This document shows positions 1 through 64,000 of a stretch of DNA of 64,000 nucleotides, one piece after another; within the stretch, counting starts at the first letter, position 1, and each line of letters begins with the position of its first letter. The notes beneath the pieces were generated by a model. That model saw nothing but the letters and a program-made list of their open reading frames with translations, made no database searches and had not been told where the DNA came from. Both the position numbers and the translations under genes were made by a program. The stretch spans positions 107,567 through 171,566 of IMG/VR virus record IMGVR_UViG_3300021963_004854; one strand, 5' to 3'. Origin of the DNA: a virus.

Positions 1-131
1 ACCATAAGGCTCTAGCTGAGGCACATGTTATCAATGCCCAGGCAGAATCAATTGAAGCCGATACAGAAATCAAATTGATGGCTGCTATCGATAAGTATAA
101 AGATTCAGACGAAGATCACGGACCATTCTAA
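1..131 (+). CDS. 3' end of a gene upstream of the endolysin (partial, function unknown)
   Basis: Open frame from 3 to TAA 129-131 (...KDSDEDHGPF*); the stop overlaps the endolysin ATG. Confidence 0.6.
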   Translation, partial: HKALAEAHVINAQAESIEADTEIKLMAAIDKYKDSDEDHGPF

Positions 132-1306
132 TGACACAGCTAACAGAACATTTCACCCTAGAAGAACTAACAGTTTCTCCTACCGCTAAGAAGCTGGGCC
201 TTCCTAACACACCAACAGCCGAGCATATTGAAAATATGCGCTACTGTTGCGAGAAGATCCTTGAGCCTGTTCGTGCTAAGTTTGGTCCAGTTACAGTCAA
301 CTCTTCATATCGTGCGCCTCTTGTTAACAAGGCTGTTGGTGGTTCGAAGACCTCGCAACACGTTAACGGTCAAGCAATTGACTTTGAAGTTAAGGGTGTT
401 GACAACAAGAAGGTTGCTGACTGGGTTGCTGACAACCTAGAGTTTGACCAAGTTATTCTGGAGTTTTATTCTTCGGGTGATAAGAACTCCGGCTGGGTTC
501 ACGCTTCTATCAAGAAAGAAGGTGGCAACCGCAAGCAACGCTTAGTCGCTACAAAGTCTAAGGCTGGTGGTACAAAGTATACACCTGTTGCAGATTTTGA
601 TCCAAGCACAACTAAGGAAGCTGGTGCACCTGTAGTAGAAGCTGTAGCACAGGTTGCTAAAGCTGCCGCGCAGACAACATCACCCGCTGGTCTTGGACCA
701 ATGGCCGCACTTCAAGCTAAGTGTGGTCTGCCTGCAGACGGCAAGTGGGGTCCAGGCACATTCAAGGGTGCCAAGGATTACTACAAGCTGTCAACTGCAC
801 AGGCGGCTCACTTCTTCGGTCAATGCGCCCACGAGTCAGGCAACTTCAAGGTGTTCTCGGAAAATCTAAACTATTCGGCGGATGGTTTGACTAAGATTTT
901 CAAGAAGTATTTCCCAAGTCTGGCTGCGGCACAAGGCTACGCTCGTAAGCCAGAAAAGATTGCTAACAAAGTATACGCCAATCGTATGGGTAATGGCCCA
1001 GAAGCCTCGGGTGATGGTTGGAAGTTCCGCGGTCGTGGTCCAATCCAACTAACTGGCAAGGATAACTACACTGCATTCGCACAATCAATCAAGCGCCCAG
1101 ATATTCTAACAAATCCTGATATCGTAGCAACAGAACTTGCTTTCGAATCCGCTCTATGGTTCTTCAATAAGAATGGTCTATTCGCAATCGCTGATAAGGG
1201 TGTAACAGATGCAGTCATCGGGCAAATTACTCGCCGCGTAAACGGTGGTACGCATGGTCTTGATGACCGCATTAAGAAAACTAAGCAATACGCAAACTGG
1301 GGATAA
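131..1306 (+). CDS. Modular endolysin: peptidase M15 + peptidoglycan-binding segment + GH19 lysozyme/chitinase
   Basis: N-term SSYR..N..VGG...SQH..G.A.D...WVH (M15 Zn peptidase); ALQ..CGL.ADGKWGPGT (PG-binding); AHFFGQCAHES..F..ENLNY, FRGRGPIQLTG, TRRVNGG (GH19). Confidence 0.9.
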   Translation: MTQLTEHFTLEELTVSPTAKKLGLPNTPTAEHIENMRYCCEKILEPVRAKFGPVTVNSSYRAPLVNKAVGGSKTSQHVNGQAIDFEVKGVDNKKVADWVADNLEFDQVILEFYSSGDKNSGWVHASIKKEGGNRKQRLVATKSKAGGTKYTPVADFDPSTTKEAGAPVVEAVAQVAKAAAQTTSPAGLGPMAALQAKCGLPADGKWGPGTFKGAKDYYKLSTAQAAHFFGQCAHESGNFKVFSENLNYSADGLTKIFKKYFPSLAAAQGYARKPEKIANKVYANRMGNGPEASGDGWKFRGRGPIQLTGKDNYTAFAQSIKRPDILTNPDIVATELAFESALWFFNKNGLFAIADKGVTDAVIGQITRRVNGGTHGLDDRIKKTKQYANWG

Positions 1307-1311
1307 TAAAT

Positions 1312-1488
1312 ATGCTCAATCAAATCAAAGATGCACTGAAAAAACTTTTTGGTTTTGTAGACGCTAACAAAGACGGCAAGATTGATCTCGCTGAGGTTAC
1401 TGCCGCAGTTGATACGGCAGAAGCAAAGGTTGAAGAAGTTAAGGCAGTGGTAAAGAAAACACGCGCTCGTAAGCCAAAAGCAAAGTAA
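1312..1488 (+). CDS. Small EF-hand protein (58 aa, not in ORF track)
   Basis: MLNQIKDALKKLFGFVDANKDGKIDLAEV...KPKAK*; 12-residue EF-hand loop DANKDGKIDLAE. Confidence 0.75.
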   Translation: MLNQIKDALKKLFGFVDANKDGKIDLAEVTAAVDTAEAKVEEVKAVVKKTRARKPKAK

Positions 1489-1497
1489 GGGAATTAA

Positions 1498-2967
1498 ATG
1501 TCAAGCAACACTATCCATAGAGCCTTAGTTGAAAAGTTAGGCGGTCGTAATGTAAGTGAATATGTTGGTAATGCTGGTGATCTCTTCTGGGATCCAGATA
1601 CTGGTAACATGCGCATCTCCGACGGTGAAACTGTTGGCGGTCTTAGTGTTGCTGAATCATCGCCTTGGGCAGAAGATATCTTCGTTGGTCCATGGGTAAA
1701 CTTTGTTCGCCCACCAGATTCACCAGAAGTTGTAGATGAAATCATCCCAGAAGTCCTTGCTATCGCTAGAAACCCATCCGGCGAAGGTAATGGGTCGATC
1801 TACAATGCTCTTAGAGAAGGCGAAGACGGATCGGTAAGCACACCGTATTTCACTTCATGGAACACCGATGGTTGGGGCGACCTAACAAACATCAAGTCAC
1901 GTTACTACGAAGACCTGCAATCTGCATGGGATGGTAGTGGTCCAAAGACGGTTCACTTCGAATGGATCATGAAGGTTTCGGATTACGATGGACCTGAACG
2001 TTACTTCCTCGTTCGTTTCTTCAACTGGGATTCGGGTGGTGTTGATGGCGCTAACGGTGCATTCTCTTGGACTCGCCGTGAAATCAATGCTAATGCATTC
2101 TTCTCTCGCGTTGATACAAACGATGAAGAAGAAGCATATGTAACTGGTGATGTAATTGCACCACACCTTGTTCTTACTCGTGAAAACAATGGATTCCTGT
2201 TCAACTACGGTTATGATGCCGCAGAAGATGATTACTATGAAACAAACTACAACGAAGATCGTTCACCAAAGAATACTCTTTGGAACTGGGAAGGTTGGGA
2301 CAATCTCCAGAACCTGAAGTCGCGTCAATTCTCACTCTTCGGTGACCTTGTTTACGCTGAAAACTGGTACGGTAAGCAAATCGTTGGTCGCGAATTCATC
2401 ATGTGGGATACGGTTGCAGATGAATACTATGCAATCAAGTTTACTCGCTGGAACAATAACAGCAACTACAACTATCCTGGTTTCTCTTACATCCGTCGCA
2501 AGATTGATCAAGAAAAACTATCTCACGGTCTGACATTCGAAGACGGCACAACTCAAAGAACTGCCTACTCGACTAAGATTGGTGGCACAATTCCACAAGC
2601 ACCTGCCATCACTTCTAAGAACCTTGATATGACACGTTGGATCAACTCAGATGATATTGGTAAACTTATCATCGTAGATGGCGATACTCCAAACTCTGTC
2701 ACCATTCCCGACACATCAACTCTACAATGGCCAATTGGTGGTGTAGTTACCATTCTTAATATGTCTGGTAATACTCTCTACATCTACAAGGACAATGATG
2801 ATGAGAACGGAACCATCTATGGTAACGGAACAGGTGATAGTTCTACTGGATGGCAAGTTCCTGATACTGGCGGTTACAATCTGGTAACTCTCATGAAGAT
2901 CAAGCAGGGTATGGATAACTATTTCAACGACTACATCCTTACGGGTGTTGGCATTGAGGTAGACTAA
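1498..2967 (+). CDS. Putative virion/tail-fibre-associated protein with a duplicated internal domain
   Basis: N-term YVGNAGDLFWDPDTGNMRISDG.T.GG resembles fibre N-terminal attachment motifs; two homologous Trp-rich repeats. Confidence 0.55.
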   Translation: MSSNTIHRALVEKLGGRNVSEYVGNAGDLFWDPDTGNMRISDGETVGGLSVAESSPWAEDIFVGPWVNFVRPPDSPEVVDEIIPEVLAIARNPSGEGNGSIYNALREGEDGSVSTPYFTSWNTDGWGDLTNIKSRYYEDLQSAWDGSGPKTVHFEWIMKVSDYDGPERYFLVRFFNWDSGGVDGANGAFSWTRREINANAFFSRVDTNDEEEAYVTGDVIAPHLVLTRENNGFLFNYGYDAAEDDYYETNYNEDRSPKNTLWNWEGWDNLQNLKSRQFSLFGDLVYAENWYGKQIVGREFIMWDTVADEYYAIKFTRWNNNSNYNYPGFSYIRRKIDQEKLSHGLTFEDGTTQRTAYSTKIGGTIPQAPAITSKNLDMTRWINSDDIGKLIIVDGDTPNSVTIPDTSTLQWPIGGVVTILNMSGNTLYIYKDNDDENGTIYGNGTGDSSTGWQVPDTGGYNLVTLMKIKQGMDNYFNDYILTGVGIEVD

Positions 2968-2968
2968 T

Positions 2969-3685
2969 ATGAGTGTTGTTCAAATCCTTCAAGGAATCAT
3001 TGCTGCCGCTGCCTCTGGTAGCGGTGGCGGTGGTGGCGGAGGTGGCGGAGGTGCCACCTACCGCTCGTGGACCATTCAATGGTGGATGAAAAAATTAAGT
3101 CCACAATCTGTTGCCAGTCCTAGAGTATTTTCAGTTGGTGTAGACACCTCAGCATCAATTGGATATTCAAATGAATCTGGTGGCGACTATGTTTGGACAG
3201 GAGGAAGTGCTCCTCCTGGACTTGGACCTATTACAGTTGGTTCAATTGCTAACTCTTGGCATCATTTTTCTATCAATTCAGATGGTACCAATTTGTATTT
3301 CTTCAAGAACGGACAACTATTGAGTTCCGCTCCTAGAACGGGCAATGCAATTACAGATGCAACAACTCAATTCTGGTTGGGTGGTGATAATAACTTCCAC
3401 TGGAAGGGTCGTATTGCGGACTTTAACATTGTAAAAGGTAATTGTCTGTATACCAGTACCTATACTCCACCGACCAGAATAACAACTGCACCTTCTGGAA
3501 CAGTTTTCATGCAGGTTTGCGATCCAAGCGTTCAAACTGGTCCAGGAATGTCTGGTTCATCTAACTACAGCAGTGTAGCAGATGATCCATGGGGCGACGG
3601 AATCGATTCAGTAGAATTTACAGGACAAACTTTCTCATATATTCGCTGGGATGGTAATTTAATCTTTGCGCTAGACGTTGCATAA
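2969..3685 (+). CDS. LamG/concanavalin-like beta-sandwich structural protein with poly-Gly linker
   Basis: WTIQWW, NSWHHF, YFFKNG, WLGG, W.GRIADFNIVKG..LYT..YTPPT pattern typical of phage LamG domains. Confidence 0.7.
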   Translation: MSVVQILQGIIAAAASGSGGGGGGGGGGATYRSWTIQWWMKKLSPQSVASPRVFSVGVDTSASIGYSNESGGDYVWTGGSAPPGLGPITVGSIANSWHHFSINSDGTNLYFFKNGQLLSSAPRTGNAITDATTQFWLGGDNNFHWKGRIADFNIVKGNCLYTSTYTPPTRITTAPSGTVFMQVCDPSVQTGPGMSGSSNYSSVADDPWGDGIDSVEFTGQTFSYIRWDGNLIFALDVA

Positions 3686-3688
3686 TAA

Positions 3689-4162
3689 ATGGAATCTCTG
3701 GAAACCAAAGTCGCGGTAATCGAACATGACCTGAAACAAATTCAGGTTGTGTTCGGTCGCCTTGACTTAGCAATCGAAAAGATTGGGGATGTTTCCAACT
3801 GTATCAATAAAATGTTAGCTGTGCATGATACTAAACTTGAAGCACAAGAAAATGTCAATGAAGATATCTATCAGAGTTTAGAAGTGCATAGAAATGAAAC
3901 TAAGGCCAGCAATGCCGAATTGCATTCCAGAATTACTACCATCACTAGAGAACTGGAATCTAAAATTCAAACCACAGAAGACAAACTTCTTGATGCCATC
4001 AAAGACTTGAAAAAGTCGGTTGAAAAAGAAGAAGAAAAAAACAAAGAACGTATTGACAAACTAGAAAAAGCCAAGTATCTATTTGTAGGTGGTGGTCTAG
4101 TTGTCGGTGCTATTCTAACTAAAATTCTACCCGCACTATCAAAATTTATACAAATAGGTTGA
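3689..4162 (+). CDS. Coiled-coil protein with C-terminal transmembrane helix
   Basis: Heptad-rich body, C-term YLFVGGGLVVGAIL. Confidence 0.6.
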   Translation: MESLETKVAVIEHDLKQIQVVFGRLDLAIEKIGDVSNCINKMLAVHDTKLEAQENVNEDIYQSLEVHRNETKASNAELHSRITTITRELESKIQTTEDKLLDAIKDLKKSVEKEEEKNKERIDKLEKAKYLFVGGGLVVGAILTKILPALSKFIQIG

Positions 4163-4192
4163 CTTTCACCCACTAGGGGTGTATAGTGAATC
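4159..4192 (+). promoter_or_regulatory. Sigma70-type promoter for primase, with GANTC just downstream of -10
   Basis: TTGACT 4159-4164, 17 bp, TATAGT 4182-4187, GAATC 4188-4192. Confidence 0.7.
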
Positions 4193-4193
4193 T

Positions 4194-5234
4194 ATGAGTG
4201 CATATATTGATATTCAGTTTCTCCATGCCATTTCGTATCGCCTGGAGAACTTCAAGAAAAAATCTAGTGATCTTTGGAACTGCAGGTGTCCTATCTGTGG
4301 TGACTCCTCGCGTAATAAAAGAAAGTCGCGGGGTTATTTCTTCCTGGGAAAGAATGACCTAAACTATAAGTGCCATAACTGTGGCGTATCTATGGGCTTT
4401 GGTAACTTTCTAAAGCAGTTTGATGACAACCAATATAAACAATATGTCATTCAACGCTATGCAGATACGGCCAAAGTTGGACCTGCAAAGTCACATAAGA
4501 AAATCCAAGACGTTCTAGATTTTTCTGAGCCAGTCTTCAATAAGAAGCCTGACCCTAAACTGATCGATCAGATTATGGATCGACTAGACACACTGCCAGA
4601 TGACCATGAGGTAATTCAATATGTTACTGACCGCAAAATCCCTCGCGATGCTTTTAGTCGGCTGTATTTCATTCCTAATGTTAAAGATATCGTTCAACTT
4701 AATGCCAAATACAAAGACTCCATCATCACCTCCGAGCCGCGCCTCGCGATTCCTTTTTTTGATGGCTCTGGCAAACTCCTTGTTGTTAGCCTTCGCGGAA
4801 TCAGAGGCGAGTCGCTACGTTATATTAATGTTAAAGTAGATGAAGATGCGCCATCGATTTTCGGTCTGGATCAGGTCGATACTACAAAAGAAATACTTGT
4901 CGTCGAAGGGCCTCTTGACTCCCTTTTTCTTGATAATGCTATCGCTTGTGCTGGAACATCATTCGGAAAAATCGACCAACTCCCGATACCAAAAGAAAAG
5001 ATAACAATTATTTTCGATAATCAACCTAAAAACCGAGAAGTCGGTAAGTTGATGAATAAGTATATAGAGATGGGTTACAAGATGGTAATCTGGCCAGACA
5101 GTGTTCCTGGTAAAGATATTAATGAGATGATTGAAAATGGGTTGACTTCTGGTGAAATCCATAGTATTATAAATGATAATACTTTTCAAGGACTAGCAGC
5201 AAAGGCAAGATATGCCATGTGGAGAAAGATATGA
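4194..5234 (+). CDS. gp61: T4-like DNA primase
   Basis: Zn finger CRCPICGDS...YKCHNCG; TOPRIM VVEGPLDSLFL, FDNQP.N, KDINEM; ATG 4194 preferred over GTG 4179. Confidence 0.95.
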   Translation: MSAYIDIQFLHAISYRLENFKKKSSDLWNCRCPICGDSSRNKRKSRGYFFLGKNDLNYKCHNCGVSMGFGNFLKQFDDNQYKQYVIQRYADTAKVGPAKSHKKIQDVLDFSEPVFNKKPDPKLIDQIMDRLDTLPDDHEVIQYVTDRKIPRDAFSRLYFIPNVKDIVQLNAKYKDSIITSEPRLAIPFFDGSGKLLVVSLRGIRGESLRYINVKVDEDAPSIFGLDQVDTTKEILVVEGPLDSLFLDNAIACAGTSFGKIDQLPIPKEKITIIFDNQPKNREVGKLMNKYIEMGYKMVIWPDSVPGKDINEMIENGLTSGEIHSIINDNTFQGLAAKARYAMWRKI

Positions 5235-5497
5235 GCGAATTGGTCGCGAATGAATATGGTATTGAGTTTGACCATATTCGCATCACAAAGTTACGCATAC
5301 ATCGCACAGACGGTAAGTGGCTTGTAGAATATCGTAGAGAACCTCGTTGGTTTCTAGGTCTAGATCGCTGGTGGTGGTTCGATGACGGCACATACATTGA
5401 TTATGCCGATGCATCTGCTAGAGTAGACCATCTATTGGGTATTGGTTTCGTAAGTAAGACGCAGTTCCAGACAGTTAAGGAGTTTGAAGTTGAGTGA
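5231..5497 (+). CDS. Hypothetical protein
   Basis: ATGA overlap with the primase stop; GGAG RBS. Confidence 0.65.
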   Translation: MSELVANEYGIEFDHIRITKLRIHRTDGKWLVEYRREPRWFLGLDRWWWFDDGTYIDYADASARVDHLLGIGFVSKTQFQTVKEFEVE

Positions 5498-6194
5498 AGT
5501 AAATTTGATTGGCATTACTAAGCCTAGTGCCTACACAGAATGTAATACAGCTAATGAACTTGTGGCATGGGCAGCTAGAGTATCTAATCCTTCAAACCAA
5601 AATAACACAGCAACAGCACCTAAGTTAGTTCGATATCTAATTCAGAACCAACATTGGTCACCTTTGGAGATGGTTCATGTATCTATGGAAATTAAAACAA
5701 CTCGTGATATCGCTCGGCAAATTCTACGCCATCGCTCCTTTGCATTCCAGGAATACTCTCAACGTTACGCCGATCCAACTAAGGACCTCGGGTTCGTAAC
5801 CAGGGAAGCTCGTCTACAGGACGCCAAGAATCGTCAAAACTCAGTTGAACTAACGCCAGATGAAAATCGTCTAGCAGAAGAGTGGAATGTTATGCAGACG
5901 CAAGCCACTAACGCCGCAAAAATGGCATACAACTGGGCAATCGAACGTGGCATCGCCAAGGAACAGGCCCGTGCTGTTCTACCCGAGGGTAATACGGAGT
6001 CCGTGATGATTATGTCCGGGTCTCTTCGTAGCTGGGTTCACTATTGTCAGTTGCGCATGGATAAGGCGACACAGAAAGAACACCGTATTGTGGCAGAACA
6101 ATGCTGGGAGATTATCGGTCAACACTTCCCCGATGTAATCAAAGCACTTGATGACATGGCAGCATGGGCAGAGTTCGAAAGAAAACTACCTTGA
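5484..6194 (+). CDS. thyX: Flavin-dependent thymidylate synthase
   Basis: HWSPLE, RQILRHRSFAFQEYSQRY ThyX signature. Confidence 0.97.
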   Translation: MKLSEVNLIGITKPSAYTECNTANELVAWAARVSNPSNQNNTATAPKLVRYLIQNQHWSPLEMVHVSMEIKTTRDIARQILRHRSFAFQEYSQRYADPTKDLGFVTREARLQDAKNRQNSVELTPDENRLAEEWNVMQTQATNAAKMAYNWAIERGIAKEQARAVLPEGNTESVMIMSGSLRSWVHYCQLRMDKATQKEHRIVAEQCWEIIGQHFPDVIKALDDMAAWAEFERKLP

Positions 6195-6279
6195 CCAAAA
6201 TCTGGAACACTTTTGATTCGCAGGTGGTCGCATTTTTTTCGCGCCAAAATTTTGGTTCGGAAAAGTCGGGTGGAGAATA

Positions 6280-6999
6280 ATGAGAATTCTTATTACTGGC
6301 CATGAGGGATTTATCGGTAGAAATGTCTCTCGCATACTATCAGATGAATTTGAAATAATTCCTTATGAAGGTGATATTAGAGACTTTAAGATTTCAGAAT
6401 ATTATTATGCAGTATTACATTTAGCCGCTCTAGCTGGTGTTAGAAAGAGTTGGTTGAATCCTGACGAATATTGGGATGTAAATGTTACTGGCTCAAATAA
6501 AGTTTTTGAAGAATGTAAACGTTTAAATCTTCGGTGTGTATATGCATCTTCTTCATCGATTTACGAATGGTGGAAAAATCCATATGCAGCTAGTAAAAAA
6601 GCGATGGAAGAACTTGCACCCAAGTATTCCGTTGGTATGAGATTTCATACAGTATATGGTCCAGACTCTCGACCAGACATGTTCTATGATATGATGCTTA
6701 ATGACAAGATAGAATATCTTACAACACATAAACGAGACTGGACACATGTTGAAGATGTTGCATCTGCTATAAGAATTATCTTGACAGACACTAGAATTTC
6801 TGGTAAGTTTGATATTGGCTCTGGTAATCCAGTTCCAGTTGTAGATGTTGCCAATGCATATGGCTACAGAGATGTTCCTATTAAAGAAGTTAGTGGAGAA
6901 AGAGAGGAAACTAATGCCGACATTTCACTACTAAAAAGTTATGGTTGGGAACCAAAGTTCAACATTCTAGAGGAAGCGAAAAATGCCAGAAACAGTTAA
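6280..6999 (+). CDS. NAD-dependent nucleotide-sugar epimerase/dehydratase
   Basis: ITGHEGFIG, HLAA, ASSSS, YAASK, RDWTHVED. Confidence 0.9.
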   Translation: MRILITGHEGFIGRNVSRILSDEFEIIPYEGDIRDFKISEYYYAVLHLAALAGVRKSWLNPDEYWDVNVTGSNKVFEECKRLNLRCVYASSSSIYEWWKNPYAASKKAMEELAPKYSVGMRFHTVYGPDSRPDMFYDMMLNDKIEYLTTHKRDWTHVEDVASAIRIILTDTRISGKFDIGSGNPVPVVDVANAYGYRDVPIKEVSGEREETNADISLLKSYGWEPKFNILEEAKNARNS

Positions 7000-7525
7000 G
7001 ATACAATATGATGCAGTTTCAGACGAACATTATATCGCTTGGGATGGACTAGAAGAAGAGACGGGTTGGAAGCCCGGCGACACAATAATTTGGGTAGACA
7101 ATGAAGATGGGAGTTATACGTTGACTAAGAAGAATAATAATTATCAGGATGATGTTGAACAGTTTATGGCCGCAGCCGACCAGTATATCGGCGCTACTCC
7201 TCATCTAAATGAAAATAATGAGGCTCAAGCCAAGCTATATATTGATCTAATTGATGAAGAATTTCGTGAACTTTGTGATGGATTTCTTCGTCGCCACATC
7301 GGAGATGTTGCTGACGGCGGCGCCGACCTGGTATGGGTCGTTAAGGGGTTGTTTACCACACTGGGCATTAACTTTGATGCTGTATGGGAAGAAGTCCGTG
7401 CGTCCAATATGAGTAAGGTTTCCGAGGGCGGAAAGATTAAGAAGCGGGCAGACGGTAAGATTCTCAAGCCAGATACTTACTTTAAGCCAAACATCGAAAA
7501 AGTTTTGAAGGATCAGGGTCTATAA
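6983..7525 (+). CDS. MazG/PRA-PH-like NTP pyrophosphohydrolase with N-terminal AbrB-like segment
   Basis: LIDEEFREL, D..AD, EVRASNMSK, DGKILKP; N-term GWKPGDTIIW.DN.DGSY.L. Confidence 0.8.
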   Translation: MPETVKIQYDAVSDEHYIAWDGLEEETGWKPGDTIIWVDNEDGSYTLTKKNNNYQDDVEQFMAAADQYIGATPHLNENNEAQAKLYIDLIDEEFRELCDGFLRRHIGDVADGGADLVWVVKGLFTTLGINFDAVWEEVRASNMSKVSEGGKIKKRADGKILKPDTYFKPNIEKVLKDQGL

Positions 7526-9325
7526 ATGGCAAAAGAAAACTATCTCGGAATTGAAATTGATTTATCACGCGACAACTTGTTTGACAAGTTGGGTATTCAG
7601 CGGCTGCAGGAATCATATATGCGAGATGATGAAACATCTCCGCAGCATAGATTTGCTTTTGTATCGAAGACTTTTGGTTCCAATCCAGAACATGCCCAGC
7701 GCCTTTACGAATATGCGTCAAAGCACTGGCTTTCGTATGCGACTCCCATTCTCTCGTTTGGCCGTTCCAAGCGCGGTATGCCTATTAGTTGCTTCCTTAA
7801 CTTCATTGACGATACTGCGGAGGGACTAGTTGACAATCTTTCAGAAACCAATTGGCTGTCTATGCTTGGGGGTGGCGTTGGTATTGGTTTTGGCATTCGC
7901 GCCGCAGATGATAAGTCTACTGGCGTTATGCCTCATCTTCGCACTTATGATGCTTCTAGTATGGCTTACCGTCAAGGTCGCACTCGCCGTGGCTCTTATG
8001 CTGCTTATCTGGATATTTCTCACCCTGATGTTGGGCTTTTTCTAGAAATGAGAAAGCCTACGGGTGACCCGAATATGCGGGCGCTCAACTTGCACCACGG
8101 AATCAACATTACCGACGATTTCATGCAAATCATCGAACGTTGTATGGCAGACGGTGATGCCGATGATAGCTGGAATCTAACTGACCCCAAATCAGGTGAA
8201 GTTCGCGATACTGTTTCTGCTAAGGAACTTTGGCAGAAGATTCTCGAATTGCGTATGATGACTGGTGAACCCTATCTACACTTCATTGATACGTCAAATC
8301 GGGCAATGCCAGATTTCCAGAAGGCGCTGGGTCTAAAGATTCATCAATCGAATCTTTGTTCGGAAATTATTCTTCCTACCGATAGAAAACGCACGGCTGT
8401 TTGTTGTCTATCTTCTGTCAATCTAGAATACTATGATGCATGGTCAAAGGATTCCATGTTCTTGAAGGACATGGCAGAAATGCTTGACAACGTTCTACAG
8501 TATTTTATTGATAACGCTCCTAAGCAAGTTTCCAGAGCAATCTACTCAGCCAAGCGAGAACGTTCAATTGGTATTGGCGCACTGGGCTTTCACGCTTATC
8601 TCCAGCGCAAGGGCATTGCATGGGAATCGGCTGTTGCTAAGGGTACCAATATGCGTATCTTTAAGCACATCAAGAACCGCCTAGATACTGCGAATCTGGA
8701 ACTTGGCGCAGAACGTGGTGAGGCACCCGATGCTGCTGGCACAGGTCGTCGGTTCTCTCATATGCAGGCGATTGCACCAAATGCATCTTCATCAATTATC
8801 ATGGGTAACACAAGTCCTTCGATTGAGCCATGGAGAGCAAATGCATATCGTCAAGATACTCTATCTGGTGCGTTTCTAAACAAGAACAAGTATCTTGATA
8901 AGATTATTATGGACGAAGCCGCTAATCACAAAGATGGTTGGTATGATGAAACATGGTCATCAATTATTGCAAATGATGGCTCTGTTCAACACCTTTCATG
9001 GATGGACGAAATCACAAAAGAAGTTTATAAGACTTCCATGGAAATCGATCAACGATGGGTGATTGAACATGCCGCAGATAGACAGAAGTTTATTGACCAG
9101 GCACAATCTCTCAACATTTTCTTCCGTCCTGATGCAAACATCAAGTATCTCCATGCTGTTCACTATCTTGCATGGAAACAGGGCTTGAAAACTCTATACT
9201 ACTGCCGCTCAGAAAAGATCGGCAAGGCAGATAAGGTTTCCAAGAAGATTGAACGAGAAGCGATTAAAGAAATTGACTTCAAAGCAATGATTGATGGTGA
9301 TACCTGTGTCGCATGTGAAGGTTAA
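7526..9325 (+). CDS. nrdA: Ribonucleotide reductase class I alpha subunit
   Basis: PISCF, SNLCSEI, AIAPNASSS, LKTLYY, C-term CVACEG. Confidence 0.97.
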   Translation: MAKENYLGIEIDLSRDNLFDKLGIQRLQESYMRDDETSPQHRFAFVSKTFGSNPEHAQRLYEYASKHWLSYATPILSFGRSKRGMPISCFLNFIDDTAEGLVDNLSETNWLSMLGGGVGIGFGIRAADDKSTGVMPHLRTYDASSMAYRQGRTRRGSYAAYLDISHPDVGLFLEMRKPTGDPNMRALNLHHGINITDDFMQIIERCMADGDADDSWNLTDPKSGEVRDTVSAKELWQKILELRMMTGEPYLHFIDTSNRAMPDFQKALGLKIHQSNLCSEIILPTDRKRTAVCCLSSVNLEYYDAWSKDSMFLKDMAEMLDNVLQYFIDNAPKQVSRAIYSAKRERSIGIGALGFHAYLQRKGIAWESAVAKGTNMRIFKHIKNRLDTANLELGAERGEAPDAAGTGRRFSHMQAIAPNASSSIIMGNTSPSIEPWRANAYRQDTLSGAFLNKNKYLDKIIMDEAANHKDGWYDETWSSIIANDGSVQHLSWMDEITKEVYKTSMEIDQRWVIEHAADRQKFIDQAQSLNIFFRPDANIKYLHAVHYLAWKQGLKTLYYCRSEKIGKADKVSKKIEREAIKEIDFKAMIDGDTCVACEG

Positions 9326-10325
9326 TAATAATATTTTTATTAGTATTGCTAGTTATCGTGATCCTCTTTTGAAGTTCACGATAACAGAAGCATACAAAAA
9401 TGCAAAAAATAAAGAAAATTTAATCTTCGGTGTTGTCGAACAGAACGACCTAGAAAATTCTTTAAACTTAGATGACTTTACTTTTAAAGAACAAATTAGA
9501 TATGTTAGAGTAAACGCCGAACAGAGTCGAGGATGCTGCTGGGCAAGAAATCTTGTTCAATCATTGTATCAAGATGAAAACTATTATTTTCAAATTGACT
9601 CACATACCGCGTTTGATAAAAAGTGGGATGAAACTTTAATTTTTGCATTAGAAGAATTGAAGCGATATCATTCTAAGCCTATCATTTCACAATATCCAGA
9701 TGCATTGGAATTTGAAGATGATAAGCCAATTAAGAAACGCCATAATCCTGAGATTGATAAGATTCCATTTCTTTCTCCCCCGCCAGAAAATGAACCAACG
9801 TGGGCTGGGGAGAATACTTGCCATATTATAGCAAGAGGAACTTTTCAGCATTCATTTCAGCCATATACTCATGGTTATATGATATCTGCTGGATGCCTAT
9901 TTACCTATGGTAACTTTGTGAATGAAGTTCCTTATGACCCACGATTGTTTTTCCAGGGCGAAGAAACAACATTAGCACTAAGAGCGTGGACAAGAGGCTG
10001 GAATATTTTTCATGCGAAAACAACACCAATATATCATTTCTACACAGATCATGAAAAAAGAACAAGAAAATTATTTTGGGACGAAGACCAGAATGAAGAC
10101 AGAAACTTTCAATGGGGAACAATTGATAGTAATTCTGTTATAAGAACTAATTCAGTTTTAACAGGATGTGACGTTGGACCATATGGAATTGGCGAAAAAA
10201 GAACTTTAGACCAATTTCAATCTTTTACTGGTATAGACTATCGAAATAAGATATATACTCCTAGAGAAAGTCTTCATCGTCACGATTATAAAAAGTCTCC
10301 AGAAGATTATATCAGAAAGCAATAG
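9291..10325 (+). CDS. GlcNAc-transferase, GT60/Skp1-hydroxyproline-like
   Basis: IFISIASYRD, G.CWARN, QIDSH..F...WD, VPYDP...F.GEE.....RAWT.G. Confidence 0.8.
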   Translation: MMVIPVSHVKVNNNIFISIASYRDPLLKFTITEAYKNAKNKENLIFGVVEQNDLENSLNLDDFTFKEQIRYVRVNAEQSRGCCWARNLVQSLYQDENYYFQIDSHTAFDKKWDETLIFALEELKRYHSKPIISQYPDALEFEDDKPIKKRHNPEIDKIPFLSPPPENEPTWAGENTCHIIARGTFQHSFQPYTHGYMISAGCLFTYGNFVNEVPYDPRLFFQGEETTLALRAWTRGWNIFHAKTTPIYHFYTDHEKRTRKLFWDEDQNEDRNFQWGTIDSNSVIRTNSVLTGCDVGPYGIGEKRTLDQFQSFTGIDYRNKIYTPRESLHRHDYKKSPEDYIRKQ

Positions 10326-10332
10326 GAAAAGC

Positions 10333-10569
10333 ATGACACAATTTTTTGCACAAATAGTAACTAAGCCAGACTGTCCGTATTGCGTAAAGGCTAAAGAGTT
10401 CATGGTAGGCATGGACATTCAATATACTGAAATGGTAGTCGGAAAGGACTGCCTTTGGGAAGACGTTACGGCGCAACTTCCTAATGTAACAACTGTTCCA
10501 CAGATTTGGATCAATGGTGAGCATGTTGGTGGTTATGATGATCTAGTAAATTGGGCAGCGGAGGTATAA
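10333..10569 (+). CDS. nrdC: Glutaredoxin
   Basis: CPYC, TVPQIWI.G.HVGGY; lies between nrdA and nrdB. Confidence 0.92.
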   Translation: MTQFFAQIVTKPDCPYCVKAKEFMVGMDIQYTEMVVGKDCLWEDVTAQLPNVTTVPQIWINGEHVGGYDDLVNWAAEV

Positions 10570-11543
10570 TGTCTAATCTTTTGAGCGAACGCTCGTATTT
10601 TAAACCGTTTAATTATCCATGGGCATATGATGCCTGGTTGAAGCATGAACAATCACATTGGCTTCATACCGAAGTCCCAATGATTGAAGATGTTAACGAT
10701 TGGAAGAAGCGCCTCACCGATGGTGAAAAGCACTTTCTCACAAATATTTTCCGCTTCTTTACACAAGGCGATATCGATGTTGCGGGTGGTTATGTAAAGA
10801 ATTATCTACCGTATTTCCCTCAGCCAGAAATCCGTATGATGCTGATGGGCTTTGCAGCAAGGGAGGCTCTCCATGTGGCAGCCTATTCACACCTTATTGA
10901 AACGCTTGGGATGCCAGAGTCAACGTATCAAGAATTCCTTGAATACGACTCAATGCGGGCCAAGCACGACTACTTTACAGATTTGTCGAATTCAAATGGA
11001 ACGCCTGAATCAGTCGCGACCAATATCGCCGCGTTTAGTGCATTCACTGAGGGTATGCAACTGTTCTCGTCCTTCATCATGCTCCTCAACTTCCCTCGTC
11101 ACGGAAAAATGAAGGGTATGGGACAGATTGTTACTTGGTCTATTGTTGATGAAACGCAACATGCCGAGTCGATGATTAAGTTGTTCCGTGCATATGTTGA
11201 AGAGAATAGAGATATCTGGAACGATGAATTGAAGTCCAGCATCTATACCATCGCAGAAAAGATGGTAGAACTTGAAGACAAGTTTATCGAACTTTCATTC
11301 TCTATGGGAGAAATGGAAGACCTTACTCAAGAAGATGTTAAGAAATATATTCGATATATTTGTGACCGCCGACTAATTAGCCTCGGCATGAAGGGCATTT
11401 TTAAAGTCAAGAAAAATCCACTGCCTTGGGTCGAAGAAATGATTAATGCCCCGACCCACACCAACTTCTTTGAAAATAGAGCTACTGACTATGCGAAGGG
11501 TGCCTTATCCGGCAGTTGGGAAAACGTTTGGGGAACTGCATAG
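10569..11543 (+). CDS. nrdB: Ribonucleotide reductase beta subunit
   Basis: FFTQGD, REALH..AY, FTEG, DETQH, NFFE.R. Confidence 0.97.
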   Translation: MSNLLSERSYFKPFNYPWAYDAWLKHEQSHWLHTEVPMIEDVNDWKKRLTDGEKHFLTNIFRFFTQGDIDVAGGYVKNYLPYFPQPEIRMMLMGFAAREALHVAAYSHLIETLGMPESTYQEFLEYDSMRAKHDYFTDLSNSNGTPESVATNIAAFSAFTEGMQLFSSFIMLLNFPRHGKMKGMGQIVTWSIVDETQHAESMIKLFRAYVEENRDIWNDELKSSIYTIAEKMVELEDKFIELSFSMGEMEDLTQEDVKKYIRYICDRRLISLGMKGIFKVKKNPLPWVEEMINAPTHTNFFENRATDYAKGALSGSWENVWGTA

Positions 11544-11698
11544 TGGAAGAACAAGAATGTTTTTCATGTGATGCCGTGTTTTTGGTAGAACATGAATTAG
11601 ATGAAGAATACTACAAAACTAAATTTTGTCCGTTTTGTGGTACTAAGATAGCCGAAGAAGAAGACCTTGACTGGGAAGACTGGGACGAAGACTCATAA
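11543..11698 (+). CDS. Small Zn-ribbon protein
   Basis: CFSC...CPFCG, acidic tail. Confidence 0.7.
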   Translation: MEEQECFSCDAVFLVEHELDEEYYKTKFCPFCGTKIAEEEDLDWEDWDEDS

Positions 11699-11722
11699 AT
11701 AGTTCACTTTGGAGTGAACTTG

Positions 11723-12076
11723 ATGGCTATTAAAAAGAAGAAGCCGTCGCCAAAGAAAGTGCATAGAGTCTATTGCACCTACTTTGACGACGGCAAATAC
11801 TATATTGGGTATTCATGTAAGACAGAAAAATTATTTGAAAAATATTTCGGTAGTTCTTCTTATGTGACTAATTATGAAGGCGAAATGCGTAAAGAAGTTG
11901 TTGCCGAATTTGACAGCAAATCTCACGCTAAAGCGGTCGAACACTTACTACAGTGGGAATATCGTTTAGATGATAGATGTATTAACGACATGTGGAATGT
12001 TCGACTACGACTATCGCACTTGAAAGAATTAAAGTTACCGGACTGGAGACCAGGATGTTTTTCGCCGCCCTCTTAA
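11723..12076 (+). CDS. Short GIY-YIG-like nuclease-domain protein
   Basis: RVYCTY...YYIGYS, YFGSS; preceded by CATAAATA. Confidence 0.6.
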   Translation: MAIKKKKPSPKKVHRVYCTYFDDGKYYIGYSCKTEKLFEKYFGSSSYVTNYEGEMRKEVVAEFDSKSHAKAVEHLLQWEYRLDDRCINDMWNVRLRLSHLKELKLPDWRPGCFSPPS

Positions 12077-13044
12077 TGCTAGTAGCCCTAGCTATTACAG
12101 GTGTAGCTGGCTACTTTTCGATTTTGGGATTGATGGCTATCTTTCCTGCATCACCTATTGCAGTAGCTGCCATGGGTATTGTATTAGAACTTGCTAAGTT
12201 GGTTACAGCCAGCTGGGTGTATCGTAATTGGAAAACAGCGAATCGATTGCTGAAAACCTATTTTACGATTGCAGTCATCGTTCTTTCGTTCATCACAAGT
12301 ATGGGCGTATTTGGTTATCTAAGTAAAGCCCACATCGAACACACCACTGTCGGTGGTTCGTCACAACTACAAATTGCCCAGCTAGAAAGCCAAAAGGCTA
12401 TAGCGGAAAGGAGACTAAAGAATGCACAAACATCTTTGGATACTCTGGACAGACTCACTACTGGCGAAAATATCCTTGATGCTAATTTCATTAGAAATCG
12501 ACAGAAGCGAGAACGTGCGGCCCTTAATAAGGAAATTGAGGGTGCGACTACAGACATTCAGACTATTGAGACTAATCTCATACCGCTCAAAACAGAAACC
12601 CTCAAACTCGAAGCGGAAGTAGGCCCTATCAAATATGTAGCGGAACTGTTCTACGGTAGTGGTGATAACGCCACTATCGATAAGGCTGTTCGCATGATGA
12701 TTATCATTCTTATCTTTGTTTTCGACCCATTGGCAATTCTTTTGATTATTGCGGCGAATATGACCTTTTTAGGGTTGACAAAGAGAGAAGAATCAGATAC
12801 AATAGACAATGTTCCCGTTGAAGTTTATGTGCCAGCACCGGCTCCAACAGAGACACTAAAAGAAGTTGTAAGAAAAGCAAAGAACAATCGTAAGAAGAAA
12901 CCGAAAGCACCCACACCAGAAGTTCCTGACTTCTTTAAGTTTGAGAAGCACGGGTCTACTCATGATGTTCCGATGCCCGACCCCCCTCGCAAAAATGCAA
13001 GGGGTCAAATCATAGTTGATGAAAAAAATATTAGGAGAATGTGA
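12055..13044 (+). CDS. Multi-pass membrane protein with coiled coil
   Basis: Three N-terminal TM helices, SMGVFGYLSKAH, EVGPIKYVAE, FVFDPLA. Confidence 0.75.
   Translation: MFFAALLMLVALAITGVAGYFSILGLMAIFPASPIAVAAMGIVLELAKLVTASWVYRNWKTANRLLKTYFTIAVIVLSFITSMGVFGYLSKAHIEHTTVGGSSQLQIAQLESQKAIAERRLKNAQTSLDTLDRLTTGENILDANFIRNRQKRERAALNKEIEGATTDIQTIETNLIPLKTETLKLEAEVGPIKYVAELFYGSGDNATIDKAVRMMIIILIFVFDPLAILLIIAANMTFLGLTKREESDTIDNVPVEVYVPAPAPTETLKEVVRKAKNNRKKKPKAPTPEVPDFFKFEKHGSTHDVPMPDPPRKNARGQIIVDEKNIRRM
12775..12803 (+). promoter_or_regulatory. Intragenic GANTC-type promoter
   Basis: TTGACA 12775-12780, GAATC 12790-12794, TACAAT 12798-12803; same geometry as the early family. Confidence 0.55.
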
Positions 13045-13325
13045 TGACTTTATTTTATGAGAAAAACGGCCCAGACCAAGACTGGCGCTCTAGTGTGCGT
13101 GATACTCTGACTAAGGGAGTGGCGCATGTTGAATTTGAAAAAAATGATGGTCAAATTCGGCATATGAAATGCACTCTTGATCCAACTGTTGTTCCGCCAT
13201 ACCAAGAACTTGGTAAGACTACGAAGATTCCTAGCGATGATGTTCAAGCCGTCTGGGATATTGAAAAGGCTGCATGGCGGTCATTTAGATTCGATAGAGT
13301 TCGAAATATTCGTTTTGAGGGTTGA
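13041..13325 (+). CDS. WYL_2/SH3-like beta-barrel protein
   Basis: VEFEK.DG..R.M.CTL, VWD.EK.AWRSFR.D. Confidence 0.8.
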   Translation: MMTLFYEKNGPDQDWRSSVRDTLTKGVAHVEFEKNDGQIRHMKCTLDPTVVPPYQELGKTTKIPSDDVQAVWDIEKAAWRSFRFDRVRNIRFEG

Positions 13326-13350
13326 CAAACGACTCGATATATCGTATAGT
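13322..13350 (+). promoter_or_regulatory. Sigma70-type promoter with CGACTCG (GANTC) in the spacer
   Basis: TTGACA 13322-13327, CGACTCG 13330-13336, TATAGT 13345-13350. Confidence 0.7.
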
Positions 13351-13374
13351 AAGATATATTGAGAAGGAGATATT

Positions 13375-14493
13375 ATGTATAAACTTAAGGTACCTATCGC
13401 CGAGTCGAAGTATGTTGGTGTTGAGCCTATCTGGGCTGATGGTTATGAACCAGAAGATTACCAGCGTGAATATGGCAACGCCCTCAATTGGTACAACTAC
13501 ATTGTAGACGCCAAAGACTGCCGTGCATTTCTAGTTGACTATTATAAGAGCGACAAAGAAAAGCTAAAGGCTCTGAGCCAGGTACCTGACAAGTTTATTC
13601 CTCGAACGTATGCAAATACCGCTCGTATTGCAATGCGTGGCTTTCCTGTAACTGAGGTTCATATGAATCGCATTTGGGAAAAGGTCGAGGAAGTTGTGAA
13701 TAAGCGTATCAAGTCCGACGAAGATGAACCTGACACCACTACACCTGTAGTCAAGGTCGTCAAGCCACCCAAACTAGCTTCCACATATATTCTTGCCCTC
13801 GTCAATGACGAAATCGAAAATCTTATCGAAGGTGAAGACCCGAAAACTATGGGTCAAATTCTAATGCCGTATAAGATGAGTGATAAGCAATATTCAGACT
13901 GCGCTGAAAAGTTGCAGCCTTTGCTGGCAGAATATGCAGAAGTTCTAGAACTTCGTCGGACTGACCGCAAGACACTTACCGAAGAACAAATTGAATTCAT
14001 GGACTCGTTCAAGTTCTCTGGTATCACAATCATTAAGAAGATTGTCCAGCTTATCGAAGGTTATGTCAACGACCTCAAGAAGTCTTACATTAGCAAGCAG
14101 GTTGCTAAGGTTCGTAAGAAGAAGCCTAAAGATAAGACAAAGCTGGTAAGAGGTATCAAATTCCTTGCCGAAGATGAAAAGTTCGGTAAGAGTATCGACC
14201 CAGTTAACCTTCTAAATTGTAGTGAAGTATGGACCTTCGATACTAAGACGCGGAAACTGTCTAAGTATTACAGTCCTGTTGGTGGTGGCATCACAGTGAA
14301 GGGTGCGGCACTCGTTGGCTATGAAGAAACAATGTCTAGTTGTAAATTGCTTCGAAAGCCCGAAGAACAGATTCCTGCATTTTCTGCTACTGCTAAAAAA
14401 GACTTGACAAAATGGTATTCTTCTGTTAAAAGTAAGAATGCGAATGTGCGACCGCGGCTTACCGCGACGACTCTGATTTTGAAAGTATTTTAA
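13375..14493 (+). CDS. Hypothetical protein of T4-like phages
   Basis: 372 aa, strong RBS; ALNWYNY and K.LRKPEE motifs. Confidence 0.75.
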   Translation: MYKLKVPIAESKYVGVEPIWADGYEPEDYQREYGNALNWYNYIVDAKDCRAFLVDYYKSDKEKLKALSQVPDKFIPRTYANTARIAMRGFPVTEVHMNRIWEKVEEVVNKRIKSDEDEPDTTTPVVKVVKPPKLASTYILALVNDEIENLIEGEDPKTMGQILMPYKMSDKQYSDCAEKLQPLLAEYAEVLELRRTDRKTLTEEQIEFMDSFKFSGITIIKKIVQLIEGYVNDLKKSYISKQVAKVRKKKPKDKTKLVRGIKFLAEDEKFGKSIDPVNLLNCSEVWTFDTKTRKLSKYYSPVGGGITVKGAALVGYEETMSSCKLLRKPEEQIPAFSATAKKDLTKWYSSVKSKNANVRPRLTATTLILKVF

Positions 14494-14816
14494 TGGCAGA
14501 TAATGACAATGTAACATATCTTAGAATGCAACCTAAGAACCCTGATAACGAATCATACTCTTATTTTCTAGAGGGTGCAGCGCAACATGCTGCATATCAG
14601 GATGCGGAAGCTATGGCTGCCGCGTGTATAAATGGCATCTTAGCGGTCATCAATAAGAAGGTCGGTGGGATTAAAAACGATAATATTCATCGGGACGCGG
14701 CCGTGGTTGCTGTTCTCATTCAAGGTATGTTTATGCGTCAAGTTGACGTTCATTGCCCAGAAATAAACCTTCTAGATGATATCAGTGAAATTTTGAGTGG
14801 GAAGGAACACAGCTAA
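14493..14816 (+). CDS. Hypothetical protein
   Basis: Translationally coupled (TAATG) on both sides. Confidence 0.7.
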   Translation: MADNDNVTYLRMQPKNPDNESYSYFLEGAAQHAAYQDAEAMAAACINGILAVINKKVGGIKNDNIHRDAAVVAVLIQGMFMRQVDVHCPEINLLDDISEILSGKEHS

Positions 14817-15697
14817 TGATAGTGGTAGACTTTAACCAAGTTGCAATTAGTAACATGATGGCTGAACTTGGTGGTCGTCGCGATGTGGAGGTCAATCTTC
14901 CTCTCATTCGTCATATGATTATCAATTCAATTCGTTCATATAAGCGTAAGTTCGGTGCAGAATTTGGCGATATCATCATTGCATGTGATAATCGAAACTA
15001 CTGGCGCCGCCAGTTCTTCCCTAACTACAAGGCTAATCGTAAGAAAAGCCGCGCAGACAGTGGCTTTGACTGGAATTCAATCTTCGAAGCCCTGCATCAG
15101 GTCCGTGCCGAGTTGCAAGAGCATTTTCCATATCCTGTGATTGATGTTGATGGCGCAGAAGCAGATGATGTAATCGCCGCGCTTGCAGAATATAGTCAGA
15201 CTTCGAATGTTGATGGCCTTATTCCTAGTGCAGAGCCTTTCCTCGTTCTCTCTGGCGACCATGACTTCAATCAGTTGCAGAAGTGGTCCAACGTAAAGCA
15301 GTATGCACCAGTGCAGAAGAAGTTTGTTAAGCTGACTGATAAGCCAGAAGTTGTTCTGATGGAACACATTATCACCGGCGATAAGGGCGATGGTGTTCCT
15401 AACATCCTGTCAGATGATGATACGTTTGTCACTGGTTCACGCCAGCGTCCCATGAAGAAGGATAAGGTTGCAGAGTGGAAGCACCAGAAGCCAGAAGACT
15501 TCATCACCAGTGATGAAATGTGGCGTAACTTCCAACGCAATCGTGAACTGGTTGACTTGTCGCGCATTCCCCAAGATATCAAGGATGCAGTTATTGATAG
15601 TTACGAGAAGCAAAAGGGTGGTGACCGCAGTGGTCTCCTGAATTACTTCATTGCGAATCGTATGAAGCAGATGATTGAGTTGATCGATGAATTTTAA
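14816..15697 (+). CDS. rnh: T4-type RNase H (5'-3' exonuclease)
   Basis: IVVDFNQ, YWRR..FP.YKANR, EADD, SGDHDF.QL, GDKGDGVPN. Confidence 0.95.
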   Translation: MIVVDFNQVAISNMMAELGGRRDVEVNLPLIRHMIINSIRSYKRKFGAEFGDIIIACDNRNYWRRQFFPNYKANRKKSRADSGFDWNSIFEALHQVRAELQEHFPYPVIDVDGAEADDVIAALAEYSQTSNVDGLIPSAEPFLVLSGDHDFNQLQKWSNVKQYAPVQKKFVKLTDKPEVVLMEHIITGDKGDGVPNILSDDDTFVTGSRQRPMKKDKVAEWKHQKPEDFITSDEMWRNFQRNRELVDLSRIPQDIKDAVIDSYEKQKGGDRSGLLNYFIANRMKQMIELIDEF

Positions 15698-16127
15698 TAG
15701 TTCCACTGAAAGAGTAGGCATTACAGCCAGTTGCTTTGACCTGTTCCACGCGGGTCATGTTCTTATGCTACAGGAAGCTAAAGAACAGTGCGACCGATTG
15801 GTAGTAGCATTACAGACTGACCCAACGATTGACCGACCAGAGAAGAACAAGCCCGTTCAATCTCTGGTAGAACGGTATATTCAGTTGCAAGCATGTAAGT
15901 ATGTGGACGAAATCATTCCATACACGACAGAAGAAGACTTGCTAAATATACTACAATGTTATGACTGGGATGTTCGCATTATTGGCGAAGATTATTACAA
16001 TAAGCGATTTACTGGTGACGAACTAGGAATCGAAGTTTATTACAATAGTCGCAGGCATAGCTTTAGCACTACTGAATTGAGAAGGAGAATTGGCGATGGC
16101 AACAAGATTACCACCAAAGAAGTTTAA
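15687..16127 (+). CDS. Cytidylyltransferase (TagD-like)
   Basis: FDLFHAGH (HxGH), YVDEI, STTELR. Confidence 0.9.
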   Translation: MNFNSSTERVGITASCFDLFHAGHVLMLQEAKEQCDRLVVALQTDPTIDRPEKNKPVQSLVERYIQLQACKYVDEIIPYTTEEDLLNILQCYDWDVRIIGEDYYNKRFTGDELGIEVYYNSRRHSFSTTELRRRIGDGNKITTKEV

Positions 16128-16608
16128 ACAAATTGATCAGGCTCTAGATTGGGCGACCGAAGTCAAGGACATTGATGAACTACGGGAACGAGTTCGTGCA
16201 ATCTCCACTGGTAACTCCGTTCTTATGCGTTTCTTGGCATGGGGCGTAGGCTACGAACAGGGACCTCACAAACTACCAGAGGGTAGAACACCGACTAAGA
16301 ACGAAGAACTACCTGTTGATATGGGTGATACTAATATCACGCAAGAGTTCCGTAGACTTCTAACTCTACTACCGGGTGGCAGTGCAGACCGAGTTCCTCA
16401 GTGGCGCCGCGAAGAAATCTGGATGCAGATTTGTCAGGGTGTTCACCAGAACGAAGCTAAATTGCTGGATTCTGTAAAAGACCAGAAAATACTCGATTTG
16501 TATCCTTCTTTGGCAGATGTTCTTGAAACTTTTCTTGTTGGTTGGAAAAAGCCCGAGGTTAAGAAGAAGAAGGTGTCAAAAAAGCCCGCGAGTATCTCCG
16601 AGGAATAA
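16096..16608 (+). CDS. Hypothetical phage protein
   Basis: LPEG.TP, RREEIWMQICQGVH..EA.LL..VKD. Confidence 0.7.
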   Translation: MATRLPPKKFKQIDQALDWATEVKDIDELRERVRAISTGNSVLMRFLAWGVGYEQGPHKLPEGRTPTKNEELPVDMGDTNITQEFRRLLTLLPGGSADRVPQWRREEIWMQICQGVHQNEAKLLDSVKDQKILDLYPSLADVLETFLVGWKKPEVKKKKVSKKPASISEE

Positions 16609-16724
16609 TTAAATTATTCGTAAGAGAACAGAAGATACCCATAAAATGGGGTGTTAAGCGACCTTGGGGTCTGTAATTAAAACACTAATAAATAACTGTT
16701 CTCGAACTTTCAAACGGAGATACT
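16591..16724 (+). promoter_or_regulatory. Structured leader sequestering the speD RBS, with an internal late-promoter-like AATAAATA
   Basis: AGTATCTCCG 16591-16600 is the exact complement of CGGAGATACT 16715-16724; inner stem GAGAACAG/CTGTTCTC. Confidence 0.6.
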
Positions 16725-16727
16725 TTG

Positions 16728-17132
16728 ATGGGCGCAATTCTGGAACATAAGCATCTAATCATTCGTGCAGAACTTAAAAATCCGCCTAAGTGCGCGGAAG
16801 CAATTCAAGACTGGATGAAAATCTTGGTCGATAAAATTGGAATGAAGATACTTATGGGCCCATATGCGATTTACTCGGATATGGTAGGCAATCAAGGGTT
16901 GACAGCGGTTACAATTATTGAAACCAGCCATATTGCTATGCATGTATGGGATGAAGTTGACCCTGCATTGATGCAGCTGGACGTTTACACTTGCTCTACT
17001 CTGAATATTGATGATGTATTTCTGGCACTTAGCGATTTTGCACCTGTTAATGTTCAATTCAAATATATTGATCGGGAACATGACTTGACATTGCTAGATA
17101 AAGGTGTTATAAGTGAGATACTTCCTCTTTAA
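16728..17132 (+). CDS. speD: S-adenosylmethionine decarboxylase proenzyme
   Basis: HKHLI, G.T....IETSHIAMH.W, LDVYTC. Confidence 0.88.
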   Translation: MGAILEHKHLIIRAELKNPPKCAEAIQDWMKILVDKIGMKILMGPYAIYSDMVGNQGLTAVTIIETSHIAMHVWDEVDPALMQLDVYTCSTLNIDDVFLALSDFAPVNVQFKYIDREHDLTLLDKGVISEILPL

Positions 17133-17619
17133 ACACAAGAACGAAATCTGGTTAGTCAAAAATCCTGAACAAGTTCCAAAGCCTAGAGAGTTATTGCTTC
17201 AAAACTCTAATATTGAATATATAAGAGATAAAGCAAATTCTTTAGGAAAAGGCTTGACATTTCGTGATAAAGTTAGTAGAAAGAAGATACCGGCTTTAAC
17301 GACAGAACATAAAGCAAAAATTGCTCTAGCGTTAAGTGGTAGCAACAACCCCAACTGGGGTGGCTTGAAAGAAGAAACCAAAGCCAAAATTCGTCGCAAG
17401 ATGCGAGGAACAAGGCGCAATGAAAACAATCCTATGTATGGCAGACGCCAATCATGGGAAACTCGCAATCTCATAGCGATGAAGGCGAGACATAGAAGAC
17501 GAAAGTGGTGTGTCGACCCAAGCGGTAAAACGCATTTGGTAGACCCACTTACTTTCATACTACCTTCTGGCTGGATGTGGGGAAGATTTTACGACCCATA
17601 TCGACCAGAAGATTTTTAA
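17113..17619 (+). CDS. NUMOD3-type DNA-binding protein (homing-endonuclease-related; no clear catalytic domain)
   Basis: EHKAKI..A.SG.NNP.WG, ETKAKI, NNPMYGR..S.ETR. Confidence 0.65.
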   Translation: MRYFLFKHKNEIWLVKNPEQVPKPRELLLQNSNIEYIRDKANSLGKGLTFRDKVSRKKIPALTTEHKAKIALALSGSNNPNWGGLKEETKAKIRRKMRGTRRNENNPMYGRRQSWETRNLIAMKARHRRRKWCVDPSGKTHLVDPLTFILPSGWMWGRFYDPYRPEDF

Positions 17620-17659
17620 AAAAACTGTTGATAAATGTCAAAAACTGTTATATATAGTA

Positions 17660-17687
17660 TTCTGTTCTTTGACATTGTTAGAAGTTT
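17660..17687 (+). promoter_or_regulatory. boxA-containing leader of the first tRNA operon (repeat copy 1)
   Basis: TTCTGTTCTTTGACATTGTTAGAAGTTT, identical to 22535-22562; contains TGTTCTTTGACA. Confidence 0.7.
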
Positions 17688-17692
17688 TTATT

Positions 17693-17780
17693 GGAAGCGT
17701 GGGTGAGTGGTTGAAACCTACAGTCTTGAAAACTGTCGTACCGCAAGGTACCGTGGGTTCGAATCCCACCGCTTCCTCCA
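17693..17780 (+). tRNA. tRNA-Ser(TGA)
   Basis: Cloverleaf, long variable arm, CCA. Confidence 0.95.
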
Positions 17781-17784
17781 GTTT

Positions 17785-17860
17785 GGGGATGTAGTCCAAT
17801 GGCAGAGACAGAGGACTTAAAATCCTTCCAGTGTGGGTTCGAGTCCCACCATCCCTACCA
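17785..17860 (+). tRNA. tRNA-Leu(TAA), short variable loop
   Basis: GAGGA-CTTAAAA-TCCTT, T-loop TTCGAGT, CCA. Confidence 0.9.
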
Positions 17861-17861
17861 A

Positions 17862-17937
17862 TGCCCCTTGGTGTAATTGGCAACACGTCGGATTTTGATT
17901 CCGAAAAGTCCAGGTTCGAGCCCTGGAGGGGCATCCA
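17862..17937 (+). tRNA. tRNA-Gln(TTG)
   Basis: TCGGA-TTTTGAT-TCCGA, CCA. Confidence 0.95.
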
Positions 17938-17956
17938 TTCTTAGAAAGGTTATATA

Positions 17957-18193
17957 ATGAGTGATGTTGTAGCAGTAGACCAACTTCGTCTGTTTATTGA
18001 ACGTATTGAAAACATCGAAGTGGAAATTGATGCGAAGAAGACTGACCGCAAGGAAGTCTATTCAGAATTGAAGGGTGAAGGCTTTGATGCCAAGGCAGTT
18101 CGTGCTATTGTGCGCCTCCGTAAGAAGGAAGCACATATCCGTCAAGAAGAAGATATGATTCTTGATACATATCGAAATGCAATTGGCGTTTAA
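17957..18193 (+). CDS. gapR: GapR/DUF2312 nucleoid-associated protein
   Basis: DQLRLFIERIE..E.E......KEVY.E.KG.GFD.KA.R.IV.LRK....E...L.Y..A.G. Confidence 0.9.
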   Translation: MSDVVAVDQLRLFIERIENIEVEIDAKKTDRKEVYSELKGEGFDAKAVRAIVRLRKKEAHIRQEEDMILDTYRNAIGV

Positions 18194-18784
18194 TTAAAAA
18201 GTTCCGGGGTCTATCAACCCAACTTCTTTAAATGCCCATGCTCTTTCGTTGCATTGCCAACAAGAGCCACAACGTTCTCCTGTAGTTTCAGTGCAACTAT
18301 GAGAGAGTTTAGATATATCTTCTAAAATTCCCGCCTGATGTGCTAACTTGACTGTTTCGCTTTTATCTATTTTTGCAAATGGAAAATGCCAGCCAGTATA
18401 GTTCGCATCAGGCGGAATTCTTACTGGCTCTGTTCCAGGTAGTGTTACGGGTGGATTTTGAGTGTCCGCACTTATCAATGTCTTAAATCCAAAACGAAAT
18501 AGTTGTTCGGCTGGATATGAGATATGTCTACTATGATGTAATCCCACCGGAATTGAAACGATTAGATGGTCTATCTCAATTTCATGTAGTTTTTCTGCCC
18601 ATTCGCAAATCGATTTACCAAAATCTACTGCGGCAGAGCCTCTATCTATCGTAATGCAACGTAGAGAGTTTAAGCCGCTTTTCTTTGCTTCAATGCAATA
18701 TAAATGAAGCATGAGGGCGCTATCGAAACCGCCGCTAATAAACAGTCCGAAATTACCCTCGGGAATAGTAATTGAATACGTCAT
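18194..18784 (-). CDS. QueC-like PP-loop ATP pyrophosphatase
   Basis: SGGFDS; HSC.E....CG.CWQC.ER Zn site; start moved to MTYSITIP. Confidence 0.75.
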   Translation of the reverse strand: MTYSITIPEGNFGLFISGGFDSALMLHLYCIEAKKSGLNSLRCITIDRGSAAVDFGKSICEWAEKLHEIEIDHLIVSIPVGLHHSRHISYPAEQLFRFGFKTLISADTQNPPVTLPGTEPVRIPPDANYTGWHFPFAKIDKSETVKLAHQAGILEDISKLSHSCTETTGERCGSCWQCNERAWAFKEVGLIDPGTF

Positions 18785-18862
18785 AGATGAACCTTTAATA
18801 TAATCACGATTATATTTAGTTTCGAATTTATGCTTGACATTTGGTAGTGAATTAGTTATATA

Positions 18863-19906
18863 ATGATGATGAAGAAAAAATATCAAATTACTCACATGGG
18901 CAAGACCCTCAACACCGACCACTGGTATGACTTACCAGAAGATAAATGTCTGGAGTTGAAGGCTGCGTATTATCAAAAGCCAGATTTTGATTTGGTTGAG
19001 AAAAATCTGCAGGCCGTGCGCAACGGCGGCACTGTTATCAGTACCATTACTAGCTATTATGTGAAAGACCTAATGGCTAAAGTCAAGTTGCAATCTCCTC
19101 GTTGGTCTATCGAACAAGTGTTTGAGTCCAACGATTTGATACGATACTTTTGGAGCCGAGTGCTTTCAAGCGATAAAGTATACCCAAAGACGGATTCAGA
19201 TATCAAGAACTTTGAGGCTGCCCTGCGACTTAGTGGCGGTGGTGTTGCGATGAAGCCGTCTAACTATCCTATTAAGTCAGTAGACGAGGTGTTATCCAAA
19301 TATAACATCAATGGTAAATACTATGATTTCTCGTGTGGTTGGGGCGTAAGATTGCTCTCGGCAATGAGAAATCGGGTTGAGTATTACGGCACTGACCCGA
19401 ATAATCTGTTGGTAGACCGACTTAGGCAGATGGCCACAGATTACAATACTGTAAATGGTACGAATGCATCGTATGACATTAGATGCCATGGTTCTGAAAC
19501 ATTCGTGCCAGAATGGGAAAACACTATCGGAGTAGCCTTTAGTAGCCCCCCGTATTTCAGTCTTGAAGACTATGGTGTTGGCAATCAGTCATATAAGCCT
19601 GGGACTTCCTATCAAGAGTGGCTAGATAACTATCTGCGACCCACGATAGAGAACATCAAGAAATATTTGATTGAAGACGGCAAGATGCTCGTTAACATCA
19701 AAGATTTCTTAGATTACAAGCTATGCGCTGATACTAGAGCCATTGCAGAAAGTCTAGGGTTTCATTATGTTGAAACACTCACGTTGAAGAACATAACGAG
19801 GCCAAGTGCCAAAGCAGATTTGAATACGGATGAAGGCATTATGGTGTTCTCGAAAAAGCCTGTGCAGCCTAACCCATTCAGCGAAACGCTATTCATTTTT
19901 GAATAA
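18863..19906 (+). CDS. DNA amino-methyltransferase (m4C/m6A)
   Basis: YDFSCGWG.RL (motif I) then FSSPPYF..E.Y (motif IV); TTGACA..TATAAT promoter upstream. Confidence 0.85.
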   Translation: MMMKKKYQITHMGKTLNTDHWYDLPEDKCLELKAAYYQKPDFDLVEKNLQAVRNGGTVISTITSYYVKDLMAKVKLQSPRWSIEQVFESNDLIRYFWSRVLSSDKVYPKTDSDIKNFEAALRLSGGGVAMKPSNYPIKSVDEVLSKYNINGKYYDFSCGWGVRLLSAMRNRVEYYGTDPNNLLVDRLRQMATDYNTVNGTNASYDIRCHGSETFVPEWENTIGVAFSSPPYFSLEDYGVGNQSYKPGTSYQEWLDNYLRPTIENIKKYLIEDGKMLVNIKDFLDYKLCADTRAIAESLGFHYVETLTLKNITRPSAKADLNTDEGIMVFSKKPVQPNPFSETLFIFE

Positions 19907-19918
19907 CAAAATTAGTGG

Positions 19919-19978
19919 TTGACATTTACCTGCGAATCAGCTATAAAGAAAGAGTAGTTGATGACGAGGTGATTCGAA
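19919..19978 (+). promoter_or_regulatory. Early promoter cassette (GANTC family)
   Basis: TTGACA 19919, CGAATC 19933, TATAAA 19942, TGATTCG 19970. Confidence 0.85.
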
Positions 19979-20365
19979 ATGCTTACTCTTGCCGATATTA
20001 ATGCTGCCACCAATTCTAAAGATGGCAATATCTATTCCGACCTCTACAAGGATGTTTACGGCAGCCGTCCTCGGTATGCCCAGTTCGCATCCATCGAAGA
20101 GTTCGATGCGGATTTCGAACGCCTTGTGGCTCGTCTGGCCGAACAGATTGACGAAGATAAGATTCGTCAGGATGCAAATCTTGAAGCATTCAAGGTGCGC
20201 GTGGCAGAAACCATGCTTCTTTGTAACTGCGACAAGGTTCGCGCCGTAGAAATCATCGCCGATGCTGAAGGCGAACTTGAGAACCTTGAGTTCTACAGTT
20301 ACGAACGCCTTGAGTGGTACTTCGATATTAAATTCGGAGATATCAAGCAGTGGATGGCTGAATAA
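19979..20365 (+). CDS. Early hypothetical protein
   Basis: YSDLYKDVYG.RPR motif; follows a promoter cassette. Confidence 0.8.
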   Translation: MLTLADINAATNSKDGNIYSDLYKDVYGSRPRYAQFASIEEFDADFERLVARLAEQIDEDKIRQDANLEAFKVRVAETMLLCNCDKVRAVEIIADAEGELENLEFYSYERLEWYFDIKFGDIKQWMAE

Positions 20366-20371
20366 GTTTTT

Positions 20372-20446
20372 GCGCCTGTAGCTCAAAGGTAGAGCCAGCC
20401 CCTCATAAGGGCCAGGTTGCGGGTTCGAGTCCTGCCGGGCGCACCA
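20372..20446 (+). tRNA. tRNA-CAT (probably Ile2; Met possible)
   Basis: Loop CTCATAA; C4:G69 and C5:G68 as in TilS substrates; CCA. Confidence 0.85.
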
Positions 20447-20456
20447 AATATAATAC

Positions 20457-20515
20457 TTGACATTCTCTGTAAATCTGCTATTATGAGAATGTAGTAAGTG
20501 AGAAAGTGATTCGTT
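20457..20515 (+). promoter_or_regulatory. Early promoter cassette
   Basis: TTGACA 20457, AAATC variant, TATTAT 20479, TGATTCG 20507. Confidence 0.8.
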
Positions 20516-20716
20516 ATGGAAGTTTTTGCATTGTTAGGTGAATGGGATTACGAAGGTTCTGTGCTCCTTGGCGTGTATGCGTCTCAAGATGAAGCACGGA
20601 ATGCCCATGGTGTGTATACTCGTGATGGCGATCGGCTCATCGACCGCTACTATGTTGAGCGTCGGACGCTCGGTGCACCTGTAGATTCCGATGAGTATCG
20701 GTACTACATCGGTTAA
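20516..20716 (+). CDS. Early hypothetical protein
   Basis: Follows a promoter cassette; DYEG..LLGVY.S...A. Confidence 0.75.
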   Translation: MEVFALLGEWDYEGSVLLGVYASQDEARNAHGVYTRDGDRLIDRYYVERRTLGAPVDSDEYRYYIG

Positions 20717-20726
20717 AGTTTAACAT

Positions 20727-20802
20727 GGACGATTAGCTCAGTCGGTAGAGCGCGGGACTCTTAATCCTTAGGTCGTAGGTTCGAATCCTACATCGTCTAC
20801 CA
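20727..20802 (+). tRNA. tRNA-Lys(CTT)
   Basis: Cloverleaf, CCA. Confidence 0.93.
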
Positions 20803-20808
20803 TTTCAC

Positions 20809-20884
20809 GGACACTTAGCTCAGTAGGTAGAGCAACGGGCTTTTAACCTGTAGGTCCTGGGTTCGAACCCCAGAGTGTCCACCA
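20809..20884 (+). tRNA. tRNA-Lys(TTT)
   Basis: Cloverleaf, CCA. Confidence 0.95.
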
Positions 20885-20889
20885 TATTT

Positions 20890-20965
20890 GCGAGTGTAGC
20901 TCAGTTGGTAGAGCAAACGACCGATAATCGTTAGGTCACAGGTTCGAACCCTGTCACTCGCACCA
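20890..20965 (+). tRNA. tRNA-Ile(GAT), C33
   Basis: AACGA-CCGATAA-TCGTT, CCA. Confidence 0.9.
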
Positions 20966-20966
20966 T

Positions 20967-21038
20967 ACCAGCAGAACAAGTGTTCGACCGACTCTCATAA
21001 GGTTGGTTCGGGTGGAGCGTTACCACCTGCTGGTACCA
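20967..21038 (+). tRNA. Non-canonical tRNA-like RNA with CAT anticodon
   Basis: ACCAGCA/TGCTGGT acceptor + A + CCA; mini D-arm; 7-bp anticodon stem; T-loop AGCGTTA. Confidence 0.7.
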
Positions 21039-21039
21039 T

Positions 21040-21117
21040 GTCACGATGGCAGAGTGGTCCAATGCAACGGATTGCAAATCCGTAAAGCCGCCGGTTCGAA
21101 TCCGGCTCGTGACTCCA
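21040..21117 (+). tRNA. tRNA-Cys(GCA)
   Basis: Cloverleaf, U73, CCA. Confidence 0.93.
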
Positions 21118-21121
21118 CAAT

Positions 21122-21196
21122 GCGGGTGTAGCTCAGTGGTAGAGCATCTCGTTGCCAACGAGACGGTCGGCGGTTCGAATCCGCTCCCCCGCTCCA
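21122..21196 (+). tRNA. tRNA-Gly(GCC)
   Basis: GCGGG start, U73, CCA. Confidence 0.93.
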
Positions 21197-21199
21197 AAT

Positions 21200-21274
21200 G
21201 GCCCGGTCGTCTAGTGGCTAGGACACCGCCCTTTCAAGGCGGAGAAGCGGGATCGAAACCCGTTCGGGCTACCA
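21200..21274 (+). tRNA. tRNA-Glu(TTC)
   Basis: CCGCC-CTTTCAA-GGCGG, T-loop ATCGAAA, CCA. Confidence 0.92.
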
Positions 21275-21290
21275 TTTAGAAAGTGTTGTT

Positions 21291-21467
21291 ATGGTTAAAA
21301 TGATTTTTGCATTTTTGTTTATTTTTGCCCTTGTATTCTTTGGAATTCAAATTGTTCGAGATATGACAAAAAGTGAAAAATTAGGCTTGACAAAGTTGTT
21401 CGCCTATAGTATAGTGTGTTCTGTAGCAGCGATGGCCGTTGCCACAGCAATTGTTTTGATTTTCTAA
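21291..21467 (+). CDS. Small two-TM membrane protein (58 aa, not in ORF track)
   Basis: MVKMIFAFLFIFALVFFGIQ...AVATAIVLIF*; contains a TTGACA-17-TATAGT promoter (21387-21415) for the next gene. Confidence 0.65.
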   Translation: MVKMIFAFLFIFALVFFGIQIVRDMTKSEKLGLTKLFAYSIVCSVAAMAVATAIVLIF

Positions 21468-21481
21468 GGAATAAAGTTATT

Positions 21482-22279
21482 ATGAAAAGTGTTACCAAAG
21501 CTGTTCTTCTCGCTGGCCTTATGGCAACGACTGCCGCTTGTACCCGGATTGAAACAGGTGAAGTCGGCGTTCGTCGCTCGTTTGATAAGACCATCGAAAC
21601 TACCGAACTTCTGCCTGGTTCTGTAAACCAGACTATCTTCGGTGATGTTATGACCTTTCCCACAAAGGACGTTCAGGTCGATGTTACTGATTTGACGCCT
21701 CTGGCATCTGATAACTCGACTGTTGCTGACTTCGATATGGCAGTCATCTATTCGATTAATCCTGGTTCGGTTGCCGAACTCTACATCGAAAAGAACCGCG
21801 GTTTCCACGCTGATACCGAAGAAGGTGATACGCTGTTGATGTATAACTACATCCGCCAGCTTGGCCGTAATGCTGCATATAAGGTTGCTCGTCGTTACGA
21901 GTCCTTGAAGATGGCAGATAACCGCGCAGAGATGGAACAGATGATTCGCCAGGAAATCGTTAACAGTCTTGTTGCCGAAAAGCTAGATGGTGCAATTTCT
22001 GTTTCACAGGTTCTTGTTCGCCAGGTAAAGCCCGCTGCAAACATCGTAGCATCTGCTAACGCCCTTGTTCAAGCCCAGAATGCTGAAAAGCAGAAGCAGG
22101 TAGAAGTTCGCACCGCAAAGCTAGAAGCACAGCGAATTGCCGCTTTGAATGCCAACGCTGGTGCTACCAAGTATATGGAAGCAACCGCAATTGTTACGAT
22201 TGCAGAAGCAGTGAAAGACGGTAAGGTTAATACCATCGTCATTCCTTATGACTTCAAGGGTATTGTGAACGTTAAGTAA
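21482..22279 (+). CDS. SPFH/Band 7 lipoprotein
   Basis: Lipobox TTAAC, RIETGEVGVR, SPFH core, C-term coiled coil; AAGGA RBS. Confidence 0.88.
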   Translation: MKSVTKAVLLAGLMATTAACTRIETGEVGVRRSFDKTIETTELLPGSVNQTIFGDVMTFPTKDVQVDVTDLTPLASDNSTVADFDMAVIYSINPGSVAELYIEKNRGFHADTEEGDTLLMYNYIRQLGRNAAYKVARRYESLKMADNRAEMEQMIRQEIVNSLVAEKLDGAISVSQVLVRQVKPAANIVASANALVQAQNAEKQKQVEVRTAKLEAQRIAALNANAGATKYMEATAIVTIAEAVKDGKVNTIVIPYDFKGIVNVK

Positions 22280-22287
22280 TACTGATT

Positions 22288-22374
22288 GGAAGGTGGGCAG
22301 GACGGTAATGCAACGCACTGCTAATGCGTCTACTAGAAATGGTAGAGTGGGTTCGACTCCCACACCTTCCGCCA
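22288..22374 (+). tRNA. tRNA-Ser(GCT)
   Basis: Long variable arm, G73, CCA. Confidence 0.93.
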
Positions 22375-22393
22375 GTTATAAGTAATAGAATAT

Positions 22394-22471
22394 GGTGGAT
22401 GTAGCTCAGTTGGTTAGAGTGTCGGCTTGTGATGCCGAATGTCGCGGGTTCGAGTCCCGTCATTCACCCCA
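22394..22471 (+). tRNA. tRNA-His(GTG) with encoded G-1 and C73
   Basis: G-GTGGATG...CATTCAC-C-CCA. Confidence 0.95.
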
Positions 22472-22501
22472 TTAAAAAAATAAAAAAATTGAAAATAATA
22501 C

Positions 22502-22562
22502 TTGACATTTTCGACAAAGTAGTATATATATTAGTTCTGTTCTTTGACATTGTTAGAAGTTT
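22502..22562 (+). promoter_or_regulatory. Promoter plus boxA leader of the second RNA operon (repeat copy 2)
   Basis: A-tract, TTGACA 22502, TATATA, then the 28-bp repeat 22535-22562. Confidence 0.75.
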
Positions 22563-22599
22563 CTAAGTTTGTGTCGGGAGGGTTTCGGCCCTCCCACAT

Positions 22600-22760
22600 A
22601 ACTTATTTAATTACTCCTGCTGAGAGTAGCGCATATGGACGCATATGCTAGGCGGGCTGGGTGGGCCATCTACCAGTCCTGAAATAATCTCAGCAATGGC
22701 TTAGGAGAGGAAGCACCTCACTCCGAAATTCGCTCATGAGCAGGAGTAATTAAATGAGTT
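22600..22760 (+). ncRNA. Unknown structured RNA closed by a 22-bp stem
   Basis: AACTTATTTAATTACTCCTGCT pairs with AGCAGGAGTAATTAAATGAGTT; at least three inner hairpins. Confidence 0.6.
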
Positions 22761-22762
22761 TT

Positions 22763-22838
<76 letters not shown>

Positions 22839-22845
22839 TTCTATA

Positions 22846-22924
22846 GCTAAACTACTCGCATGCCGTATGGTGCATGGAGTCTGTCGAGAATGTTTAGCGT
22901 AAGCACCAAGACGTGAGGTGCTTA
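22846..22924 (+). ncRNA. Two-hairpin structured spacer
   Basis: GCTAAAC/GTTTAGC and TAAGCACC/GGTGCTTA. Confidence 0.4.
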
Positions 22925-22927
22925 TAT

Positions 22928-23002
22928 TCCCTAATGGCGCAGCGGTAGCGCAGTTGACTGTTAATCAATTGGTCGGTGGTTCGAATCCATCTTAGGGAGC
23001 CA
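22928..23002 (+). tRNA. tRNA-Asn(GTT)
   Basis: Cloverleaf, G73, CCA. Confidence 0.95.
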
Positions 23003-23008
23003 GTTTGA

Positions 23009-23083
23009 CGCAGGGTGGAGCAGAGGTAGCTCGTCTGGCTCATAACCAGAAGGTCGTCGGTTCAAGTCCGACTCCTGCAACCA
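23009..23083 (+). tRNA. Initiator tRNA-fMet(CAT)
   Basis: C1.A72 mismatch, GAGC/GCTC D-stem, CCA. Confidence 0.9.
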
Positions 23084-23084
23084 G

Positions 23085-23185
23085 TTTAGTATCTTTGATC
23101 TGGGACACGCATACTAAGTCGTGCATATAAACTAAGATGCCCTGCATTCAGGGCTACGTAGGGGAAGATCCTACAAGATACTAAA
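23085..23185 (+). ncRNA. Unknown multi-stem RNA
   Basis: TTTAGTATCTT/AAGATACTAAA closing stem; GCCCTG/CAGGGC and GTAGG/CCTAC hairpins. Confidence 0.5.
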
Positions 23186-23289
23186 ACACCGCCGCCCGTA
23201 TGGTGTATAACAATCCCGGGCCTAGTTTCTCGTAAATATTTTTCAAAAAAGTATTTACAAACACCACACAGTGGTGTATAAGTAGAGAA

Positions 23290-24142
23290 TAAGAAATGGC
23301 GGTATAGCGTCATTAGGGTAACCTTCGGCAACGAAGGCCAAAGCAGGGACTCCTACGTACCTGCGCCGGTAACGGTCCATCTATACAAGCCCAGGTAAGG
23401 GTTGTCTCGGCCATGGCCGTAAGCAATCCCCGTCAGTAGAATGGCGGTAGGCAGTAAGTGAGTGATATAAGTCCGAAAGGATATGAACAGAGCCAGTCGG
23501 TGAGTTCTAATAGACTGTGGTGGTCTAGCTGTATCGAACCAAACTCGCGAATGCTGAAAAACTAATGGGTAATCGCTGAGTCTGATCTAGCAAGAAAAGG
23601 CAAAGCGGTAGCACAATAGTTGAACCGATGAGGGGAGACTAGAAGTGCGGTTGATTAGTCCGCAAGACGAAAGACATGAGGAGTGTTGTATTTTGTATCT
23701 AACAAGATACGAAGCAACTGGAGCAGCACTTCTTGGTAGGTTCGCAAATTGCTTAATGGTAAAGCAACTGACTCTTAATCAGTAGATTCTAGGTTCAAAT
23801 CCTAGTTTGTAACAAAAAGCGAAAGTCTGCTCCAGTGCTATGTGAAAGGTGCTTAATACCTAACACGGAAGTGAATTGGGTTCACGGATTCCCGCAAGGA
23901 TGAAGTGATTGATCCGAGTGAAGACGTAGCGGTTTAGCGACTGCGAACAGCTTGCAAGGCTGGCGGAAGAACGAAGGTCGAATAGCATAGCATGATAAGT
24001 GATAAGCCACACTTCAAAAAAGGCAGCACTGAGGAATACTAGATGACCAGCGATGGCTCTAGTGGATAACGAGTTAACACTTCTCGCAAGGAAGTCGGTA
24101 CGGCTCAAAGGTCCTCAACTAAAAGCAGTAATCTCATGCTTT
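23290..24142 (+). ncRNA. GOLLD-like giant structured RNA (about 850 nt; ends approximate)
   Basis: No credible + strand ORF; own promoter TTTACA-17-TATAAG; many GCAA/GAAA/TTCG-capped hairpins; ACTGGAGCAG/CTGCTCCAGT long-range stem; 3' end AAAGCAGTAATCTCATGCTTT resembles GOLLD as I recall it; lies in a tRNA array. Confidence 0.7.
23742..23812 (+). tRNA. tRNA-Lys(CTT)-like domain embedded in the giant RNA (no CCA)
   Basis: GCTT-AATGGTA-AAGC, ACTGA-CTCTTAA-TCAGT, CTAGG-TTCAAAT-CCTAG; weak acceptor stem. Confidence 0.7.
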
Positions 24143-24145
24143 ACA

Positions 24146-24238
24146 AAGACTTATTAGATGAACACATCAAACCCACTGGGCGGCAGGTCGACTTAATGCT
24201 GCGATAGCGGTCCCTGGTGTGTTCTTCTAATAAGTTTT
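24146..24238 (+). ncRNA. Unknown RNA closed by a 24-bp stem
   Basis: AAGACTTATTAGATGAACACATCA pairs with TGGTGTGTTCTTCTAATAAGTTTT (one U-U mismatch). Confidence 0.55.
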
Positions 24239-24314
24239 GGGGAATTAGCTCAGATGGTAGAGCGCCAGCTTTGCAAGCTGGATGTCAACGGTTCGATCCC
24301 GTTATTCTCCACCA
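24239..24314 (+). tRNA. tRNA-Ala(TGC)
   Basis: G3:U70, CCA. Confidence 0.95.
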
Positions 24315-24319
24315 ATATA

Positions 24320-24449
24320 GACCACCTATGCTGAACCTCGTGGGGAACCACATAGAGAAAGTGGTAGTGTATGCTGTTGCAACAGTAATTGCTATCTAGG
24401 AAGATTGCAACGTCCGGAAGTAAGCAATCAAGGCACACTGCGGGTGGTC
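24320..24449 (+). ncRNA. Unknown multi-stem RNA, possible pseudoknot
   Basis: GACCACCT/GGGTGGTC closing stem; GTGG/CCAC, ATTGCT/AGCAAT, GTTGCAA/TTGCAAC. Confidence 0.5.
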
Positions 24450-24458
24450 ACTCTTTTT

Positions 24459-24541
24459 GCGCCTATGGTGGAATTGGTAGACACGCTGGTTTTAGGTACC
24501 AGTGCGAAAGCGTGGGGGTTCGAGTCCCTCTAGGCGTACCA
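24459..24541 (+). tRNA. tRNA-Leu(TAG)
   Basis: Type II cloverleaf, CCA. Confidence 0.95.
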
Positions 24542-24547
24542 TTATAT

Positions 24548-24623
24548 GCTCCTGTAGCTCAGTTGGTAGAGCATCGGTTTGAAGAACCGAGTGTCGGCGG
24601 TTCGAACCCGTCTGGGAGCACCA
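24548..24623 (+). tRNA. tRNA-Phe(GAA)
   Basis: TCGGT-TTGAAGA-ACCGA (G37), CCA. Confidence 0.93.
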
Positions 24624-24628
24624 GCTAT

Positions 24629-24713
24629 GGGTCGGTAAAGCCAGTGGCTCTGGCAGTCGGACTGTAAATCCGATCCGTTTTCGGGGGAGGATCGATACCT
24701 CACTGGCCCACCA
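24629..24713 (+). tRNA. tRNA-Tyr(GTA), atypical D- and T-arms
   Basis: TCGGA-CTGTAAA-TCCGA, V-arm CCG-TTTT-CGG, T-loop ATCGATA, CCA. Confidence 0.8.
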
Positions 24714-24714
24714 A

Positions 24715-24791
24715 GGTCTGGTAGCTCAGTTGGTTAGAGCGTCGGCCTGTCACGCCGAAGGTCGCGGGTTCAAGTCCCGTCCAGATCGCCA
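24715..24791 (+). tRNA. tRNA-Asp(GTC)
   Basis: Cloverleaf, G73, CCA. Confidence 0.95.
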
Positions 24792-24810
24792 TTACAATAA
24801 ATATATTCAT

Positions 24811-24883
24811 GCGACTGTTCTCCTGGGTGAGGACTCAGCCTTCCAAGCTGACGGAGAGGGTTCGAATCCCTTCGGTCGCTCCA
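24811..24883 (+). tRNA. tRNA-Gly(TCC), atypical D-arm
   Basis: TCAGC-CTTCCAA-GCTGA, U73, CCA. Confidence 0.85.
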
Positions 24884-24885
24884 AT

Positions 24886-24966
24886 GCCCCCGTATACCCT
24901 CTGGCTACGAACCAGTGGAAAGGTTAACTGAATTACATGCAGGTTTGAGTCCTGTCGGGGGCTCCA
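24886..24966 (+). tRNA. D-armless tRNA-Arg(ACG)-like RNA
   Basis: GCCCCCG/CGGGGGC acceptor + T + CCA; CTGG-CTACGAA-CCAG; T-arm GCAGG-TTTGAGT-CCTGT; no D hairpin. Confidence 0.65.
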
Positions 24967-24988
24967 TTCTCAACGAAGGAAAAATAAT

Positions 24989-25168
24989 ATGAATATCAAA
25001 ACTTACATGGCTCTAGCAGTTGCCGCTCTTACTGCCGCTTGCGCTCCAGCTTCGGAAAAACCATCGGTTGCAGAAGCCGCTGGTCCAGCCGCAGAAGAAG
25101 CACTTGCTACAGCAAATGCAACAGAAGCAGTAGAGCCTGCTCTTGGTGAAAATGAAAAGCCAAAGTAA
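24989..25168 (+). CDS. Small Ala/Glu-rich lipoprotein (59 aa, not in ORF track)
   Basis: MNIKTYMALAVAALTAAC lipobox; AAGGA RBS. Confidence 0.75.
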   Translation: MNIKTYMALAVAALTAACAPASEKPSVAEAAGPAAEEALATANATEAVEPALGENEKPK

Positions 25169-25178
25169 TTAAAAGTTT

Positions 25179-25255
<77 letters not shown>

Positions 25256-25261
25256 GTTTTT

Positions 25262-25336
25262 GTCGGTGTGTTGTAACGGTAACATGCAGGTCTCCAAAAC
25301 CTTGCGATCCGGGTTCGAATCCTGGCACCCTCGCCA
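25262..25336 (+). tRNA. tRNA-Trp(CCA), mismatched acceptor stem
   Basis: AGGT-CTCCAAA-ACCT, G73, CCA; pairs 2:71 and 3:70 mismatched. Confidence 0.8.
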
Positions 25337-25354
25337 TTTTATGACAGGTGACTT

Positions 25355-25795
25355 ATGTATGATAAAGCAAGAGAAGCAATTCTAAACTCTAGTGAAACGT
25401 CATCTGTTTATATCGGTGCCGATTCTATTAGGTTCAAGCGTAAAGACGGTCATTGGTATGCTAAGTATTCTACCGTCATTATTCTTCATATGGATTCTAA
25501 GCACGGTGCTAGAATTTTTCATAAAAACATTGAAATGCGTGACTTTGGTAACTTACGCCAACGTCTAATAGCGGAAGTTGGATTTGCTATCGAAGCCGCA
25601 ACGGCAATACTTGACGTTTTGGGTGAAAGAAAGTTGGAAATTCATCTTGACATTAACCCAAATCCAAAGTATAAGAGTAATGTAGCCGTGAAAGAAGCAC
25701 TCGGCTACGTTAAAGGAACTCTTGGTATTGATGCTAAGATCAAGCCAGAGTCCTTCGCTGCAACACATGCGGCGGACCACGTTGTGCGGGGTTAG
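25355..25795 (+). CDS. RNase H-like YkuK-family protein
   Basis: YIGADS, RL..EV, LEIHLDIN...KSN, IKP.SFAA...AD. Confidence 0.85.
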   Translation: MYDKAREAILNSSETSSVYIGADSIRFKRKDGHWYAKYSTVIILHMDSKHGARIFHKNIEMRDFGNLRQRLIAEVGFAIEAATAILDVLGERKLEIHLDINPNPKYKSNVAVKEALGYVKGTLGIDAKIKPESFAATHAADHVVRG

Positions 25796-25861
25796 CTCAG
25801 TTGGTAGAGCGTCTGCTTTACACGCAGAATGTCGGCGGTTCGAGCCCGTCACTCCGTACCA
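25786..25861 (+). tRNA. tRNA-Val(TAC)
   Basis: Cloverleaf, CCA; overlaps the last 10 nt of the upstream CDS. Confidence 0.95.
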
Positions 25862-25900
25862 TATATTATGATAGTATTAACAACAAAAGGTAAAACTTAT

Positions 25901-26419
25901 ATGAAAAACTTTATGATCGCAGCCGCTCTTGGCACTGCCGCTCTCGCAACTCCTGCATTTGCTGGTGACTTTTCTGGTCCACGACTAGAAGCCACTGCTG
26001 GTGCCGATGATGTTACACGGGGCGTTGATCCTACCGACGTAACTTATGGCGCAGGCCTTGGTTACGACCTACAGTTCGGTAAGATTGTAGTTGGTGCAGA
26101 AGCAACCGCATCAAACGTATTTGAACGTGCAGACCTCGGTGCTGCCGCTCGTCTTGGTTATGTTTTGAACGATAACGTTCTCGCTTACACTCGCGTTGGT
26201 TATGCTAATCTTGAGCGTCCTCAGACTTGCACACCCGGTGTTGGAACTCGTCCAGCAGTTTGCCGTAATACTGCAAACTTGGAAGGTCTAGCCCTTGGTG
26301 GTGGTCTTGAAGTGAACCTTCTTGGACCAGTTTATACTAAGGTAGAATACCGCTATACCGACTTTGAAGGTCGCGTTGGCAAGCATAATGGTCTTGTTGG
26401 TGTAGGAATTCGTTTCTAA
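25901..26419 (+). CDS. Outer-membrane beta-barrel protein (Omp25/31-like)
   Basis: Signal peptide ending PAFA, F.GPR.E, ARLGY, KVEYRY, terminal GIRF. Confidence 0.88.
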   Translation: MKNFMIAAALGTAALATPAFAGDFSGPRLEATAGADDVTRGVDPTDVTYGAGLGYDLQFGKIVVGAEATASNVFERADLGAAARLGYVLNDNVLAYTRVGYANLERPQTCTPGVGTRPAVCRNTANLEGLALGGGLEVNLLGPVYTKVEYRYTDFEGRVGKHNGLVGVGIRF

Positions 26420-26489
26420 TCCAACCCTATTAAACTTCCTGGGTATGAAGTAAACTGCCCATTTTACATTTAACTTGGAAACTTCAAGC

Positions 26490-27032
26490 ATGTTCATAAC
26501 AGATGTTTTTTCGGAAGAAGAGCTAGAAAGAATTCACGCTGATCTAGACAGTGAGTTGGAAAAAGATGGCTGGCATAGTTGGTCGAGAGCCAAACTTAAT
26601 GTAGCACAAGCATCTAGCGTCGAAAAAACATCCGAATATCCCCATGAACAGGGCGACATTACATTTAAGTATATTAATGGCGATATGAAAAATCTTATTC
26701 GCCAGAAACTAATTGAAATCGACCCTAACATTAGGGGATATGATTTCACCGCTTTCTATCAGATTTGGGATGTTGGTGCTGCTACTGGAATGCATGATGA
26801 CAGTAGGTATATGTTCAATGCAACGTTCTATCTGAATAAAGATTGGCTGCCAGACGATGGTGGTCTGTATGTGTATCTAGATGATGAGTATAAAGTGTTT
26901 GTTCCTAAATACAACTCTTGTGCATTTATCAATAAATCAAAATTAGAACCACATCTGGTTACCCCGATAACAACTAATGCGAGAGAAAAGCGTTATACTA
27001 TTCACTGTAAAGGCATAATTATTGAAAGTTAG
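26490..27032 (+). CDS. 2OG-Fe(II) oxygenase (prolyl-hydroxylase-like)
   Basis: HDD, FYLN.DW...GG, H.V, R.T. Confidence 0.85.
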   Translation: MFITDVFSEEELERIHADLDSELEKDGWHSWSRAKLNVAQASSVEKTSEYPHEQGDITFKYINGDMKNLIRQKLIEIDPNIRGYDFTAFYQIWDVGAATGMHDDSRYMFNATFYLNKDWLPDDGGLYVYLDDEYKVFVPKYNSCAFINKSKLEPHLVTPITTNAREKRYTIHCKGIIIES

Positions 27033-27759
27033 GTTTCCATAGAAACTTATCCGGATGACCGTGAAGGATTAAATCATCCGCATGAATAAATCTAATTGTC
27101 ATACAAAGTCTAGTATTTTGCTTTACCCTAGAAACTCCGTGATATGTTCCGGTGCCTTGGATAATTAATGCGTCATTTGCATTCGGTGAATATCTAAATT
27201 CGCCATCATACTTATCGTGCGCCCAGAAATCTCCACCATTACCACCATTGGCATAATATGTAAAGCTGTGGACCTGATTGATTTCGGTATCGATAACTTG
27301 ATCGTCGGCATCTAGATGTGCCTCAAGATTCTCACCTTCTGGTAAGATATTGATGATTCCTCTAAATGGAATCCAGTTTCTATCGCCATTGAAAGGTTCT
27401 GCTTTTCTAGCAGATTGAATCATCAATCGACATACTGGGTCTAAGTTTTTATTGAGATATTGTTCCGACCAGTCCGTGATAGTGTCGTTTGTCTGGTGAA
27501 AATATTCTGGAATTTGTGATAGTGACCACAGAATTTGATATGCGCGGTATGTAGAAAGTCCGCATAATTTTACATTTTCACCATGAAGAACAAAACTTCT
27601 TTGTTCGTCTAGATTTTGTTTCCATTTACCTTGTGTTCGATGATGAATATAGTTATTAATACTAATTCTAGTATCTTCATCTAGATAATCATTATAAACC
27701 CAGATTTTGGAGGGCAAATACATGCCCTCCATTTCTGTTTGTAGAACCAACTCGGTCAT
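27019..27759 (-). CDS. 2OG-Fe(II) oxygenase
   Basis: HLD, GGDF, YHGV, R. Confidence 0.8.
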   Translation of the reverse strand: MTELVLQTEMEGMYLPSKIWVYNDYLDEDTRISINNYIHHRTQGKWKQNLDEQRSFVLHGENVKLCGLSTYRAYQILWSLSQIPEYFHQTNDTITDWSEQYLNKNLDPVCRLMIQSARKAEPFNGDRNWIPFRGIINILPEGENLEAHLDADDQVIDTEINQVHSFTYYANGGNGGDFWAHDKYDGEFRYSPNANDALIIQGTGTYHGVSRVKQNTRLCMTIRFIHADDLILHGHPDKFLWKPNFQ

Positions 27760-27761
27760 AA

Positions 27762-29468
27762 TTACTTAATCGCTGCACCTCTCCATGCCGCGAAATATGA
27801 CTGACTGTTGATATTTTCTAACGCCGACGCAATATCGGTATTATAATCATAGCTGGCATCGCGAGAAGGGTCTGTTGCAAAGAAGAACAGATTTGGAGAA
27901 ATTGCTTCACCGACTGTTGTGGTTTGCTTGACTTTGAACTTAACAATTTCTAGTGTCTGACCTTCAGGCAGTGCTTCCATTGGCTTAGATACTGTGAATG
28001 TTCCTGTTTCAGAATTTAGAGCGATATATTGCTCATACTTTGCCTGAATTTCTGCATTCTCCCAAACTAAAGCATATTCACCCGCTGCACCAAAGATATC
28101 TGTAGTAGAACCAAATGCCAGGTTGTTAATATCACCGTCAATCGTTTCTACCGCTTCACTGAATATGCCAATATAGAAGTCTAGATCGCCATAGGTTGTA
28201 ATTTCTCCGTTACCATCAATCAAGTGAACAATCTTATTTTGGGCGCTGGAGAATTTATTATTGTCTACGAGAAGAACACCCTTAGTTGTGTCTGCAACCA
28301 GAAGATCTAAAATAGTTTCTGGCGTTAGTGGCGACGGTGCTACCGATAAAAGAGCGGTTGTAGAACCAGTAACGAATCCAGCAGAAATAGAAGTACCATC
28401 TGACTTGACGTATTGACCAGAGATATCTGCCACTGTTACTTGCACACCTGGCGCGAACATGTCAATAACTTGACCGAAGTTCGTTGTAATACCTTGTGAA
28501 GTTGAGAAGTTATTGAAACCTGCTGCAATATCGTCGCTATCGGATGCGGCAACAGTAATAACATTTGCCATACCAGCAGGCGAATAGTTTGCAACATCAC
28601 CACCAAAGTTACCAGCAGCGGCAACAACAGTGATGCCCGAATTAATCAGACTTTGAATTTTTTGCTCCAGATAGAAACTCTTTGGTACTAACCAAGAGCA
28701 ATTTACTACCTTTGGAACTGCTGGTGTATTTTGATGGTGAACAAGAATAGCATCGATGGCTGCACCAAGATCTAGTAGAGTTGGCTTTTGTCCAGTATCA
28801 AATGTCTTGACGTTCATTAGTTTTGCATATTGCTGTAGACCTACGTTTTTACCTACGGCGGCGGATGCAATTGCAGTACCGTGACCTAGATTGTCTGCGA
28901 AGTTTGCAAAACTGTTTAACTTGAAAAAGTCTTCCGTTTCTAAATCGGCGTGATCAAATTCTTCATGGCTGAAATTGATACCCGAGTCGATTACAAAAAT
29001 TTCAGGCTTTGTTTTATAGTCTGAATTAATCTTTTCAAATGTTGTTGGGAATGGACGATAGCGTGAAGAAATTCTAATTCTTGCCCATTGCGCATCGGGT
29101 GCAGAAAGGTCAGTTGTTTCGCCAGTTAGCGCACTCATCAATTTTACTGGAGCATCTGCTGGGTCCATTTTGCCACCAACTAAGTCATAAAGCGCAAGAG
29201 GGTCAGAAGTCTTTACGATATATGTGTTATCGCCTAAATCGTCATCGACTGTTACCGTCTCTAATACTGCCGCGTCATCGGTGTTGATGATAACTGATAC
29301 TTCACCAGTACCGTCAAGAGCAATATCTTCCACGCTCGTATCAGCCTTGGCCACACTAAGAAGTGCTAATGGAATATAAATAGTTTCTGATTCAGAAACC
29401 GGTAAACCGCACTTTTCTGCAAAAACATTTCTGCTCTCAATAGTAGAGAAGGTTAATTGGTATTGCAT
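27762..29468 (-). CDS. S8 subtilisin-like serine protease (late gene)
   Basis: VIDSG, GHGT, AAAGN, GTS; minus-strand TATAAATA at 29510-29517. Confidence 0.9.
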   Translation of the reverse strand: MQYQLTFSTIESRNVFAEKCGLPVSESETIYIPLALLSVAKADTSVEDIALDGTGEVSVIINTDDAAVLETVTVDDDLGDNTYIVKTSDPLALYDLVGGKMDPADAPVKLMSALTGETTDLSAPDAQWARIRISSRYRPFPTTFEKINSDYKTKPEIFVIDSGINFSHEEFDHADLETEDFFKLNSFANFADNLGHGTAIASAAVGKNVGLQQYAKLMNVKTFDTGQKPTLLDLGAAIDAILVHHQNTPAVPKVVNCSWLVPKSFYLEQKIQSLINSGITVVAAAGNFGGDVANYSPAGMANVITVAASDSDDIAAGFNNFSTSQGITTNFGQVIDMFAPGVQVTVADISGQYVKSDGTSISAGFVTGSTTALLSVAPSPLTPETILDLLVADTTKGVLLVDNNKFSSAQNKIVHLIDGNGEITTYGDLDFYIGIFSEAVETIDGDINNLAFGSTTDIFGAAGEYALVWENAEIQAKYEQYIALNSETGTFTVSKPMEALPEGQTLEIVKFKVKQTTTVGEAISPNLFFFATDPSRDASYDYNTDIASALENINSQSYFAAWRGAAIK

Positions 29469-29527
29469 TGATATAATCCTATCTGAGATTAACAAGGTAA
29501 ATTCTGTTATATTTATAAAGGCACGCT

Positions 29528-30250
29528 ATGCTAGTTCATGTTATAAGCAATTTAGATTTGAAGTTCCACGAATTTACTCCAATAGAAGATGAAGTTATTC
29601 CTGATGGCACAGACTTAGTAATTTTTTGCGGCGGATTTTCAAATAGAATGAAACGTTCATTGCTATATTGTGAAACATTGATACAGAAATACCCCGATGT
29701 TAAATTTATAATGAACATGGCACCCATCGACCATTATATGGAAGTACCAGACATTTTATATAGCGCAATGCGAGTTCGCTATGAAAATAGTCCGCTAAGA
29801 AATTTACATTACTCCAAAGAGCCATTTCAAACTAACGATTACGACATTCTAACGTTGGTGGGTTGGCCAAAAGTAAATCAAGTTCCCGAAAAATTAGAAA
29901 AGGTTTTTGGCACTCCACGCCCGCGATATCTAAAAGATGGCGAATGCTGTAATACTCAATTTAGGTATTTTGTTTCGTTGGAAGAGATGAATGCATTTTA
30001 TCAGCAAGAACGACATATGTTAGAAGAATGGTTAGCAACCGATTCCGGTAAACAAAAAATATTAGTAACAGGCACCGCGCCCCTAAATGACCCGTATGCA
30101 GGCGAATACAAATTATATGAAGATTTGAATCTATCTGATATTATTTGGATTCATGGTGGGAATGAAATCTATGATAAGACTGAGAACGATACTAGATTAA
30201 TCTGCAATCCAGGCAGAGGATTGTCTAGAAGCAATACATTTATCGTATAG
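29528..30250 (+). CDS. Degenerate metallophosphoesterase-fold protein
   Basis: VISNL, DLVIFCGG, WIHG, RLICNPGRG; several metal ligands altered. Confidence 0.55.
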   Translation: MLVHVISNLDLKFHEFTPIEDEVIPDGTDLVIFCGGFSNRMKRSLLYCETLIQKYPDVKFIMNMAPIDHYMEVPDILYSAMRVRYENSPLRNLHYSKEPFQTNDYDILTLVGWPKVNQVPEKLEKVFGTPRPRYLKDGECCNTQFRYFVSLEEMNAFYQQERHMLEEWLATDSGKQKILVTGTAPLNDPYAGEYKLYEDLNLSDIIWIHGGNEIYDKTENDTRLICNPGRGLSRSNTFIV

Positions 30251-31192
30251 CGCATTTAACGCTATTTTCTGTTCGTTAGTTGTTTCAAATCTATTGATGT
30301 TTGGCGTGGGATTTTTTAGACGTAGGGGAAATCTAAATCTCTTTTCAAATGCCCAACCATCACCGCCGGTGAGGTCTTTAATCTTCTCCTTCACTTGCTC
30401 AAACCCAGTAAATTTTGTCTCTTGTGGGATTATCTCGAACCCTGCAGCCCTATAACCAGAGAATTTAGTTTTATATCGGTCAGACACAATATTATCATAA
30501 TTGGTCACGTTTGCCAGCAAATTAATCGTTGTGGTATCTAATAGACTAGATTTTTCTAAGTGGCAACTAAACGCAATCGAAAACTTCCAATGATACGATA
30601 GAAAATCTCCCATGACGTAAAATCCGGATCTTTCGGAAAAACTCCGCCAATCGTTTTGTTCTTTAGTTGTGGGATAAAACCAGCCATCAAAGGTATTGAT
30701 TAAAGTATTGCCTCCACATACCGCAGAAGTATATCCCATTTCTTGTAGTTTCTCAAATAGTATAAAATGAGTTGCAAATTGTGGACTACTAACATCATAT
30801 TTATTGGCAAATTCAATTAAGTTTCTACTAAGAAATTGAATTACATCTACGTCAATAAACTTATAAGATACTTTTCTGGCATCACAAAATTCTACGGCAG
30901 TTTTAATGTCATGCCAATTCAGGTCATCAGGAAATCTCATTATGATAATATCAAAAGAAACTCCTGCTCGAATAAAGCAATCAACCATAACTTGACTATC
31001 TATTCCGCCGCTTAGACAGACTGCCGGATTTGTTCCTAAATTTGGCAATAGAGTATTTACCGCATCAATGGAATAATCCCAGATGATATTTGGTTCTATC
31101 GAATCTATTTGTTCAGGAGTAAGATTTAATTTCCATACCATAGCATCATCATTGACACTGGATGTTATCCAATCATCATAGAATTTTGGCAT
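30197..31192 (-). CDS. PP-loop (asparagine-synthase-like) ATP-utilising enzyme
   Basis: CLSGGIDSQ; KFTGFE. Confidence 0.65.
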   Translation of the reverse strand: MPKFYDDWITSSVNDDAMVWKLNLTPEQIDSIEPNIIWDYSIDAVNTLLPNLGTNPAVCLSGGIDSQVMVDCFIRAGVSFDIIIMRFPDDLNWHDIKTAVEFCDARKVSYKFIDVDVIQFLSRNLIEFANKYDVSSPQFATHFILFEKLQEMGYTSAVCGGNTLINTFDGWFYPTTKEQNDWRSFSERSGFYVMGDFLSYHWKFSIAFSCHLEKSSLLDTTTINLLANVTNYDNIVSDRYKTKFSGYRAAGFEIIPQETKFTGFEQVKEKIKDLTGGDGWAFEKRFRFPLRLKNPTPNINRFETTNEQKIALNALYDKCIASRQSSAWIAD

Positions 31193-31805
31193 TGTTTGCT
31201 ACTTGCTGTATGCTATTATCGGTTGCCATGATGTTCATAACGAACATGATAGAATTGTCTACGAAGGAAAAGACAGAATGCTCCTTTGTTGTATTAACAA
31301 AGTATGCTCTACCAATTTCAAAGTTTAAAATTTTATCTTCCTGTATCCATTTAACTTGATGTTTACCGAAATTATGCAATGGAACAATTATTCTAAAGGT
31401 GTTACTGGGTAAAGATGTGCCATTATCACGATGCGGAGGGAAAAATCCGCCACGGTCTAACCGGAGAAAGTGGCATCGACCACAATCATTACCAAACAAA
31501 TTAAGAATTCTTTCCAGGTCGGGATAACGAGAAACAATGCTTGTTCTCTTATTGAAATCGGCTTCTGTAAACGTTGTGCCATTAATTCTATTATATTCTC
31601 GAAGCGAATCTAAATCTGGAATTCCGGAGAATCCACCATCCGCACTAGTAACAGAAAGTCCGTATCTGTTATATCCATCTTTACGCGGATTATATTGCAC
31701 CCAGCCTGGATGAGTTATCAATTTCTCTGGGTCTTCCAGATTCCATTGATAATCGAGTTCTATAACATCACCAAAATTTGAAACTAAGTCTGTGATACTA
31801 GCCAT
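31176..31805 (-). CDS. Asp/Asn beta-hydroxylase-like 2OG oxygenase
   Basis: W.QYNPRK, GG.FPPHRD, NT.K.H. Confidence 0.75.
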   Translation of the reverse strand: MASITDLVSNFGDVIELDYQWNLEDPEKLITHPGWVQYNPRKDGYNRYGLSVTSADGGFSGIPDLDSLREYNRINGTTFTEADFNKRTSIVSRYPDLERILNLFGNDCGRCHFLRLDRGGFFPPHRDNGTSLPSNTFRIIVPLHNFGKHQVKWIQEDKILNFEIGRAYFVNTTKEHSVFSFVDNSIMFVMNIMATDNSIQQVANNAKIL

Positions 31806-32412
31806 TGATTATCCTAAGATATTTGATGTTATCAATCTTTTCTTCCACTGATATTGCGGGTGTTGTCTTGAACCATATCACAATTGCATATCTTTCACCC
31901 GAAGTTATAGTAGATACTTTATGTAAATATCTCCAATTTGACGGAAAGGTTATCACTTGACCGCTCTTGGGTTTAATCGTCTTGTTGAAGAAGTTGAACG
32001 TCAATTCCCCACCATCATAATCATCATTTAAATATAATATGCAAGTTAAATCTTTGTGGTCTGGTCCTATCTTGATCATATCATCTTCCAGATATTGCCC
32101 GTCAATATGAGTTACATAATGTCCACCTGCTTCGTATTTAACAAACTCTACTACTGATAGTTCACATGGAAGTTTATATGTTTCTTCCAAATAGACCCTG
32201 CATTGGTCTATAACATATTCGACTCGTGTATTGAAGCTAGAATAGTCAATGAATTTGGTGTCACAGATTTTTGTATCGGTAACAGCCGAATTATTTTCTA
32301 TGTGAGTACCTTGTGTGGTAGGCGAGTGTTTGGCATTCTGATATAATACCTCCACTTGTAGTTTGGAGAATATATCCTGATTGATAATGATTTTATTTGA
32401 TTCAAACATCAC
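31798..32412 (-). CDS. 2OG-Fe(II) prolyl-4-hydroxylase-like oxygenase
   Basis: Y..GGHY..HID, LYLNDDYDGGEL, FPS...Y.H.V..ITSG.RY. Confidence 0.9.
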   Translation of the reverse strand: MMFESNKIIINQDIFSKLQVEVLYQNAKHSPTTQGTHIENNSAVTDTKICDTKFIDYSSFNTRVEYVIDQCRVYLEETYKLPCELSVVEFVKYEAGGHYVTHIDGQYLEDDMIKIGPDHKDLTCILYLNDDYDGGELTFNFFNKTIKPKSGQVITFPSNWRYLHKVSTITSGERYAIVIWFKTTPAISVEEKIDNIKYLRIING

Positions 32413-32450
32413 GCGATTCCTAATGCCATAGCGATATTATATATAACCAT

Positions 32451-32900
32451 ATGGTAATAGAAATTTCATTTGAACAAATCGTTCCGTTCTGGCAACGTCT
32501 TTGGCCATGGGGCAGCGAACAAACATTAGAGCCACATAGCTGCATGAGATATGGCGGTGGTTATTTTGGATTAGATTATATTCCGGATATTACATATTTT
32601 GCGCTGCTAGTGGATGATGAAATTGTCGGCGTAAATAGCGGACATACCACGCCAGATAATCTTTATCGAAGTCGCGGACTATGGATAGAACCCGAATATA
32701 GAGGCAAAGGTTTAGGTGTCCCGTTGCTAACTGCTAGTGTCACTAAAGCCAGACAACTAAATTGTGAGGGTATATGGAGTTTTCCTCGTGATACAAGTCG
32801 CAAAACATATGAAGCAGCCGGTTTCATCATAACAAGCGACTGGATAATTTCCGACCATAACATCAAAAATGCATATTGCTTCCAAAAAACTATTGATTAA
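32451..32900 (+). CDS. GNAT acetyltransferase
   Basis: RSRGLWI.PEYRGKGLG, Y...GF. Confidence 0.88.
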   Translation: MVIEISFEQIVPFWQRLWPWGSEQTLEPHSCMRYGGGYFGLDYIPDITYFALLVDDEIVGVNSGHTTPDNLYRSRGLWIEPEYRGKGLGVPLLTASVTKARQLNCEGIWSFPRDTSRKTYEAAGFIITSDWIISDHNIKNAYCFQKTID

Positions 32901-32954
32901 TGTTCGATAATAGCGTATATTAAATCAACAACTTAACAGTAACGAAAGAATACC

Positions 32955-33272
32955 ATGCCAGTATATGATCTAATGAACGTAGAAACAGGTGAAGAGTGGG
33001 AAGAAAAAATGTCTTACGAAGACATGAAGGAGCTTACCGCAGATGGCACGATACGAATGGTTTACAAGAAAGTAAACTTTGTTCACGCCACCGGTTCGGA
33101 TGGCGGCGGTAAGGTGCCAGACCATTTCAAGGAAGTTATGTCCAAGATTGCAGAAGCCAATCCTACTAGTCCCTTAGCACAGGAATATGGTAAGAAAGAC
33201 CACAAAACAATCAAGACCCGCGATGCTGTCGATAAAGCCCGGAAGAAAGCCGGTGGTTCTCTTATAGGGTAA
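32955..33272 (+). CDS. FmdB-like small protein of T4-like phages
   Basis: MP.Y....ETGE..E..MS, F.EV.SKI. Confidence 0.65.
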   Translation: MPVYDLMNVETGEEWEEKMSYEDMKELTADGTIRMVYKKVNFVHATGSDGGGKVPDHFKEVMSKIAEANPTSPLAQEYGKKDHKTIKTRDAVDKARKKAGGSLIG

Positions 33273-33280
33273 AATACCGC

Positions 33281-33341
33281 TTGACATTTCTGACGAATCT
33301 GCTAGGATGTAAGAGTAGTCAGAAAGAGAAAGTGATTCGTT
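33281..33341 (+). promoter_or_regulatory. Early promoter cassette (GANTC family)
   Basis: TTGACA 33281, CGAATC 33294, TAGGAT 33303, TGATTCG 33333. Confidence 0.85.
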
Positions 33342-33677
33342 ATGATTAAGGTTTACCAGTTCCAGCTTACCGATGCCGAAATCGACGCCATCAACCGTGG
33401 CGAAGAAAGCGAAAAGTTCACCGCGTATTTCGGTCGTTCGTTTGAACGCACCTTCAAGCCTGAGTCCTTCGAGTATTACACTCACGTTGCTAACGTTGAT
33501 GTTGATGGCTTTGAACAGGCCTTCAATGTGATGAACCGCTGGGAAGATGATGAGAACTTCAATCGGCTTGAACGCCTCGTTCCCTGTTCTTCCATGTCGG
33601 TTGGTGATATCGTTGCCGACCATGACGGCACCCTCTATCGTTGTGCCTCTTTCGGGTTTGCCAAACTTACCGCTTGA
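33342..33677 (+). CDS. Early hypothetical protein (YodL-like SMSVGDIV motif)
   Basis: Follows a cassette; stop lies in the next -35 box. Confidence 0.75.
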   Translation: MIKVYQFQLTDAEIDAINRGEESEKFTAYFGRSFERTFKPESFEYYTHVANVDVDGFEQAFNVMNRWEDDENFNRLERLVPCSSMSVGDIVADHDGTLYRCASFGFAKLTA

Positions 33678-33737
33678 CATTTGGCACGGTTGTGCTATTA
33701 TAAAATGTAAGTTGAAAAGAGAAAGTGATTCGTTATG
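33669..33737 (+). repeat. Early promoter cassette, near-identical to 49752-49820
   Basis: ACCGCTTGACATTT..TGCTATTATAAAATGTAAGTTGAAAAGAGAAAGTGATTCGTTATG. Confidence 0.85.
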
Positions 33738-33881
33738 AAGTATGCCCTGATGATTGCCGGTCTGATTGTGATGTGTGTTCCTGAGACGGCTGGTTTCCTT
33801 CGTTTCATCCTACAGGGTGGACTCGGTTTGATGATGTTCCTCGCTGGTTGGGCTTTGGCTATGGAAGAAGCAAAATGCTAG
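33735..33881 (+). CDS. Small membrane protein (48 aa, not in ORF track)
   Basis: MKYALMIAGLIVMCVPE...EEAKC*, directly after a cassette. Confidence 0.65.
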   Translation: MKYALMIAGLIVMCVPETAGFLRFILQGGLGLMMFLAGWALAMEEAKC

Positions 33882-34081
33882 AGATTATAAAATGGTTAGG
33901 CACCGCGTGTGTCATCGTCGCTGCCACCTGTCGGGCGTTTGAGTTCCACACCGTAGACCTCGTTCTGTCCATTATCGGTGCCGCCGCATGGGGTTATGCT
34001 GCATATAAGATGCAGGATAAACCTCTCATGGTTGTGAATGGTTTCATTACCGCTATTCTTCTGTATGGAGTTATGAAATGA
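33875..34081 (+). CDS. Small membrane protein
   Basis: IKWLGT, hydrophobic helices. Confidence 0.7.
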   Translation: MLEIIKWLGTACVIVAATCRAFEFHTVDLVLSIIGAAAWGYAAYKMQDKPLMVVNGFITAILLYGVMK

Positions 34082-34290
34082 GTTATTGGCTTTTAGTATT
34101 CCTGTTCACGCCAGAAGGTGAGTTCTTGGCTAAGGACGTTTATGAGACTGCGAGCAAGGAGCAATGCGTTGCCTTTGCTGGTGATGTGGCAAAGACTTTG
34201 GTCAATAGCAAACTTCAAGCACAGTTCCATTGTGTGAGTGACGACCACTACATGGGTCGTAAGCAGGATGAAGGTGTAGACTATGACTAA
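34078..34290 (+). CDS. Hypothetical protein
   Basis: ATGA-coupled. Confidence 0.65.
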   Translation: MSYWLLVFLFTPEGEFLAKDVYETASKEQCVAFAGDVAKTLVNSKLQAQFHCVSDDHYMGRKQDEGVDYD

Positions 34291-34393
34291 TCATCCTCGC
34301 CAACGAGAAATGTGGAATGGATTGACCGGCTCTGGCTGTTTAGGTATTTTGATTTTGCTTGCTGTGATAACTTTGATTTGGAGTGTCGGTTGA

Positions 34394-34825
34394 ATGGGCA
34401 AGTGGTCACAAAGGTTTCTCGACCTAGCCGAGCATATCGGCACATGGTCTTATGACCCTCGTACCAAGCTGGGTGCAGTGATTGTTGATGACCGCAATCG
34501 TATCATTTCAATCGGCTACAATGGCTTTCCACGTGGCGTCAAGGATTTGGCTGCCCGCTACGAAGATAGGCCAACCAAGCACCTGTTCGTAGCCCACGCC
34601 GAGCGCAATGCACTAGACAACTCTCCCATGTCGGTTGAGGGTTGCACAATGTATGTACCACTTATGCCTTGTAATGAGTGTGCCAAGAGTATTATCCAGC
34701 GCGGTATCAAGAAGGTAATCTGTTATGAGCCAGACCGCGAAGATACTTTCAACTGGGAAATTACCGAGTTGATGTTCGCAGAAGCAGGCGTTATGTTGTA
34801 TAGAGCAAAGCGCGGTGAAGAATAG
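34394..34825 (+). CDS. cd: dCMP deaminase
   Basis: GYNGFPRG, HAE.NA, PCNEC. Confidence 0.93.
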   Translation: MGKWSQRFLDLAEHIGTWSYDPRTKLGAVIVDDRNRIISIGYNGFPRGVKDLAARYEDRPTKHLFVAHAERNALDNSPMSVEGCTMYVPLMPCNECAKSIIQRGIKKVICYEPDREDTFNWEITELMFAEAGVMLYRAKRGEE

Positions 34826-34883
34826 TATTGACAAATGCCGTAAAGTGTTGTATATTGCAATGACTAACTCAGAAAGTTAAATT

Positions 34884-35048
34884 ATGGATATTCAGTTACA
34901 AATGGAACGTATTCAGAATGCCCGTCGAGCAATGGTTCGCGCCCAGAACCCTAAGTTCCGAGCATTTTGGAATGATGTTGCAAATAAGTTGTTTGCAGAA
35001 CTTGACGGTCAGCCTTGGCTTCGGACATATGATGGAAAGTTGAACTAA
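34884..35048 (+). CDS. Hypothetical protein (54 aa, not in ORF track)
   Basis: MDIQLQMERIQNARRAM...; TTGACA..TATATT promoter upstream. Confidence 0.6.
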   Translation: MDIQLQMERIQNARRAMVRAQNPKFRAFWNDVANKLFAELDGQPWLRTYDGKLN

Positions 35049-35278
35049 TGATTCTACCTGCTGGTGTAAGTGCTTTTCGTAAACCCGTGCAATTGCCTGG
35101 TATGAATTATGGTGAGAGTCATTTTCTAAATGGCTTCACGTGGCCCTATGTCAATTCTAAGGGTAAGCAGTATAATACCACGCTGACATCCAGCGGCTGG
35201 GTTTGCGATTGTATGGGTTATAACTTCCACAACAAGTGTAAGCATATTGTTGCGGTTCACGAAAAGGTTACATCATGA
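35048..35278 (+). CDS. SWIM Zn-finger protein
   Basis: CDC.G.....CKH. Confidence 0.75.
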   Translation: MILPAGVSAFRKPVQLPGMNYGESHFLNGFTWPYVNSKGKQYNTTLTSSGWVCDCMGYNFHNKCKHIVAVHEKVTS

Positions 35279-35682
35279 TTATTCAAAATGCCGTAAGTTG
35301 TAATGGTTGCGGAGATTTCATTGTCTCTAAGCACCGCCATGATTTTGTTACCTGCACATGTGGTGCAATCTCGGTGGACGGCGGCCAAGCCTACCTGCGC
35401 CGTATTGGTAGTTTGGCGCCGGGAACATACGTCGATCTTTCGTGGGAACTTCCTGATGGATTGTATCAAGCCTGTGCGCAAGCGGTGCTTGATGCAGAAG
35501 CCTCTGGTCGAAACCACATTGGTGTGGCAAATGCCGTGATGCGAACCTTGCGTGAAGCCGACCGAATTGTTGCTGACCATGAACCGCGTATCATGGCCGA
35601 GAACAAGGATCTTGATGAGATTATGGTAGTAGAAGCCGATGGAACAGTAAATCGTTATAGAAAGGTAATTATAGATGCTTGA
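35275..35682 (+). CDS. Zn-binding phage protein
   Basis: C..C...I.S.HRHDFV.C.CG...VDGG..Y.RR. Confidence 0.75.
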   Translation: MIIQNAVSCNGCGDFIVSKHRHDFVTCTCGAISVDGGQAYLRRIGSLAPGTYVDLSWELPDGLYQACAQAVLDAEASGRNHIGVANAVMRTLREADRIVADHEPRIMAENKDLDEIMVVEADGTVNRYRKVIIDA

Positions 35683-36094
35683 ATGTTTGATTATGGGTGA
35701 TAGTATCGCCGTTGGAACTAAGATGTTTGCACCCACAGAATGCGTTTCGTATTCTAAGGGTGGCTGGAATACATGGCAATGGAATAAGAAGTGGGGTGAG
35801 ACTCCACTTGAAGCCAAGCGAGTTGTTATCAGCCTCGGTACCAATGACCACAAAGGCGTCAACACCTTCAAAGAATTGATGAAGATTCGATATCGTATCC
35901 GGTCAGTTCAGGTAGTATGGATCATGCCACCTTGCAATAAGAAGTTCTGTAAGCCTGGCGTGAACAAGAATGTGACAGATATTGCCACGCGCTACGGCGA
36001 TAAGATTATCGCAACACCACATGTTCAACCGGATGGCATTCATCCCTCGTGGCGTGGTTACAAGTCTCTAGTGCAGCAAGCAGGATTGAAATAA
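35675..36094 (+). CDS. SGNH/GDSL hydrolase
   Basis: GDSI, SLGTND, DGIHP. Confidence 0.85.
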   Translation: MLECLIMGDSIAVGTKMFAPTECVSYSKGGWNTWQWNKKWGETPLEAKRVVISLGTNDHKGVNTFKELMKIRYRIRSVQVVWIMPPCNKKFCKPGVNKNVTDIATRYGDKIIATPHVQPDGIHPSWRGYKSLVQQAGLK

Positions 36095-36261
36095 TGAAAG
36101 ATGTAAAGCAAAAAGCAATAGGAGCTCTGCCATATGTGGCAGTATTTGGTGTCGCCGCGCTGGCAGTATATGGCATCACTAAAATTGTAAAGTCGGTAAA
36201 AGATATTGACTTTCCTCTAGATTTTGGCTATGATAGTCATCTAGACAAGTTCACTAAGTAA
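36094..36261 (+). CDS. Small membrane-anchored protein
   Basis: Single TM helix; TAATG coupling. Confidence 0.6.
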   Translation: MKDVKQKAIGALPYVAVFGVAALAVYGITKIVKSVKDIDFPLDFGYDSHLDKFTK

Positions 36262-36272
36262 GAAAGCGTATC

Positions 36273-37421
36273 GTGACATATTATCTTCGTAATGCAAACA
36301 CCTTTCGAGTAACAGATGAAAACTCGATTGATATCACCACTTCTCTTCCCGCTGACAACTATCTTGTCAAGGCAGACCAGTTCGGCAATCTGTTCCTAGA
36401 AACAGTTGACCGCTTCGAACCTCTGACCAAGTATTACGGTGATACTCTCCGTAATGCTGACCGTATCATGCGAACCTTCAATGACCGCAGCGCATCCACT
36501 GGTGTGTTGCTGACGGGCGAGAAGGGTTCAGGTAAGACGCTGCTGGCAAAGCACCTGTCTATCATGGGTTATGAAGCTGGTATGCCTACCATCTTGATTA
36601 ATTCGTCATGGACTGGCGACTCGTTTAATAAGTTAATTCAAGATATCCAGCAACCATCGATTGTCATGTTTGACGAATTCGAAAAGGTCTATGACCGCGA
36701 AGGACAGGAAAAGATGCTGACCCTGCTTGATGGTGTGTATGCCAGCAAGACTTTGTTCGTGTTGACCTGCAATGACAAATGGCGTATCGACTCGCATATG
36801 CGCAATCGTCCTGGTCGTATCTTCTATTCACTTGACTTCAAGGGTCTGTCGGAAGAATTCATCCGCGACTATTGCAATGATGTTCTGAATAATAAGTCTC
36901 ATATCGACCAGATTACCAAGATTGCCACACTGTTTGGTGAATTCAACTTCGATATGCTCAAGGCACTAGTCGAGGACATGAACCGCTATGACGAATCGCC
37001 GCAGGAAGCAATGCGTCTCCTGAACGCCAAGCCTGAATATGACAATGCTGAACCCGATTACACGGTTCAACTTATCATCAATGGTGAAGTTGTTCCTGAG
37101 AAGTATCTTGGCACTACGGAACTTGATTTCAATCCGCTGACTGTGACCGAACGTTTCCATATTCATTATGGCACCGAATATGCAGACGAAGACGATGATG
37201 ATTTGGAAGACGATCTGGTTGTGACAGATTCGACACGTTTCCGCCCGGTGACCGCCCGAACGCGCCAAGATAATCGCTCCAAGTATGCAGTCTTCACGCC
37301 CGCTGACCTGGCACATGTCAATGCCAAGACTGGTTCGTTCGTCTTCACCAACGCTGCTGGCGAATCTGTCCAGCTGACTAAGAAGGTAGCTAAGAGCAAC
37401 TTCTACTGGGGCGCCCTGTAA
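36273..37421 (+). CDS. AAA+ ATPase
   Basis: GEKGSGKT, FDEFEK, NRPGR. Confidence 0.92.
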   Translation: MTYYLRNANTFRVTDENSIDITTSLPADNYLVKADQFGNLFLETVDRFEPLTKYYGDTLRNADRIMRTFNDRSASTGVLLTGEKGSGKTLLAKHLSIMGYEAGMPTILINSSWTGDSFNKLIQDIQQPSIVMFDEFEKVYDREGQEKMLTLLDGVYASKTLFVLTCNDKWRIDSHMRNRPGRIFYSLDFKGLSEEFIRDYCNDVLNNKSHIDQITKIATLFGEFNFDMLKALVEDMNRYDESPQEAMRLLNAKPEYDNAEPDYTVQLIINGEVVPEKYLGTTELDFNPLTVTERFHIHYGTEYADEDDDDLEDDLVVTDSTRFRPVTARTRQDNRSKYAVFTPADLAHVNAKTGSFVFTNAAGESVQLTKKVAKSNFYWGAL

Positions 37422-37955
37422 ATGCTATCTGTCGCCGACGATTTTCTGTCCGCGATGGAACTAGAATATCACAGAATGATTCTGTTATCTAAAGTGGATG
37501 TACCTACGCTCAATAAATTTGGGATGTGGGTGCATTCACATGAGATTGAAAGTGGCCAGCTGAATGATATTCATTATAAGCTAGGCGTGATTTGGAAAAT
37601 CACCGCAGAAAAAACCCAGAATTATTTCAAAGATGTTCTGGGTGTAGATGTGGTACCATATAGTTTTCGGTATCAATGCACCAACTCAGACTATACCATT
37701 CATCCACACAAAGATGGTTCTGTCCGTGATAAATCTATTGACAATTGCTATAGTTCTATTGTATATCTAAATGATGAGTGGGACGAAAGTCTTGGTGGTA
37801 ACTTCGAAGTTCGCAACCAGTCTGTACCATCATTACCCAATAGAATGGTAATTTATTCAAGGGATGAAGAACATTGGGTATCTAAATCATTACAAGATTG
37901 GAAGATACCGAGAATGATGTTATTGATTAGTTGGAGTAAGAAAGATGAAAGTTAA
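37422..37955 (+). CDS. 2OG-Fe(II) oxygenase
   Basis: HKD, YLN.EW....GG, PNR, H.V, R. Confidence 0.8.
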   Translation: MLSVADDFLSAMELEYHRMILLSKVDVPTLNKFGMWVHSHEIESGQLNDIHYKLGVIWKITAEKTQNYFKDVLGVDVVPYSFRYQCTNSDYTIHPHKDGSVRDKSIDNCYSSIVYLNDEWDESLGGNFEVRNQSVPSLPNRMVIYSRDEEHWVSKSLQDWKIPRMMLLISWSKKDES

Positions 37956-38499
37956 TATTGGAACATATAGAACCTACTTCGGTCCATACCAACTAGCAGA
38001 AAAGATTCTATTCTGGAAGGACAAGGATGGCGATGCTGTCTTTCATCTGGGAGAGAAAATTAGTGAAACTTTCGTCGGCAAGTTTCTCTTCTGGATTGAC
38101 AGTAAGAAGAAGCGCACAGAAAAAGTTCATATCGACAAGTATGATACTTGGAGTATGGACAACACTCTTGCTCTGATTATTCTCCCCATGCTAAAGCAAC
38201 TCAAGGCGACCAAGCATGGTTCACCTGCCGTGGCAGATGAGGATGTTCCAGAAGAACTTCGCTTTGCTGCTTCGGAAGACCCCGGTCATGAGTTTGAAAC
38301 TGACAGTAACTGGCACAAGCGTTGGGACTGGGTCATGGATGAAATGATCTGGGCATTTGAACAGATTGCGGATGATAACAGCGATGCTGTTTATTTTCAA
38401 GATGGCACCCTTAATGTAGAAGCATGGAAAGCATATAATAAGCGTATTGACAACGGCACCAGACTGTTTGGTGTTTACTTTAGAGGACTGTGGGACTAA
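37945..38499 (+). CDS. Hypothetical phage protein
   Basis: YDTWSMD.TLA.II.PML.QLK..KHG, W.WVMDEMIWAF, LWD. Confidence 0.75.
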   Translation: MKVNIGTYRTYFGPYQLAEKILFWKDKDGDAVFHLGEKISETFVGKFLFWIDSKKKRTEKVHIDKYDTWSMDNTLALIILPMLKQLKATKHGSPAVADEDVPEELRFAASEDPGHEFETDSNWHKRWDWVMDEMIWAFEQIADDNSDAVYFQDGTLNVEAWKAYNKRIDNGTRLFGVYFRGLWD

Positions 38500-38732
38500 T
38501 GACTAAGTTTACTGTTGAAATTGATTACGATATGTCGGATAAGATTACGTTTGATAATCTCAAGGATTGTCGCCAGCGTTTTCTAAATGACCTGGGGCAG
38601 AACAATTCCGTTTTTGTATGGGATAGCCCAGAAGAAGATGATGCTGAAATCCAGCGGCATATTGATGCGCTTGATATTATTCTCAAGTGGTATGGTACAC
38701 CCGAACAATTGAAGGAGATTTACGGTGAGTGA
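38499..38732 (+). CDS. Hypothetical protein
   Basis: Coupled ORF. Confidence 0.65.
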   Translation: MTKFTVEIDYDMSDKITFDNLKDCRQRFLNDLGQNNSVFVWDSPEEDDAEIQRHIDALDIILKWYGTPEQLKEIYGE

Positions 38733-38910
38733 GCCAAAGACTACCAAGGGCGGTGTATTTGCACCTACCGATATTCCCGTTATCAAGCGGGCATTGCACT
38801 CTTATCTACTCGACCTTATGCGAGTAGAGGGATATAGTGAACGCAACCCTCATCCAGATGTGACGGTTATCTCAAACCTACTACACCGATTGGGCCGCAT
38901 CGATGGCTAA
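38725..38910 (+). CDS. Hypothetical protein
   Basis: AAGGAG RBS, coupled ORF. Confidence 0.65.
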   Translation: MSEPKTTKGGVFAPTDIPVIKRALHSYLLDLMRVEGYSERNPHPDVTVISNLLHRLGRIDG

Positions 38911-39175
38911 GTATCTCGTTGAAACTATTTCCATGTTTCGTATCCGGTATGTCATTGAGGCAGAGAACGCGGAACATGCAAAGGATGAAGTCACCATGAA
39001 TGATGATGGTGAACTCCGAGAGTTTTCTCAGATGCATGTTGATGAGAATATCACCTCTGTCCGAGAGATTGATCGTGAAGAATACCTTCGCTTGTTCAAT
39101 GAAGACAACGACTATCTCCAAGGCTGGGATGATGATCACAAACTGTCCTTTGTAAACGTTATAAATTATACATGA
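38903..39175 (+). CDS. Hypothetical protein
   Basis: YLVETISMFR.RYV.EA. Confidence 0.7.
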   Translation: MAKYLVETISMFRIRYVIEAENAEHAKDEVTMNDDGELREFSQMHVDENITSVREIDREEYLRLFNEDNDYLQGWDDDHKLSFVNVINYT

Positions 39176-39909
39176 TGAAAAAAACTCTATATGTAAACGG
39201 TTGTAGTTTTGCCTATGGCATAGGCATTGAACGGTATGCACCGGGTAATATGAAAGAAGTATACTCCAAGTGTGAGGCCCTTCGCTTCTCCAAGCGGTTG
39301 GCTGATGCCTGGGATATGGAAGAAATGAATGTAGCCACACCTGGCTCGTCAAACTCTCGCATTGCCCGCCGGTCATTTATTGATATTCTACAGCACAAAC
39401 CAGATAGAGTAATCATTGTCTGGTCTGATCCTTCGCGGTTCGAGTTTACAGACTATCGGGATGATCCATATCCATTCAACACAGATGCGCTTCAACTTCG
39501 CGGGTCATCTGTAGACTTCGATGACATTCCTAAATCCACAAAGAAGGCTCTAGCCACATACTATGAACAGTTGTCTTCATATCATTCTGACTTATTGAAG
39601 ACCCTACATCATGTGGCCACAATCAAGAACCTTTGTGATTCTTTGAATATTCCATGTATTCAATTGTGGTTCCGCGATGCATGTATTGACAACGCATTGA
39701 AGCGCGGCCTTCAGACTCGCCGTATTGCCACTCGCAAGACCATGGATGAGTATATCGACTATCTAGAACCTGATCCAAATATCTTCCTGTTTGACAAGAG
39801 TAAGACATTTGAGTCCATGGGCAAAAACCTATTGTGTCCATGGGACGATCATCCAAGTGAAGAGGCTCACGTTCATGTTGCTGAATGGTTCAAGGAATAC
39901 TTTAAATAA
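39172..39909 (+). CDS. SGNH-like hydrolase/acyltransferase
   Basis: LY.NGCSF, N.A.PGSSN..I, WS...R, HP...AH. Confidence 0.75.
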   Translation: MMKKTLYVNGCSFAYGIGIERYAPGNMKEVYSKCEALRFSKRLADAWDMEEMNVATPGSSNSRIARRSFIDILQHKPDRVIIVWSDPSRFEFTDYRDDPYPFNTDALQLRGSSVDFDDIPKSTKKALATYYEQLSSYHSDLLKTLHHVATIKNLCDSLNIPCIQLWFRDACIDNALKRGLQTRRIATRKTMDEYIDYLEPDPNIFLFDKSKTFESMGKNLLCPWDDHPSEEAHVHVAEWFKEYFK

Positions 39910-39911
39910 AT

Positions 39912-40211
39912 ATGAATATGATTGATAATTCATATGATCCTACTCGCAGACTTACTGGTAGAGAACGCAAAGAAAAGCGCGTTTCCCTAATGGAAGATGT
40001 TGATGAATACATCCAAGAGATTGTGATGTATTGCGATGATGAAGAAGATTTGATTGCCCTTGGCTCTCTTCTCCAGGTAATTTCCAAAAACATTCTTACT
40101 ACGGTTATGGACAAAGGCGACTGGCGCCACGTTATTAACAAGTTTGCAAAAGACGTAGAGCAACAACAAGACGTAAGGTCCACCATGGAGTCCATACGCA
40201 AATACATGTGA
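39912..40211 (+). CDS. Hypothetical protein
   Basis: AATAAATA upstream. Confidence 0.65.
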   Translation: MNMIDNSYDPTRRLTGRERKEKRVSLMEDVDEYIQEIVMYCDDEEDLIALGSLLQVISKNILTTVMDKGDWRHVINKFAKDVEQQQDVRSTMESIRKYM

Positions 40212-40218
40212 GGTGACG

Positions 40219-40413
40219 ATGGATAAGCAAAGCATAATTAATCATATCAAAGCACTTGAACAGAAACACCGCGAACAAGATGAATCCCTTGAAATCCTTA
40301 TGCAACGGCCGAAGCCACAGGAGTGGCTGATGAATACAATCAAGCGCCGCAAACTAAAGATCAAAACTGAAATTGAACATTTGAAACAACTACATAATAT
40401 TGGAGATTTGTAA
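40219..40413 (+). CDS. DUF465/YdcH-like small coiled-coil protein
   Basis: L..KH...D..L.........IKRRKLKIK.EI. Confidence 0.65.
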   Translation: MDKQSIINHIKALEQKHREQDESLEILMQRPKPQEWLMNTIKRRKLKIKTEIEHLKQLHNIGDL

Positions 40414-40601
40414 TGATTATTAATACACAAATTTTATTTAATGATATGACCAGCGACATGGAAACAGAAGCAGGTGAAAGCACCATAAATTGCAACATCT
40501 ATGTTGATGCACAGGGTGCTATGCCATCTGAAAAGGAAAAGGTAAAGGCCATTCTGGACCAGGCATACAAGGATATTAGGTCGGCGCTCTATGCGGTGTA
40601 A
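40413..40601 (+). CDS. Hypothetical protein
   Basis: GGAG RBS, TAATG coupling. Confidence 0.6.
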   Translation: MIINTQILFNDMTSDMETEAGESTINCNIYVDAQGAMPSEKEKVKAILDQAYKDIRSALYAV

Positions 40602-40770
40602 AATCGACAACGACAAGTGGGAAAATGTTGGTAAGATTTATTTCGTCCATGAAGCCAAGACTAGGGAAAAATCCACTGCGGTGCAGCTTACCCTAGAGGA
40701 CGATGATGGTAACATTATCACTACCACGGTCGCCAACCATCAAATCGAATGGCTTGAAGAAAGTTCTTGA
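40591..40770 (+). CDS. Hypothetical protein (59 aa, not in ORF track)
   Basis: MRCKIDNDKWENVGKIYFV...; stop lies in the next TTGACA. Confidence 0.55.
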   Translation: MRCKIDNDKWENVGKIYFVHEAKTREKSTAVQLTLEDDDGNIITTTVANHQIEWLEESS

Positions 40771-40824
40771 CATTTTCTACGAATCTGCTATTGTAGGATA
40801 GTAGATAGTAGAGAGAACGAATCA
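40767..40824 (+). promoter_or_regulatory. Early promoter cassette with inverted downstream GANTC
   Basis: TTGACA 40767, CGAATC 40780, TATTGT 40789, CGAATCA 40818. Confidence 0.85.
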
Positions 40825-41294
40825 TGCAAGTTACCATTACCGGAATGATTGGCAAGCGCAAAGAGAAAGCCAAGCTGATTGAGGCTGCTGAATTTTTTGC
40901 CGCCCAGTTGATGGACCCACGAATGGTTCGCAACCTGACCCTCGATATCGAAGTTTACAAAAACCTTGACGTTGAAGGTGAGTGTGTTGATGAAGACGGC
41001 ACTCGCAACCCTCGGTGGTTCACCATCGGTCTCAAGAGCCAAAAAATCGACGCCATGATAAAGACCCTTGCCCACGAAATGGTGCATGTCAAGCAACATG
41101 CCAAAAACGAACTCCAGACCGGTCACGCGGTCGCCGCTCGTGGCGGGTTCAAAATCTACAGCAAGTGGATGGGTGAAATCTGGAAGCCCAAGGGCAAAGA
41201 AGACCACTACTTTGATAGCCCTTGGGAGATTGAAGCCTATGGTCGTGAAGTAGGTCTTTATCACAAGTGGTGTGCAGCACAGGAGGCAGCATGA
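40824..41294 (+). CDS. Zn metallopeptidase-like protein
   Basis: TLAHEMVHVKQ, PWEIEA. Confidence 0.8.
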   Translation: MQVTITGMIGKRKEKAKLIEAAEFFAAQLMDPRMVRNLTLDIEVYKNLDVEGECVDEDGTRNPRWFTIGLKSQKIDAMIKTLAHEMVHVKQHAKNELQTGHAVAARGGFKIYSKWMGEIWKPKGKEDHYFDSPWEIEAYGREVGLYHKWCAAQEAA

Positions 41295-41458
41295 TGGCAA
41301 CTGAGTATTGGGTAGTCCGTATCAATTATAATCAAATTGACCGTGATCATGTTCTTGTAGATGCTGCAACAGCAAAAGAAGCAGAGATGCGTCTCCGCGA
41401 TAATGGATGTAATGCTCCTTATATTAAGGCGATGTATAAAGCAAAGGTTTCGAAGTAA
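41291..41458 (+). CDS. Hypothetical protein
   Basis: AGGAGG RBS. Confidence 0.6.
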   Translation: MMATEYWVVRINYNQIDRDHVLVDAATAKEAEMRLRDNGCNAPYIKAMYKAKVSK

Positions 41459-41664
41459 TGTATAATTTTTGGAATATTTTTGTGAATGAGATTAACAAAC
41501 ATTTCAAGAGTTTACTTGAGTGGTTGTTCTACATCGTGGTGTTTAGCATCATTAGTAACCTTGCATACGATGGCGATAAGACAGCCTTTGCTACGATGCT
41601 TGCCAGTTATGCAATGCTCTTATCAATTATTAATCAACGTAAAGTAAACTCAAATGCCAGCTAG
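41458..41664 (+). CDS. Small membrane protein
   Basis: Two hydrophobic segments. Confidence 0.6.
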   Translation: MYNFWNIFVNEINKHFKSLLEWLFYIVVFSIISNLAYDGDKTAFATMLASYAMLLSIINQRKVNSNAS

Positions 41665-42217
41665 ATTTCTAATCAGTGATACCCATTTTGGTCACACCAA
41701 CACATGGGAAAAGTTTACCCTCGCAGATGGTAGTCCTCTCCGTCCGTTCACCTCCACCGAGGAGATGGACGAGGCGATGGTAGACAACTGGAACAAGACA
41801 GTTCGTCCACAAGATACAGTATATCATCTCGGGGACGTAGTAATCGCCCGACGCCATCTGGAAACAGTGAAGCGTCTGAATGGGCGGAAAATCCTTATCC
41901 GTGGAAACCATGACATTTACAAGGATAAGGACTATTATGGGGCAGGATTCGAGCAGATTCATGGCGTTCGCGTGTTTGTGGATCAGTTCATCCTGTCTCA
42001 TATTCCCCTGCACCCAGACTGTGTAGGTGAGCGGTTCAAGCGTAACGTCCACGGTCACCTGCATGGTAATCGGATTATGCAGAAGTATGATACTGGCATG
42101 GGATCTACGTGGCATGCAGATTATGACATGCGACCAGATCCTCGCTATCTGTGTGTATGTGTGGAGCAGATTAACTACACACCTGTTTCCTTCGATGATG
42201 TATTGAAAATGACTTGA
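41654..42217 (+). CDS. Calcineurin-like metallophosphoesterase
   Basis: SDTHFGH, HLGD, GNHD, HGHLH. Confidence 0.92.
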   Translation: MPARFLISDTHFGHTNTWEKFTLADGSPLRPFTSTEEMDEAMVDNWNKTVRPQDTVYHLGDVVIARRHLETVKRLNGRKILIRGNHDIYKDKDYYGAGFEQIHGVRVFVDQFILSHIPLHPDCVGERFKRNVHGHLHGNRIMQKYDTGMGSTWHADYDMRPDPRYLCVCVEQINYTPVSFDDVLKMT

Positions 42218-42268
42218 CATGGCAGTAAAATCTGCTATAGTCAATAAGTAATTTAGAGAAAGATAAAA

Positions 42269-42865
42269 ATGAAATTGATTCTTACGGACTGTGACGGTGT
42301 TCTAATGGACTGGAATGCCACATTTACTGAGTGGATGGCACTCAAGGGCTTCAAAGAAGTCCGCACGGATGTGTACCATATCAACGAACGCTATGGCATT
42401 GACAGGAAGCAGAGTAAGGCCCTGGTGCGCGAGTTCAATGAGAGCGCAGCCATCGGCTTCTTGAAGCCCTTCCGTGATGCCCGTTACTATGTTCGGCGTA
42501 TGTATGAACAGCATGGCTATCGGTTCCGTGTCATTACCAGCCTCAGCTTGGACCCATGGGCGGTCAAGGCCCGTGAAGCAAACCTCAAGCAATACTTCGG
42601 TGACGCCATCGAGAGTGTCATTTGCCTTGACTGTGGTGCCGACAAAGACGATGCTCTTGCACCATACAAGGACAGCGGCATGTTCTGGATTGAAGATAAG
42701 CCAGAGAACGTCGAAGCTGGTATGAAGGTGGGTCTCCGTGGTATTCTGATTGACCACGAACACAACACAGACTGGCTGCCAGCCAGCATGGTAAACGTTG
42801 GTGGTAAGCTGGCATATCGGGCCGAAACATGGGCAGACATTTGCGATATCGTAAAAGATCGGTAA
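42269..42865 (+). CDS. HAD-family nucleotidase (T4 30.2-like)
   Basis: DCDGVL, ITS, WIEDK. Confidence 0.85.
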   Translation: MKLILTDCDGVLMDWNATFTEWMALKGFKEVRTDVYHINERYGIDRKQSKALVREFNESAAIGFLKPFRDARYYVRRMYEQHGYRFRVITSLSLDPWAVKAREANLKQYFGDAIESVICLDCGADKDDALAPYKDSGMFWIEDKPENVEAGMKVGLRGILIDHEHNTDWLPASMVNVGGKLAYRAETWADICDIVKDR

Positions 42866-42867
42866 CA

Positions 42868-42875
42868 TATAAATA
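42868..42875 (+). promoter_or_regulatory. T4-type late promoter
   Basis: TATAAATA followed by AAGGAG RBS. Confidence 0.75.
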
Positions 42876-42895
42876 GACGCAATAAGGAGTCTATT

Positions 42896-43573
42896 ATGCT
42901 ATCATTTGCCGATTTTATCAACCTCGTAGAAGAAGTCCTAGATGAGGGTATCCACGACCCTGCTAGACGCAAAGCTATCTTCCTAGCAGGTGGTCCTGGT
43001 TCCGGCAAGTCTTATGTATCTAAGAAGACCACACATGGTCTTGGCTTCAAGCATGTCAACTCGGATGACCTATTCGAGAAGGGCATGAAGAAGCATGGCA
43101 TGGAAGCCAATCCAGAAAATATCTACTCCAAGAAGGGTCAAGACATTCGTGCCCATGCCAAGGAACTAACCAAGAAGCGTGAACACCATTACGTCAAGGG
43201 TCGCCTTGGTCTAGTTATTGACGGTACTGGTAAAGACCCAGAGAAGATTAGAAAGCACTCCGAGCATCTCCGTAAGATGGGTTACGATACCCACATGGTA
43301 TTCGTAAACACCTCGCTTGAAACAGCCAAGAAGCGCAATGCCGCTCGTGCCCGCAGTCTACCAGACCATGAAGTCGAACGTATGCACAAGCAAGTGCAGG
43401 GCAACATTGGCCACTTCCAGAAGCATTTCGGTGCAGAACATATGCACATTGTAGACAATGACCACGCAGACGAACATGGTCTGACACAGGTCCATAAGCA
43501 CATCCGCAAGATAGCATCATCTGCCGTTCGCAACCCGATCGGCAAAAGGGAAGACGCCGCGCACCAAAAATAG
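42896..43573 (+). CDS. Zeta-toxin-like P-loop kinase, late expressed
   Basis: LAGGPGSGKS, NSD, VIDGTG, RN..R.R. Confidence 0.8.
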   Translation: MLSFADFINLVEEVLDEGIHDPARRKAIFLAGGPGSGKSYVSKKTTHGLGFKHVNSDDLFEKGMKKHGMEANPENIYSKKGQDIRAHAKELTKKREHHYVKGRLGLVIDGTGKDPEKIRKHSEHLRKMGYDTHMVFVNTSLETAKKRNAARARSLPDHEVERMHKQVQGNIGHFQKHFGAEHMHIVDNDHADEHGLTQVHKHIRKIASSAVRNPIGKREDAAHQK

Positions 43574-43576
43574 TGC

Positions 43577-43638
43577 TTGACTTTCCTCACGAATCTGCTA
43601 CATTTAATAAGTAGTCAGTGAGAAGAAAGTGATTCGAA
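43577..43638 (+). promoter_or_regulatory. Early promoter cassette (GANTC family)
   Basis: TTGACT 43577, CGAATC 43590, TACATT 43599, TGATTCG 43630. Confidence 0.8.
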
Positions 43639-43848
43639 ATGATAGTTGCCCAGCCTGCCCTTGACCTCGTTGTGATCCACGAAGACCTGCCTGTTCGGGT
43701 TTGGTACAACAACCCTGCCCCTCAGAAAGCAGTCTGGCTCATCAAGCCCAACGGTTTGATGCGGCTCTACGCCAACGAAGCCGTGATGGCGATGCCAGTG
43801 GCTGATGCTGCCATGGCAGCGAAAGCCTTTGCGCCGGTCGTGAAATGA
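43639..43848 (+). CDS. Early hypothetical protein
   Basis: Follows a cassette. Confidence 0.7.
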   Translation: MIVAQPALDLVVIHEDLPVRVWYNNPAPQKAVWLIKPNGLMRLYANEAVMAMPVADAAMAAKAFAPVVK

Positions 43849-43852
43849 CCGC

Positions 43853-43915
43853 TTGACATTTGATTGCGAATCGAGTATATTATAAAAGTAGTCAGTGAGA
43901 AAGGAATGATTCGTT
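43853..43915 (+). promoter_or_regulatory. Early promoter cassette (GANTC family)
   Basis: TTGACA 43853, CGAATCG 43867, TATATT 43876, TGATTCG 43907. Confidence 0.85.
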
Positions 43916-44272
43916 ATGGCTTATATGTCTCAGAGTGAGAAGGCTCGTCTTGCCCCTAAAGTCAAGGCAATCCTCAAGAAGTATAACATGAAGGGTTCGC
44001 TTGCGGTTCGCAATTACAGCACCCTTGTTCTCAACCTCAAGTCAGGTCCTCTGAACCTCGCCGACAATGACCGTGGTTATAACCAGGTCAATATGTATTG
44101 GTTGGCTGATAGCTACCAAGGTAAGGAACTGGCTTTCCTCCAAGAAATCAAAGCTGCCATGAATGATGGCAATTATGACAACAGCAACGCCCAAATCGAT
44201 TACTTCTCGGTGGGTTGGTACGTTAACGTCAACGCTGGTCAGTGGAACAAGCCATACCAGAAGGTTGCTTAA
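43916..44272 (+). CDS. Early hypothetical protein
   Basis: MAYMSQ..K, DNS.AQ.DYF.VGWY, G.W.KPY. Confidence 0.75.
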   Translation: MAYMSQSEKARLAPKVKAILKKYNMKGSLAVRNYSTLVLNLKSGPLNLADNDRGYNQVNMYWLADSYQGKELAFLQEIKAAMNDGNYDNSNAQIDYFSVGWYVNVNAGQWNKPYQKVA

Positions 44273-44334
44273 ATCTATTGACATTTTTGTGATTAAATGG
44301 TAATATATACCATACTTTATAATGGAGTTTTATT

Positions 44335-45804
44335 ATGATTTCCAGTGAACTTTTTGAAATTGATGCCGCTTGTGTCCGTCGAGAAGAAATGACGGTCGAG
44401 CGCCTATATTACATGATGACCACCGCGCTGTCTAGGCTCAATCCTAATCCCGTTGGTCAACGGGCACCAACTAATGATGGCTTCCAGAATAGCAAGAACG
44501 AAGGGATCATCGAATCGATCCTCTCTGGATATGGTGTCGATACCATCTATCTCCGCGATATCACTGTGTATGAGCCAGAACATCCCATCCGCAAGTTGTA
44601 TAACAACGATGGTTATTTGACAATCGATGGCGGTCACCGCTGCCGTGCCATTCGTTGGTTCATCGAAAACAAGTTTTATATTACCATCGATGACAACAAG
44701 TTTTTCTTCCGCGATTTGCCACGCGATATTCTTGAGAAGTTTATGCAGGCGACGGTAGCCGTGAAGTATATCGTTTGCACCTCTGGACAGGCTCACAAGT
44801 GGTTCCTGATGATTAACAAGATGACCAAGACCAATGAGATTGAGTCCATCATGGCTGATGATGAGTCAGATGTTACGCGGTTCATCCGCACCATGACCTG
44901 GTATGTCAAGGAATATGGCAACCGCGAACAGATTCATCCGATCTTCCGTGTCTATATTTCCGAGAAGAGTGACTATACCACCGACCTCTGGAACAAAGCC
45001 AATCTTGGCGGTTCGTTCTACTATCACGCATTCATCACCCTTGCCAAGGCAATTGGCAACGGAAATGTGAATGCAGGCGAGACCGCATGGAAGAGGATTA
45101 TTGCAGATGATTATGCTGGAAAGCCTCTAACCAAGAACGCAATCGAAATCTGGAACAAGTTCTTTGATGACCTGTTAAAGTTCCAAAAGATTGTTGGCTA
45201 TAAGAAGGGATTGGACGATGATAGCTTCGGCTTCTTCTCTTGCTTCTGGTTCCACTTGTTAAACAAGTATGGCAAGAACTTCCGTCTAGACATGGACACT
45301 CTTGCCCCTATCCTGGCACGCGCCAAGACTCTCTTGACAATCAAGAATGGCACCCAGCACAATGACTATGACGATACTATCGTCACGGGTGTTGATGGCG
45401 AGAATGAATATTTGAAGACCCTGATGCGGTCATATGTCAAGGCATTCTCATACGGAAGTAAGCAAGACTTTGCTGGTGAGTATATCCTCAATGAAGTCGA
45501 ACGCCAATCGGATGATGACACTGGCATCATTGTGATGGACAATCGCCGCAGTCTGTCTCTCCGCGACAAGGAAGCACTATTTGCAGCGCAGATGGGAAAG
45601 TGCTGGCTCGACTATAACGGGCATCCGTGTAAGAGTTCCGATAAGAAGTTGACGATTGACGATTGCGTCCTCGCCCACGATACGCCATATGCATATGGCG
45701 GTAAGGCAAGCGATGGGGTGATTATGTGTAATTCGTGCCACTCCAAGCAGGGTATGCTTACTCTTGATGAATATGTGGCACACCTCAATTCAGAAACCGC
45801 TTGA
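44335..45804 (+). CDS. DUF262 (ParB/Srx, GmrS-like) + C-terminal HNH-like nuclease
   Basis: QR, IIESIL.G, IDGGHR, F..IN; C-term Q.GKC...H..P...GG......C..C. Confidence 0.7.
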   Translation: MISSELFEIDAACVRREEMTVERLYYMMTTALSRLNPNPVGQRAPTNDGFQNSKNEGIIESILSGYGVDTIYLRDITVYEPEHPIRKLYNNDGYLTIDGGHRCRAIRWFIENKFYITIDDNKFFFRDLPRDILEKFMQATVAVKYIVCTSGQAHKWFLMINKMTKTNEIESIMADDESDVTRFIRTMTWYVKEYGNREQIHPIFRVYISEKSDYTTDLWNKANLGGSFYYHAFITLAKAIGNGNVNAGETAWKRIIADDYAGKPLTKNAIEIWNKFFDDLLKFQKIVGYKKGLDDDSFGFFSCFWFHLLNKYGKNFRLDMDTLAPILARAKTLLTIKNGTQHNDYDDTIVTGVDGENEYLKTLMRSYVKAFSYGSKQDFAGEYILNEVERQSDDDTGIIVMDNRRSLSLRDKEALFAAQMGKCWLDYNGHPCKSSDKKLTIDDCVLAHDTPYAYGGKASDGVIMCNSCHSKQGMLTLDEYVAHLNSETA

Positions 45805-45829
45805 CATTTACCAGCGAATCATCTATAAG
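45801..45829 (+). promoter_or_regulatory. Early promoter (GANTC family)
   Basis: TTGACA 45801, CGAATCA 45815, TATAAG 45824. Confidence 0.8.
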
Positions 45830-45852
45830 TAATTATAGAAAGTGAGATTGTT

Positions 45853-46131
45853 ATGTATACGATTGAAGAAACCATTCAGCATATTGATAACCCCAATAAT
45901 TGGTGCAGCATGGCCGATATCTGGGAAGTTGAAGACCGCACCGCTATCGTGTGGGCAGAAGAAGTTGAGAATAAATCGACCACTGCCCCGTGGCGTACCT
46001 CGTATGTTGTCCGATATTGGGAAAAAGGTGAGTGGAAAGATACCCGGTCGTTCTATACGGAGACCGCGGCACTTGATTTTGCCCGCGATTTTGTCAACAG
46101 CCCACATCGGTTCCCATATCCTACCGACTAA
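45853..46131 (+). CDS. Early hypothetical protein
   Basis: Follows a promoter. Confidence 0.7.
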   Translation: MYTIEETIQHIDNPNNWCSMADIWEVEDRTAIVWAEEVENKSTTAPWRTSYVVRYWEKGEWKDTRSFYTETAALDFARDFVNSPHRFPYPTD

Positions 46132-46133
46132 AA

Positions 46134-46168
46134 GAATCACTTGACATTCCTAGCGAATCTGCTATTAT
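46134..46168 (+). promoter_or_regulatory. Early promoter (GANTC family)
   Basis: GAATC 46134, TTGACA 46141, CGAATC 46154, TATTAT 46163. Confidence 0.85.
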
Positions 46169-46197
46169 GAGAATATAGAGTGAAAAAGGAGATTGTT

Positions 46198-46449
46198 ATG
46201 CGAGTCGAACCTGTTGGTATGAATATTCAAGGCGTTGTGCGTGAGATTTGTAACTTCCTGGCTTATGTCGGTGACTTTTACGCCGATGGCGGTCTGTATG
46301 ATATGGGTGCGACCTCGCGCCAGATCATTGACGCCTTCGACATTTACGCCAACCGCGTTGGCTATGAGAACCTTGCACTGGATTCGGTCGACCGTGAGGG
46401 CGTCCGTGATGTAATGATTGAACAATTTGGATTGGTATTTCCCGAATGA
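46198..46449 (+). CDS. Early hypothetical protein
   Basis: AAGGAG RBS; FY..GG.Y.MG, DSVDRE.VR. Confidence 0.75.
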   Translation: MRVEPVGMNIQGVVREICNFLAYVGDFYADGGLYDMGATSRQIIDAFDIYANRVGYENLALDSVDREGVRDVMIEQFGLVFPE

Positions 46450-47747
46450 GATATAAATGGATTAATCAGCTAAACGAGTCCGATAGCCGCCTGCACAAGG
46501 AAGATGTTCTTGCGCGGGCATTGGCTGCAGGTGACCATGTGTTCCTGAACGGCATTCGTAACTGCTACAACCCATACATTACCTTTGGCGTGAAGCAGAT
46601 TCCATCGACGGAGGGCATCACAGGTGCACCGAACCCGTATGAGGACTTTGATGAACTGCTTGCCAAGCTGGCCGCTCGACAGTTGACTGGCCACGCAGCC
46701 AGGGATGCCATCCTTGGTATGTCCCTCAAGTTTGATAGTGATGAGTGGAATCTGTTCCTTGCTCCTATCTTGCGCCGTGATATGCGGGCAGGCTTTAGTG
46801 ATAGAACTATCAATAAGGTATGCAAGGGTACCGAATATGTAATTCCCACCTTTGGTTGCCAGCTGGCTGCTAACAGCGAGGGTCGACCAGAGATGGTAGG
46901 TACCAAGTGGCTTGAGCCTAAGCTGGATGGTGCCCGTGTGTTGCTAGTTGTTTCGGATGACAATACGGCCACTTGCTACAGCCGCAACGGCAAGGTGTTC
47001 GATAACTTCCCACATGTGGAACAACAGGTCCTAAGTAATGTGTATGCTATACGCACCTACCTTCGTATCAAGGGCGGCTTCGTGCTTGACGGCGAGATTA
47101 TGGGCAAGTCCTTCCAAGACCTGATGCGTCAAGCACAGCGCAAGGAGAACGTCCAGACGCAGGACACCGTGTTCAATGTGTTTGACATTCTGCCTCTTGA
47201 GGACTTCAAGCGTGGCTTCTGGAATGCCCAGTTGCGCAAGCGCCTTGCTATCCTATCCGATATGCAGCCTGTATTTGATGCGATGCCCAACGTTACGCGG
47301 GTCGATAGCCAGATTGTGGTAGACCTCAGCACCGAAGAAGGCCGCACCAAGCTCCACGAGTATGCTACCGAGATGGTAACCGCTGGCTTTGAAGGTATCA
47401 TGATTAAAGACATGGAAGCACCGTATGAGTGTAAGCGCAACACCTTCTGGATGAAGTGGAAGCCTGTTATCACCGTCGATCTCCCCGTCATTGGCCTAGA
47501 AGAAGGCACTGGTCGTAACAAGGGTCGTCTAGGCGCTCTGGTGTGTCGTGGTGTTGACCATAGCAAGGAGATTAGTGTCAACGTGGGTAGTGGCTTTAGT
47601 GACACCGAGCGTGACCTATTCTGGAAGCAACAGGAATTAATCGTTGGTCGCACAGCCGAAATCTTGTGCGATGTTATAACTCAGAACCAAGACGGTACCT
47701 ATTCACTGAGGTTTCCACGGTTCGTTCGATGGAGGGATGACAAGTGA
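46446..47747 (+). CDS. gp30: ATP-dependent DNA ligase
   Basis: KLDGAR, DGEI, FD, EGIMIK, WMKWK, SLRFPRF..WR.DK. Confidence 0.95.
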   Translation: MRYKWINQLNESDSRLHKEDVLARALAAGDHVFLNGIRNCYNPYITFGVKQIPSTEGITGAPNPYEDFDELLAKLAARQLTGHAARDAILGMSLKFDSDEWNLFLAPILRRDMRAGFSDRTINKVCKGTEYVIPTFGCQLAANSEGRPEMVGTKWLEPKLDGARVLLVVSDDNTATCYSRNGKVFDNFPHVEQQVLSNVYAIRTYLRIKGGFVLDGEIMGKSFQDLMRQAQRKENVQTQDTVFNVFDILPLEDFKRGFWNAQLRKRLAILSDMQPVFDAMPNVTRVDSQIVVDLSTEEGRTKLHEYATEMVTAGFEGIMIKDMEAPYECKRNTFWMKWKPVITVDLPVIGLEEGTGRNKGRLGALVCRGVDHSKEISVNVGSGFSDTERDLFWKQQELIVGRTAEILCDVITQNQDGTYSLRFPRFVRWRDDK

Positions 47748-48184
47748 CTTATCTAGCAACCGCATACCGTTGGGGATGGACCAACGCCCATAGTTATATT
47801 GTCTATTGCGGGAATGACTATGACCGTGCATTGGAACTCGCAGAGGAAGAAAACAATGACCGCGCGGGTAAGTATGGTGTAGATGTTCGCCAGTATGATG
47901 AGGAAGGCGACTGGCAGATGCTACTAGCATATTTCAAGTCCAGTTATGGCGAGGACATGCCTCATCACAACTATCGTCTTGACTATTTCAACACCCTCGG
48001 ACATATGATGGACGAATATGTGAATGGTACATTCTATGAAGTCCAAGAGGGTGGATCGGTGCTACAGAGAACTTCTATTGAACCTGATCCTCGCATAGTT
48101 GCACGGGCTAGGAGCCGCAAAGAATTCTATGACGCCTTACAGGAAGGTCTAATCACAAGAGGAGAAGACAATGGCAATCATTGA
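47744..48184 (+). CDS. Hypothetical protein
   Basis: GTGA-coupled. Confidence 0.7.
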   Translation: MTYLATAYRWGWTNAHSYIVYCGNDYDRALELAEEENNDRAGKYGVDVRQYDEEGDWQMLLAYFKSSYGEDMPHHNYRLDYFNTLGHMMDEYVNGTFYEVQEGGSVLQRTSIEPDPRIVARARSRKEFYDALQEGLITRGEDNGNH

Positions 48185-48539
48185 CAATAACAATAGCAAT
48201 TTCAGACCAATTGACTGGGATAGCATTTCAATTCCAGCCAATACTAGCCACACCATTACGGGCACCACTGGTACCTTCACAGCCGGTCTACCCGGCGCTC
48301 TTATTGATTACACCATGGAACATGATAGGGATTGGCTGGATGCATCTGGTACACCAAAAGATCAGATGGAAGCCATATTCAAGAAGGAAATGGCAGTCAA
48401 GCTGGCTGAAAAGATGATTGCGGATGGCCATGTTCTATTCACCAAGCAAGACATAATGCATAATAATACCGTTCGCTATAAGGCCTACACCTGGGTGGGC
48501 AACAAAGACTTTATTGAACAGCGGCGTAAATACGGATAG
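48171..48539 (+). CDS. Hypothetical protein
   Basis: AGGAG RBS. Confidence 0.7.
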   Translation: MAIIDNNNSNFRPIDWDSISIPANTSHTITGTTGTFTAGLPGALIDYTMEHDRDWLDASGTPKDQMEAIFKKEMAVKLAEKMIADGHVLFTKQDIMHNNTVRYKAYTWVGNKDFIEQRRKYG

Positions 48540-48547
48540 GGAACACC

Positions 48548-49138
48548 ATGTCAAGCAATGAAACCTTTACTATTGATGAGCGACTAGAAATCACGCAGGC
48601 CAAGGACCTAATCCGCAAGAACCTCCGTGACCTGTTCGAAGGTCTGCCTATCAGTTATTATGAGCATTTCAAGACCGCCATTCTTACTGGTGGTGCTATT
48701 GGTTCTGTTCTCCGCAAAGAGACACCGAATGACTGGGACATGTATCTGGAGCAATCAAGCGCCGACAATTTCATGAAAAAAGTGCTGGCTAATACGGACA
48801 ATATTCAGGCCAGCATCCTAGAACTGCCCCACAAGTATACTGGCACTAAGGTAAATGGTAAGTATGTAACTGCATATGCTACCACCTTCGTGAACAAGCT
48901 CCAGGTAATCACCGGGTTCAATAAGACCCACCGCTTGGAGTTTGATTTTGTCCACTGTATGCCATACTTTGATATGAAGACCCAGAAGCTCCACATCTCC
49001 AAGCAACAGTATAGTGCATGTAAGGAGAAGAAGCTAATTAAGAATCCGCGTGTGGTAAAGCCAGCGGGTGAAATGCATACCTCCATTAAGAGGATAGAGA
49101 AGCTCCTGGATAGGGGATGGACATTAATGCCGACATGA
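48548..49138 (+). CDS. Pol-beta-type nucleotidyltransferase-like protein
   Basis: LTGGAI.S.......NDWDMY, FDFVHC, R..K...RGW. Confidence 0.7.
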   Translation: MSSNETFTIDERLEITQAKDLIRKNLRDLFEGLPISYYEHFKTAILTGGAIGSVLRKETPNDWDMYLEQSSADNFMKKVLANTDNIQASILELPHKYTGTKVNGKYVTAYATTFVNKLQVITGFNKTHRLEFDFVHCMPYFDMKTQKLHISKQQYSACKEKKLIKNPRVVKPAGEMHTSIKRIEKLLDRGWTLMPT

Positions 49139-49143
49139 CCAAA

Positions 49144-49212
49144 CGAATCGCTTGACATTTCCGACGAATCTGCTATTGTTAGTAAGTAGTCAGTGAGAGA
49201 AAGTGATTCGAA
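49144..49212 (+). promoter_or_regulatory. Early promoter cassette with three GANTC sites
   Basis: CGAATCG 49144, TTGACA 49152, CGAATC 49165, TATTGT 49174, TGATTCG 49204. Confidence 0.88.
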
Positions 49213-49314
49213 ATGTTTGCTCTTGTTTTTGCCCTTGTCTTGATTCCAGTCTTCCAGATCATTCGGGAAGACCTTGTTGCTGGTTATGAACTCGTTCCTG
49301 CTGAGGTGATGTAA
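49213..49314 (+). CDS. 33-aa hydrophobic early peptide (not in ORF track)
   Basis: MFALVFALVLIPVFQIIREDL...; ATG at the cassette start position. Confidence 0.55.
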   Translation: MFALVFALVLIPVFQIIREDLVAGYELVPAEVM

Positions 49315-49315
49315 G

Positions 49316-49453
49316 ATGATTAAGGTTCAGTATCGCTACTATAACTATTCCCTAAAGACCAAGTTTTTTGAGGAATACGAAGATGCCCGCAAGTTTTGGA
49401 ACTACATGCGTGTCCAATCCGGCATCCGCTATGCTGAGTTGATTACCGCTTGA
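49316..49453 (+). CDS. 45-aa early protein (not in ORF track)
   Basis: MIKVQYRYYNY...ELITA*; GAGGTG RBS; stop lies in the next -35 box. Confidence 0.6.
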   Translation: MIKVQYRYYNYSLKTKFFEEYEDARKFWNYMRVQSGIRYAELITA

Positions 49454-49512
49454 CATTTGGTCGCGAATCGACTATAGTTATTAAGTAGTCAGTGAGAAGA
49501 AAGTGATTCGTT
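49450..49512 (+). promoter_or_regulatory. Early promoter cassette (GANTC family)
   Basis: TTGACA 49450, CGAATCG 49464, TATAGT 49473, TGATTCG 49504. Confidence 0.88.
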
Positions 49513-49749
49513 ATGATTGATATCCTCGAGAACGTTGAGAAGTTTGACCGTGTTGTTGCCGAGCATGTCCTGTGGATGTTTGATGACGCCGAAGAGATTG
49601 GAAGCAGCGATATCAACGCCTGCGTCAACAACATTCTGATGGAATATTACCCCAAAGCGAGTGACGCTCCTGTTCACCAGTTTTCGATTGCCAAGATTGC
49701 AGTCCGTCAAGCCCTGATGAACATGGAAGATATTCGCCAGCTCTACTAA
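49513..49749 (+). CDS. Early hypothetical protein
   Basis: Follows a cassette. Confidence 0.7.
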   Translation: MIDILENVEKFDRVVAEHVLWMFDDAEEIGSSDINACVNNILMEYYPKASDAPVHQFSIAKIAVRQALMNMEDIRQLY

Positions 49750-49751
49750 TT

Positions 49752-49820
49752 ACCGCTTGACATTTTGTGTGGTTATGCTATTATAAAATGTAAGTTGAAA
49801 AGAGAAAGTGATTCGTTATG
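49752..49820 (+). repeat. Early promoter cassette, near-identical to 33669-33737
   Basis: TTGACA 49757, TGATTCG 49809. Confidence 0.85.
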
Positions 49821-49988
49821 AAATACCAGTTTGAAGCAAATAGCAAGAAAATCGTGGTCGAGGCAGATAAGATGCTGTCCGCCATGGCCGAAGCCAACAA
49901 GCAGTTCCGCAGTCTCCCACAGGGTGCCTGGATGGCTGTTGGTTCGTTGAATAGCTACCGCTGGGTACCTGGTAATTTTGTCGATTAA
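49818..49988 (+). CDS. 56-aa early protein (not in ORF track)
   Basis: MKYQFEANSKKIVVEA...; follows a cassette. Confidence 0.65.
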   Translation: MKYQFEANSKKIVVEADKMLSAMAEANKQFRSLPQGAWMAVGSLNSYRWVPGNFVD

Positions 49989-49999
49989 GGAGTTTTGTT

Positions 50000-50182
50000 A
50001 TGAACGGTTTTGAACAGAATATCGCAGCGATTACAGGTCGCGCATCACCGGTCGAAGTAAATGAAATCGTCCAACAAATGTATGCATATGGTCTCCGCTT
50101 TAGCGAACTGTCTGCGGCTTCTTTTAAGACATGGGCCAAGCGTTGTGAACGTGAATTGGTCGATGCTAAAATTCTCAACTAA
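50000..50182 (+). CDS. Hypothetical protein
   Basis: TAAGGAGTTTTGTTATG leader, repeated at 50180. Confidence 0.7.
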   Translation: MNGFEQNIAAITGRASPVEVNEIVQQMYAYGLRFSELSAASFKTWAKRCERELVDAKILN

Positions 50183-50193
50183 GGAGTTTTGTT

Positions 50194-50397
50194 ATGATTG
50201 ATGTTACTGAAATGACCGATGCCGAGTTGCTCTCGGCACTGATAGAAAATGCAAATGTTCCCGATGAGGCTCGGTTGTCCTATAAAGCAGGATACTACGA
50301 AGGTGCCCTCCTCTCCCTAATGGCACGTTTTCCCGAGGTGCGGAAAGAGATTAGTGAGCGCGCCCGTATGGCCAACTGGAATAAACAAGGAGTTTGA
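50194..50397 (+). CDS. Hypothetical protein
   Basis: Same leader; Y.AGYY motif. Confidence 0.7.
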   Translation: MIDVTEMTDAELLSALIENANVPDEARLSYKAGYYEGALLSLMARFPEVRKEISERARMANWNKQGV

Positions 50398-50399
50398 TT

Positions 50400-50615
50400 A
50401 TGTTATATTGGATTGTTTCTTTTTCTATTTTGGCATATGCAGTATATAAGGCAGCCCAAAAAGATTTTACATACGGTCGCGGTGATACGACTATCGATCC
50501 GAATAAACTGATGCCTTATATCCTCGCCACAATGTTGGCTTTCTTTGCGTGGCCGATTGTTATACCTATGGTTGGCATCTACAAATTAGGTGAACGTTTT
50601 AAGAAGGAAGTTTGA
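50400..50615 (+). CDS. Small membrane protein (paralog of next gene)
   Basis: Two TM helices, WP....P..G.Y.LG. Confidence 0.7.
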   Translation: MLYWIVSFSILAYAVYKAAQKDFTYGRGDTTIDPNKLMPYILATMLAFFAWPIVIPMVGIYKLGERFKKEV

Positions 50616-50617
50616 TT

Positions 50618-50854
50618 ATGCTTGGATTGTATGTCATTGTTGCAATTGTTCTTGGTTTGTTTTGTGCGTATCGCGTGGGACAGGTGGATGACTACACTCG
50701 CCGAGAGGTTGGTCCGTTATTTTTCATTATTGTTCCCTGTTGGCCATTGGTACTTGTCCTTGCTATCGTAGCAGGTCCATTCGTTGGTGTCTATTACCTC
50801 GGACATAGGAAGCGCGAAGCAGCCCGTAAGGCGGCAAAGGATAAACGTCCATGA
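50618..50854 (+). CDS. Small membrane protein (paralog of previous gene)
   Basis: Two TM helices, WP.......P..G.Y.LG. Confidence 0.7.
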   Translation: MLGLYVIVAIVLGLFCAYRVGQVDDYTRREVGPLFFIIVPCWPLVLVLAIVAGPFVGVYYLGHRKREAARKAAKDKRP

Positions 50855-51102
50855 ATGCCAACATGCTAAGAAGTCCACGGGTAAAGACGGTTACCCAGCC
50901 TGCTATCCAACCGCCATCGATGAATGTCCCTCTTCCCGAGAAGATGGAAATCCGTGTTGTGGAATACACCAAAGGCGATAAGATTGTCAAGGTGGAACTC
51001 CAGTATCGTATGTGGAACTTTGATGAGTATGGCATGATTGTCGATAAAACAGACTGGGAACCAGTGGAACGTATAAAGATTGATTTAGATGGAGATGTAT
51101 AA
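50851..51102 (+). CDS. Hypothetical protein
   Basis: LQYR...W..VERI. Confidence 0.65.
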   Translation: MNANMLRSPRVKTVTQPAIQPPSMNVPLPEKMEIRVVEYTKGDKIVKVELQYRMWNFDEYGMIVDKTDWEPVERIKIDLDGDV

Positions 51103-51542
51103 TGCCTAATTGGTGTTTAAATACTGTTACTGTGGAGCATGCCGACCCCGCAATGATGGACAAGTTTGAGGCGGCTGTCCGTGAGGGTAATCTGTTTCAG
51201 ACGTTCGTCCCTTTAACGGAATGGAAATATGATGATGCCGTTGAATCTTGGGGTACCAAGTGGGATATCTCCAACGGTGAGGTAATCGACCGCTATATGC
51301 CCGAGGTGCTTTGCGTCTCCTTTGAGACCGCGTGGTCGCCACCCATCGCATTCTATGATGACCTTATGCAACTGGGATTCACCGTCAACGCCCATTATTT
51401 TGAGTCGTCCTTCGTCGGCCAATATATAAACGGCGAAGAAGAATCTTATGACGTTGACCCGGATGACCTGTCCAATATTCCCGAAGATATGAACGAAATG
51501 TGGGGTATAACGGAGATGTATGAGGACTGGAATGAGGACTAA
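51102..51542 (+). CDS. DUF1281/YubB ferredoxin-like protein
   Basis: MPNWC.N, WGTKWD, FETAWSPP. Confidence 0.8.
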   Translation: MPNWCLNTVTVEHADPAMMDKFEAAVREGNLFQTFVPLTEWKYDDAVESWGTKWDISNGEVIDRYMPEVLCVSFETAWSPPIAFYDDLMQLGFTVNAHYFESSFVGQYINGEEESYDVDPDDLSNIPEDMNEMWGITEMYEDWNED

Positions 51543-52056
51543 AAAGCCTCGAAATCCATTTGATGCTCTTTTAGAGATGTGCAAGAAAAATGGAGTATAC
51601 CAACTGGGTGATGGCTCATGGGCAATAAATTCGTCTACTAATCGTAGGCGAATGGAAAAAACAGGGTCATCGGTTGGTGGGGCAGCGGGCCTGAATTCCA
51701 AAGAATGGATTCCCGCCAAGGTATTGATTACCGCACAGGACCTAGAACGCCAGTGGGAAAAACAAGGAAGAGTCTGCTATTGGCTTAAAATTCCAATTGA
51801 TTTGGGATTATTGTATAAGAGTCATCCCAACTGGTATCCAAAGCATCCTGGTGCACCATCTGTTGACCGCATAGACGATAGTAAGGACTATACACCAGAT
51901 AATATTCTTATTACATGTAGGTTCGCCAATTTCGGTAGAAACGTATATCCCTACGATAAAACCACCGAATTCATCGACTATGTAAAAAATTATATGATGG
52001 GGCTGATTGAATATCCCGAGGAAAACGTTTTTAATTTATGTGAGAAACATGCATGA
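51532..52056 (+). CDS. HNH-like endonuclease
   Basis: W.KQ...CYW, PSVDRID....Y..DN....C...N. Confidence 0.7.
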   Translation: MRTKKPRNPFDALLEMCKKNGVYQLGDGSWAINSSTNRRRMEKTGSSVGGAAGLNSKEWIPAKVLITAQDLERQWEKQGRVCYWLKIPIDLGLLYKSHPNWYPKHPGAPSVDRIDDSKDYTPDNILITCRFANFGRNVYPYDKTTEFIDYVKNYMMGLIEYPEENVFNLCEKHA

Positions 52057-52229
52057 GAACTAAAGAACAAGAGGCATTGGACAATATCCAGTGGCGCGAA
52101 GAGAAGTGCTGGGACATGGCTGAGGTATTCCTACAGAACCGTGACGCCCATGGTGTGATGGATATGGGTGCCGAATTACAGGCACTACAACGAGCCGCTG
52201 CCGAAATTCGGAAGATACAGGCTCAATGA
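52053..52229 (+). CDS. Hypothetical protein (58 aa, not in ORF track)
   Basis: MRTKEQEALDNIQWREEKCW...; ATGA-coupled on both sides. Confidence 0.6.
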   Translation: MRTKEQEALDNIQWREEKCWDMAEVFLQNRDAHGVMDMGAELQALQRAAAEIRKIQAQ

Positions 52230-52408
52230 GTAGAGAGTCCATGGTATCAATCCTATTGGGTGAGGTATATCAAGCGACAAGCCACACCAACCCAATACCA
52301 ATGAACCCGCGCCGAATAAAGAGGCTATTACGCCTAGATGGTGATTGCGGTGAGACATTGAACAGGTGCGCGGCCGCATGGATGAATAGAAGATATAATG
52401 ATGAATAA
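52226..52408 (+). CDS. Hypothetical protein
   Basis: ATGA-coupled. Confidence 0.55.
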   Translation: MSRESMVSILLGEVYQATSHTNPIPMNPRRIKRLLRLDGDCGETLNRCAAAWMNRRYNDE

Positions 52409-52550
52409 CTATCTGGTAGAGAGTGAACTAGGATATACCAACTACACCAATGGTAAGTATGTCACCGAAGACAATGCTACACATATAGCAGTGAGTCGGG
52501 ACGACCAATGGATGGTAGAGGTATACGAAAGAGAAGAGTTACCGCTATGA
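52398..52550 (+). CDS. Hypothetical protein (50 aa, not in ORF track)
   Basis: MMNNYLVESELGY...; coupled ORF. Confidence 0.5.
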   Translation: MMNNYLVESELGYTNYTNGKYVTEDNATHIAVSRDDQWMVEVYEREELPL

Positions 52551-52729
52551 GCCACGAAGATATGCTCTCGGCCATAAAGAAAGAATATCTTGGTAAGCTG
52601 AATGGTGCATTGATAGACCAGTATAGAAATGCCGTCAAGCACGACACAATAAACGTGGCCGAGTGGATTGATGAGTTTACTAAGAAAAACACAGCACTAG
52701 ATGACCTATTCAGTGGAACACCAGAATGA
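52547..52729 (+). CDS. Small protein ending ALDDLFSGTPE
   Basis: ATGA-coupled; C-terminal motif shared with the next gene. Confidence 0.6.
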   Translation: MSHEDMLSAIKKEYLGKLNGALIDQYRNAVKHDTINVAEWIDEFTKKNTALDDLFSGTPE

Positions 52730-52887
52730 ACTATGCTGGTGACGTAAGGATCAACCAAACCACTAAAATGCTTGAGATATACGATGGCACCAAATGGTTT
52801 CAGTCTAAGCCCGGGTTGAGAGATACACCCATTCCAACTGAAAAAGAAATAGCATTAGATGAACTATTCAAAGGAACAGAAGAATGA
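52726..52887 (+). CDS. Small protein ending ALDELFKGTEE (53 aa, not in ORF track)
   Basis: MNYAGDVRINQTTKMLEIYDG.KW... Confidence 0.6.
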   Translation: MNYAGDVRINQTTKMLEIYDGTKWFQSKPGLRDTPIPTEKEIALDELFKGTEE

Positions 52888-53018
52888 CAGAGAAAGAATG
52901 GTTAAAACTACCACTGCCAAACGAATCCCCTCTTATTCCATATAAGAGATATAGAGGTAGTAAAGTAACATGGTCCAGTGGCAAAACAGCCTACTATTGG
53001 GTGGAGTATCAATTTTGA
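52884..53018 (+). CDS. Hypothetical protein (44 aa, not in ORF track)
   Basis: MTEKEWLKLPLP...; ATGA-coupled. Confidence 0.45.
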   Translation: MTEKEWLKLPLPNESPLIPYKRYRGSKVTWSSGKTAYYWVEYQF

Positions 53019-53106
53019 TTAAATTTATTAAAGAAAATATCGAAGAATATGGACCAGTAGAATGGAGCATAGTAGTAACAATCCTAGTAGTATTGGTTAT
53101 TCTCGC

Positions 53107-53256
53107 ATGATAATGACAGCAATAGGTATAATCCTACTAGCATTGAATGCATATTATGTATGGAGAGATTTGAAGACCAATAGTATTAGTAGAGGAACGC
53201 TATTGAATGCAGCAGCGGTAGGGTGTGTAGGTACCACATTGCTCTGGGTTCAGTAA
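53107..53256 (+). CDS. Small membrane protein
   Basis: Two hydrophobic segments. Confidence 0.5.
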   Translation: MIMTAIGIILLALNAYYVWRDLKTNSISRGTLLNAAAVGCVGTTLLWVQ

Positions 53257-53460
53257 CCTTCACTGGATAAGTTAGTAAATCCCACTAACTATTAGTATAA
53301 TTTACGCATTCCACTGTCCATGAACTAGACCACGGATAATAAGACTATTTGAGAACCCATAGGCTGAGATAATTGCTCTTCCAATTTTCTCTTGACAAAG
53401 GACCTTCGGTAGTTTATATTAGTCATATAGCGAATCACTTCTAACCTATGAGGTACCACG

Positions 53461-53625
53461 ATGCGAGACTATACCATTACTAGAGTAAAGCCCGGCACCT
53501 ACCTGCTGGACCTATACGTTAACGGTTCCTGGGTTACCTCTAAGCAGGGTAACAAGTATGAGGTGGAGCAGTATGCCACTCGGTTCATCAATAAGCGTAT
53601 GCCACAGCGTTTCATTATGACCTAG
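53461..53625 (+). CDS. 54-aa early protein with its own promoter and terminator (not in ORF track)
   Basis: TTGACA 53392, TATATT 53415, CGAATCA 53431, GAGG RBS; MRDYTITRVKPGTYLLDLYVNG... Confidence 0.65.
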   Translation: MRDYTITRVKPGTYLLDLYVNGSWVTSKQGNKYEVEQYATRFINKRMPQRFIMT

Positions 53626-53657
53626 TTTTCCTTTCCTTTCGCTAGGTCATCATACTG

Positions 53658-53691
53658 GGTCCTCGGGTCAAACGACTCGGGGACCTTTTTT
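53658..53691 (+). terminator. Rho-independent terminator
   Basis: GGTCCTCGGGTC-AAAC-GACTCGGGGACC followed by a T run. Confidence 0.8.
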
Positions 53692-53804
53692 GATTCGAAT
53701 CACCGTAAAAGTCTTGACGAATCACTTGGCCTGTGGTATAAAGGAGTGTAGCTCCTAAAGAATAACTCCATTGAATCAATCACTTGGCTAGATGAAATTA
53801 GTGG

Positions 53805-53864
53805 TTGACATTCCCTACGAATCTGCTATTGTAAGAGAGTAGACAGAAGAGAGAACGAATCATC
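53805..53864 (+). promoter_or_regulatory. Early promoter cassette with inverted downstream GANTC
   Basis: TTGACA 53805, CGAATC 53818, TATTGT 53827, CGAATCA 53856. Confidence 0.85.
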
Positions 53865-54197
53865 ATGCAGAACCAGATTGAAAAGCTAATCGAAGATATC
53901 AACGCCGACTACTACGAATGGCAGTGTGCCGGTGGTAAGCCACGTACCGAGATTAACGCTCGTATGTATGACGAGTTTGTCCAAGGTCTCCGTGTTGAAG
54001 AAGGCCGTAAGTATATCAAGATCATCAAGCAGAACAGCGTCTGGGGTTTCATCCAGAAGGAAGACGATGCTAAGGGGTTCCGTAAGGGTGATATCCTCAT
54101 GGCGGCTAGCTTCAACGCACCTGCTCGTAACCGCGCTCGTGGTAACATCCTAGATGGTGGCTATAAGATCCAGTGGACTGGCCCACGTTACCTCTAA
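53865..54197 (+). CDS. Early phage protein
   Basis: G.KYIKI, SVWGFI, GDILMAAS..APA.N.ARGN, WTGP.YL. Confidence 0.8.
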   Translation: MQNQIEKLIEDINADYYEWQCAGGKPRTEINARMYDEFVQGLRVEEGRKYIKIIKQNSVWGFIQKEDDAKGFRKGDILMAASFNAPARNRARGNILDGGYKIQWTGPRYL

Positions 54198-54218
54198 GAA
54201 AGAAAAAGGAAATATATT

Positions 54219-54443
54219 ATGGATATGATTGGCTTTGATCAGTATTACCAGCACGAACCCAGCCGGGTATCGATGTTGGATACTGGAACACCAGAGAGCG
54301 CCCGAGAAGTTCCTTGTGACGGCTGTTCGTTCATGGATGAGTGTGCCGCTAAGGGTCTAGAGTGCGTGGCATTCCGTCAGTGGGCAGCCGATGGTGATTT
54401 TATGGACCAAGATATGGGTCGGCTTCGGAGGGCATTGAAGTGA
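54219..54443 (+). CDS. Small Cys-rich protein
   Basis: PCDGC....C.....C.AF. Confidence 0.65.
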   Translation: MDMIGFDQYYQHEPSRVSMLDTGTPESAREVPCDGCSFMDECAAKGLECVAFRQWAADGDFMDQDMGRLRRALK

Positions 54444-54661
54444 TTTAGGTTGCAATAACATAGGTTGCAGACTTAGAGCCGGGTAAGCCATAGTGAAAAT
54501 CTGGTGGCTACCCGGTACCACCTGGGGGTTTAGCACAGACTTGCTTTTTATTCGTATACCTGGTGCCTCCAAAAAAGTCTACTCCCCTTGGCAAAATTTT
54601 TCCGGCCAGAAAATTTGAACCTAAATAAGTCGTGGTGATGGTAATAAAGGAGAATGATATT

Positions 54662-54826
54662 ATGAATATACTAGAGCAAGACGCACCGTATTTTGATGAA
54701 CTCGTGGACGGCCCTGTAGGGATGCTACAGAATGCCCTCTATGAAATGGACATGGACGAAGAAGCCAACATGATTGAGCAAATTCTGTGGAAGCTAGTTG
54801 ATGCTACTATACTAAAGAATGCCTAA
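54662..54826 (+). CDS. Hypothetical protein
   Basis: AAGGAG RBS. Confidence 0.6.
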   Translation: MNILEQDAPYFDELVDGPVGMLQNALYEMDMDEEANMIEQILWKLVDATILKNA

Positions 54827-55353
54827 TGTTTATTCACGACAATGGTAAAGTATGCGTGTTAAGTGCCACTAGATGTGGGCATACTTCTATGTTTGAATAC
54901 TTCGGTATTAAGCCGTATACGAAGGGGCATAAAGACTGGCTTCATTGGATGAATACAAAATCGAGAAGAATTCTTGTTCTTCGTAATCCGTATGAGAGAT
55001 GGATATCTGCTAGACGATTTGATGATACGGATGAACTTAGAACTCGGTATAATACAAAATATACTAAAGAAGAGTGGCTAGAGATACACAGTAATATATT
55101 TCTATCATACATCGACCGATCGCTACAGTTTGAAGTAATCAAGTTTGAACGGCTGTCGGAGTATATTCCAAAGTCTTCTACTACTATCTCTACAGATACT
55201 AATACGTCACATCACTATGAAGTGGAAATTACACCTGAGTTGAAGCGTGAGTATTTACAGTATAGATATTTCAATAAACACTGTAAAGAAATTGACCCGA
55301 CCGAGTGGAAACTCTTGACATATGAGAGTGATAGTGGTATATTAGAGGAATAG
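54826..55353 (+). CDS. Sulfotransferase-like protein
   Basis: TRCGHTS (5'-PSB-like), LRNPYERWIS (3'-PB-like). Confidence 0.6.
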   Translation: MFIHDNGKVCVLSATRCGHTSMFEYFGIKPYTKGHKDWLHWMNTKSRRILVLRNPYERWISARRFDDTDELRTRYNTKYTKEEWLEIHSNIFLSYIDRSLQFEVIKFERLSEYIPKSSTTISTDTNTSHHYEVEITPELKREYLQYRYFNKHCKEIDPTEWKLLTYESDSGILEE

Positions 55354-55371
55354 TGATTAGGAGAATGTATC

Positions 55372-55974
55372 TTGGTTAAAGAGAGTGCAGAATACGAGAA
55401 TTACCTAGACCAGAATGCGCGAATGCAAGATGAGTATCGCATGTCCCTAGAGCATCTGGTGGGGGTAATTGATACGCCGCTTGCTGATAATTCTGGTAAG
55501 AAGAAGGTCGACCCGGACTTGTGGAAGGCTATCTATGTCCACTTCCGCAGCGTTGAGGATATCGTAGACTTCTCGAAACGTATCGGGTATATTGTCGGCA
55601 GCAATGTGAAGGACTTCTGGTTCCCCTTGGCGGATCCCCGGGCTGCGTTGTTTGACGATGGCCAAGTGCCATTGGAGAGTGTGGAGGAGACTCTGTGCGC
55701 TGCGCGAAAGGATAAGAACTTAGCTTCGCTTGAAGTAGAGGTAAATGAGACCGAAGACGTGGCTTGGAAAGAGCATTGGGTGGGGATGCCAGAGTTTGAG
55801 TATCTAGAAGATAATGGTCCCTATCGTTCGGTGATTGTGAAGTTCCGTCGAATTGAGGACTATGAAGAGTTTTCTAAACGTATTGACCAGGTGCTGACGG
55901 ATAAGTCGAAAGCAATCTGGCACCCGAAGCTAGAACGAACACCGAACTATCTGTTGCGGTGGATTGAAGAGTGA
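55372..55974 (+). CDS. Putative DNA-modification accessory protein with a duplicated domain
   Basis: I.V.FR..ED...FSKRI......W.P occurs twice; HWVGMPEF. Confidence 0.6.
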   Translation: MVKESAEYENYLDQNARMQDEYRMSLEHLVGVIDTPLADNSGKKKVDPDLWKAIYVHFRSVEDIVDFSKRIGYIVGSNVKDFWFPLADPRAALFDDGQVPLESVEETLCAARKDKNLASLEVEVNETEDVAWKEHWVGMPEFEYLEDNGPYRSVIVKFRRIEDYEEFSKRIDQVLTDKSKAIWHPKLERTPNYLLRWIEE

Positions 55975-56822
55975 TTGAACGTATCTTCATCCCCACAGTT
56001 AATCGTGCGGATAATCAGATTACATATGACAACTTGCCTGATGCGTTGAAACAGCGTGTCACTATGGTTGTTCAAGCGTGGGAACGTGACAAGTATCAAT
56101 ATCCATGCGACTATCTTGTATTGCCAGAAGAGATTAATCTGGATGACTATTACTGTCTGCCTAAGACACGGAAGATAATCTACGAAGCTGGTCAGAACAT
56201 GAAGTATGCCGTGCTTGACGATGACCTGACATTCGGACGGCGTAATGCAAAGTATTGGACAGATGCGTCCAACATGGAAATGTCGAAGCGCAAAGCTACA
56301 GAAGCAGATGTGCTGGAGATGTTCGACCTATATAGTAAGTGGCTTGACGAACCGACTGTAACAGTTTGTGGTTGTGGTCATGCCGAGAACCCACCACAGG
56401 GCAATGAGTATTCTAATAATGCTTCTTTGTCAAGTGCATTTTGGATTAATGGTAATGATTTCAAAGACTTACTACCCGAACTTGAATTAACTCGCACGAA
56501 AGTAGCAGAAGATACTGTTTTTCTTTTGAGTTTGTTGAGCCGTGGGTATGGCAATCGTGTAAGCCAAGAGTTTATCTTTTTCAACAATAGCGTTCACACC
56601 AAAAATATGAAGTCTACAATTTGGGATGAGCAAACGTTTGAAGCAACACACCGTGATCATAAGATTGTAGAGTCCATGTTCCCTGGAATTTTTACAGTCC
56701 TATATAATCATCACAGTGGAGAACGAGTTAAGGGTGGTTTCAGAGACTACGGCAAGACTCGCACTGACTGGAGTAAAGCGTTTGGCTCACATCAAAGAGG
56801 TAGTTTGGAGGATTTGTTTTAA
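55971..56822 (+). CDS. TET/JBP-associated (GREB1-like) DNA glycosyltransferase
   Basis: IFIPT..RA, R..I, VLDDDL, EDT...L.LL..G..N; C-term SLEDLF. Confidence 0.7.
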   Translation: MIERIFIPTVNRADNQITYDNLPDALKQRVTMVVQAWERDKYQYPCDYLVLPEEINLDDYYCLPKTRKIIYEAGQNMKYAVLDDDLTFGRRNAKYWTDASNMEMSKRKATEADVLEMFDLYSKWLDEPTVTVCGCGHAENPPQGNEYSNNASLSSAFWINGNDFKDLLPELELTRTKVAEDTVFLLSLLSRGYGNRVSQEFIFFNNSVHTKNMKSTIWDEQTFEATHRDHKIVESMFPGIFTVLYNHHSGERVKGGFRDYGKTRTDWSKAFGSHQRGSLEDLF

Positions 56823-57760
56823 TGTCTAACCCTAAGTATCCCGTTTATATCGTTTCTAAGGGTCGTGCCGATACGATGATTACCTCGCGGTCGCTTTGTC
56901 GTATGCGAGTGCCTCATTACATCATCATCGAACCCCAAGATTTGCAGCCGTATAAAGATGCGCTGACTAATTTCGGACTTTCTGGTGTCACGTTGCTGGT
57001 TGCACCGTTCTCCAATCACGGAGATGGTCCTGGTCGTGCTAGAAACTGGGCATGGGACCATTCTATCAGTCTCGGTGCAGAAGCGCACTGGGTCCTAGAC
57101 GATAACATTTCAGATTTCTATCGTCTCCATCGCAATGAACGTATTCGCGTGGAGTCTGGAGTGTTCTTCAAAGTCATGGAAGACTTCTTTGACCGCTATG
57201 AGAACGTTTATATTGCTGGTCCACAGTATCGTTTCTTCATTGCACCCAATCAAAAGTATCCTCCGTATGTCGCAAACACTCGAATCTACTCGACATTGCT
57301 GATTCGTAACGATTGTAAGCATCGCTGGCGTGGTCGTTACAATGAAGATACTGATATTTGCTTGCGTGTATTGAAGGATGGTGACTGCACCGTGCAGTTC
57401 AATGCTTTCTTACAGGGTAAAGTTGCTACACAGACCATCAAGGGCGGTAACACAGCCGAGTTTTATCACAAAGAATTCTTGGAAGAGGGTGAAGAAGTCG
57501 AAGGCAAGCGTTACCACGAGAAGGGTACCATTAATAAGTCACAGATGTTGGCTGATATGCACCCAGATGTTGCGCGAGTTGTCTGGCGTTATGGTCGTTG
57601 GCATCATTATGTTGACTACACACCGTTCAAGAAGAACAAATTGAAGCTAAAAGACGGTGTTACGTTGCCCGAGGGCGTCAACAATTACGGAATGAAGCTG
57701 ATTACACTGCCCGATGACGTAAAATACTCAATGAATATGGAAATTGACGACTATATTTAA
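56822..57760 (+). CDS. TET/JBP-associated (GREB1-like) DNA glycosyltransferase
   Basis: PVYIVSKGR, ARNW.WDHS, WVLDDNI, WRGRYNEDTD, KGGNT, RWHH.VDY. Confidence 0.78.
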   Translation: MSNPKYPVYIVSKGRADTMITSRSLCRMRVPHYIIIEPQDLQPYKDALTNFGLSGVTLLVAPFSNHGDGPGRARNWAWDHSISLGAEAHWVLDDNISDFYRLHRNERIRVESGVFFKVMEDFFDRYENVYIAGPQYRFFIAPNQKYPPYVANTRIYSTLLIRNDCKHRWRGRYNEDTDICLRVLKDGDCTVQFNAFLQGKVATQTIKGGNTAEFYHKEFLEEGEEVEGKRYHEKGTINKSQMLADMHPDVARVVWRYGRWHHYVDYTPFKKNKLKLKDGVTLPEGVNNYGMKLITLPDDVKYSMNMEIDDYI

Positions 57761-58671
57761 GGCCAAGGGTCGCCGGATAGCTTCATTGATGATGCTACCT
57801 TCTCAGATTCGTATTTAAAACGAATTTTCATGATGTGAGAACCGTTTACAGCGACACCAATCGACTCATTTCCCTCTTTTGTCAGTGTAATTGACGTTGC
57901 TTTGATCAATTTTGACAGTTTTGTGTTATTTAATGGGTCAGTTGTGTCCGCTGTATACGGAGGTTTGCTACCTTTACCAGTTACTTTGATATATGGGGGG
58001 TAAAGTTCCTCTGCATCCATCCAATCACTGATAATGTAGTCTCTTAGAGCCTTTGTTTGCATAGTTGTTAGCTTTGCAAGTAAAGCATCTCTCAATTTTG
58101 ACATTATTTCCGAGCCTTTTTGCTCTGTTATTCTTTTAATAGCAGGTCTTTGTCTGATATAAGACTTTCTTACTGCTTTTTGCTCTGGGAGCTTGAGTTC
58201 TTTAACGATCTCATCTTCCAGTTTTTTATTAAGTGCTACCAATCCAAGTCCAAGTGACGTATCTACTGTTCCTATACCTGGATTTTTGAAACCAATGTCT
58301 CCGCTACCCTTTGTAGCTTTAGCTGATAGACCCAGAAAGCCGTTCGCGGGACCGAACGTGAATTGAACTAGAATGTCAGTTGGATTTTTCTTTTGATTTA
58401 CTTCAACGCCTACTGCGGAAGACATTGATCCTGGTCTTGCTGTCCAATAGACATTCTTTACAACACCAGAATAACTTTTAGTCTTGGCCCAACGAAGAAA
58501 CTCTTCTGCCATAGCTTCCGCTTTACCTTTGGCATCTTCCACCGCTTCTGGTGTAGATTGTTTTACTCGTTGATCAAATTGAACTTTAGCTAGACTATCG
58601 AACCAACCTTTATTGAGGACATAGCCAGTCCAAATTTCATTTATGTCTGCTAAAATTGTGTTTGCTGACAT
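57757..58671 (-). CDS. PD-(D/E)xK restriction-like endonuclease
   Basis: D.NE, NPTDILV......GLSAK, F.N.G. Confidence 0.65.
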   Translation of the reverse strand: MSANTILADINEIWTGYVLNKGWFDSLAKVQFDQRVKQSTPEAVEDAKGKAEAMAEEFLRWAKTKSYSGVVKNVYWTARPGSMSSAVGVEVNQKKNPTDILVQFTFGPANGFLGLSAKATKGSGDIGFKNPGIGTVDTSLGLGLVALNKKLEDEIVKELKLPEQKAVRKSYIRQRPAIKRITEQKGSEIMSKLRDALLAKLTTMQTKALRDYIISDWMDAEELYPPYIKVTGKGSKPPYTADTTDPLNNTKLSKLIKATSITLTKEGNESIGVAVNGSHIMKIRFKYESEKVASSMKLSGDPWP

Positions 58672-58694
58672 TTAAAGTCGTCCTTTTTTGCTTT

Positions 58695-58706
58695 TATTTA
58701 TAAATA
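58695..58706. promoter_or_regulatory. Palindromic bidirectional T4-type late promoter
   Basis: TATTTATAAATA gives TATAAATA on both strands between divergent genes. Confidence 0.7.
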
Positions 58707-58711
58707 AGAGT

Positions 58712-58999
58712 ATGACTTACGATGTTATATTTAAATTAATAGGAGACGTTGGTTTTCCAATCGCGGGTGCATTACTCGCGGGCGTCTTCGTATACTTTGT
58801 TATCAACTACATTCTTGAGAGCGTTGTTAAGGCGATTAAGGGGATGCAGGGTATTATCATGGGGTTAGACAACCGAGTGAAAACAATGAACCATGATATT
58901 ATTCGCGTTGATGCTGTTGTTAGTTCCGCTTTAGGTCTCAAACCAGACCTAGATAGAATCGCACGAGCAGACGGGAAGAATGACGCACGGAGGGATTAA
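58712..58999 (+). CDS. Small membrane protein (paralog of next gene)
   Basis: GFPI, TM helix, L.NRV..M..D.IR. Confidence 0.75.
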   Translation: MTYDVIFKLIGDVGFPIAGALLAGVFVYFVINYILESVVKAIKGMQGIIMGLDNRVKTMNHDIIRVDAVVSSALGLKPDLDRIARADGKNDARRD

Positions 59000-59265
59000 T
59001 GGATCCTTCTGTAATTGCAGAACTAGTAAAACAGTATGGGTTTCCTATTGTCGCCGCTGTGGGCATGGGTTACTTTGTTTGGTTCATCTATAAATTTGTT
59101 ACTGATAAATTGATGCCGTTAATTGGTGAGACGAATGTAATTCTTATCGCGCTGATTGACCGCATTCGTATGCTTGATAACGATTTAATTAGATTAAACC
59201 AGAAGGTGAGTGTAGTATTACAAATCAAAGAGGATCATAGCAATGACATTAAACCTAAAGATTGA
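58999..59265 (+). CDS. Small membrane protein (paralog of previous gene)
   Basis: YGFPI, TM helix, LIDRIRMLDNDLIR. Confidence 0.75.
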   Translation: MDPSVIAELVKQYGFPIVAAVGMGYFVWFIYKFVTDKLMPLIGETNVILIALIDRIRMLDNDLIRLNQKVSVVLQIKEDHSNDIKPKD

Positions 59266-59333
59266 GATCCTCAAAGTATTTACATTTGACTTAAATTTTT
59301 CTTCTGACAACAAAAACAAAAAGGAAGAGAAAG

Positions 59334-59783
59334 ATGCTAAAACGAGCGACGATGCTCCTGGCACTACTAAGTCTAAGTAGTCCTGCATTTGCGGACCCGA
59401 TTGTTCAACAGTTTAAATCACCTTCCTTTACTGGTTATGGGTGGTCTTCACATGTGCAGTCAATTGATTCCCAAGAAAGATCGAGAGAACAAGCAATAAA
59501 AGATGCAGAGGCTGCGAAGGCCGCACTAGCAAGAGCAGAGGCAGCAAATACGCCACTCGCTAAGTTTATGGCATTGTTTACCTCTCAGGTTTATGCCCAG
59601 CTTGCCACACAACTTTCCAACAATCTGTTCGCAGAGGGTGGAAATGCCAGTGCAGGAACTTTCAATCTTGACGGCAACTCAGTGAGCTATGTCAAAACTG
59701 GCACAGAAGTTAAACTAACAGTAGTCGATAAGAATGGTAACACTACGGTTGTTGTCGTTCCTATTGCCACTTTCGCATTCTAA
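59334..59783 (+). CDS. csgF: Curli assembly protein CsgF-like
   Basis: Signal peptide, QFKSPSF.G, F.....SQVYAQL..QL...LF; adjacent to csgG. Confidence 0.8.
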   Translation: MLKRATMLLALLSLSSPAFADPIVQQFKSPSFTGYGWSSHVQSIDSQERSREQAIKDAEAAKAALARAEAANTPLAKFMALFTSQVYAQLATQLSNNLFAEGGNASAGTFNLDGNSVSYVKTGTEVKLTVVDKNGNTTVVVVPIATFAF

Positions 59784-59792
59784 GGAGACGTT

Positions 59793-60617
59793 ATGAAAAG
59801 ATTAATTCTCCTTCCTCTCTTACTTGCAACTTCTGGTTGTGTTGGTGCGCTTCATCCTGCTGCCAATCAATCTTATCTACTACGAGAAGATGCAGAAGTC
59901 AAGCGTTTTGCTAATCCAAAATTATTTAAAAATTTACCTGAATTAGATGGACAACCTATACCCATCGCATTATATTCATTCACTGATAGAACTGGTCAAC
60001 GTAAACCATCTTCAACTCTTGCAAGTTTCTCCACTGCGGTAACTCAGGGTGCAGATGCATATCTGATTAAGACTTTACAAGATACTGGTAACGGTAAGTG
60101 GTTCATTCCTGTTGAGCGTGTCGGCATTGACTCGCTAATTAAAGAACGTCAACTTGTTCGCCAGATGCGTGAACAGATTTCGGGTGAAGGTGCTGAACCT
60201 CTGCCACCACTAAAGGTTGCCGGTATCATTCTTGAGGGTGGTATCATTGATTATAACTCTAACATTAAAACTGGTGGTACTGGTGCTAGATTCCTTGGCA
60301 TCGGTCCATATCAACAATACACTCAAGACCAAGTTACAATAAGCATTCGTCTGGTTTCTGTCCAAACTGGCGAAGTTCTCAATTCAGTTACAGTAGAAAA
60401 GACTGTTCTTTCTACATCTGAGGGTGTTACTGCTTTTAAATTCTTCGACATGGCAACTAAAGCGTTTGAATTTGATGGACAACAAACAAGTAATGAAGCA
60501 GGTAGTTATGCGATCCGTTCAGCCATAGAAACGGCCGTTGTTGAGTTGATCAAGGATGGTGAGAAGAAAAATCTATGGAGATTCAAACAAAAGGAAACGA
60601 CCAATGAAACTGAGTAA
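59793..60617 (+). CDS. csgG: Curli secretion channel CsgG
   Basis: Lipobox TSGC; Y.F.D.TGQRKP, FSTAVTQG, WF..VER, EGGII.Y, GG.GAR.LGIG. Confidence 0.93.
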   Translation: MKRLILLPLLLATSGCVGALHPAANQSYLLREDAEVKRFANPKLFKNLPELDGQPIPIALYSFTDRTGQRKPSSTLASFSTAVTQGADAYLIKTLQDTGNGKWFIPVERVGIDSLIKERQLVRQMREQISGEGAEPLPPLKVAGIILEGGIIDYNSNIKTGGTGARFLGIGPYQQYTQDQVTISIRLVSVQTGEVLNSVTVEKTVLSTSEGVTAFKFFDMATKAFEFDGQQTSNEAGSYAIRSAIETAVVELIKDGEKKNLWRFKQKETTNETE

Positions 60618-61377
60618 GTTTTTATTAGTTGGTGCGGCTCTTTGTTATGGAACATCTGCGACCGCGCAAACTGTGCTACCAACAGCACCGACACCACCAT
60701 CAATCGTAACAACTTCGCCAAATGAAACAGATGCGAATGCTGTTGCAACAACAAATAAGGTATACATAGATCAAGAAGGTGGAAACGTAGATGTTAACAT
60801 TGTTCAAACTGGCACTGCTAACGTCATCGGTTCTGCTATTGATCCTATTTACCTACGTGGTGATAACCAAAGCGTCATCGCGGTTCAAACAGGAAATGGA
60901 AACCAGCTTTACATGGGTATCGTATCCGATACGGGAGCCTTAGGTATTGCTGATGTGACAATCCGTCAAATCGGCGATCTGAATACGGCGGATATTCGTT
61001 GTGGAACATTGCAAACGGATTCGTCATGTAATCAACTTGATATGAATGCTAGATTTACTGGCAACAATAACTCGTTTGTTTTCCATGGTTCGGGTGCTAA
61101 TATCCGTAACTCAATGGATTTCAGTGGTAACAATAACACAATCAACATGGATGCACTATCACCAAATGCGTCACAAACTATTCTGGTGACAGGTAACTAT
61201 AATGACTTTGATGTTACGCAAACTGGTACTGGCGGAACATTCGGTCACTCGCTTTATGTTAATCTGACAGGTTCACTAAACACTGTAACGACTCAACAGT
61301 ATGGTGTTTCTGAAACTGTGATCAATATTAACAGCGTGGGATCAAATGGTGTCTTCAATATCAAGACTGGTCACTAA
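60604..61377 (+). CDS. Secreted curlin-repeat (CsgA/B-like) protein
   Basis: Signal peptide; repeated x-Q-x-G-x-x-N units. Confidence 0.75.
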   Translation: MKLSKFLLVGAALCYGTSATAQTVLPTAPTPPSIVTTSPNETDANAVATTNKVYIDQEGGNVDVNIVQTGTANVIGSAIDPIYLRGDNQSVIAVQTGNGNQLYMGIVSDTGALGIADVTIRQIGDLNTADIRCGTLQTDSSCNQLDMNARFTGNNNSFVFHGSGANIRNSMDFSGNNNTINMDALSPNASQTILVTGNYNDFDVTQTGTGGTFGHSLYVNLTGSLNTVTTQQYGVSETVININSVGSNGVFNIKTGH

Positions 61378-62491
61378 ACTCTTACTGATATTTCTGTTAT
61401 CGACCCCTGCCTTTGCGGGTATTGGGTCGATAACAGATTTCAGAGGCGGTGGTGCTATTAAGCGTGGCGCTAAGACTACTCCTGCATCTAAGGGTGCGGG
61501 CGTTGAAAAGATGGACACGGTTTCCACGAATAGTCAAGGTAGATTTAGGATTACATTCAATGACTCGACTACAGTTAATATTACAGAAAACTCTCGCCTT
61601 CTTGTGGATGACTTTGTGTATGATGGGGGAGGGAAGACGAAGGGCAAACTTGGACTTCGGGTCGCGCTTGGCACCGTCAGATATACCTCAGGTAAAATCG
61701 CCCACGGTAACGGAAAAGGCGTAAACATTCGCACACCAACTGCTACTATCGCAGTTCGTGGCACAGACTTTGTTATGTCGGTTGATGAAGCAGGTCGTTC
61801 TACGGTCGTGCTTGTTCCCGAATGTTATAACGAATTAGACATTACCAAACAGACGGCTGAATGTCCTAATGGTATGATTGATGTTATTACAGCATCGGGC
61901 GTGGTTACGCTAAGTCAACCATTCCAAGCAACTGTTGTTGAAAATAACTTCGCGCCACCTGCACCACCAGTAATCATTAATCCTTTGATTAAGACACTAG
62001 ATAACAATGTTCAAATTGTTCCGTTGGAAACAGATGATGGTCAAAGTCTCTTACAACTTGCCAGAGATAGCTTAAAGAAATTTACCAATCCTGCAAAAGC
62101 TGCCTCGGACGATAACAAAGACCCAGATGCTGGTACAAACGATAACGTAGAACAAGTTACGGTTGCTATGCTTCGACCAGCAACCCCGCAAGAACTTCTA
62201 GATGTTTATGCTGAATTCAATGAGGGCAGTAAACCAGCGGAAACAATTTATACTAATGTATCACCAACATTCAAGAAGAACGTTCAGGTTGGTTGGGTAT
62301 ATACTCGATTATCAGATGACAAACAACAAGCAATTACTATCTGGTTAGAAAAAGGAACAGAAGCACAAGTTGTATCTGTTCAAAATGGATTAGTTGATGT
62401 TTACAACTTTATGGACGATAAGTGGACAACATCGGGAACTGGTAGACCACAGGGCAATATCACAGTGATGCAAGAAACAGGTGCAAGATGA
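61346..62491 (+). CDS. FecR-domain periplasmic protein
   Basis: D.V.T......I.F.D.T.V.ITENS.L..D.F.YD, TPTATIAVRGTDF. Confidence 0.85.
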   Translation: MVSSISRLVTKLLLIFLLSTPAFAGIGSITDFRGGGAIKRGAKTTPASKGAGVEKMDTVSTNSQGRFRITFNDSTTVNITENSRLLVDDFVYDGGGKTKGKLGLRVALGTVRYTSGKIAHGNGKGVNIRTPTATIAVRGTDFVMSVDEAGRSTVVLVPECYNELDITKQTAECPNGMIDVITASGVVTLSQPFQATVVENNFAPPAPPVIINPLIKTLDNNVQIVPLETDDGQSLLQLARDSLKKFTNPAKAASDDNKDPDAGTNDNVEQVTVAMLRPATPQELLDVYAEFNEGSKPAETIYTNVSPTFKKNVQVGWVYTRLSDDKQQAITIWLEKGTEAQVVSVQNGLVDVYNFMDDKWTTSGTGRPQGNITVMQETGAR

Positions 62492-63942
62492 AAAAACTAA
62501 TCGCTCTATTTCTATTATTCTTTGCAATGCCAACATTTGCACAAGTTACAAATTATGGTTTTGAGAATGGTAACTATGCTGGTTGGACTGTTAGCAATGG
62601 TTCTACTGCACTAAAAACAAACTGGAGTTCCGATGGTTCTGGTGTTCAAGTAACAACTGGTATGACTAATTATTGTCCTGGCGGTGGCAAGTGCTGGACT
62701 ATCACACCTTATGGTTCATACATGGTTTCTTTACAAGCTGGTGGAAGTTCTCCGCAATTCAATGCTGCGATGACTACACTTGGGTTACAAAGTTCTACTA
62801 TCACGACAATTAGAAATACGATTTATTCTAATGGTAACATGTATCCAACAAATGCCACTTCTATTAGTAGAACAGTCTTTCTACAAGCAGGCGTTACATA
62901 CACATATGCTTGGCAATATGTTTCAACTGATTATGTTCCATACAATGATGGTTCGATGATTACTGTTACTGGTGGTCCTGGAACTGCGACTATCAATGGA
63001 CAGACGCAAGACTATGCCCTTCTCGGATTCACAAACCAGGGTACTGGTAATTATTCGGTAGGGTCTTATGGTGCTACAGGGTGGCAAGTTGCGGTGTTTA
63101 CTGTTCCCACTGATGGCAATTATCTTCTAGGATTTGCTTCGTTCAATCTTGGTGATACTGCACTGTCCCCAATTTTATTCATTGACCAGATGCAAGGAAC
63201 AACTTCATTGAATGGAACAACGTTTACTCCTGTTGCGCCAAATGCTGGTTCTTCTGCACCACCACCGCCTGCACCCGAACCACCCGCTCCAACATATCCT
63301 CTCGCTTCTATCAGCGCGAACCAATCATTGAAGATTAATCAAACTAATGCGATTACGCAAAACTCTATCTACATCAATGTAACTGGCTCTAGCAATTCTG
63401 TTTACATCGAACAGTTCTCTAAGCAGAACCAAATTCGTGGCGTAAATGGCGCACAAGCAATGACGATTAATGGTAACAGCAACAGTGTCACTATTAATCA
63501 GGGAACAGCGACAACACCAATTGGTAAGAACTTAGCAGAAGTTTCCGTTACTGGCAATAACAACATAGTGTCATTGACGCAACAGCAAGGCAGCAAATAT
63601 GCCGAGATAATTACCAATGGTCTTGGTAATCAAATCTCAGCGCAACAAAAAGATGCTGGAGGAAAATCGTTGTTTATCAATGCTTTAGGAAACTCTAATA
63701 ATATCAGTGCTTTACAACAGGGAACTGGTAATCACTTCTTAGAAATCAATGCGCCGTTTGGTGGAGTTACTGCATCGGTGACTCAATTGGGTTCTTCCAT
63801 GAAGCAATTTCAACTTTTACTAAATAGTCCTGGAATTGGTGTAACTGTCACGCAAAATAACTTGACTGCCGCTGACTCTGCGAAAATGGAAATAACATGC
63901 ACGACTGGACCATGTAATGGATACTCTTATACAAAAAACTAA
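62488..63942 (+). CDS. Secreted beta-sandwich domain + Pro linker + curlin-repeat protein
   Basis: Signal peptide, N.GFE.G...GW, APPPPAPEPPAP, G.NN...I.Q repeats, terminal CTTGPC. Confidence 0.75.
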   Translation: MKKLIALFLLFFAMPTFAQVTNYGFENGNYAGWTVSNGSTALKTNWSSDGSGVQVTTGMTNYCPGGGKCWTITPYGSYMVSLQAGGSSPQFNAAMTTLGLQSSTITTIRNTIYSNGNMYPTNATSISRTVFLQAGVTYTYAWQYVSTDYVPYNDGSMITVTGGPGTATINGQTQDYALLGFTNQGTGNYSVGSYGATGWQVAVFTVPTDGNYLLGFASFNLGDTALSPILFIDQMQGTTSLNGTTFTPVAPNAGSSAPPPPAPEPPAPTYPLASISANQSLKINQTNAITQNSIYINVTGSSNSVYIEQFSKQNQIRGVNGAQAMTINGNSNSVTINQGTATTPIGKNLAEVSVTGNNNIVSLTQQQGSKYAEIITNGLGNQISAQQKDAGGKSLFINALGNSNNISALQQGTGNHFLEINAPFGGVTASVTQLGSSMKQFQLLLNSPGIGVTVTQNNLTAADSAKMEITCTTGPCNGYSYTKN

Positions 63943-64000
63943 AAAAGTTCTACTCTCGCCTTGGTTGGCACTGATTACTTTTGCGGTATTGTTAACAGTA
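63917..64000 (+). CDS. 5' end of a membrane protein, possibly a CHASE2 adenylate/guanylate cyclase (partial)
   Basis: MDTLIQKTKKVLLSPWLALITFAVLLTV; product inferred from context only. Confidence 0.35.
   Translation, partial: MDTLIQKTKKVLLSPWLALITFAVLLTV

Follow-up and report, generated by a model that had tools for sequence, protein, structure and literature searches.

Most early promoters of an uncultured, 171-kb, T4-like phage carry GANTC words at fixed positions, and the question is whether these words are functional and what might read them. The analysis is centered on a 64,000-nucleotide stretch of the genome (the window). A sequence-only reading had described 11 promoters in which exactly 3 bp separate GAATC from the -10 hexamer and in which GAATC is nearly always part of CGAATC. 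All 11 are found (Table 1), with CGAATC in 10 of them and AGAATC in the exception, at 12775. The spacer-box pattern is far above chance in the window relative to shuffled sequence, and its spacer-17 form, TTGAC-N10-GANTC-N3-TA, has 5 matches against 0.01 expected from shuffles. The family extends beyond the window, to genome positions 81475, 82117 (as CGATTCG), 82517, 84808, 11740 and 13268. The spacer box is missing from five promoters of the cassette family in the window (18834, 20457, 33674, 42214 and 49757), and a third GAATC adjoins the -35 box in some promoters (46134 and 49145). Gene modules are exchanged at cassette borders among relatives; the segment at 18875-19870 of the window is located between 44285 and 45800 in four of them.

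Table 1. Promoter cassettes, related sites and the GapR-like gene in the window (window coordinates)
Feature	Position	Strand	Details
Promoter-like site, AGAATC 3 bp before -10 (TACAAT)	12775..12803	+	Inside a 350-aa ORF; spacer unrelated to the cassette family
GapR-like DNA-binding protein, 78 aa	17957..18193	+	Marker of Alphaproteobacteria and of phages infecting them; serves as host evidence
Cassette, 17-bp -35/-10 spacer	19919..19981	+	Spacer box CGAATCA; TGATTCG (19970-19976) 2 nt before ATG
Family cassette without spacer box (AAATC there)	20457..20518	+	TGATTCG (20507-20513) before ATG
Cassette, 16-bp spacer	33281..33344	+	Spacer box CGAATCT, then TGC; TGATTCG (33333-33339) before ATG
Family cassette without spacer box (GGTTG)	33674..33737	+	TGATTCG (33726-33732)
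Cassette, spacer box CGAATCT	40767..40826	+	Inverted downstream CGAATCA (40818-40824), overlaps ATG
Cassette, spacer box CGAATCT	43577..43641	+	TGATTCG (43630-43636)
Cassette, spacer box CGAATCG (other strand CGATTCG, fits YGAKTCK)	43853..43918	+	TGATTCG (43907-43913)
Cassette, spacer box CGAATCA, without downstream box	45801..45829	+	UTR end is GAGATTGTTATG
Cassette, extra GAATC (46134-46138) adjoining -35, spacer box CGAATCT	46134..46168	+	Canonical AAGGAG SD; drives the gene upstream of DNA ligase
Three-box cassette	49145..49215	+	CGAATCG adjoining -35; spacer box CGAATCT; TGATTCG (49204-49210)
Cassette, spacer box CGAATCG	49450..49515	+	TGATTCG (49504-49510)
Family cassette without spacer box (GGTTA)	49757..49820	+	TGATTCG (49809-49815)
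Promoter outside the cassette family	53392..53437	+	CGAATCA (53431-53437) about 10 nt after -10
Strong terminator hairpin, then palindrome TGATTCGAATCA (53691-53702), then promoter-like TTGACGAATCA	53657..53730	+	GAATC overlaps the 3' end of the -35 box in TTGACGAATCA; six GANTC between 53674 and 53823, including sites after this element
Cassette, spacer box CGAATCT	53805..53867	+	Inverted downstream CGAATCA (53856-53862)

In this phage lineage, 77 distinct promoter cassettes were compared; in 51 of them GANTC, as GAATC or GATTC, is fixed exactly 3 bp before the -10 hexamer, and about a third of these family promoters are without it. The columns of the spacer box are 69-87% conserved in this set, as compared to 34-48% at positions -26 to -22. 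As the box is kept while the bases just upstream vary, the box itself is under selection. Its distance to the -10 hexamer is constant in 16- and 17-bp spacers alike, and orthologous promoters retain it despite changed flanks. Three orthologous promoters in relatives retain the box at 53431-53437 even though their spacer and flanks have diverged. Genome-wide, GANTC is mildly depleted (519 sites, about 654 expected from a Markov model). Its intergenic density is 2.3 times the genic one, and this enrichment ranks third among 256 gapped pentamers, after a -10-like and an SD-like word. Judged by these patterns, the boxes are selected promoter elements, and their earlier description as sites acting at the DNA level is borne out to this extent.

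The words could also have no function of their own and be carried by a promoter cassette that recombines and was amplified recently, resembling the PeSLs of T4-type phages. The cassettes are repeats bordering small early genes, and relatives swap gene modules at their borders, as for 18875-19870. The column-wise pattern already disfavors such hitchhiking, since the adjacent spacer bases are randomized and the box is conserved. Moreover, the box is found in promoters with unrelated spacers and UTRs (12775, 53392, and genome positions 11740 and 13268), and also in distant phage groups, whose cassettes are different. We give this explanation very little credence.

The second class of boxes is located downstream of the promoters. 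TGATTCG-NN-ATG occurs nine times in the window, where 0.25 is expected, and these are exactly the nine cassettes that had been listed. The two inverted boxes, CGAATCA at 40818 and 53856, are also present, and an extra CGAATCA, the reverse complement of TGATTCG, was found at 53431, downstream of another promoter. The downstream boxes lie about 22-25 nt after the -10 hexamer, with one case at 10 nt. Spacer box and downstream box occur independently of each other, with counts of 25/26/10/16 among the 77 cassettes. Due to this independence, and because inverted copies cannot pair, a model in which the two boxes base-pair with each other in read-through RNA was rejected.

The inverted orientation had been taken as an argument for a DNA site over an mRNA or ribosome-binding signal. 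This argument holds for the three inverted sites only. The nine forward words can also pair over 7 bp with the 3' tail of the 16S RNA, more strongly than the canonical SDs of this phage. The forward pre-ATG words may instead be an RNA signal, acting as an extended Shine-Dalgarno sequence (16S GGAUCAC) and/or as part of a RegA operator. The duplex, through GUGAUUC, is predicted at -10.0 to -10.8 kcal/mol, compared to -8.0 for the AAGGAG sites of the phage, with an assumed 16S tail. The forward words are always 2 nt from the ATG, and their distance to the -10 hexamer varies from 22 to 25 nt. In addition, the phage encodes RegA (158 bits), and the SELEX consensus of T4 RegA, aaAAUUGUUAUGUAA, resembles GAUU(C)GUUAUG. 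On the other hand, the same 7-mer is inverted at 40818, 53856 and 53431, with weak predicted SD pairing (-3.5 and -4.3 for the two computed), and the conserved core, TGATTCG after a variable base, has G or T as its seventh base, as does the GcrA consensus. An RNA signal cannot explain the inverted and non-transcribed copies, and it leaves the spacer box unaddressed. For the forward words we consider it possible, on the unlikely side.

The sequence-only reading had connected the boxes to GcrA. The consensus of GcrA is 'TGATTCG or, more broadly, YGAKTCK', and the sites of its regulon are 'narrowly centered around -20' and 'from +2 to +30' (Haakonsen 2015 PMC4647560); the zones have also been published as -20±1, -30±2 and +5 to +30. 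The statement that TGATTCG fits this motif is correct, as the downstream box is TGATTCG exactly, in nine forward and three inverted copies. The template strand of the spacer boxes reads CGATTCG or TGATTCG (7/7 match to YGAKTCK) or AGATTCG (6/7), and nearly every spacer box has GATTCG on this strand. With the -10 hexamer taken as -12 to -7, the spacer boxes span -20 to -16. Their center is at about -18 to -20 depending on the start, and -20 needs a start 8-9 nt after the hexamer. The downstream boxes are inside +2 to +30 under any plausible start.

The spacer box is 2 bp nearer the -10 hexamer than the solved GcrA site, and its strict 3-bp distance, whatever the spacer length, is typical of elements that are read jointly with the -10 hexamer, such as the extended -10. 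TGC or another extended -10-like context is located beside the box in many promoters. These features would suit an element intrinsic to the promoter that the polymerase of the host recognizes on its own (sigma region 3, NCR, β' zipper), or a feature of DNA shape that gives strong promoters in this host group, with neither cofactor nor methylation. We know of no sigma70 spacer element that reads GAATC, which counts against this explanation. It also leaves the downstream, inverted and upstream-of-(-35) copies unexplained, and the box is dispensed with in a third of otherwise identical family promoters. We regard an intrinsic element as quite unlikely.

The phage genome contains two pointers to an alphaproteobacterial host. 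Its tmRNA is of the alpha type, two-piece and permuted (71.8 bits, gathering score 50), and it encodes a GapR-like protein. GapR was found in 149 cultured phages, nearly all infecting Alphaproteobacteria. The closest bacterial GapR genes among those found are from Sphingomonadales, and two of these three genomes encode GcrA. The host is probably an alphaproteobacterium, possibly of the Sphingomonadales. The GapR-like protein is not proposed as the reader of the boxes.

GANTC forms a sharp peak 3 bp before the -10 hexamer in this lineage and among cousin groups, and also in three T4-like groups that are distant, with DNA polymerases only 38-45% identical. The distant groups with the GAATC-N3-(-10) design also carry alpha-type tmRNA or GapR (IMG/VR). 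In comparison, the site is present at this place in 0 of 311 promoters of contigs with 52-67% identical ligase. That distant marker-bearing groups have the design and closer ligase relatives are without it points to a reader at the level of the host. Among the IMG/VR loci listed, those with two or more matches numbered 13 of 80 for CGAATC and 0 of 80 for a reversed-hexamer control. The boxes occur in both orientations and in several unrelated phage groups with alphaproteobacterial markers.

These observations also bear on a phage-encoded DNA-binding protein, an activator or an early shut-off repressor, that would use GATTCG in either orientation as its operator. Consistent with this, boxes are found in both orientations and in promoter cores, where polymerase would be blocked by a bound repressor. 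Within the phage clade the design is specific to the lineage, and the palindrome at 53691-53702 resembles a dimer site. The boxes are mostly single half-sites, however, and the 25 of 71 matched Pfam families listed for the 103 window ORFs include no sequence-specific regulator. The proteins that this phage shares with the distant groups bearing the motif are RNase H, PhoH, gp32, a nuclease and unknowns. Moreover, the same box and 3-bp spacing occur at 38-45% polymerase identity and are absent in cyanophages, although their polymerase is about 50% identical to that of this phage, so a phage factor would need to have spread horizontally. An operator of this kind appears unlikely.

The design is missing in 16 cultured phages, 13 with alphaproteobacterial hosts, a sample that includes T4-like phages of Caulobacter, Ochrobactrum, Rhizobium, Sinorhizobium and Pelagibacter. 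The strict pattern has no match in 15 cultured phages and a single match in Melnitz, and the early promoters of Cr30 are of the TTTAC type, without a fixed GANTC. A looser pattern, TTGAC-N9/10-GANTC, has 27 matches compared to 13 for the control in 14 cultured phages (12 of alphaproteobacterial hosts), with mild enrichment only in Ochrobactrum phage OC (8 versus 1). Across 151 Sphingomonadales genomes the pattern does not exceed its control, but this crude test says little, given the depletion of GANTC and the different -10 boxes in these genomes. Surplus GANTC around the motif promoters of other phages is 0.49 per promoter versus 0.43 for the control, which is not meaningful; the count is 0.59 with this lineage added. 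The cassette DNA gave no match to cultured phages, and a full-text literature search found no paper on GcrA boxes in phage promoters.

The best explanation, which we prefer tentatively, is that the boxes are GcrA-type promoter-proximal DNA sites read by host polymerase loaded with GcrA. It is favored by the sequence, orientation and approximate position of the boxes, by the alphaproteobacterial hallmarks, and by the recurrence in distant marker-bearing groups. By this model, the RNA polymerase holoenzyme of the host, which we infer to be an alphaproteobacterium, would carry GcrA as a sigma70 cofactor. The small DNA-binding domain of GcrA, the inferred reader, would recognize GATTCG-type GANTC near -20 or just past the start and speed both polymerase binding and open-complex formation. 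With such words built into a repeated early-promoter cassette, the first phage genes would fire strongly.

Methylation is a separate part of the question. GcrA has a preference for methylated sites. Because host CcrM is restricted to a brief part of the cell cycle, methylation of virion DNA is doubtful. The search for gcrA and ccrM homologs that had been suggested found neither gene in this phage. TET and methylases of PF01555, PF02086 and PF00145 (CcrM-type, Dam-type and C5) are absent as well, and self-methylation by the phage was rejected on these grounds. A distant motif-bearing group (L121/L149) encodes a β-class N6/N4 methylase, for which CcrM is the best family, although its 90 bits are below the cut-off of 830. 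The proposed on/off switch, with methylated DNA active and unmethylated progeny DNA inactive, is unsupported. In a broader form, early transcription here and in many aquatic T4-like phages would be epigenetically gated, with GcrA reading only adenine-methylated GANTC, CcrM of the previous host cell setting the state, and new unmethylated genomes remaining silent. We consider this very unlikely.

If GcrA reads the boxes, lytic phages of Alphaproteobacteria would exploit a cell-cycle and epigenetic cofactor of the host to start infection. The success of infection would then be tied to the replication phase and methylation state of the host, and the design would be a sequence signature predicting alphaproteobacterial hosts of uncultured phages. 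The cassettes are also compact natural templates for the effect of box position and orientation on GcrA action.

Three known systems can be compared with the cassettes. The PeSLs, promoter-early stem-loop cassettes of T4-type phages (Arbiol 2010 PMC2839356; Comeau 2014 PMC4122927), are likewise early promoters repeated between small genes of plastic regions, and modules are likewise exchanged at the phage cassettes among close relatives. The consistent stem-loop or terminator upstream of the promoter is missing here, however. The 45 nt upstream of 15 cassettes have a mean z of -0.23 relative to shuffles, with a hairpin in isolated cases only, and membership in the PeSLs was rejected. The conserved part of the cassettes also includes a discrete spacer word and the 5' UTR. 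With T4 RegA operators and extended SDs, the cassettes share a conserved word directly before the AUG of many early genes, strong complementarity of this word to the 16S 3' tail, and the presence of RegA. In contrast to these, the phage word is also inverted and located in non-transcribed promoter DNA.

The third system is the GcrA-activated, CcrM-methylated sigma70 promoters PcsM and PmipZ of Caulobacter crescentus (PMC4647560; Wu 2018 PMC5887438; Wu 2023 PMC9976885), for which the solved structures have GCGAATCC on the non-template strand of PcsM and TGAGTCG, downstream, on that of PmipZ. As in these promoters, the phage boxes are single monomer-type sites with a GANTC core and preferred flanks (TGATTCG/GATTCG), one zone being in the -35/-10 spacer, at about -18 to -20 depending on the start, and the other past the presumed start. 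The strands are also the same, CGAATC on the non-template strand as in PcsM and TGAKTCG as in PmipZ. The phage boxes differ from the Caulobacter sites in several respects. As putative GcrA sites, they are located in near-consensus TTGACA/TATAAT promoters of a phage and belong to a cassette of early promoters that is repeated. The distance from spacer box to -10 hexamer is 3 bp, compared to 5 bp in the PcsM scaffold, which contains the only upstream GcrA box with a solved structure. Finally, the extra GAATC beside the -35 box, centered at about -40, is outside the reported GcrA zones.

All eleven promoters noticed in the sequence-only reading were found where it placed them in the window, with exactly 3 bp separating the end of GAATC (the spacer box) from the -10 hexamer. 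The downstream box, TGATTCG located 2 nt before an ATG, occurs nine times, at the same nine coordinates as in that reading, with 0.25 occurrences expected. The inverted boxes (CGAATCA) at 40818 and 53856 are present in the sequence, together with a third at 53431. The spacer-17 form by itself gives 5 matches, compared to 0.01 expected from shuffles. Additional members of the family are found outside the window (genome positions 81475, 82117, 82517, 84808, 11740 and 13268). The GANTC count that had been proposed gives a genome-wide density between genes 2.3 times that within genes, an enrichment that ranks third among 256 gapped pentamers, behind a -10-like and an SD-like word. Six GANTC sites lie between 53674 and 53823, including those that follow the terminator, palindrome and promoter-like segment listed in the table, where a short hairpin-containing transcript may start.

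The boxes are selected rather than just copied. Pooling this phage with 14 fragments from its close relatives (75-90% identical in nucleotides) gives 77 distinct cassettes, 51 of them with GANTC at -20 to -16. Conservation is 69-87% in the box columns but only 34-48% at -26 to -22, and the box is retained in orthologous promoters even though their flanks, and even the cassette subtype, differ. Moreover, the promoter at 53392, not a member of the family, has CGAATCA roughly 10 nt downstream of the -10 hexamer, and this site is kept in the three orthologous promoters of the relatives, where the surroundings have diverged. The distance from the spacer box to the -10 hexamer is the same in 16-bp and 17-bp spacers. 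Mere hitch-hiking of the boxes is very improbable, and that the box is an intrinsic element for the polymerase appears quite unlikely. The spacer and downstream boxes occur independently of each other (25/26/10/16 in the 77 cassettes), which excludes RNA pairing of one box with the other.

The window covers bases 107567-171566 of the 171,566-bp IMG/VR record (G+C 42%), and the source is a T4-like myovirus. Its major capsid protein shares 66% identity with those of Methylophilales phage Melnitz and the Pelagibacter phages HTVC008M and Mosig, and its DNA polymerase about 50% with cyanophage polymerases. Besides an array of 24 tRNA genes, in which promoter cassettes and small ORFs are interspersed, the window carries a GOLLD RNA, genes for nucleotide metabolism and, on the + strand, dozens of small early genes. 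A CsgF-family protein is encoded apart from the CsgG homologue, both being phage-borne curli-secretion components. Besides the TET-associated glycosyltransferase (TAGT) genes there are three 2OG-Fe(II) oxygenases, ThyX and a dCMP deaminase, while neither a TET/JBP nor a C5 methylase turned up. Together these genes may make up a system that modifies DNA or virions, which could alter the boxes as seen by any DNA-reading factor.

Features of the phage genome and of related contigs (window coordinates unless stated otherwise)
Feature	Position	Strand	Remarks
tRNA array	17693-25861	+	24 genes, including two tRNA-Met and three tRNA-Lys
GOLLD RNA	23678-24140	+	Rfam RF02032, 187 bits (gathering score 150); within tRNA array
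Terminator, palindrome, promoter-like sequence	53657-53730		strong terminator, directly followed by palindrome TGATTCGAATCA, then promoter-like TTGACGAATCA
Two adjoining TAGT genes	55971-57760	+	
CsgG homologue	59793-60617 and neighbouring ORF	+	180 bits
Permuted (two-piece) tmRNA	genome 14720-15093, outside window; contig L008 310-651		tag ANDNVAFAGYALAA
RegA translational repressor homologue	genome 89777-90136, outside window		PF01818, 158 bits
Beta-class N6/N4 DNA methylase	contig L121 7201-7941; also contig G011 59446-60078		246 aa; distant motif-bearing T4-like group

The host is likely an alphaproteobacterium, because the phage carries an alpha-type tmRNA (best Rfam family alpha_tmRNA, 71.8 bits against a gathering score of 50) and encodes a GapR-like protein. 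Similar tmRNA genes are present in several distant T4-like contigs (G007, G008, G011, G026, G028 and G031). GapR homologues are found in 149 cultured phage records, nearly all from phages of Alphaproteobacteria (Rhodobacter, Rhizobium, Ruegeria, Agrobacterium, Caulobacter and Brevundimonas among the hosts), the exceptions being a few cyanophages. A limited genome scan reached three bacterial GapR genes, all in Sphingomonadales (52-62% identity), and two of these three genomes encode GcrA. Over 151 Sphingomonadales genomes, a crude count of the pattern did not exceed that of the control.

The sequence-only reading had proposed that methylated virion DNA turns on the early genes and unmethylated progeny DNA turns them off. 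A search of this phage's genome for homologues turned up neither GcrA nor a methylase of the CcrM, Dam or C5 type. In the host cell cycle CcrM is present only briefly, which makes the methylated virion DNA needed by such a switch doubtful, and the switch itself is improbable.

Contigs L015-L088 (for example L031, L039 and L049), with ligases 52-67% identical, come from larger phages, one of 335 kb. They have a highly conserved early cassette of their own (TTGACAATAAATCC-N-TTTGG-N-TATAAT...TATAGTC...GGAG), with GANTC at the box position in none of 311 promoters; GANTC is found 1 nt after the -10 hexamer in 17 of the 311. IMG/VR was scanned with TTGACA-N8/9-CGAATC-N3-TAnnnT. The matches listed include this lineage, a cousin group that shares its UTR, and three low-GC T4-like groups with polymerases only 38-45% identical to that of this phage. 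More promoters in these groups, unforced by the search pattern, have (A/G/C)GAATC 3 bp before the -10 hexamer, where the offset histogram has a sharp peak. The groups have an alpha-type tmRNA scoring 94-123 bits, and GapR occurs in two of them. Among the matches listed, 13 of 80 CGAATC loci had two or more hits, compared to none of 80 for the reversed-hexamer control. The design thus accompanies alphaproteobacterial markers rather than tracking phage phylogeny, a distribution that favours a host-level reader. A point against is its absence from sixteen cultured phages, including T4-like phages of Caulobacter, Ochrobactrum, Rhizobium, Sinorhizobium and Pelagibacter. The best NCBIfam model for the L121 methylase is CcrM, far below cut-off, and the gene is flanked on both sides by GAATC-box promoters. 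A binder encoded by the phage itself is unlikely; none was found, though most of the small early proteins have no family assignment.

The forward downstream box may have a role in RNA, alone or on top of others. The 16S tail GGAUCAC can form a 7-bp pairing with GUGAUUC (predicted -10.0 to -10.8 kcal/mol), stronger than at the canonical AAGGAG sites of the phage (predicted -8.0 kcal/mol). The spacing to the ATG is constant (2 nt), whereas that to the -10 hexamer varies (22-25 nt). In addition, the phage encodes RegA, and the SELEX consensus of T4 RegA, aaAAUUGUUAUGUAA, is similar to GAUU(C)GUUAUG. These observations suggest that the nine forward boxes may serve translation, alone or additionally. 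However, the 16S pairing is weak in the inverted-box UTRs (-3.5 and -4.3), and inverted and non-transcribed copies cannot serve translation. Overall, we consider an RNA role somewhat unlikely.

The cassettes resemble the promoter-early stem-loop (PeSL) cassettes of T4-type phages (Arbiol 2010, PMC2839356; Comeau 2014, PMC4122927) in being located at module borders. The gene module at 18875-19870 is found, in four relatives (comparison with contigs L010-L014), between the positions corresponding to 44285 and 45800, where this phage has a 489-aa ORF (44335-45804). This shift is a modular exchange at promoter cassettes. The upstream stem-loop is not consistent, however, and the cassettes are therefore PeSL-like in behaviour and not PeSLs in the strict sense.

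A full-text literature search turned up no account of phage promoters with GcrA boxes. The GcrA motif is 'TGATTCG or, more broadly, YGAKTCK', with regulon sites 'narrowly centered around -20' and 'from +2 to +30' and almost none at -10 (Haakonsen et al., PMC4647560); Wu et al. (PMC5887438; PMC9976885) place GcrA sites at -20±1, -30±2 and +5 to +30. The structure of PcsM (TTGACA-CCCGGGCGAATCCCTGC-TATAAT) was solved with Gm6AATC in the spacer, and PmipZ has TGAGTCG downstream, on the non-template strand. The phage boxes have the same word (GATTCG core, exact TGATTCG) and agree with GcrA sites in strand in both zones and, approximately, in the zones themselves. A conserved GTAG starts at the seventh base after the -10 hexamer; with its G as the assumed start, the spacer box is centred at -18. 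Relative to PcsM there is a shift of 2 bp: 5 bp separate its box from the -10 hexamer, against 3 bp in the phage. The phage boxes are tentatively read as GcrA boxes, at slightly less than an even chance.

Follow-up and report, generated by a model that had tools for sequence, protein, structure and literature searches.

A tRNA-Lys look-alike with a disabled acceptor end in the linker of a phage GOLLD RNA, possibly a tethered mimic of the anticodon arm

Our comparison of related phage loci suggests that the tRNA-Lys(CUU)-like module embedded in a phage GOLLD RNA is a tethered, non-decoding mimic of the tRNA-Lys anticodon arm carried inside an RNA cage, a reading to which we assign a probability of about one half. 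The module lies in a stretch of 64,000 nucleotides (the window), which is the final 64 kb of an IMG/VR virus record of 171,566 bp that is rated complete. Positions 23289-24140 of this window almost certainly represent a GOLLD RNA of an aquatic T4-like phage, provided with its own sigma-70-type promoter and situated within a tRNA array. GOLLD RNAs are among the largest non-coding RNAs of bacteria and phages, and to our knowledge no function has been found for them since 2009.

The tRNA array around the GOLLD locus comprises 24 ARAGORN tRNA calls in the window, namely the embedded module and 23 free-standing tRNAs, and it is interspersed with genes for a T4-type RNase H, a homing-endonuclease-like protein, an SPFH protein and others. 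The phage RNase H shares at most 50% identity with the homologues from the Methylophilales phage Melnitz and from cyanophages (cyanomyoviruses). Judged by this likeness and by the gene content of the tRNA array, the source phage is an uncultured aquatic T4-like virus (171.6 kb) with a Gram-negative host. A blastn search against phage records returned no close cultured relative, the partial matches being of 69-73% only (DSS3_MAL1, Phosso and BL57). Domain searches found no PolyA_pol/CCA-adding domain in the phage, hence no gene for a CCA-adding enzyme, and no RNA_ligase domain either; the search with RNA_lig_T4_1 matched no control genome and was therefore uninformative. The array also holds weaker tRNA-like elements. 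In the gap between tRNA-Phe and tRNA-Asp, positions 24629-24709 reach 33.7 bits with the tRNA-Sec model, below its cut-off of 47, and at the corresponding place two related loci (L013 and L015) have a 94-nt 'tRNA-Ile(tat)' called by ARAGORN; this element may be an unusual or intron-bearing tRNA. Directly 3' of tRNA-Gly(tcc), positions 24886-24963 give a sub-threshold 24.2 bits with the tRNA model.

The GOLLD locus is composed of the following parts:

23254..23282, + strand: sigma-70-type promoter (-35 TTTACA at 23254-23259, 17-nt spacer, -10 TATAAG at 23277-23282)
23289..24140, + strand: whole GOLLD RNA, about 850 nt (Rfam 3' domain and covarying 5' domain)
23297..23677, + strand: GOLLD 5' domain, variable in the family but structured (alignment A2)
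23678..23734, + strand: first hairpin of the Rfam 3'-domain model (cmscan), whose internal bulge gives the 5' strand of the linker-closing helix
23837..24140, + strand: rest of the conserved GOLLD 3' domain (cmscan, to RF02032 model position 416)

The first-pass annotation of this DNA had named the GOLLD family and had asked for a search with the Rfam model. This search (Rfam cmscan) settled the matter: RF02032 matches positions 23678-24140 on the + strand with 187.3 bits (E 3.6e-51), the gathering score being 150, and the match takes in the whole model (positions 1-416 of 416). This model is restricted to the conserved 3' half of GOLLD RNAs. For the 5' half, the upstream 510 nt were aligned with related loci (alignment A2, 16-17 relatives), and in this alignment homology begins at about 23297. 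RNAalifold predicts 116 pairs on A2, a count that includes, besides the 5' domain, the helices with which the Rfam 3' domain begins, and 80 of these pairs are kept through changes on both sides, which argues that the 5' half is a conserved structured domain, as a GOLLD RNA should have. GOLLD RNAs measure about 800 nt or more, combine the 3' domain with a large structured 5' domain, and often lie in or beside the tRNA arrays of phages or prophages; the present RNA has about 850 nt and such a setting. Several GNRA tetraloop hairpins (GCAA, GAAA) are visible, and the longest overlapping open reading frames have 81-82 codons and lie on the minus strand. Thus the annotation's description of a tetraloop-rich, non-coding RNA of about 850 nt at 23290-24142, within a tRNA cluster and with its own promoter, agrees with our data, the predicted span being about 23289-24140. 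No Rfam match to a ribozyme, hammerhead or otherwise, was obtained for the 5' end of the RNA at E up to 0.1 in 20300-25900.

The promoter places the predicted transcription start near 23289. Its -35 and -10 hexamers are kept in seven relatives (L102, L003, L088, L047, L021, L092 and L049) while the spacers diverge, and farther relatives have TTGACA/TATAAT-like boxes in the equivalent position. A generic promoter scan of the + strand called nothing at the GOLLD locus, because the -10 hexamer ends in G, and it was by its conservation alone that the promoter came to light. The terminator scan of the same strand gave no intrinsic terminator 3' of 24140.

Public metatranscriptomes were also consulted. 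Six of them contain 40-46% of the sampled words of the region, and four, one per study, were aligned; the sequences from these RNA libraries are Logan contigs, which can neither prove transcription nor show ends, strand or level. The contigs of the four studies cover 23307-24119, with no cover at 23116-23277 or 24142-24195, and the contig starts coincide at 23307 in three of the studies. Some contigs have zero differences to the window, among them one of X19 (23649-23757) that crosses the would-be RNase P site into the tRNA, and the whole module is spanned by contigs of X20 (23649-23844) and X19 (23739-23833), the X20 contig being a variant of the L102 type with the loop TTTAGGA. This cover is a weak hint of a stable RNA with the predicted ends and with the tRNA included, and it is compatible with partial processing too. 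As these are contigs only, we rejected the lack of cover in the flanks, the reduced depth over the tRNA and four 'skips' as evidence of ends or excision; at least the 62-nt skip in X17 resembles a divergent replacement cassette.

The module sits in the unpaired variable linker of the GOLLD model, and the linker is organised as follows:

23717..23726, + strand: closing helix, 5' strand ACTGGAGCAG (MFE fold; compensatory variants in relatives)
23735..23741, + strand: leader GGTAGGT, immediately 5' of the tRNA and conserved in the tRNA-bearing clade
23742..23813, + strand: embedded tRNA-like module (ARAGORN tRNA-Lys(ctt); Rfam tRNA model 62.3 bits, cut-off 29)
23814..23826, + strand: linker 3' spacer AAAAAGCGAAAGT, with high conservation in relatives as well as in the Rfam consensus
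23827..23836, + strand: closing helix, 3' strand CTGCTCCAGT (MFE fold; compensatory variants in relatives)
20727..20802, + strand, for comparison: canonical tRNA-Lys(CTT) of the same phage (ARAGORN), with full acceptor stem, A73, CCA and the loop CTCTTAA

The cloverleaf of the module is complete: the D, anticodon and T arms are intact, the usual U8, GG and TTCRA elements are present, and the anticodon CTT (23774-23776) lies in the loop CTCTTAA (23772-23778). The acceptor stem deviates from the seven pairs of a decoding tRNA. It is AU-rich and starts with U1-A72, a C2.A71 mismatch and a G3.U70 wobble, which are followed by four good pairs. At its 3' end the sequence TTTGTAA is succeeded by a C as the discriminator (C73) and then by AAAAAG, and no CCA is encoded, whereas all 23 free-standing tRNAs of the window encode it. 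The strands ACTGGAGCAG and CTGCTCCAGT form a perfect 10-bp helix that encloses the linker, and the MFE fold of 23716-23840 consists of this outer helix and the cloverleaf (z -3.5). Compensatory variants of the closing helix occur in nine relatives (L002, L028, L049, L085, L118, L027, L029, L092 and L020), with ACCGAGCCAG/CTGGCTCGGT, ACTGCGGCAG/CTGCCGCAGT and ACTGGGACAG/CTGTCCCGGT as examples of compensated helices. The first-pass annotation had described a CCA-less tRNA-Lys(CTT) body at about 23742-23812 within a closing stem, and a normal tRNA-Lys(CTT) at 20727. Both tRNAs were recovered as described, and the stem proved to be real, 10 bp long and covarying, with its coordinates shifted by one base from those that the annotation implied. 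RNAalifold also proposes a long-range pairing of GUAGG in the leader (23736-23740) with CCUAC in the 5' domain (23352-23356), both strands of which are nearly invariant, so that its support by covariation is weak; this predicted pairing is possibly real, and if so it would link the 5' domain with the RNase P site.

The anticodon loop of the module is identical in all seven positions to that of the canonical tRNA-Lys(CTT), and this holds in the window as well as in L013, L051 and L084. Since a canonical tRNA with the same loop is present, the module is redundant for decoding. The module resembles the canonical phage tRNA-Lys(CUU), such as the one at 20727-20802, in its cloverleaf fold and 7-nt anticodon loop, but differs from it in the absence of CCA, in C2.A71, in C73 instead of A73, in the AU-rich acceptor stem and in being embedded in a larger RNA. 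The module is not a recent copy of the canonical gene.

In order to place the window module among its kind, relatives were collected by motif scans of IMG/VR and of bacterial genomes, and Rfam confirmed 15 of the first 21 loci. Among 118 pattern matches in bacterial genomes a GOLLD 3' domain was present in only 2 (L193 and L293), the others being chance matches. A linker tRNA was found in 24 of the 126 loci retrieved by the 3'-terminal GOLLD motif, and these 24 tRNAs end 288-342 nt (mostly 317-325 nt) before the GOLLD 3' end, which is also the linker position in the window. The modules of the clade have in common the leader GGTAGG and the start of the body, TCGCAAA, and therefore they are one homologous lineage.

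The stems of 34 distinct modules show where the lineage has been preserved and where it has not. Pairing amounts to 98.5% in the D stem, 98.2% in the anticodon stem and 100% in the T stem, with several pair types per position. At the acceptor end, pair 1:72 is formed in only 19 of the 34 modules and pair 2:71 in only 9 (15 have C.A there), so that a single module possesses all seven acceptor pairs. The canonical tRNAs at GOLLD loci provide the contrast: CCA is encoded in 202 of 235 of them and in 2 of 25 embedded modules (Fisher 1.4e-15), and seven acceptor pairs are present in 180 of 235 canonical tRNAs and in 0 of 25 embedded ones. By this pattern of substitutions selection acts on the L-shape of the module core but not on the aminoacyl end, and the window module, without CCA and with a frayed acceptor end, is typical of its clade. 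A few relatives retain CCA or a near-complete acceptor stem (L021, L083/L128, L293 and L032), L293 having a good acceptor stem plus CCA, which suggests that the lineage began as a real tRNA. Three clade members (L159, L165 and L067) keep the leader and the closing helix and have no tRNA; their linker of about 45 nt still contains TCGCAAAT, with which the tRNA body of relatives begins, and this suggests secondary loss.

The survey yielded some observations that stand apart from this comparison. The locus L002 is part of an isolate phage genome, Bacteriophage DSS3_MAL1 (MN602268.1, 7420-7883), where an unannotated GOLLD of 160.5 bits is flanked by tRNA-Met and a phage tmRNA; the annotated 'tRNA-Arg' of this record is the embedded module, with the loop CGTCTAA (G33) and without CCA. 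In L175 and L091, the 115 nt that follow the GGTAGG leader contain an apparent circularly permuted tRNA that ARAGORN does not call, in the order T arm, acceptor 3' strand, CCA, acceptor 5' strand, D arm. A tRNA with the amber-reading anticodon CTA was found at 668-743 of L010, a 283-kb phage contig, about 2 kb from a tRNA-less GOLLD.

The anticodons of the 34 distinct modules are CTT in 14 cases (all with the loop CTCTTAA), TCT in 5, TAG in 3 and twelve singletons; this sample is biased to the clade of the window, and in the less biased sample based on the 3' motif CTT accounts for about 6 of 19 distinct sequences. A canonical tRNA of the same anticodon is also present in 11 loci, the window included. 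The anticodons for Ser (tga, gct) and Leu (tag) are found on the same body with a short variable arm, and from their sequence the modules with Ser anticodons should not be chargeable with Ser. Two modules have G33. The unusual anticodon 'atg' (A34) occurs on two different bodies, those of L158 and L193, in the loops TTATGGA and TATGTAG; L193 is a 1.2-kb contig from a 'Rickettsiales' MAG bin and probably derives from a phage.

No part of the GOLLD RNA changes as fast as the anticodon loop or the entire cassette, yet most lineages keep CTCTTAA. Two pairs of loci illustrate this trend. The scaffolds of L003 and L006 are 97-99% identical and their tRNA bodies are identical in 67 of 67 positions, whereas the loops, CTCTTAA in L003 and ATTGAAG in L006, differ at 5 of 7 (Fisher 1e-7). 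In L006, the canonical tRNA-Ser(tga) shares its anticodon stem with the embedded module, although the two loops differ at two positions; local gene conversion may have contributed to the loop change there. The window and its nearest scaffold relative, L102, are 96-98% identical in the flanks and 71% identical in the tRNA body (p 1e-14), and the loop of L102 (TTTAGGA) contains an anticodon unlike that of the window; judged from the alignment, this difference looks like a cassette exchange. The longest complement to the own anticodon loop inside each GOLLD has a mean of 5.24 nt as compared to 5.35 nt for the loops of other GOLLDs, and no site within GOLLD covaries with the anticodon loop.

The solved structures of GOLLD RNAs indicate where such a module would be located. 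The GOLLD RNA of env-38 is a 14-mer cage by cryo-EM, with the disordered variable linker in the cage interior (Kretsch 2025, Nature, PMC12286853), and the Streptococcus agalactiae GOLLD is a 12-mer cage, also by cryo-EM (PMC12286853, PMC12990946). By homology, the window GOLLD should assemble into a 12- to 14-mer shell with the variable linker facing the lumen.

A conserved core, a disabled acceptor end, a loop redundant for decoding and a variable loop or cassette together lead us to infer that the module is tethered and acts through its shape and its anticodon arm. It would not be matured into a decoding tRNA and would stay covalently attached to the GOLLD RNA, and each cage would carry about a dozen copies of the tRNA-Lys anticodon arm. 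The tethered arms would imitate real tRNA for a factor that reads tRNA shape and the anticodon loop, most plausibly a tRNA-directed nuclease of the host or some other anticodon-binding protein, and would absorb or deflect it. Evolution would then re-aim the anticodon specificity by exchanging the 7-nt loop or the entire cassette. One would argue that the conservation of CTCTTAA in most lineages is equally expected of a decoding tRNA, and that the relatives with CCA or a near-complete stem speak against a tethered mimic, as release may be ancestral, or may still be used in some lineages. The lumenal position of the linker would also restrict the access of a protein to the arms unless the cage opens.

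One extension of this proposal is that the GOLLD cages of tRNA-array phages are multivalent anticodon-arm baits or traps for host anticodon nucleases or other anticodon readers. The identity of the module loop with that of the phage tRNA-Lys(CTT) is the mimicry that a bait would need, and loop-only and cassette swaps on near-identical scaffolds may be a sign of an arms race, although most lineages retain one and the same loop. However, we know of no anticodon nuclease specific for tRNA-Lys(CUU), the natural substrate of PrrC is tRNA-Lys(UUU), and the linker faces the cage interior, so that a bait would be accessible only in a cage that opens or is porous. For these reasons we hold the bait reading as tentative and rather doubtful. 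If it is true, GOLLD would have a role in counter-defence. The first-pass annotation had likewise considered a decoy for PrrC-like nucleases or a docking handle; this idea is compatible with the disabled acceptor end, the tRNA-Lys(CUU) loop and the variable loop or cassette, but its link to PrrC is weak because of the substrate and amounts to a guess.

The best surviving alternative is that the module is a real tRNA-Lys(CUU) stored in an inert form in the cage, freed by RNase P and RNase Z, provided with CCA by the host enzyme and finally employed in translation. In principle, RNase Z and a host CCA-adding enzyme can mature a tRNA that has no encoded CCA, as is the case for some T4 tRNAs, and such a tRNA would show the complete cloverleaf of the module, with its U8, GG and TTCRA elements and its 62 bits in the search with the tRNA model. 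The conservation of CTCTTAA on 14 distinct bodies, the CCA encoded in 2 of 25 embedded modules and the good acceptor stem with CCA in L293 point in the same direction, and the idea of 'inhibited storage' has been put forward (PMC12990946). However, the absence of CCA and the mispaired positions 1:72 and 2:71 extend over the whole family while the neighbouring tRNAs are perfect, and the discriminator is C here as compared to A in the canonical tRNA-Lys. The canonical gene already supplies the anticodon, Ser and Leu anticodons reside on short-arm bodies, and the phage has no gene for a CCA-adding enzyme. Additionally, the free pseudo-tRNA was not seen in Mycobacterium aubagnense (PMC6582537). 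We thus consider storage unlikely.

Another possibility is that the tRNA shape only serves to bring in RNase P and RNase Z, by which the linker would be nicked or excised, the anticodon being irrelevant. The outcome would be two pieces, the 5' domain with the first hairpin and the 3' domain, joined by the closing helix, and a covarying 10-bp helix is indeed what would keep such halves together. The permuted tRNA with CCA in the linkers of L175 and L091 would also fit, although processing there would nick and not excise. This explanation is nevertheless improbable: it accounts neither for genuine-looking anticodon loops that match the phage's own tRNAs nor for the degradation of the top of the acceptor stem, which is the RNase P site, and the RNA-library contigs cross both junctions. 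A mere relic, that is a tRNA gene that landed in a tolerant linker and now decays as filler, would agree with the degraded acceptor end and lost CCA, with the loss of the tRNA in L159, L165 and L067, where only the TCGCAAAT remnant is left, and with the name pseudo tRNA given to the mycobacterial insert (Behra 2019, PMC6582537), but it is very improbable, as the three arms are 98-100% paired via many compensatory changes in 34 distinct sequences, conservation extends to the position, the GGTAGG leader and the 3' spacer, and the loop changes are concentrated far above the neutral expectation.

The tethered anticodon-arm mimic can be compared with several known systems. The window RNA resembles the solved GOLLD cages of env-38 and S. 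agalactiae in the full 3'-domain match, the structured variable 5' domain, the length of about 850 nt, the phage tRNA array and the linker at the same model position. The tRNA-less GOLLDs of L004 and L008 score higher with the Rfam model (295-307 bits versus 187 for the window), a difference to which the 72-nt tRNA, as an insertion in the linker of the model, contributes.

An embedded tRNA in the GOLLD linker is an already published feature. It was noted that tRNAs sometimes occur in the linker (PMC12286853), a 2026 review describes a Mycolicibacterium GOLLD with tRNA-Phe in J13/15 and proposes the 'inhibited storage' mentioned above (PMC12990946), and Behra 2019 reported a 'pseudo tRNA gene' inside the GOLLD gene of M. 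aubagnense, for which a separate transcript was not detected (PMC6582537). In all these cases (Kretsch 2025, Mycolicibacterium, M. aubagnense) the tRNA-shaped insert occupies the same place as in the window. The M. aubagnense insert was judged a pseudo-tRNA that gives no free RNA, whereas the module of the window is of the Lys(CUU) type and belongs to an aquatic T4-like phage and not to a mycobacterial tRNA island. We did not find the disabled acceptor end, the predominance of CTT or the swaps of loops and cassettes stated in the literature that we searched on linker tRNAs.

The window member alone adds little, and it is the comparison that turns a loose remark on linker tRNAs into something specific and testable: one conserved lineage of look-alikes with disabled acceptor ends, mostly of the Lys(CUU) type, whose loops and cassettes change on a near-constant scaffold. 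The survey thereby directs experiments to the anticodon arm as the working part. The tRNA-like domain of tmRNA and the viral 3' tRNA-like structures are, like this module, tRNA-shaped domains that work within a larger RNA. These have a functional, chargeable acceptor end and no true anticodon arm. In the GOLLD module the situation is inverted: the anticodon arm is intact and the acceptor end is disabled.

What the first reader, a model, noticed from the sequence alone, without database searches (positions are those of the whole stretch)
24886..24966. D-armless tRNA-Arg(ACG) with a long 3'-side insertion
Seen: a perfect 7-bp acceptor, CCA and T-arm. Only TATACCCT separates the acceptor from the anticodon hairpin CTGG-CTACGAA-CCAG. 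It is followed by 23 nt (TGGAAAGGTTAACTGAATTACAT) whose AGG could pair back with CCT and which carries D-loop-like GG and A residues. Known: D-armless tRNAs are typical of mitochondria, and bacterial ArgRS normally needs A20 in the D-loop. Inference: a rewired fold in which D-loop functions come from the variable region, or a TadA/ArgRS decoy.
Basis: partly seen in the sequence, partly recalled or inferred. Interest (0 to 1): 0.8.

Follow-up and report, generated by a model that had tools for sequence, protein, structure and literature searches.

The report
Phage tRNA with rewired D-arm
This 81-base gene is one member of a large, unannotated family of phage tRNAs (Arg and Ile) in which the two D-stem strands pair around the anticodon arm and the D-loop follows it, apparently keeping the normal L-shape with a different chain order.

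Summary
Window 24886-24966 has a perfect 7-bp acceptor stem, a T-arm, CCA and a CTACGAA (ACG) hairpin, but no D hairpin. Default ARAGORN and Rfam's tRNA model both miss it.

It is not a degenerate gene. The same architecture recurs in over 130 viral contigs and about 85 cultured Streptomyces and Microbacterium phage genomes. There it is almost always unannotated.

Covariation supports four helices. One is a 3-4 bp "D*" helix (24895-24898 with 24922-24925) that encloses the anticodon arm. Three canonical tertiary contacts also covary: 19:56, 15:48 and 18:55. In this member G19:C56 has become A24931:U24946.

The segment after D* has the same sequence as the D-loops of canonical phage tRNA-Arg(ACG).

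Family anticodons are only Arg (ACG, TCG, GCG, TCT, CCT) and Ile (GAT, TAT, one CAT). Position 20 is A in 56/56 Arg members and U in 40/41 Ile members.

Best reading: a working tRNA-Arg(ACG→ICG) whose D/anticodon domain (nt 10-45) is internally permuted. Charging, A34 editing and expression were not tested. I found no prior description in the searchable literature or in Rfam 15. The scan's own index shows this stretch flagged only in this genome, not on other DNA.

The parts
24886..24892 (+). Acceptor stem, 5' strand (GCCCCCG)
   Evidence: 7/7 Watson-Crick pairs with 24956-24962. All 7 pairs show compensatory changes across 102 members.
24893..24894 (+). U8 and A9 equivalents (TA)
   Evidence: Invariant in the 102-sequence alignment. 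TA is also positions 8-9 in 38 of 41 canonical phage tRNA-Arg(ACG) genes.
24895..24898 (+). D* helix, 5' strand (TACC). It takes the place of canonical 22-25: T24895 opposite T24925 (U.U), then A-T, C-G, C-G.
   Evidence: Pair 24896:24924 occurs as A-U 69, G-C 9, C-G 8, U-A 2. The other two pairs also show double changes. Members not selected by pattern have CAC/GTG, CGAT/ATCG and CCC/GGG at this place.
24899..24899 (+). C, proposed equivalent of position 26, pairing with G24918
   Evidence: C-G in 101/102 members, with only one double change. This pair is inferred rather than shown.
24900..24916 (+). Anticodon arm: U.U (24900/24916) plus 4 bp CTGG/CCAG, loop CTACGAA (24905-24911), anticodon ACG 24907-24909
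   Evidence: All 4 stem pairs covary. The loop has U33 and A37, and its sequence is the commonest in the family. The identical 15-nt arm occurs in 76 hits with canonical tRNA spacing, 41 of them parsed as unique canonical phage tRNA-Arg(ACG) genes.
24917..24921 (+). Linker GGAAA: variable N, G (pairs with C24899), and an AAA bulge. It joins the anticodon stem to the D* 3' strand.
   Evidence: N varies freely, while G-A-A-A is at least 90% conserved. Its role in base triples is inferred.
24922..24925 (+). D* helix, 3' strand (GGTT), taking the place of canonical 10-13 (G10 conserved)
   Evidence: Covaries with 24895-24898. In 98 members A/T occurs 88 times and G/C 10 times, never mixed (Fisher 7e-14).
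24926..24935 (+). D-loop equivalent AACTGAATTA: A14 24926, A15 24927, G18 24930, A19 24931, A20 24932
   Evidence: Same string as the D-loops of canonical phage tRNA-Arg (AACTGAATA, AACTGGATA). 19:56 is G:C 93 and A:U 5 with no exceptions, and A20 is present in 56/56 Arg members.
24936..24938 (+). CAT connector; T24938 is the position-48 (Levitt-pair) partner of A24927
   Evidence: 15:48 occurs as A:U 77, G:C 12, U:G 2, G:U 3, A:C 4 (Fisher 9e-10). It passes the shuffle and slide controls.
24939..24955 (+). T-arm GCAGG-TTTGAGT-CCTGT, with U56 (24946) instead of C56
   Evidence: Four of 5 stem pairs covary. T54 and A58 are invariant in 98/98 members. U56 occurs only together with A19.
24956..24966 (+). 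Acceptor 3' strand CGGGGGC, discriminator T, encoded CCA
   Evidence: Whether CCA is encoded follows the canonical neighbours: 2x2 table 44/3/1/40, p=3e-20.

Best explanation
Window 24886-24966 encodes a working elongator tRNA-Arg with anticodon ACG, probably read as ICG after TadA deamination. It belongs to a phage-borne tRNA class in which the D/anticodon domain is internally permuted.

Gene order: acceptor 5' strand; U8 A9; D-stem 3'-strand equivalent (22-25); 26; anticodon arm; short linker (44/45 equivalents plus an AAA bulge); D-stem 5'-strand equivalent (10-13); D-loop (14-21); C-A-U48; T-arm; acceptor 3' strand; N73; CCA.

The D-stem therefore forms around the anticodon arm and stacks on it. 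The stack is 4 + 1 + 5 = 10 layers, the same as canonical D-stem + 26:44 + anticodon stem. The D-loop leaves that helix as a single strand, makes the usual elbow contacts with the T-loop (18:55, 19:56), the Levitt pair (15:48) and probably U8:A14, and then runs straight into the T-stem instead of folding back.

Shown here: the helices, the three covarying tertiary pairs, identity bases that track the isotype, and tRNA-like genomic behaviour.

Inferred: the L-shaped 3D fold; processing by RNase P; charging by host ArgRS through A20, C35 and G36; A34-to-I editing; and decoding of CGU, CGC and CGA on the ribosome.

Why phages keep this topology is unknown.
For: 1. Recurrence. 127 of 130 pattern hits in viral contigs parse as complete elements, against 13 of 103 in the far larger prokaryote collection, where the other 90 are chance matches.

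2. Secondary structure. On 102 unique members 99.4% of cells pair, against 33-47% when partners are slid. The covariation score is 0.846 against 0.13-0.17, and 0 of 500 shuffles reach it. All three D* pairs show double compensatory changes, including in members found only by the covariance model.

3. Tertiary contacts. 19:56 is G:C 93 and A:U 5 with no exceptions. The A:U form is seen in the window group, in L027 and in L115. 15:48 is A:U 77, G:C 12, U:G 2. 18:55 changes from G:U to A:G in L142 and L165.

4. Homology. Canonical phage tRNA-Arg(ACG) genes with the identical anticodon arm have D-loops AACTGGATA or AACTGAATA, and their GA variants also go with TTTGA T-loops.

5. Identity elements. 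Position 20 is A in 56/56 Arg members and U in 40/41 Ile members. N73 is A in 41/41 Ile members. U33 and A37 are conserved.

6. Genomic behaviour. 101 of 133 occurrences lie within 300 nt of a same-strand tRNA. Only 9 of 133 have a canonical tRNA of the same anticodon in the fetched stretch. Encoded CCA follows the neighbours (p=3e-20).

7. This phage. It is the only ACG tRNA among 27 tRNA genes. CGT, CGC and CGA make up 57% of its Arg codons. The gene sits 2 nt after tRNA-Gly and encodes CCA, like its neighbours.
Against: Members were collected with text patterns and a pairing filter. That inflates the percent-paired figures for the acceptor, anticodon and T stems, although it does not affect D* or the tertiary pairs.

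Sequences are phylogenetically related, so the Fisher p-values overstate independence.

The thermodynamic consensus fold (RNAalifold) prefers a different register for the closing helix, CCT/AGG. That register is invariant, so it is neither supported nor excluded as an alternative state.

C24899-G24918 and the role of the AAA bulge rest on conservation only.

Whether three altered backbone junctions are compatible with EF-Tu, the ribosome and ArgRS is argued from the known tRNA core geometry, not modelled.

This member's discriminator is U73, seen in 9 of 56 Arg members; most have G or A.
Confidence: 0.75

Rival explanations
1. It is a tRNA-like decoy or regulator. The RNA folds like a tRNA and binds ArgRS, TadA, an anticodon nuclease or another tRNA-binding factor, but it is not used in translation.
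For: The core connectivity differs from every tRNA known to work on a bacterial ribosome, and standard detectors reject it. tRNA-targeting defence systems are a recognised pressure on phages (background knowledge). No functional data exist here.
Against: A decoy for one factor would not need eight different anticodons whose position 20 and discriminator switch in step with the amino acid. It would not need to fill decoding slots that are otherwise empty in the arrays. It would not need to copy its neighbours' CCA-encoding habit. It would not need to keep acceptor, T-arm, elbow and anticodon loop all at tRNA consensus. In this phage it is the only possible reader of 57% of Arg codons among the phage-encoded tRNAs.
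Confidence: 0.15
2. It is a decaying tRNA pseudogene: a tRNA-Arg that lost its D-arm through a local rearrangement and is no longer functional.
For: ARAGORN makes no default call, and the Rfam scores are below threshold (24.2 bits for tRNA, 21.7 for tRNA-Sec).
Against: The identical architecture is conserved in more than 100 distinct sequences with compensatory changes in every helix and in tertiary pairs. It spans phages of Actinobacteria and a phage with a probable Gram-negative host. The unpaired core nucleotides are 90-100% conserved.
Confidence: 0.02
3. It is a tRNA folded differently, with another anticodon. One version is ARAGORN's low-threshold fold, with stem CAGTG/AACTG and an 8-nt loop holding a 4-base anticodon AAGG. 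Another is the GenBank annotation of the Ile-type member in Streptomyces phage EGole as tRNA-Leu reading UUA.
For: ARAGORN at -ps70 returns the alternative fold. One of 77 Streptomyces phage records annotates the homologous gene as tRNA-Leu.
Against: The GAAAGGTTA stretch these folds place in an anticodon loop is nearly invariant across members that differ in every identity feature. The hairpin loop, in contrast, carries U33 and A37 with a triplet that tracks position 20 and N73. The CAGT/ACTG pairing exists only in this member's lineage, because the CTGG/CCAG stem covaries with itself and not with downstream bases.
Confidence: 0.02
4. The transcript is rearranged after transcription, by cutting and religation, into a canonical cloverleaf. 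This would be analogous to the circularly permuted tRNA genes of red algae.
For: Some carrier phages encode an RNA ligase beside the tRNA array (A3Wally). The gene order is a permutation of canonical elements.
Against: Restoring canonical order would need an internal block swap (two or three cuts and ligations), not a single circularisation. The acceptor halves are already in the normal order. The D* helix, the U.U pairs and the linker are conserved as if the permuted form itself is the folded product. No bulge-helix-bulge or other processing motif was seen.
Confidence: 0.03

Closest known systems
Canonical bacterial and phage tRNA-Arg(ACG), Rfam RF00005
   Same: 7-bp acceptor stem, 5-bp T-arm with T54 and A58, and the CUACGAA anticodon loop. 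The 15-nt anticodon arm is identical to that of 41 unique canonical phage genes. The D-loop sequence AACTG(G/A)ATA is the same, with A20. U8, A9 and G10 are kept, as are the 15:48, 18:55 and 19:56 contacts.
   Different: There is no D hairpin between positions 9 and 26. The D-stem strands lie on either side of the anticodon arm, and the D-loop is an open strand leading into the T-stem. It scores below Rfam's threshold (24.2 against 29 bits) and ARAGORN's default mode does not see it.
Mitochondrial D-armless tRNAs, for example metazoan mt tRNA-Ser(AGY)
   Same: There is no D hairpin, the junction is three-way, and the anticodon helix is extended.
   Different: Mitochondrial forms lose the D-loop and the G18G19/T-loop elbow contacts and are shortened (background knowledge; review PMC4394434). 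Here all D-loop nucleotides and elbow pairs are retained and covary, and the length is normal (77 nt plus CCA). The carriers are phages. ARAGORN's mitochondrial modes do not call it.
allo-tRNAs and other tRNAs with 8/4 or 9/3 acceptor/T branches (Mukai et al., PMC5389517)
   Same: They are also non-canonical tRNA architectures found by mining genomes, metagenomes and phages, and they are missed or mis-scored by standard tools.
   Different: Those change helix lengths within the normal cloverleaf order. This family keeps the helix lengths (7/5) but changes the order of the strands.
Circularly permuted tRNA genes (Cyanidioschyzon merolae; Soma, cited in PMC10085705)
   Same: The order of canonical tRNA segments in the gene is permuted.
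   Different: In those genes the whole tRNA is circularly permuted and the transcript is circularised and recut to give a standard tRNA. Here only an internal domain is permuted, the ends are normal, and conservation indicates that the permuted form is itself the folded product.
Natural non-circular permutations in ribozymes (Eckert et al. 2023, PMC10085705)
   Same: The same 3D architecture is reached with a rearranged 5'-to-3' order of elements that is not a simple circular permutation.
   Different: That was described for hairpin and hammerhead ribozymes. The paper states that no such permutations were known before it, and it does not report any for tRNA.

Membership tests
Canonical tRNA (Rfam RF00005) | 7-bp acceptor stem, discriminator, 3' CCA (encoded or added) | tested here: met
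   24886-24892 pairs with 24956-24962 at 7/7; T24963; CCA 24964-24966.
Canonical tRNA (Rfam RF00005) | T-arm: 5-bp stem, 7-nt loop with T54, U55, C56 and A58 | tested here: met
   GCAGG-TTTGAGT-CCTGT. T54, U55 and A58 are present. C56 is U here, compensated by A19.
Canonical tRNA (Rfam RF00005) | Anticodon arm with a 7-nt loop, U33 and a purine at 37 | tested here: met
   The loop is CTACGAA. The stem has 4 Watson-Crick pairs plus a conserved U.U at 27:43.
Canonical tRNA (Rfam RF00005) | D hairpin (stem 10-13/22-25 closing the D-loop) between position 9 and the anticodon arm | tested here: not met
   Only TATACCCT lies there. The D-stem strands flank the anticodon arm instead.
Canonical tRNA (Rfam RF00005) | Score at or above the family's gathering threshold (29 bits) | tested here: not met
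   24.2 bits. Not listed at the gathering threshold.
Canonical tRNA (Rfam RF00005) | Aminoacylation and use on the ribosome | not testable with these tools
   The evidence is indirect only: identity bases, codon usage and array context.
Permuted-core ('rewired D-arm') phage tRNA family defined here (model R1) | Order acc5'-UA-D*5'-N-anticodon arm-linker-D*3'-D-loop-CAY-T-arm-acc3', with D* pairing | tested here: met
   85 bits and E=3e-20 against R1, full length 1-77. It is row 1 of alignment A1.
Permuted-core ('rewired D-arm') phage tRNA family defined here (model R1) | D-loop equivalent paired to the T-loop (19:56) and to position 48 (15:48) | tested here: met
Mitochondrial-type D-armless tRNA | D-arm replaced by a short loop, with loss of the G18G19-T-loop contacts | tested here: not met
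   The D-loop nucleotides are retained and covary with the T-loop. ARAGORN -mt and -mtmam make no call.
tRNA-Sec (Rfam RF01852) | UCA anticodon, 8/5 or 9/4 acceptor/T branch, long variable arm, score of at least 47 bits | tested here: not met
   21.7 bits. The anticodon is ACG and the acceptor stem is 7 bp.
Circularly permuted tRNA gene | The 3' half of the tRNA precedes the 5' half in the gene | tested here: not met
   The acceptor 5' and 3' strands are in the normal order.

The most novel reading that the evidence does not exclude
Phages maintain a third tRNA architecture alongside the cloverleaf and the mitochondrial armless forms: a non-circularly permuted core that is fully active in translation. 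Under this reading it persists because the altered D-stem and variable-region connectivity makes these Arg and Ile tRNAs poor substrates for tRNA-targeting host defence nucleases, or for the phage's own host-tRNA-depleting enzymes. The conserved U.U at 27:43, which leaves a 4-bp anticodon stem, might also widen wobble reading so that one ICG tRNA covers all four CGN codons (hypothesis from PMC13092985).
Probability: 0.2. Interest if true: 0.95.

Novelty: new variant of a known kind. Interest (0 to 1): 0.88.

Why it matters
The order of helices in the cloverleaf is treated as universal for cytosolic-type tRNAs. A widespread natural family that keeps the tertiary core but changes the strand order would matter in several ways.

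It would be the first non-circular permutation seen in a tRNA, as far as I could find.

It would give a natural experiment on which parts of tRNA connectivity ArgRS, IleRS, TadA, RNase P, EF-Tu and the ribosome actually need.

It reveals tRNA genes that are missing from phage annotations. At least 77 Streptomyces phage records lack this Ile gene, and this phage's only CGN decoder was invisible. That distorts analyses of tRNA complement against codon usage.

It offers a new scaffold for orthogonal tRNA engineering.

Cultured carrier phages and hosts exist, so every inferred step can be tested directly.

Tried and rejected
- ARAGORN with intron search and with the mitochondrial modes gave no call on the element.
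- ARAGORN's -ps70 fold (8-nt loop, anticodon 'aagg') was considered and rejected, because that loop sequence is invariant across isotypes.
- The weak tRNA-Sec match (21.7 bits) was rejected on anticodon and branch geometry.
- RNAalifold's CCT/AGG register for the closing helix is invariant, so it has no support. It cannot explain the strict 11:39 coupling.
- The pattern scan of prokaryote genomes gave mostly chance matches (90 of 103). The 13 real elements all sit in phage-like tRNA arrays on MAG contigs, so I found no evidence for a cellular chromosomal copy.
- The search for a co-travelling protein found only homing-endonuclease-like genes (GIY-YIG, HNH, HTH) and PF04308 RNase-H-like genes. 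None accompanies more than 21 of the 106 distinct elements.
- Ten literature searches found no description of this architecture. The library covers only open-access papers and bioRxiv, so a prior report in a subscription journal cannot be excluded.
- A first 1-kb similarity search of GenBank phages returned only generic tRNA matches.

Full report
**Setting.** The window is bases 107567-171566 of a complete 171,566-bp viral (IMG/VR) record with 42% G+C. A same-strand tRNA array runs from 17693 to 25861. It includes a GOLLD RNA at 23678-24140. Nearby genes include a T4-type RNase H and an OmpA-like beta-barrel protein, so the host is probably Gram-negative (inference). The finding lies 2 nt downstream of tRNA-Gly(TCC).

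Coordinates were checked by script:

| Part | Coordinates | Sequence |
|---|---|---|
| Acceptor 5' strand | 24886-24892 | GCCCCCG |
| Spacer | 24893-24900 | TATACCCT |
| Hairpin | 24901-24915 | CTGG-CTACGAA-CCAG |
| 3' segment (23 nt) | 24916-24938 | |
| T-arm | 24939-24955 | GCAGG-TTTGAGT-CCTGT |
| Acceptor 3' strand | 24956-24962 | CGGGGGC |
| Discriminator | 24963 | T |
| CCA | 24964-24966 | CCA |

Default ARAGORN skips the element. Rfam's tRNA model gives 24.2 bits against a cut-off of 29. The only other Rfam signal is a sub-threshold tRNA-Sec-like match of 21.7 bits. A single-sequence fold is not exceptional, with a z-score of -1.5. The sequence alone therefore cannot decide what this is.

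**It is one member of a large family.**
- A scan of viral contigs anchored on the anticodon arm and T-loop returned 108 loci. Of these, 76 have normal tRNA spacing and 29 have the long spacing seen here.
- Of 130 pattern hits in viral contigs, 127 parse as complete elements with a 7-bp acceptor stem, an anticodon hairpin and a T-arm.
- In the roughly 600-Gb prokaryote collection, where chance matches to the pattern are expected, only 13 of 103 hits parse. None of the 90 chance hits does. The pairing filter therefore does not create elements from noise.
- All 13 real prokaryote hits lie in dense tRNA arrays, and the 11 whose record titles were shown are MAG contigs. They are most likely phage DNA.
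- Cultured phages carry the element too. The Arg(ACG) form is in Streptomyces phages Mildred21, Braelyn, Persimmon, WhereRU and Navo and in Microbacterium phage A3Wally.
- An Ile(GAT) form matches 77 Streptomyces phage records, at 99% identity or more in 37 of the 81 matching records. It is unannotated in every listed record except EGole, which labels it tRNA-Leu.
- Across 133 occurrences in viral loci, default ARAGORN calls one.

**Secondary structure.**
- On a 102-sequence alignment (A1) the proposed structure is 99.4% paired. With partners slid it is 33-47% paired. The covariation score is 0.846 against 0.13-0.17, and no shuffle out of 500 reaches it.
- The new feature is a short helix I call D*. 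It is 24896-24898 (ACC) with 24922-24924 (GGT), plus a conserved U.U at 24895/24925. It closes over the anticodon arm.
- The first D* pair was not constrained by the search pattern. It is A-U in 88 of 98 standard members and G-C in 10, never mixed.
- A covariance model (R1) then found further members that no text pattern had selected. Their D* helices read CCC/GGG, CAC/GTG, CGAT/ATCG and TG(G)C/GCA at the same place.
- On that model-based alignment all three D* pairs show double compensatory changes.
That register never varies, and it leaves the strict 11:39 coupling unexplained. I take ACC/GGT as the supported register and note that the other could be an alternative state.

**Tertiary structure.** The bases after D* read A-A-C-T-G-A-A-T-T-A here and A-A-Y-T-G-G-A/T-T-A in most members.
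- Canonical phage tRNA-Arg(ACG) genes with the same 15-nt anticodon arm have D-loops AACTGGATA, AGTTGGATA or AACTGAATA. This segment is therefore the D-loop, moved.
- Numbered as a D-loop, G19 pairs with T-loop position 56 as G:C in 93 members and A:U in 5, with no exceptions. The window has A24931:U24946. The A:U state also occurs in L027 and in an Arg(TCT) member, L115.
- The same GA/TTTGA coupling is seen in canonical phage tRNA-Arg genes.
- The Levitt pair 15:48 is A:U 77, G:C 12, U:G 2, G:U 3 and A:C 4. The 18:55 contact changes from G:U to A:G in two related members.
- The 15:48 and 19:56 pairs taken alone pass both the shuffle and the slide controls.
- U8, A9, A14, T54 and A58 are invariant.

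**The model.** Gene order is acceptor 5' strand, U8 A9, [22-25], 26, anticodon arm, linker (N, G, AAA), [10-13], [14-21], C-A-U48, T-arm, acceptor 3' strand. This is an internal circular permutation of nucleotides 10-45, and a non-circular permutation of the tRNA as a whole.
- The stack of D* (4 layers), C24899-G24918 (1 layer) and the anticodon stem (5 layers) has the same 10 layers as D-stem + 26:44 + anticodon stem in a canonical tRNA. The anticodon-to-elbow distance can therefore be preserved.
- Each of the three new backbone junctions (9 to 22, 45 to 10, 21 to 46/48) joins residues that already touch in the canonical core. The relevant contacts are the 9-[12:23], 45-[10:25], 46-[13:22] and 21-[8:14] triples known from yeast tRNA-Phe. 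Closure is therefore plausible, but this is inference and was not modelled.
- A tandem duplication of the D-plus-anticodon segment followed by two deletions would produce this order (inference).

**Function.**
- Family anticodons are ACG, TCG, GCG, TCT and CCT (Arg) and GAT and TAT (Ile), plus one CAT member with Ile-like features.
- Position 20 is A in 56/56 Arg members. A20 is the main ArgRS identity base in E. coli (established knowledge). Position 20 is U in 40/41 Ile members, and N73 is A in 41/41 Ile members.
- The genes sit in tRNA arrays: 101 of 133 are within 300 nt of a same-strand tRNA. They rarely duplicate a canonical anticodon in the fetched stretch (9 of 133).
- They encode CCA when their canonical neighbours do, and omit it when the neighbours do (44/3/1/40, p=3e-20).
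- In this phage R1 finds one member only. The other Arg tRNA is a canonical TCT gene at genome position 96796.
- CGT, CGC and CGA make up 57% of the phage's Arg codons, and AGA makes up 33%.
- All of this fits a working tRNA-Arg(ICG). None of it is direct evidence of charging, editing or decoding.

**Rivals.**
- A decoy does not explain identity bases that track the isotype, or the filling of empty decoding slots.
- A pseudogene is excluded by the conservation and the compensatory changes.
- The alternative anticodon readings (ARAGORN's AAGG, EGole's UAA) place an invariant stretch in the anticodon loop.
- Post-transcriptional rearrangement into a cloverleaf would need an internal block swap, and it is at odds with conservation of the permuted helices.

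**Novelty.** Rfam 15 has no matching family. GenBank annotators missed the element. Ten full-text searches found no description. The nearest concept is non-circular permutation in ribozymes (PMC10085705), and that paper reports none for tRNA. Open-access coverage is incomplete, so an earlier report cannot be ruled out.

**Limits.**
- Members are related to one another and were gathered by pattern, so the p-values are indicative only.
- The C24899-G24918 pair, the role of the AAA bulge and the whole 3D picture are inferred.
- Why only Arg and Ile use this form, and why phages keep it, remain open. No co-travelling protein was found.

Noticed in passing
window 24629-24713 (+): A class II tRNA-Tyr(GTA), with a long variable arm and an odd T-loop ATCGATA, fills the gap between tRNA-Phe and tRNA-Asp. 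ARAGORN finds it only with a relaxed threshold (-ps80), and Rfam does not list it at the gathering threshold. With it and the rewired Arg gene, the phage encodes 27 tRNAs.
   Followed up: partly
G000:C1:96796-96872 (outside the window): A canonical tRNA-Arg(TCT) lies about 35 kb upstream of the array. Arg is therefore not supplied only by the odd gene, although CGN codons are.
   Followed up: yes
L322:1201-1277 (Streptomyces phage EGole, MK494112.1 75265-75341): The rewired tRNA-Ile(GAT) is annotated there as 'tRNA-Leu, codon recognized UUA', which looks like a mis-call. A nucleotidyltransferase gene ends 13 nt upstream, and these Ile genes do not encode CCA.
   Followed up: partly
window 25355-25795 (+); also L168:1770-2291 and about 10 other loci: A PF04308 'RNase H-like' protein recurs next to phage tRNA arrays that hold rewired tRNAs. 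It accompanies 11 of the 106 distinct elements, which is too few to call it a partner.
   Followed up: partly
L001, L017, L023, L034, L060, L095 (canonical phage tRNA-Arg(ACG) genes): Canonical phage tRNA-Arg genes also occur with A19 and U56 in place of G19:C56. This elbow variant is therefore not peculiar to the rewired class.
   Followed up: no
L075:4498-4574, L084:7455-7531, L145:5066-5139, L197:785-860: A second subtype of the rewired class has a quite different D* helix (TGGC with G-Y-GCA and a bulged G) and a different linker (TAGTGCAT...). It carries ACG, TCG and TCT anticodons. It may be an old split or an independent origin.
   Followed up: partly
window 23678-24140 (+): A GOLLD RNA (187 bits) with an embedded tRNA-Lys(CTT) at 23742-23813 sits inside the same tRNA array.
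   Followed up: no
window 18194-18922 (-): A QueC-like (PF06508) protein is encoded on the opposite strand, in the stretch between two tRNA clusters.
   Followed up: no
window 20967-21038 (+): There is a 72-nt gap between tRNA-Ile and tRNA-Cys that another first-stage note reads as a remodelled CAU tRNA. Model R1 does not match it, so it is not a member of the rewired class described here.
   Followed up: partly
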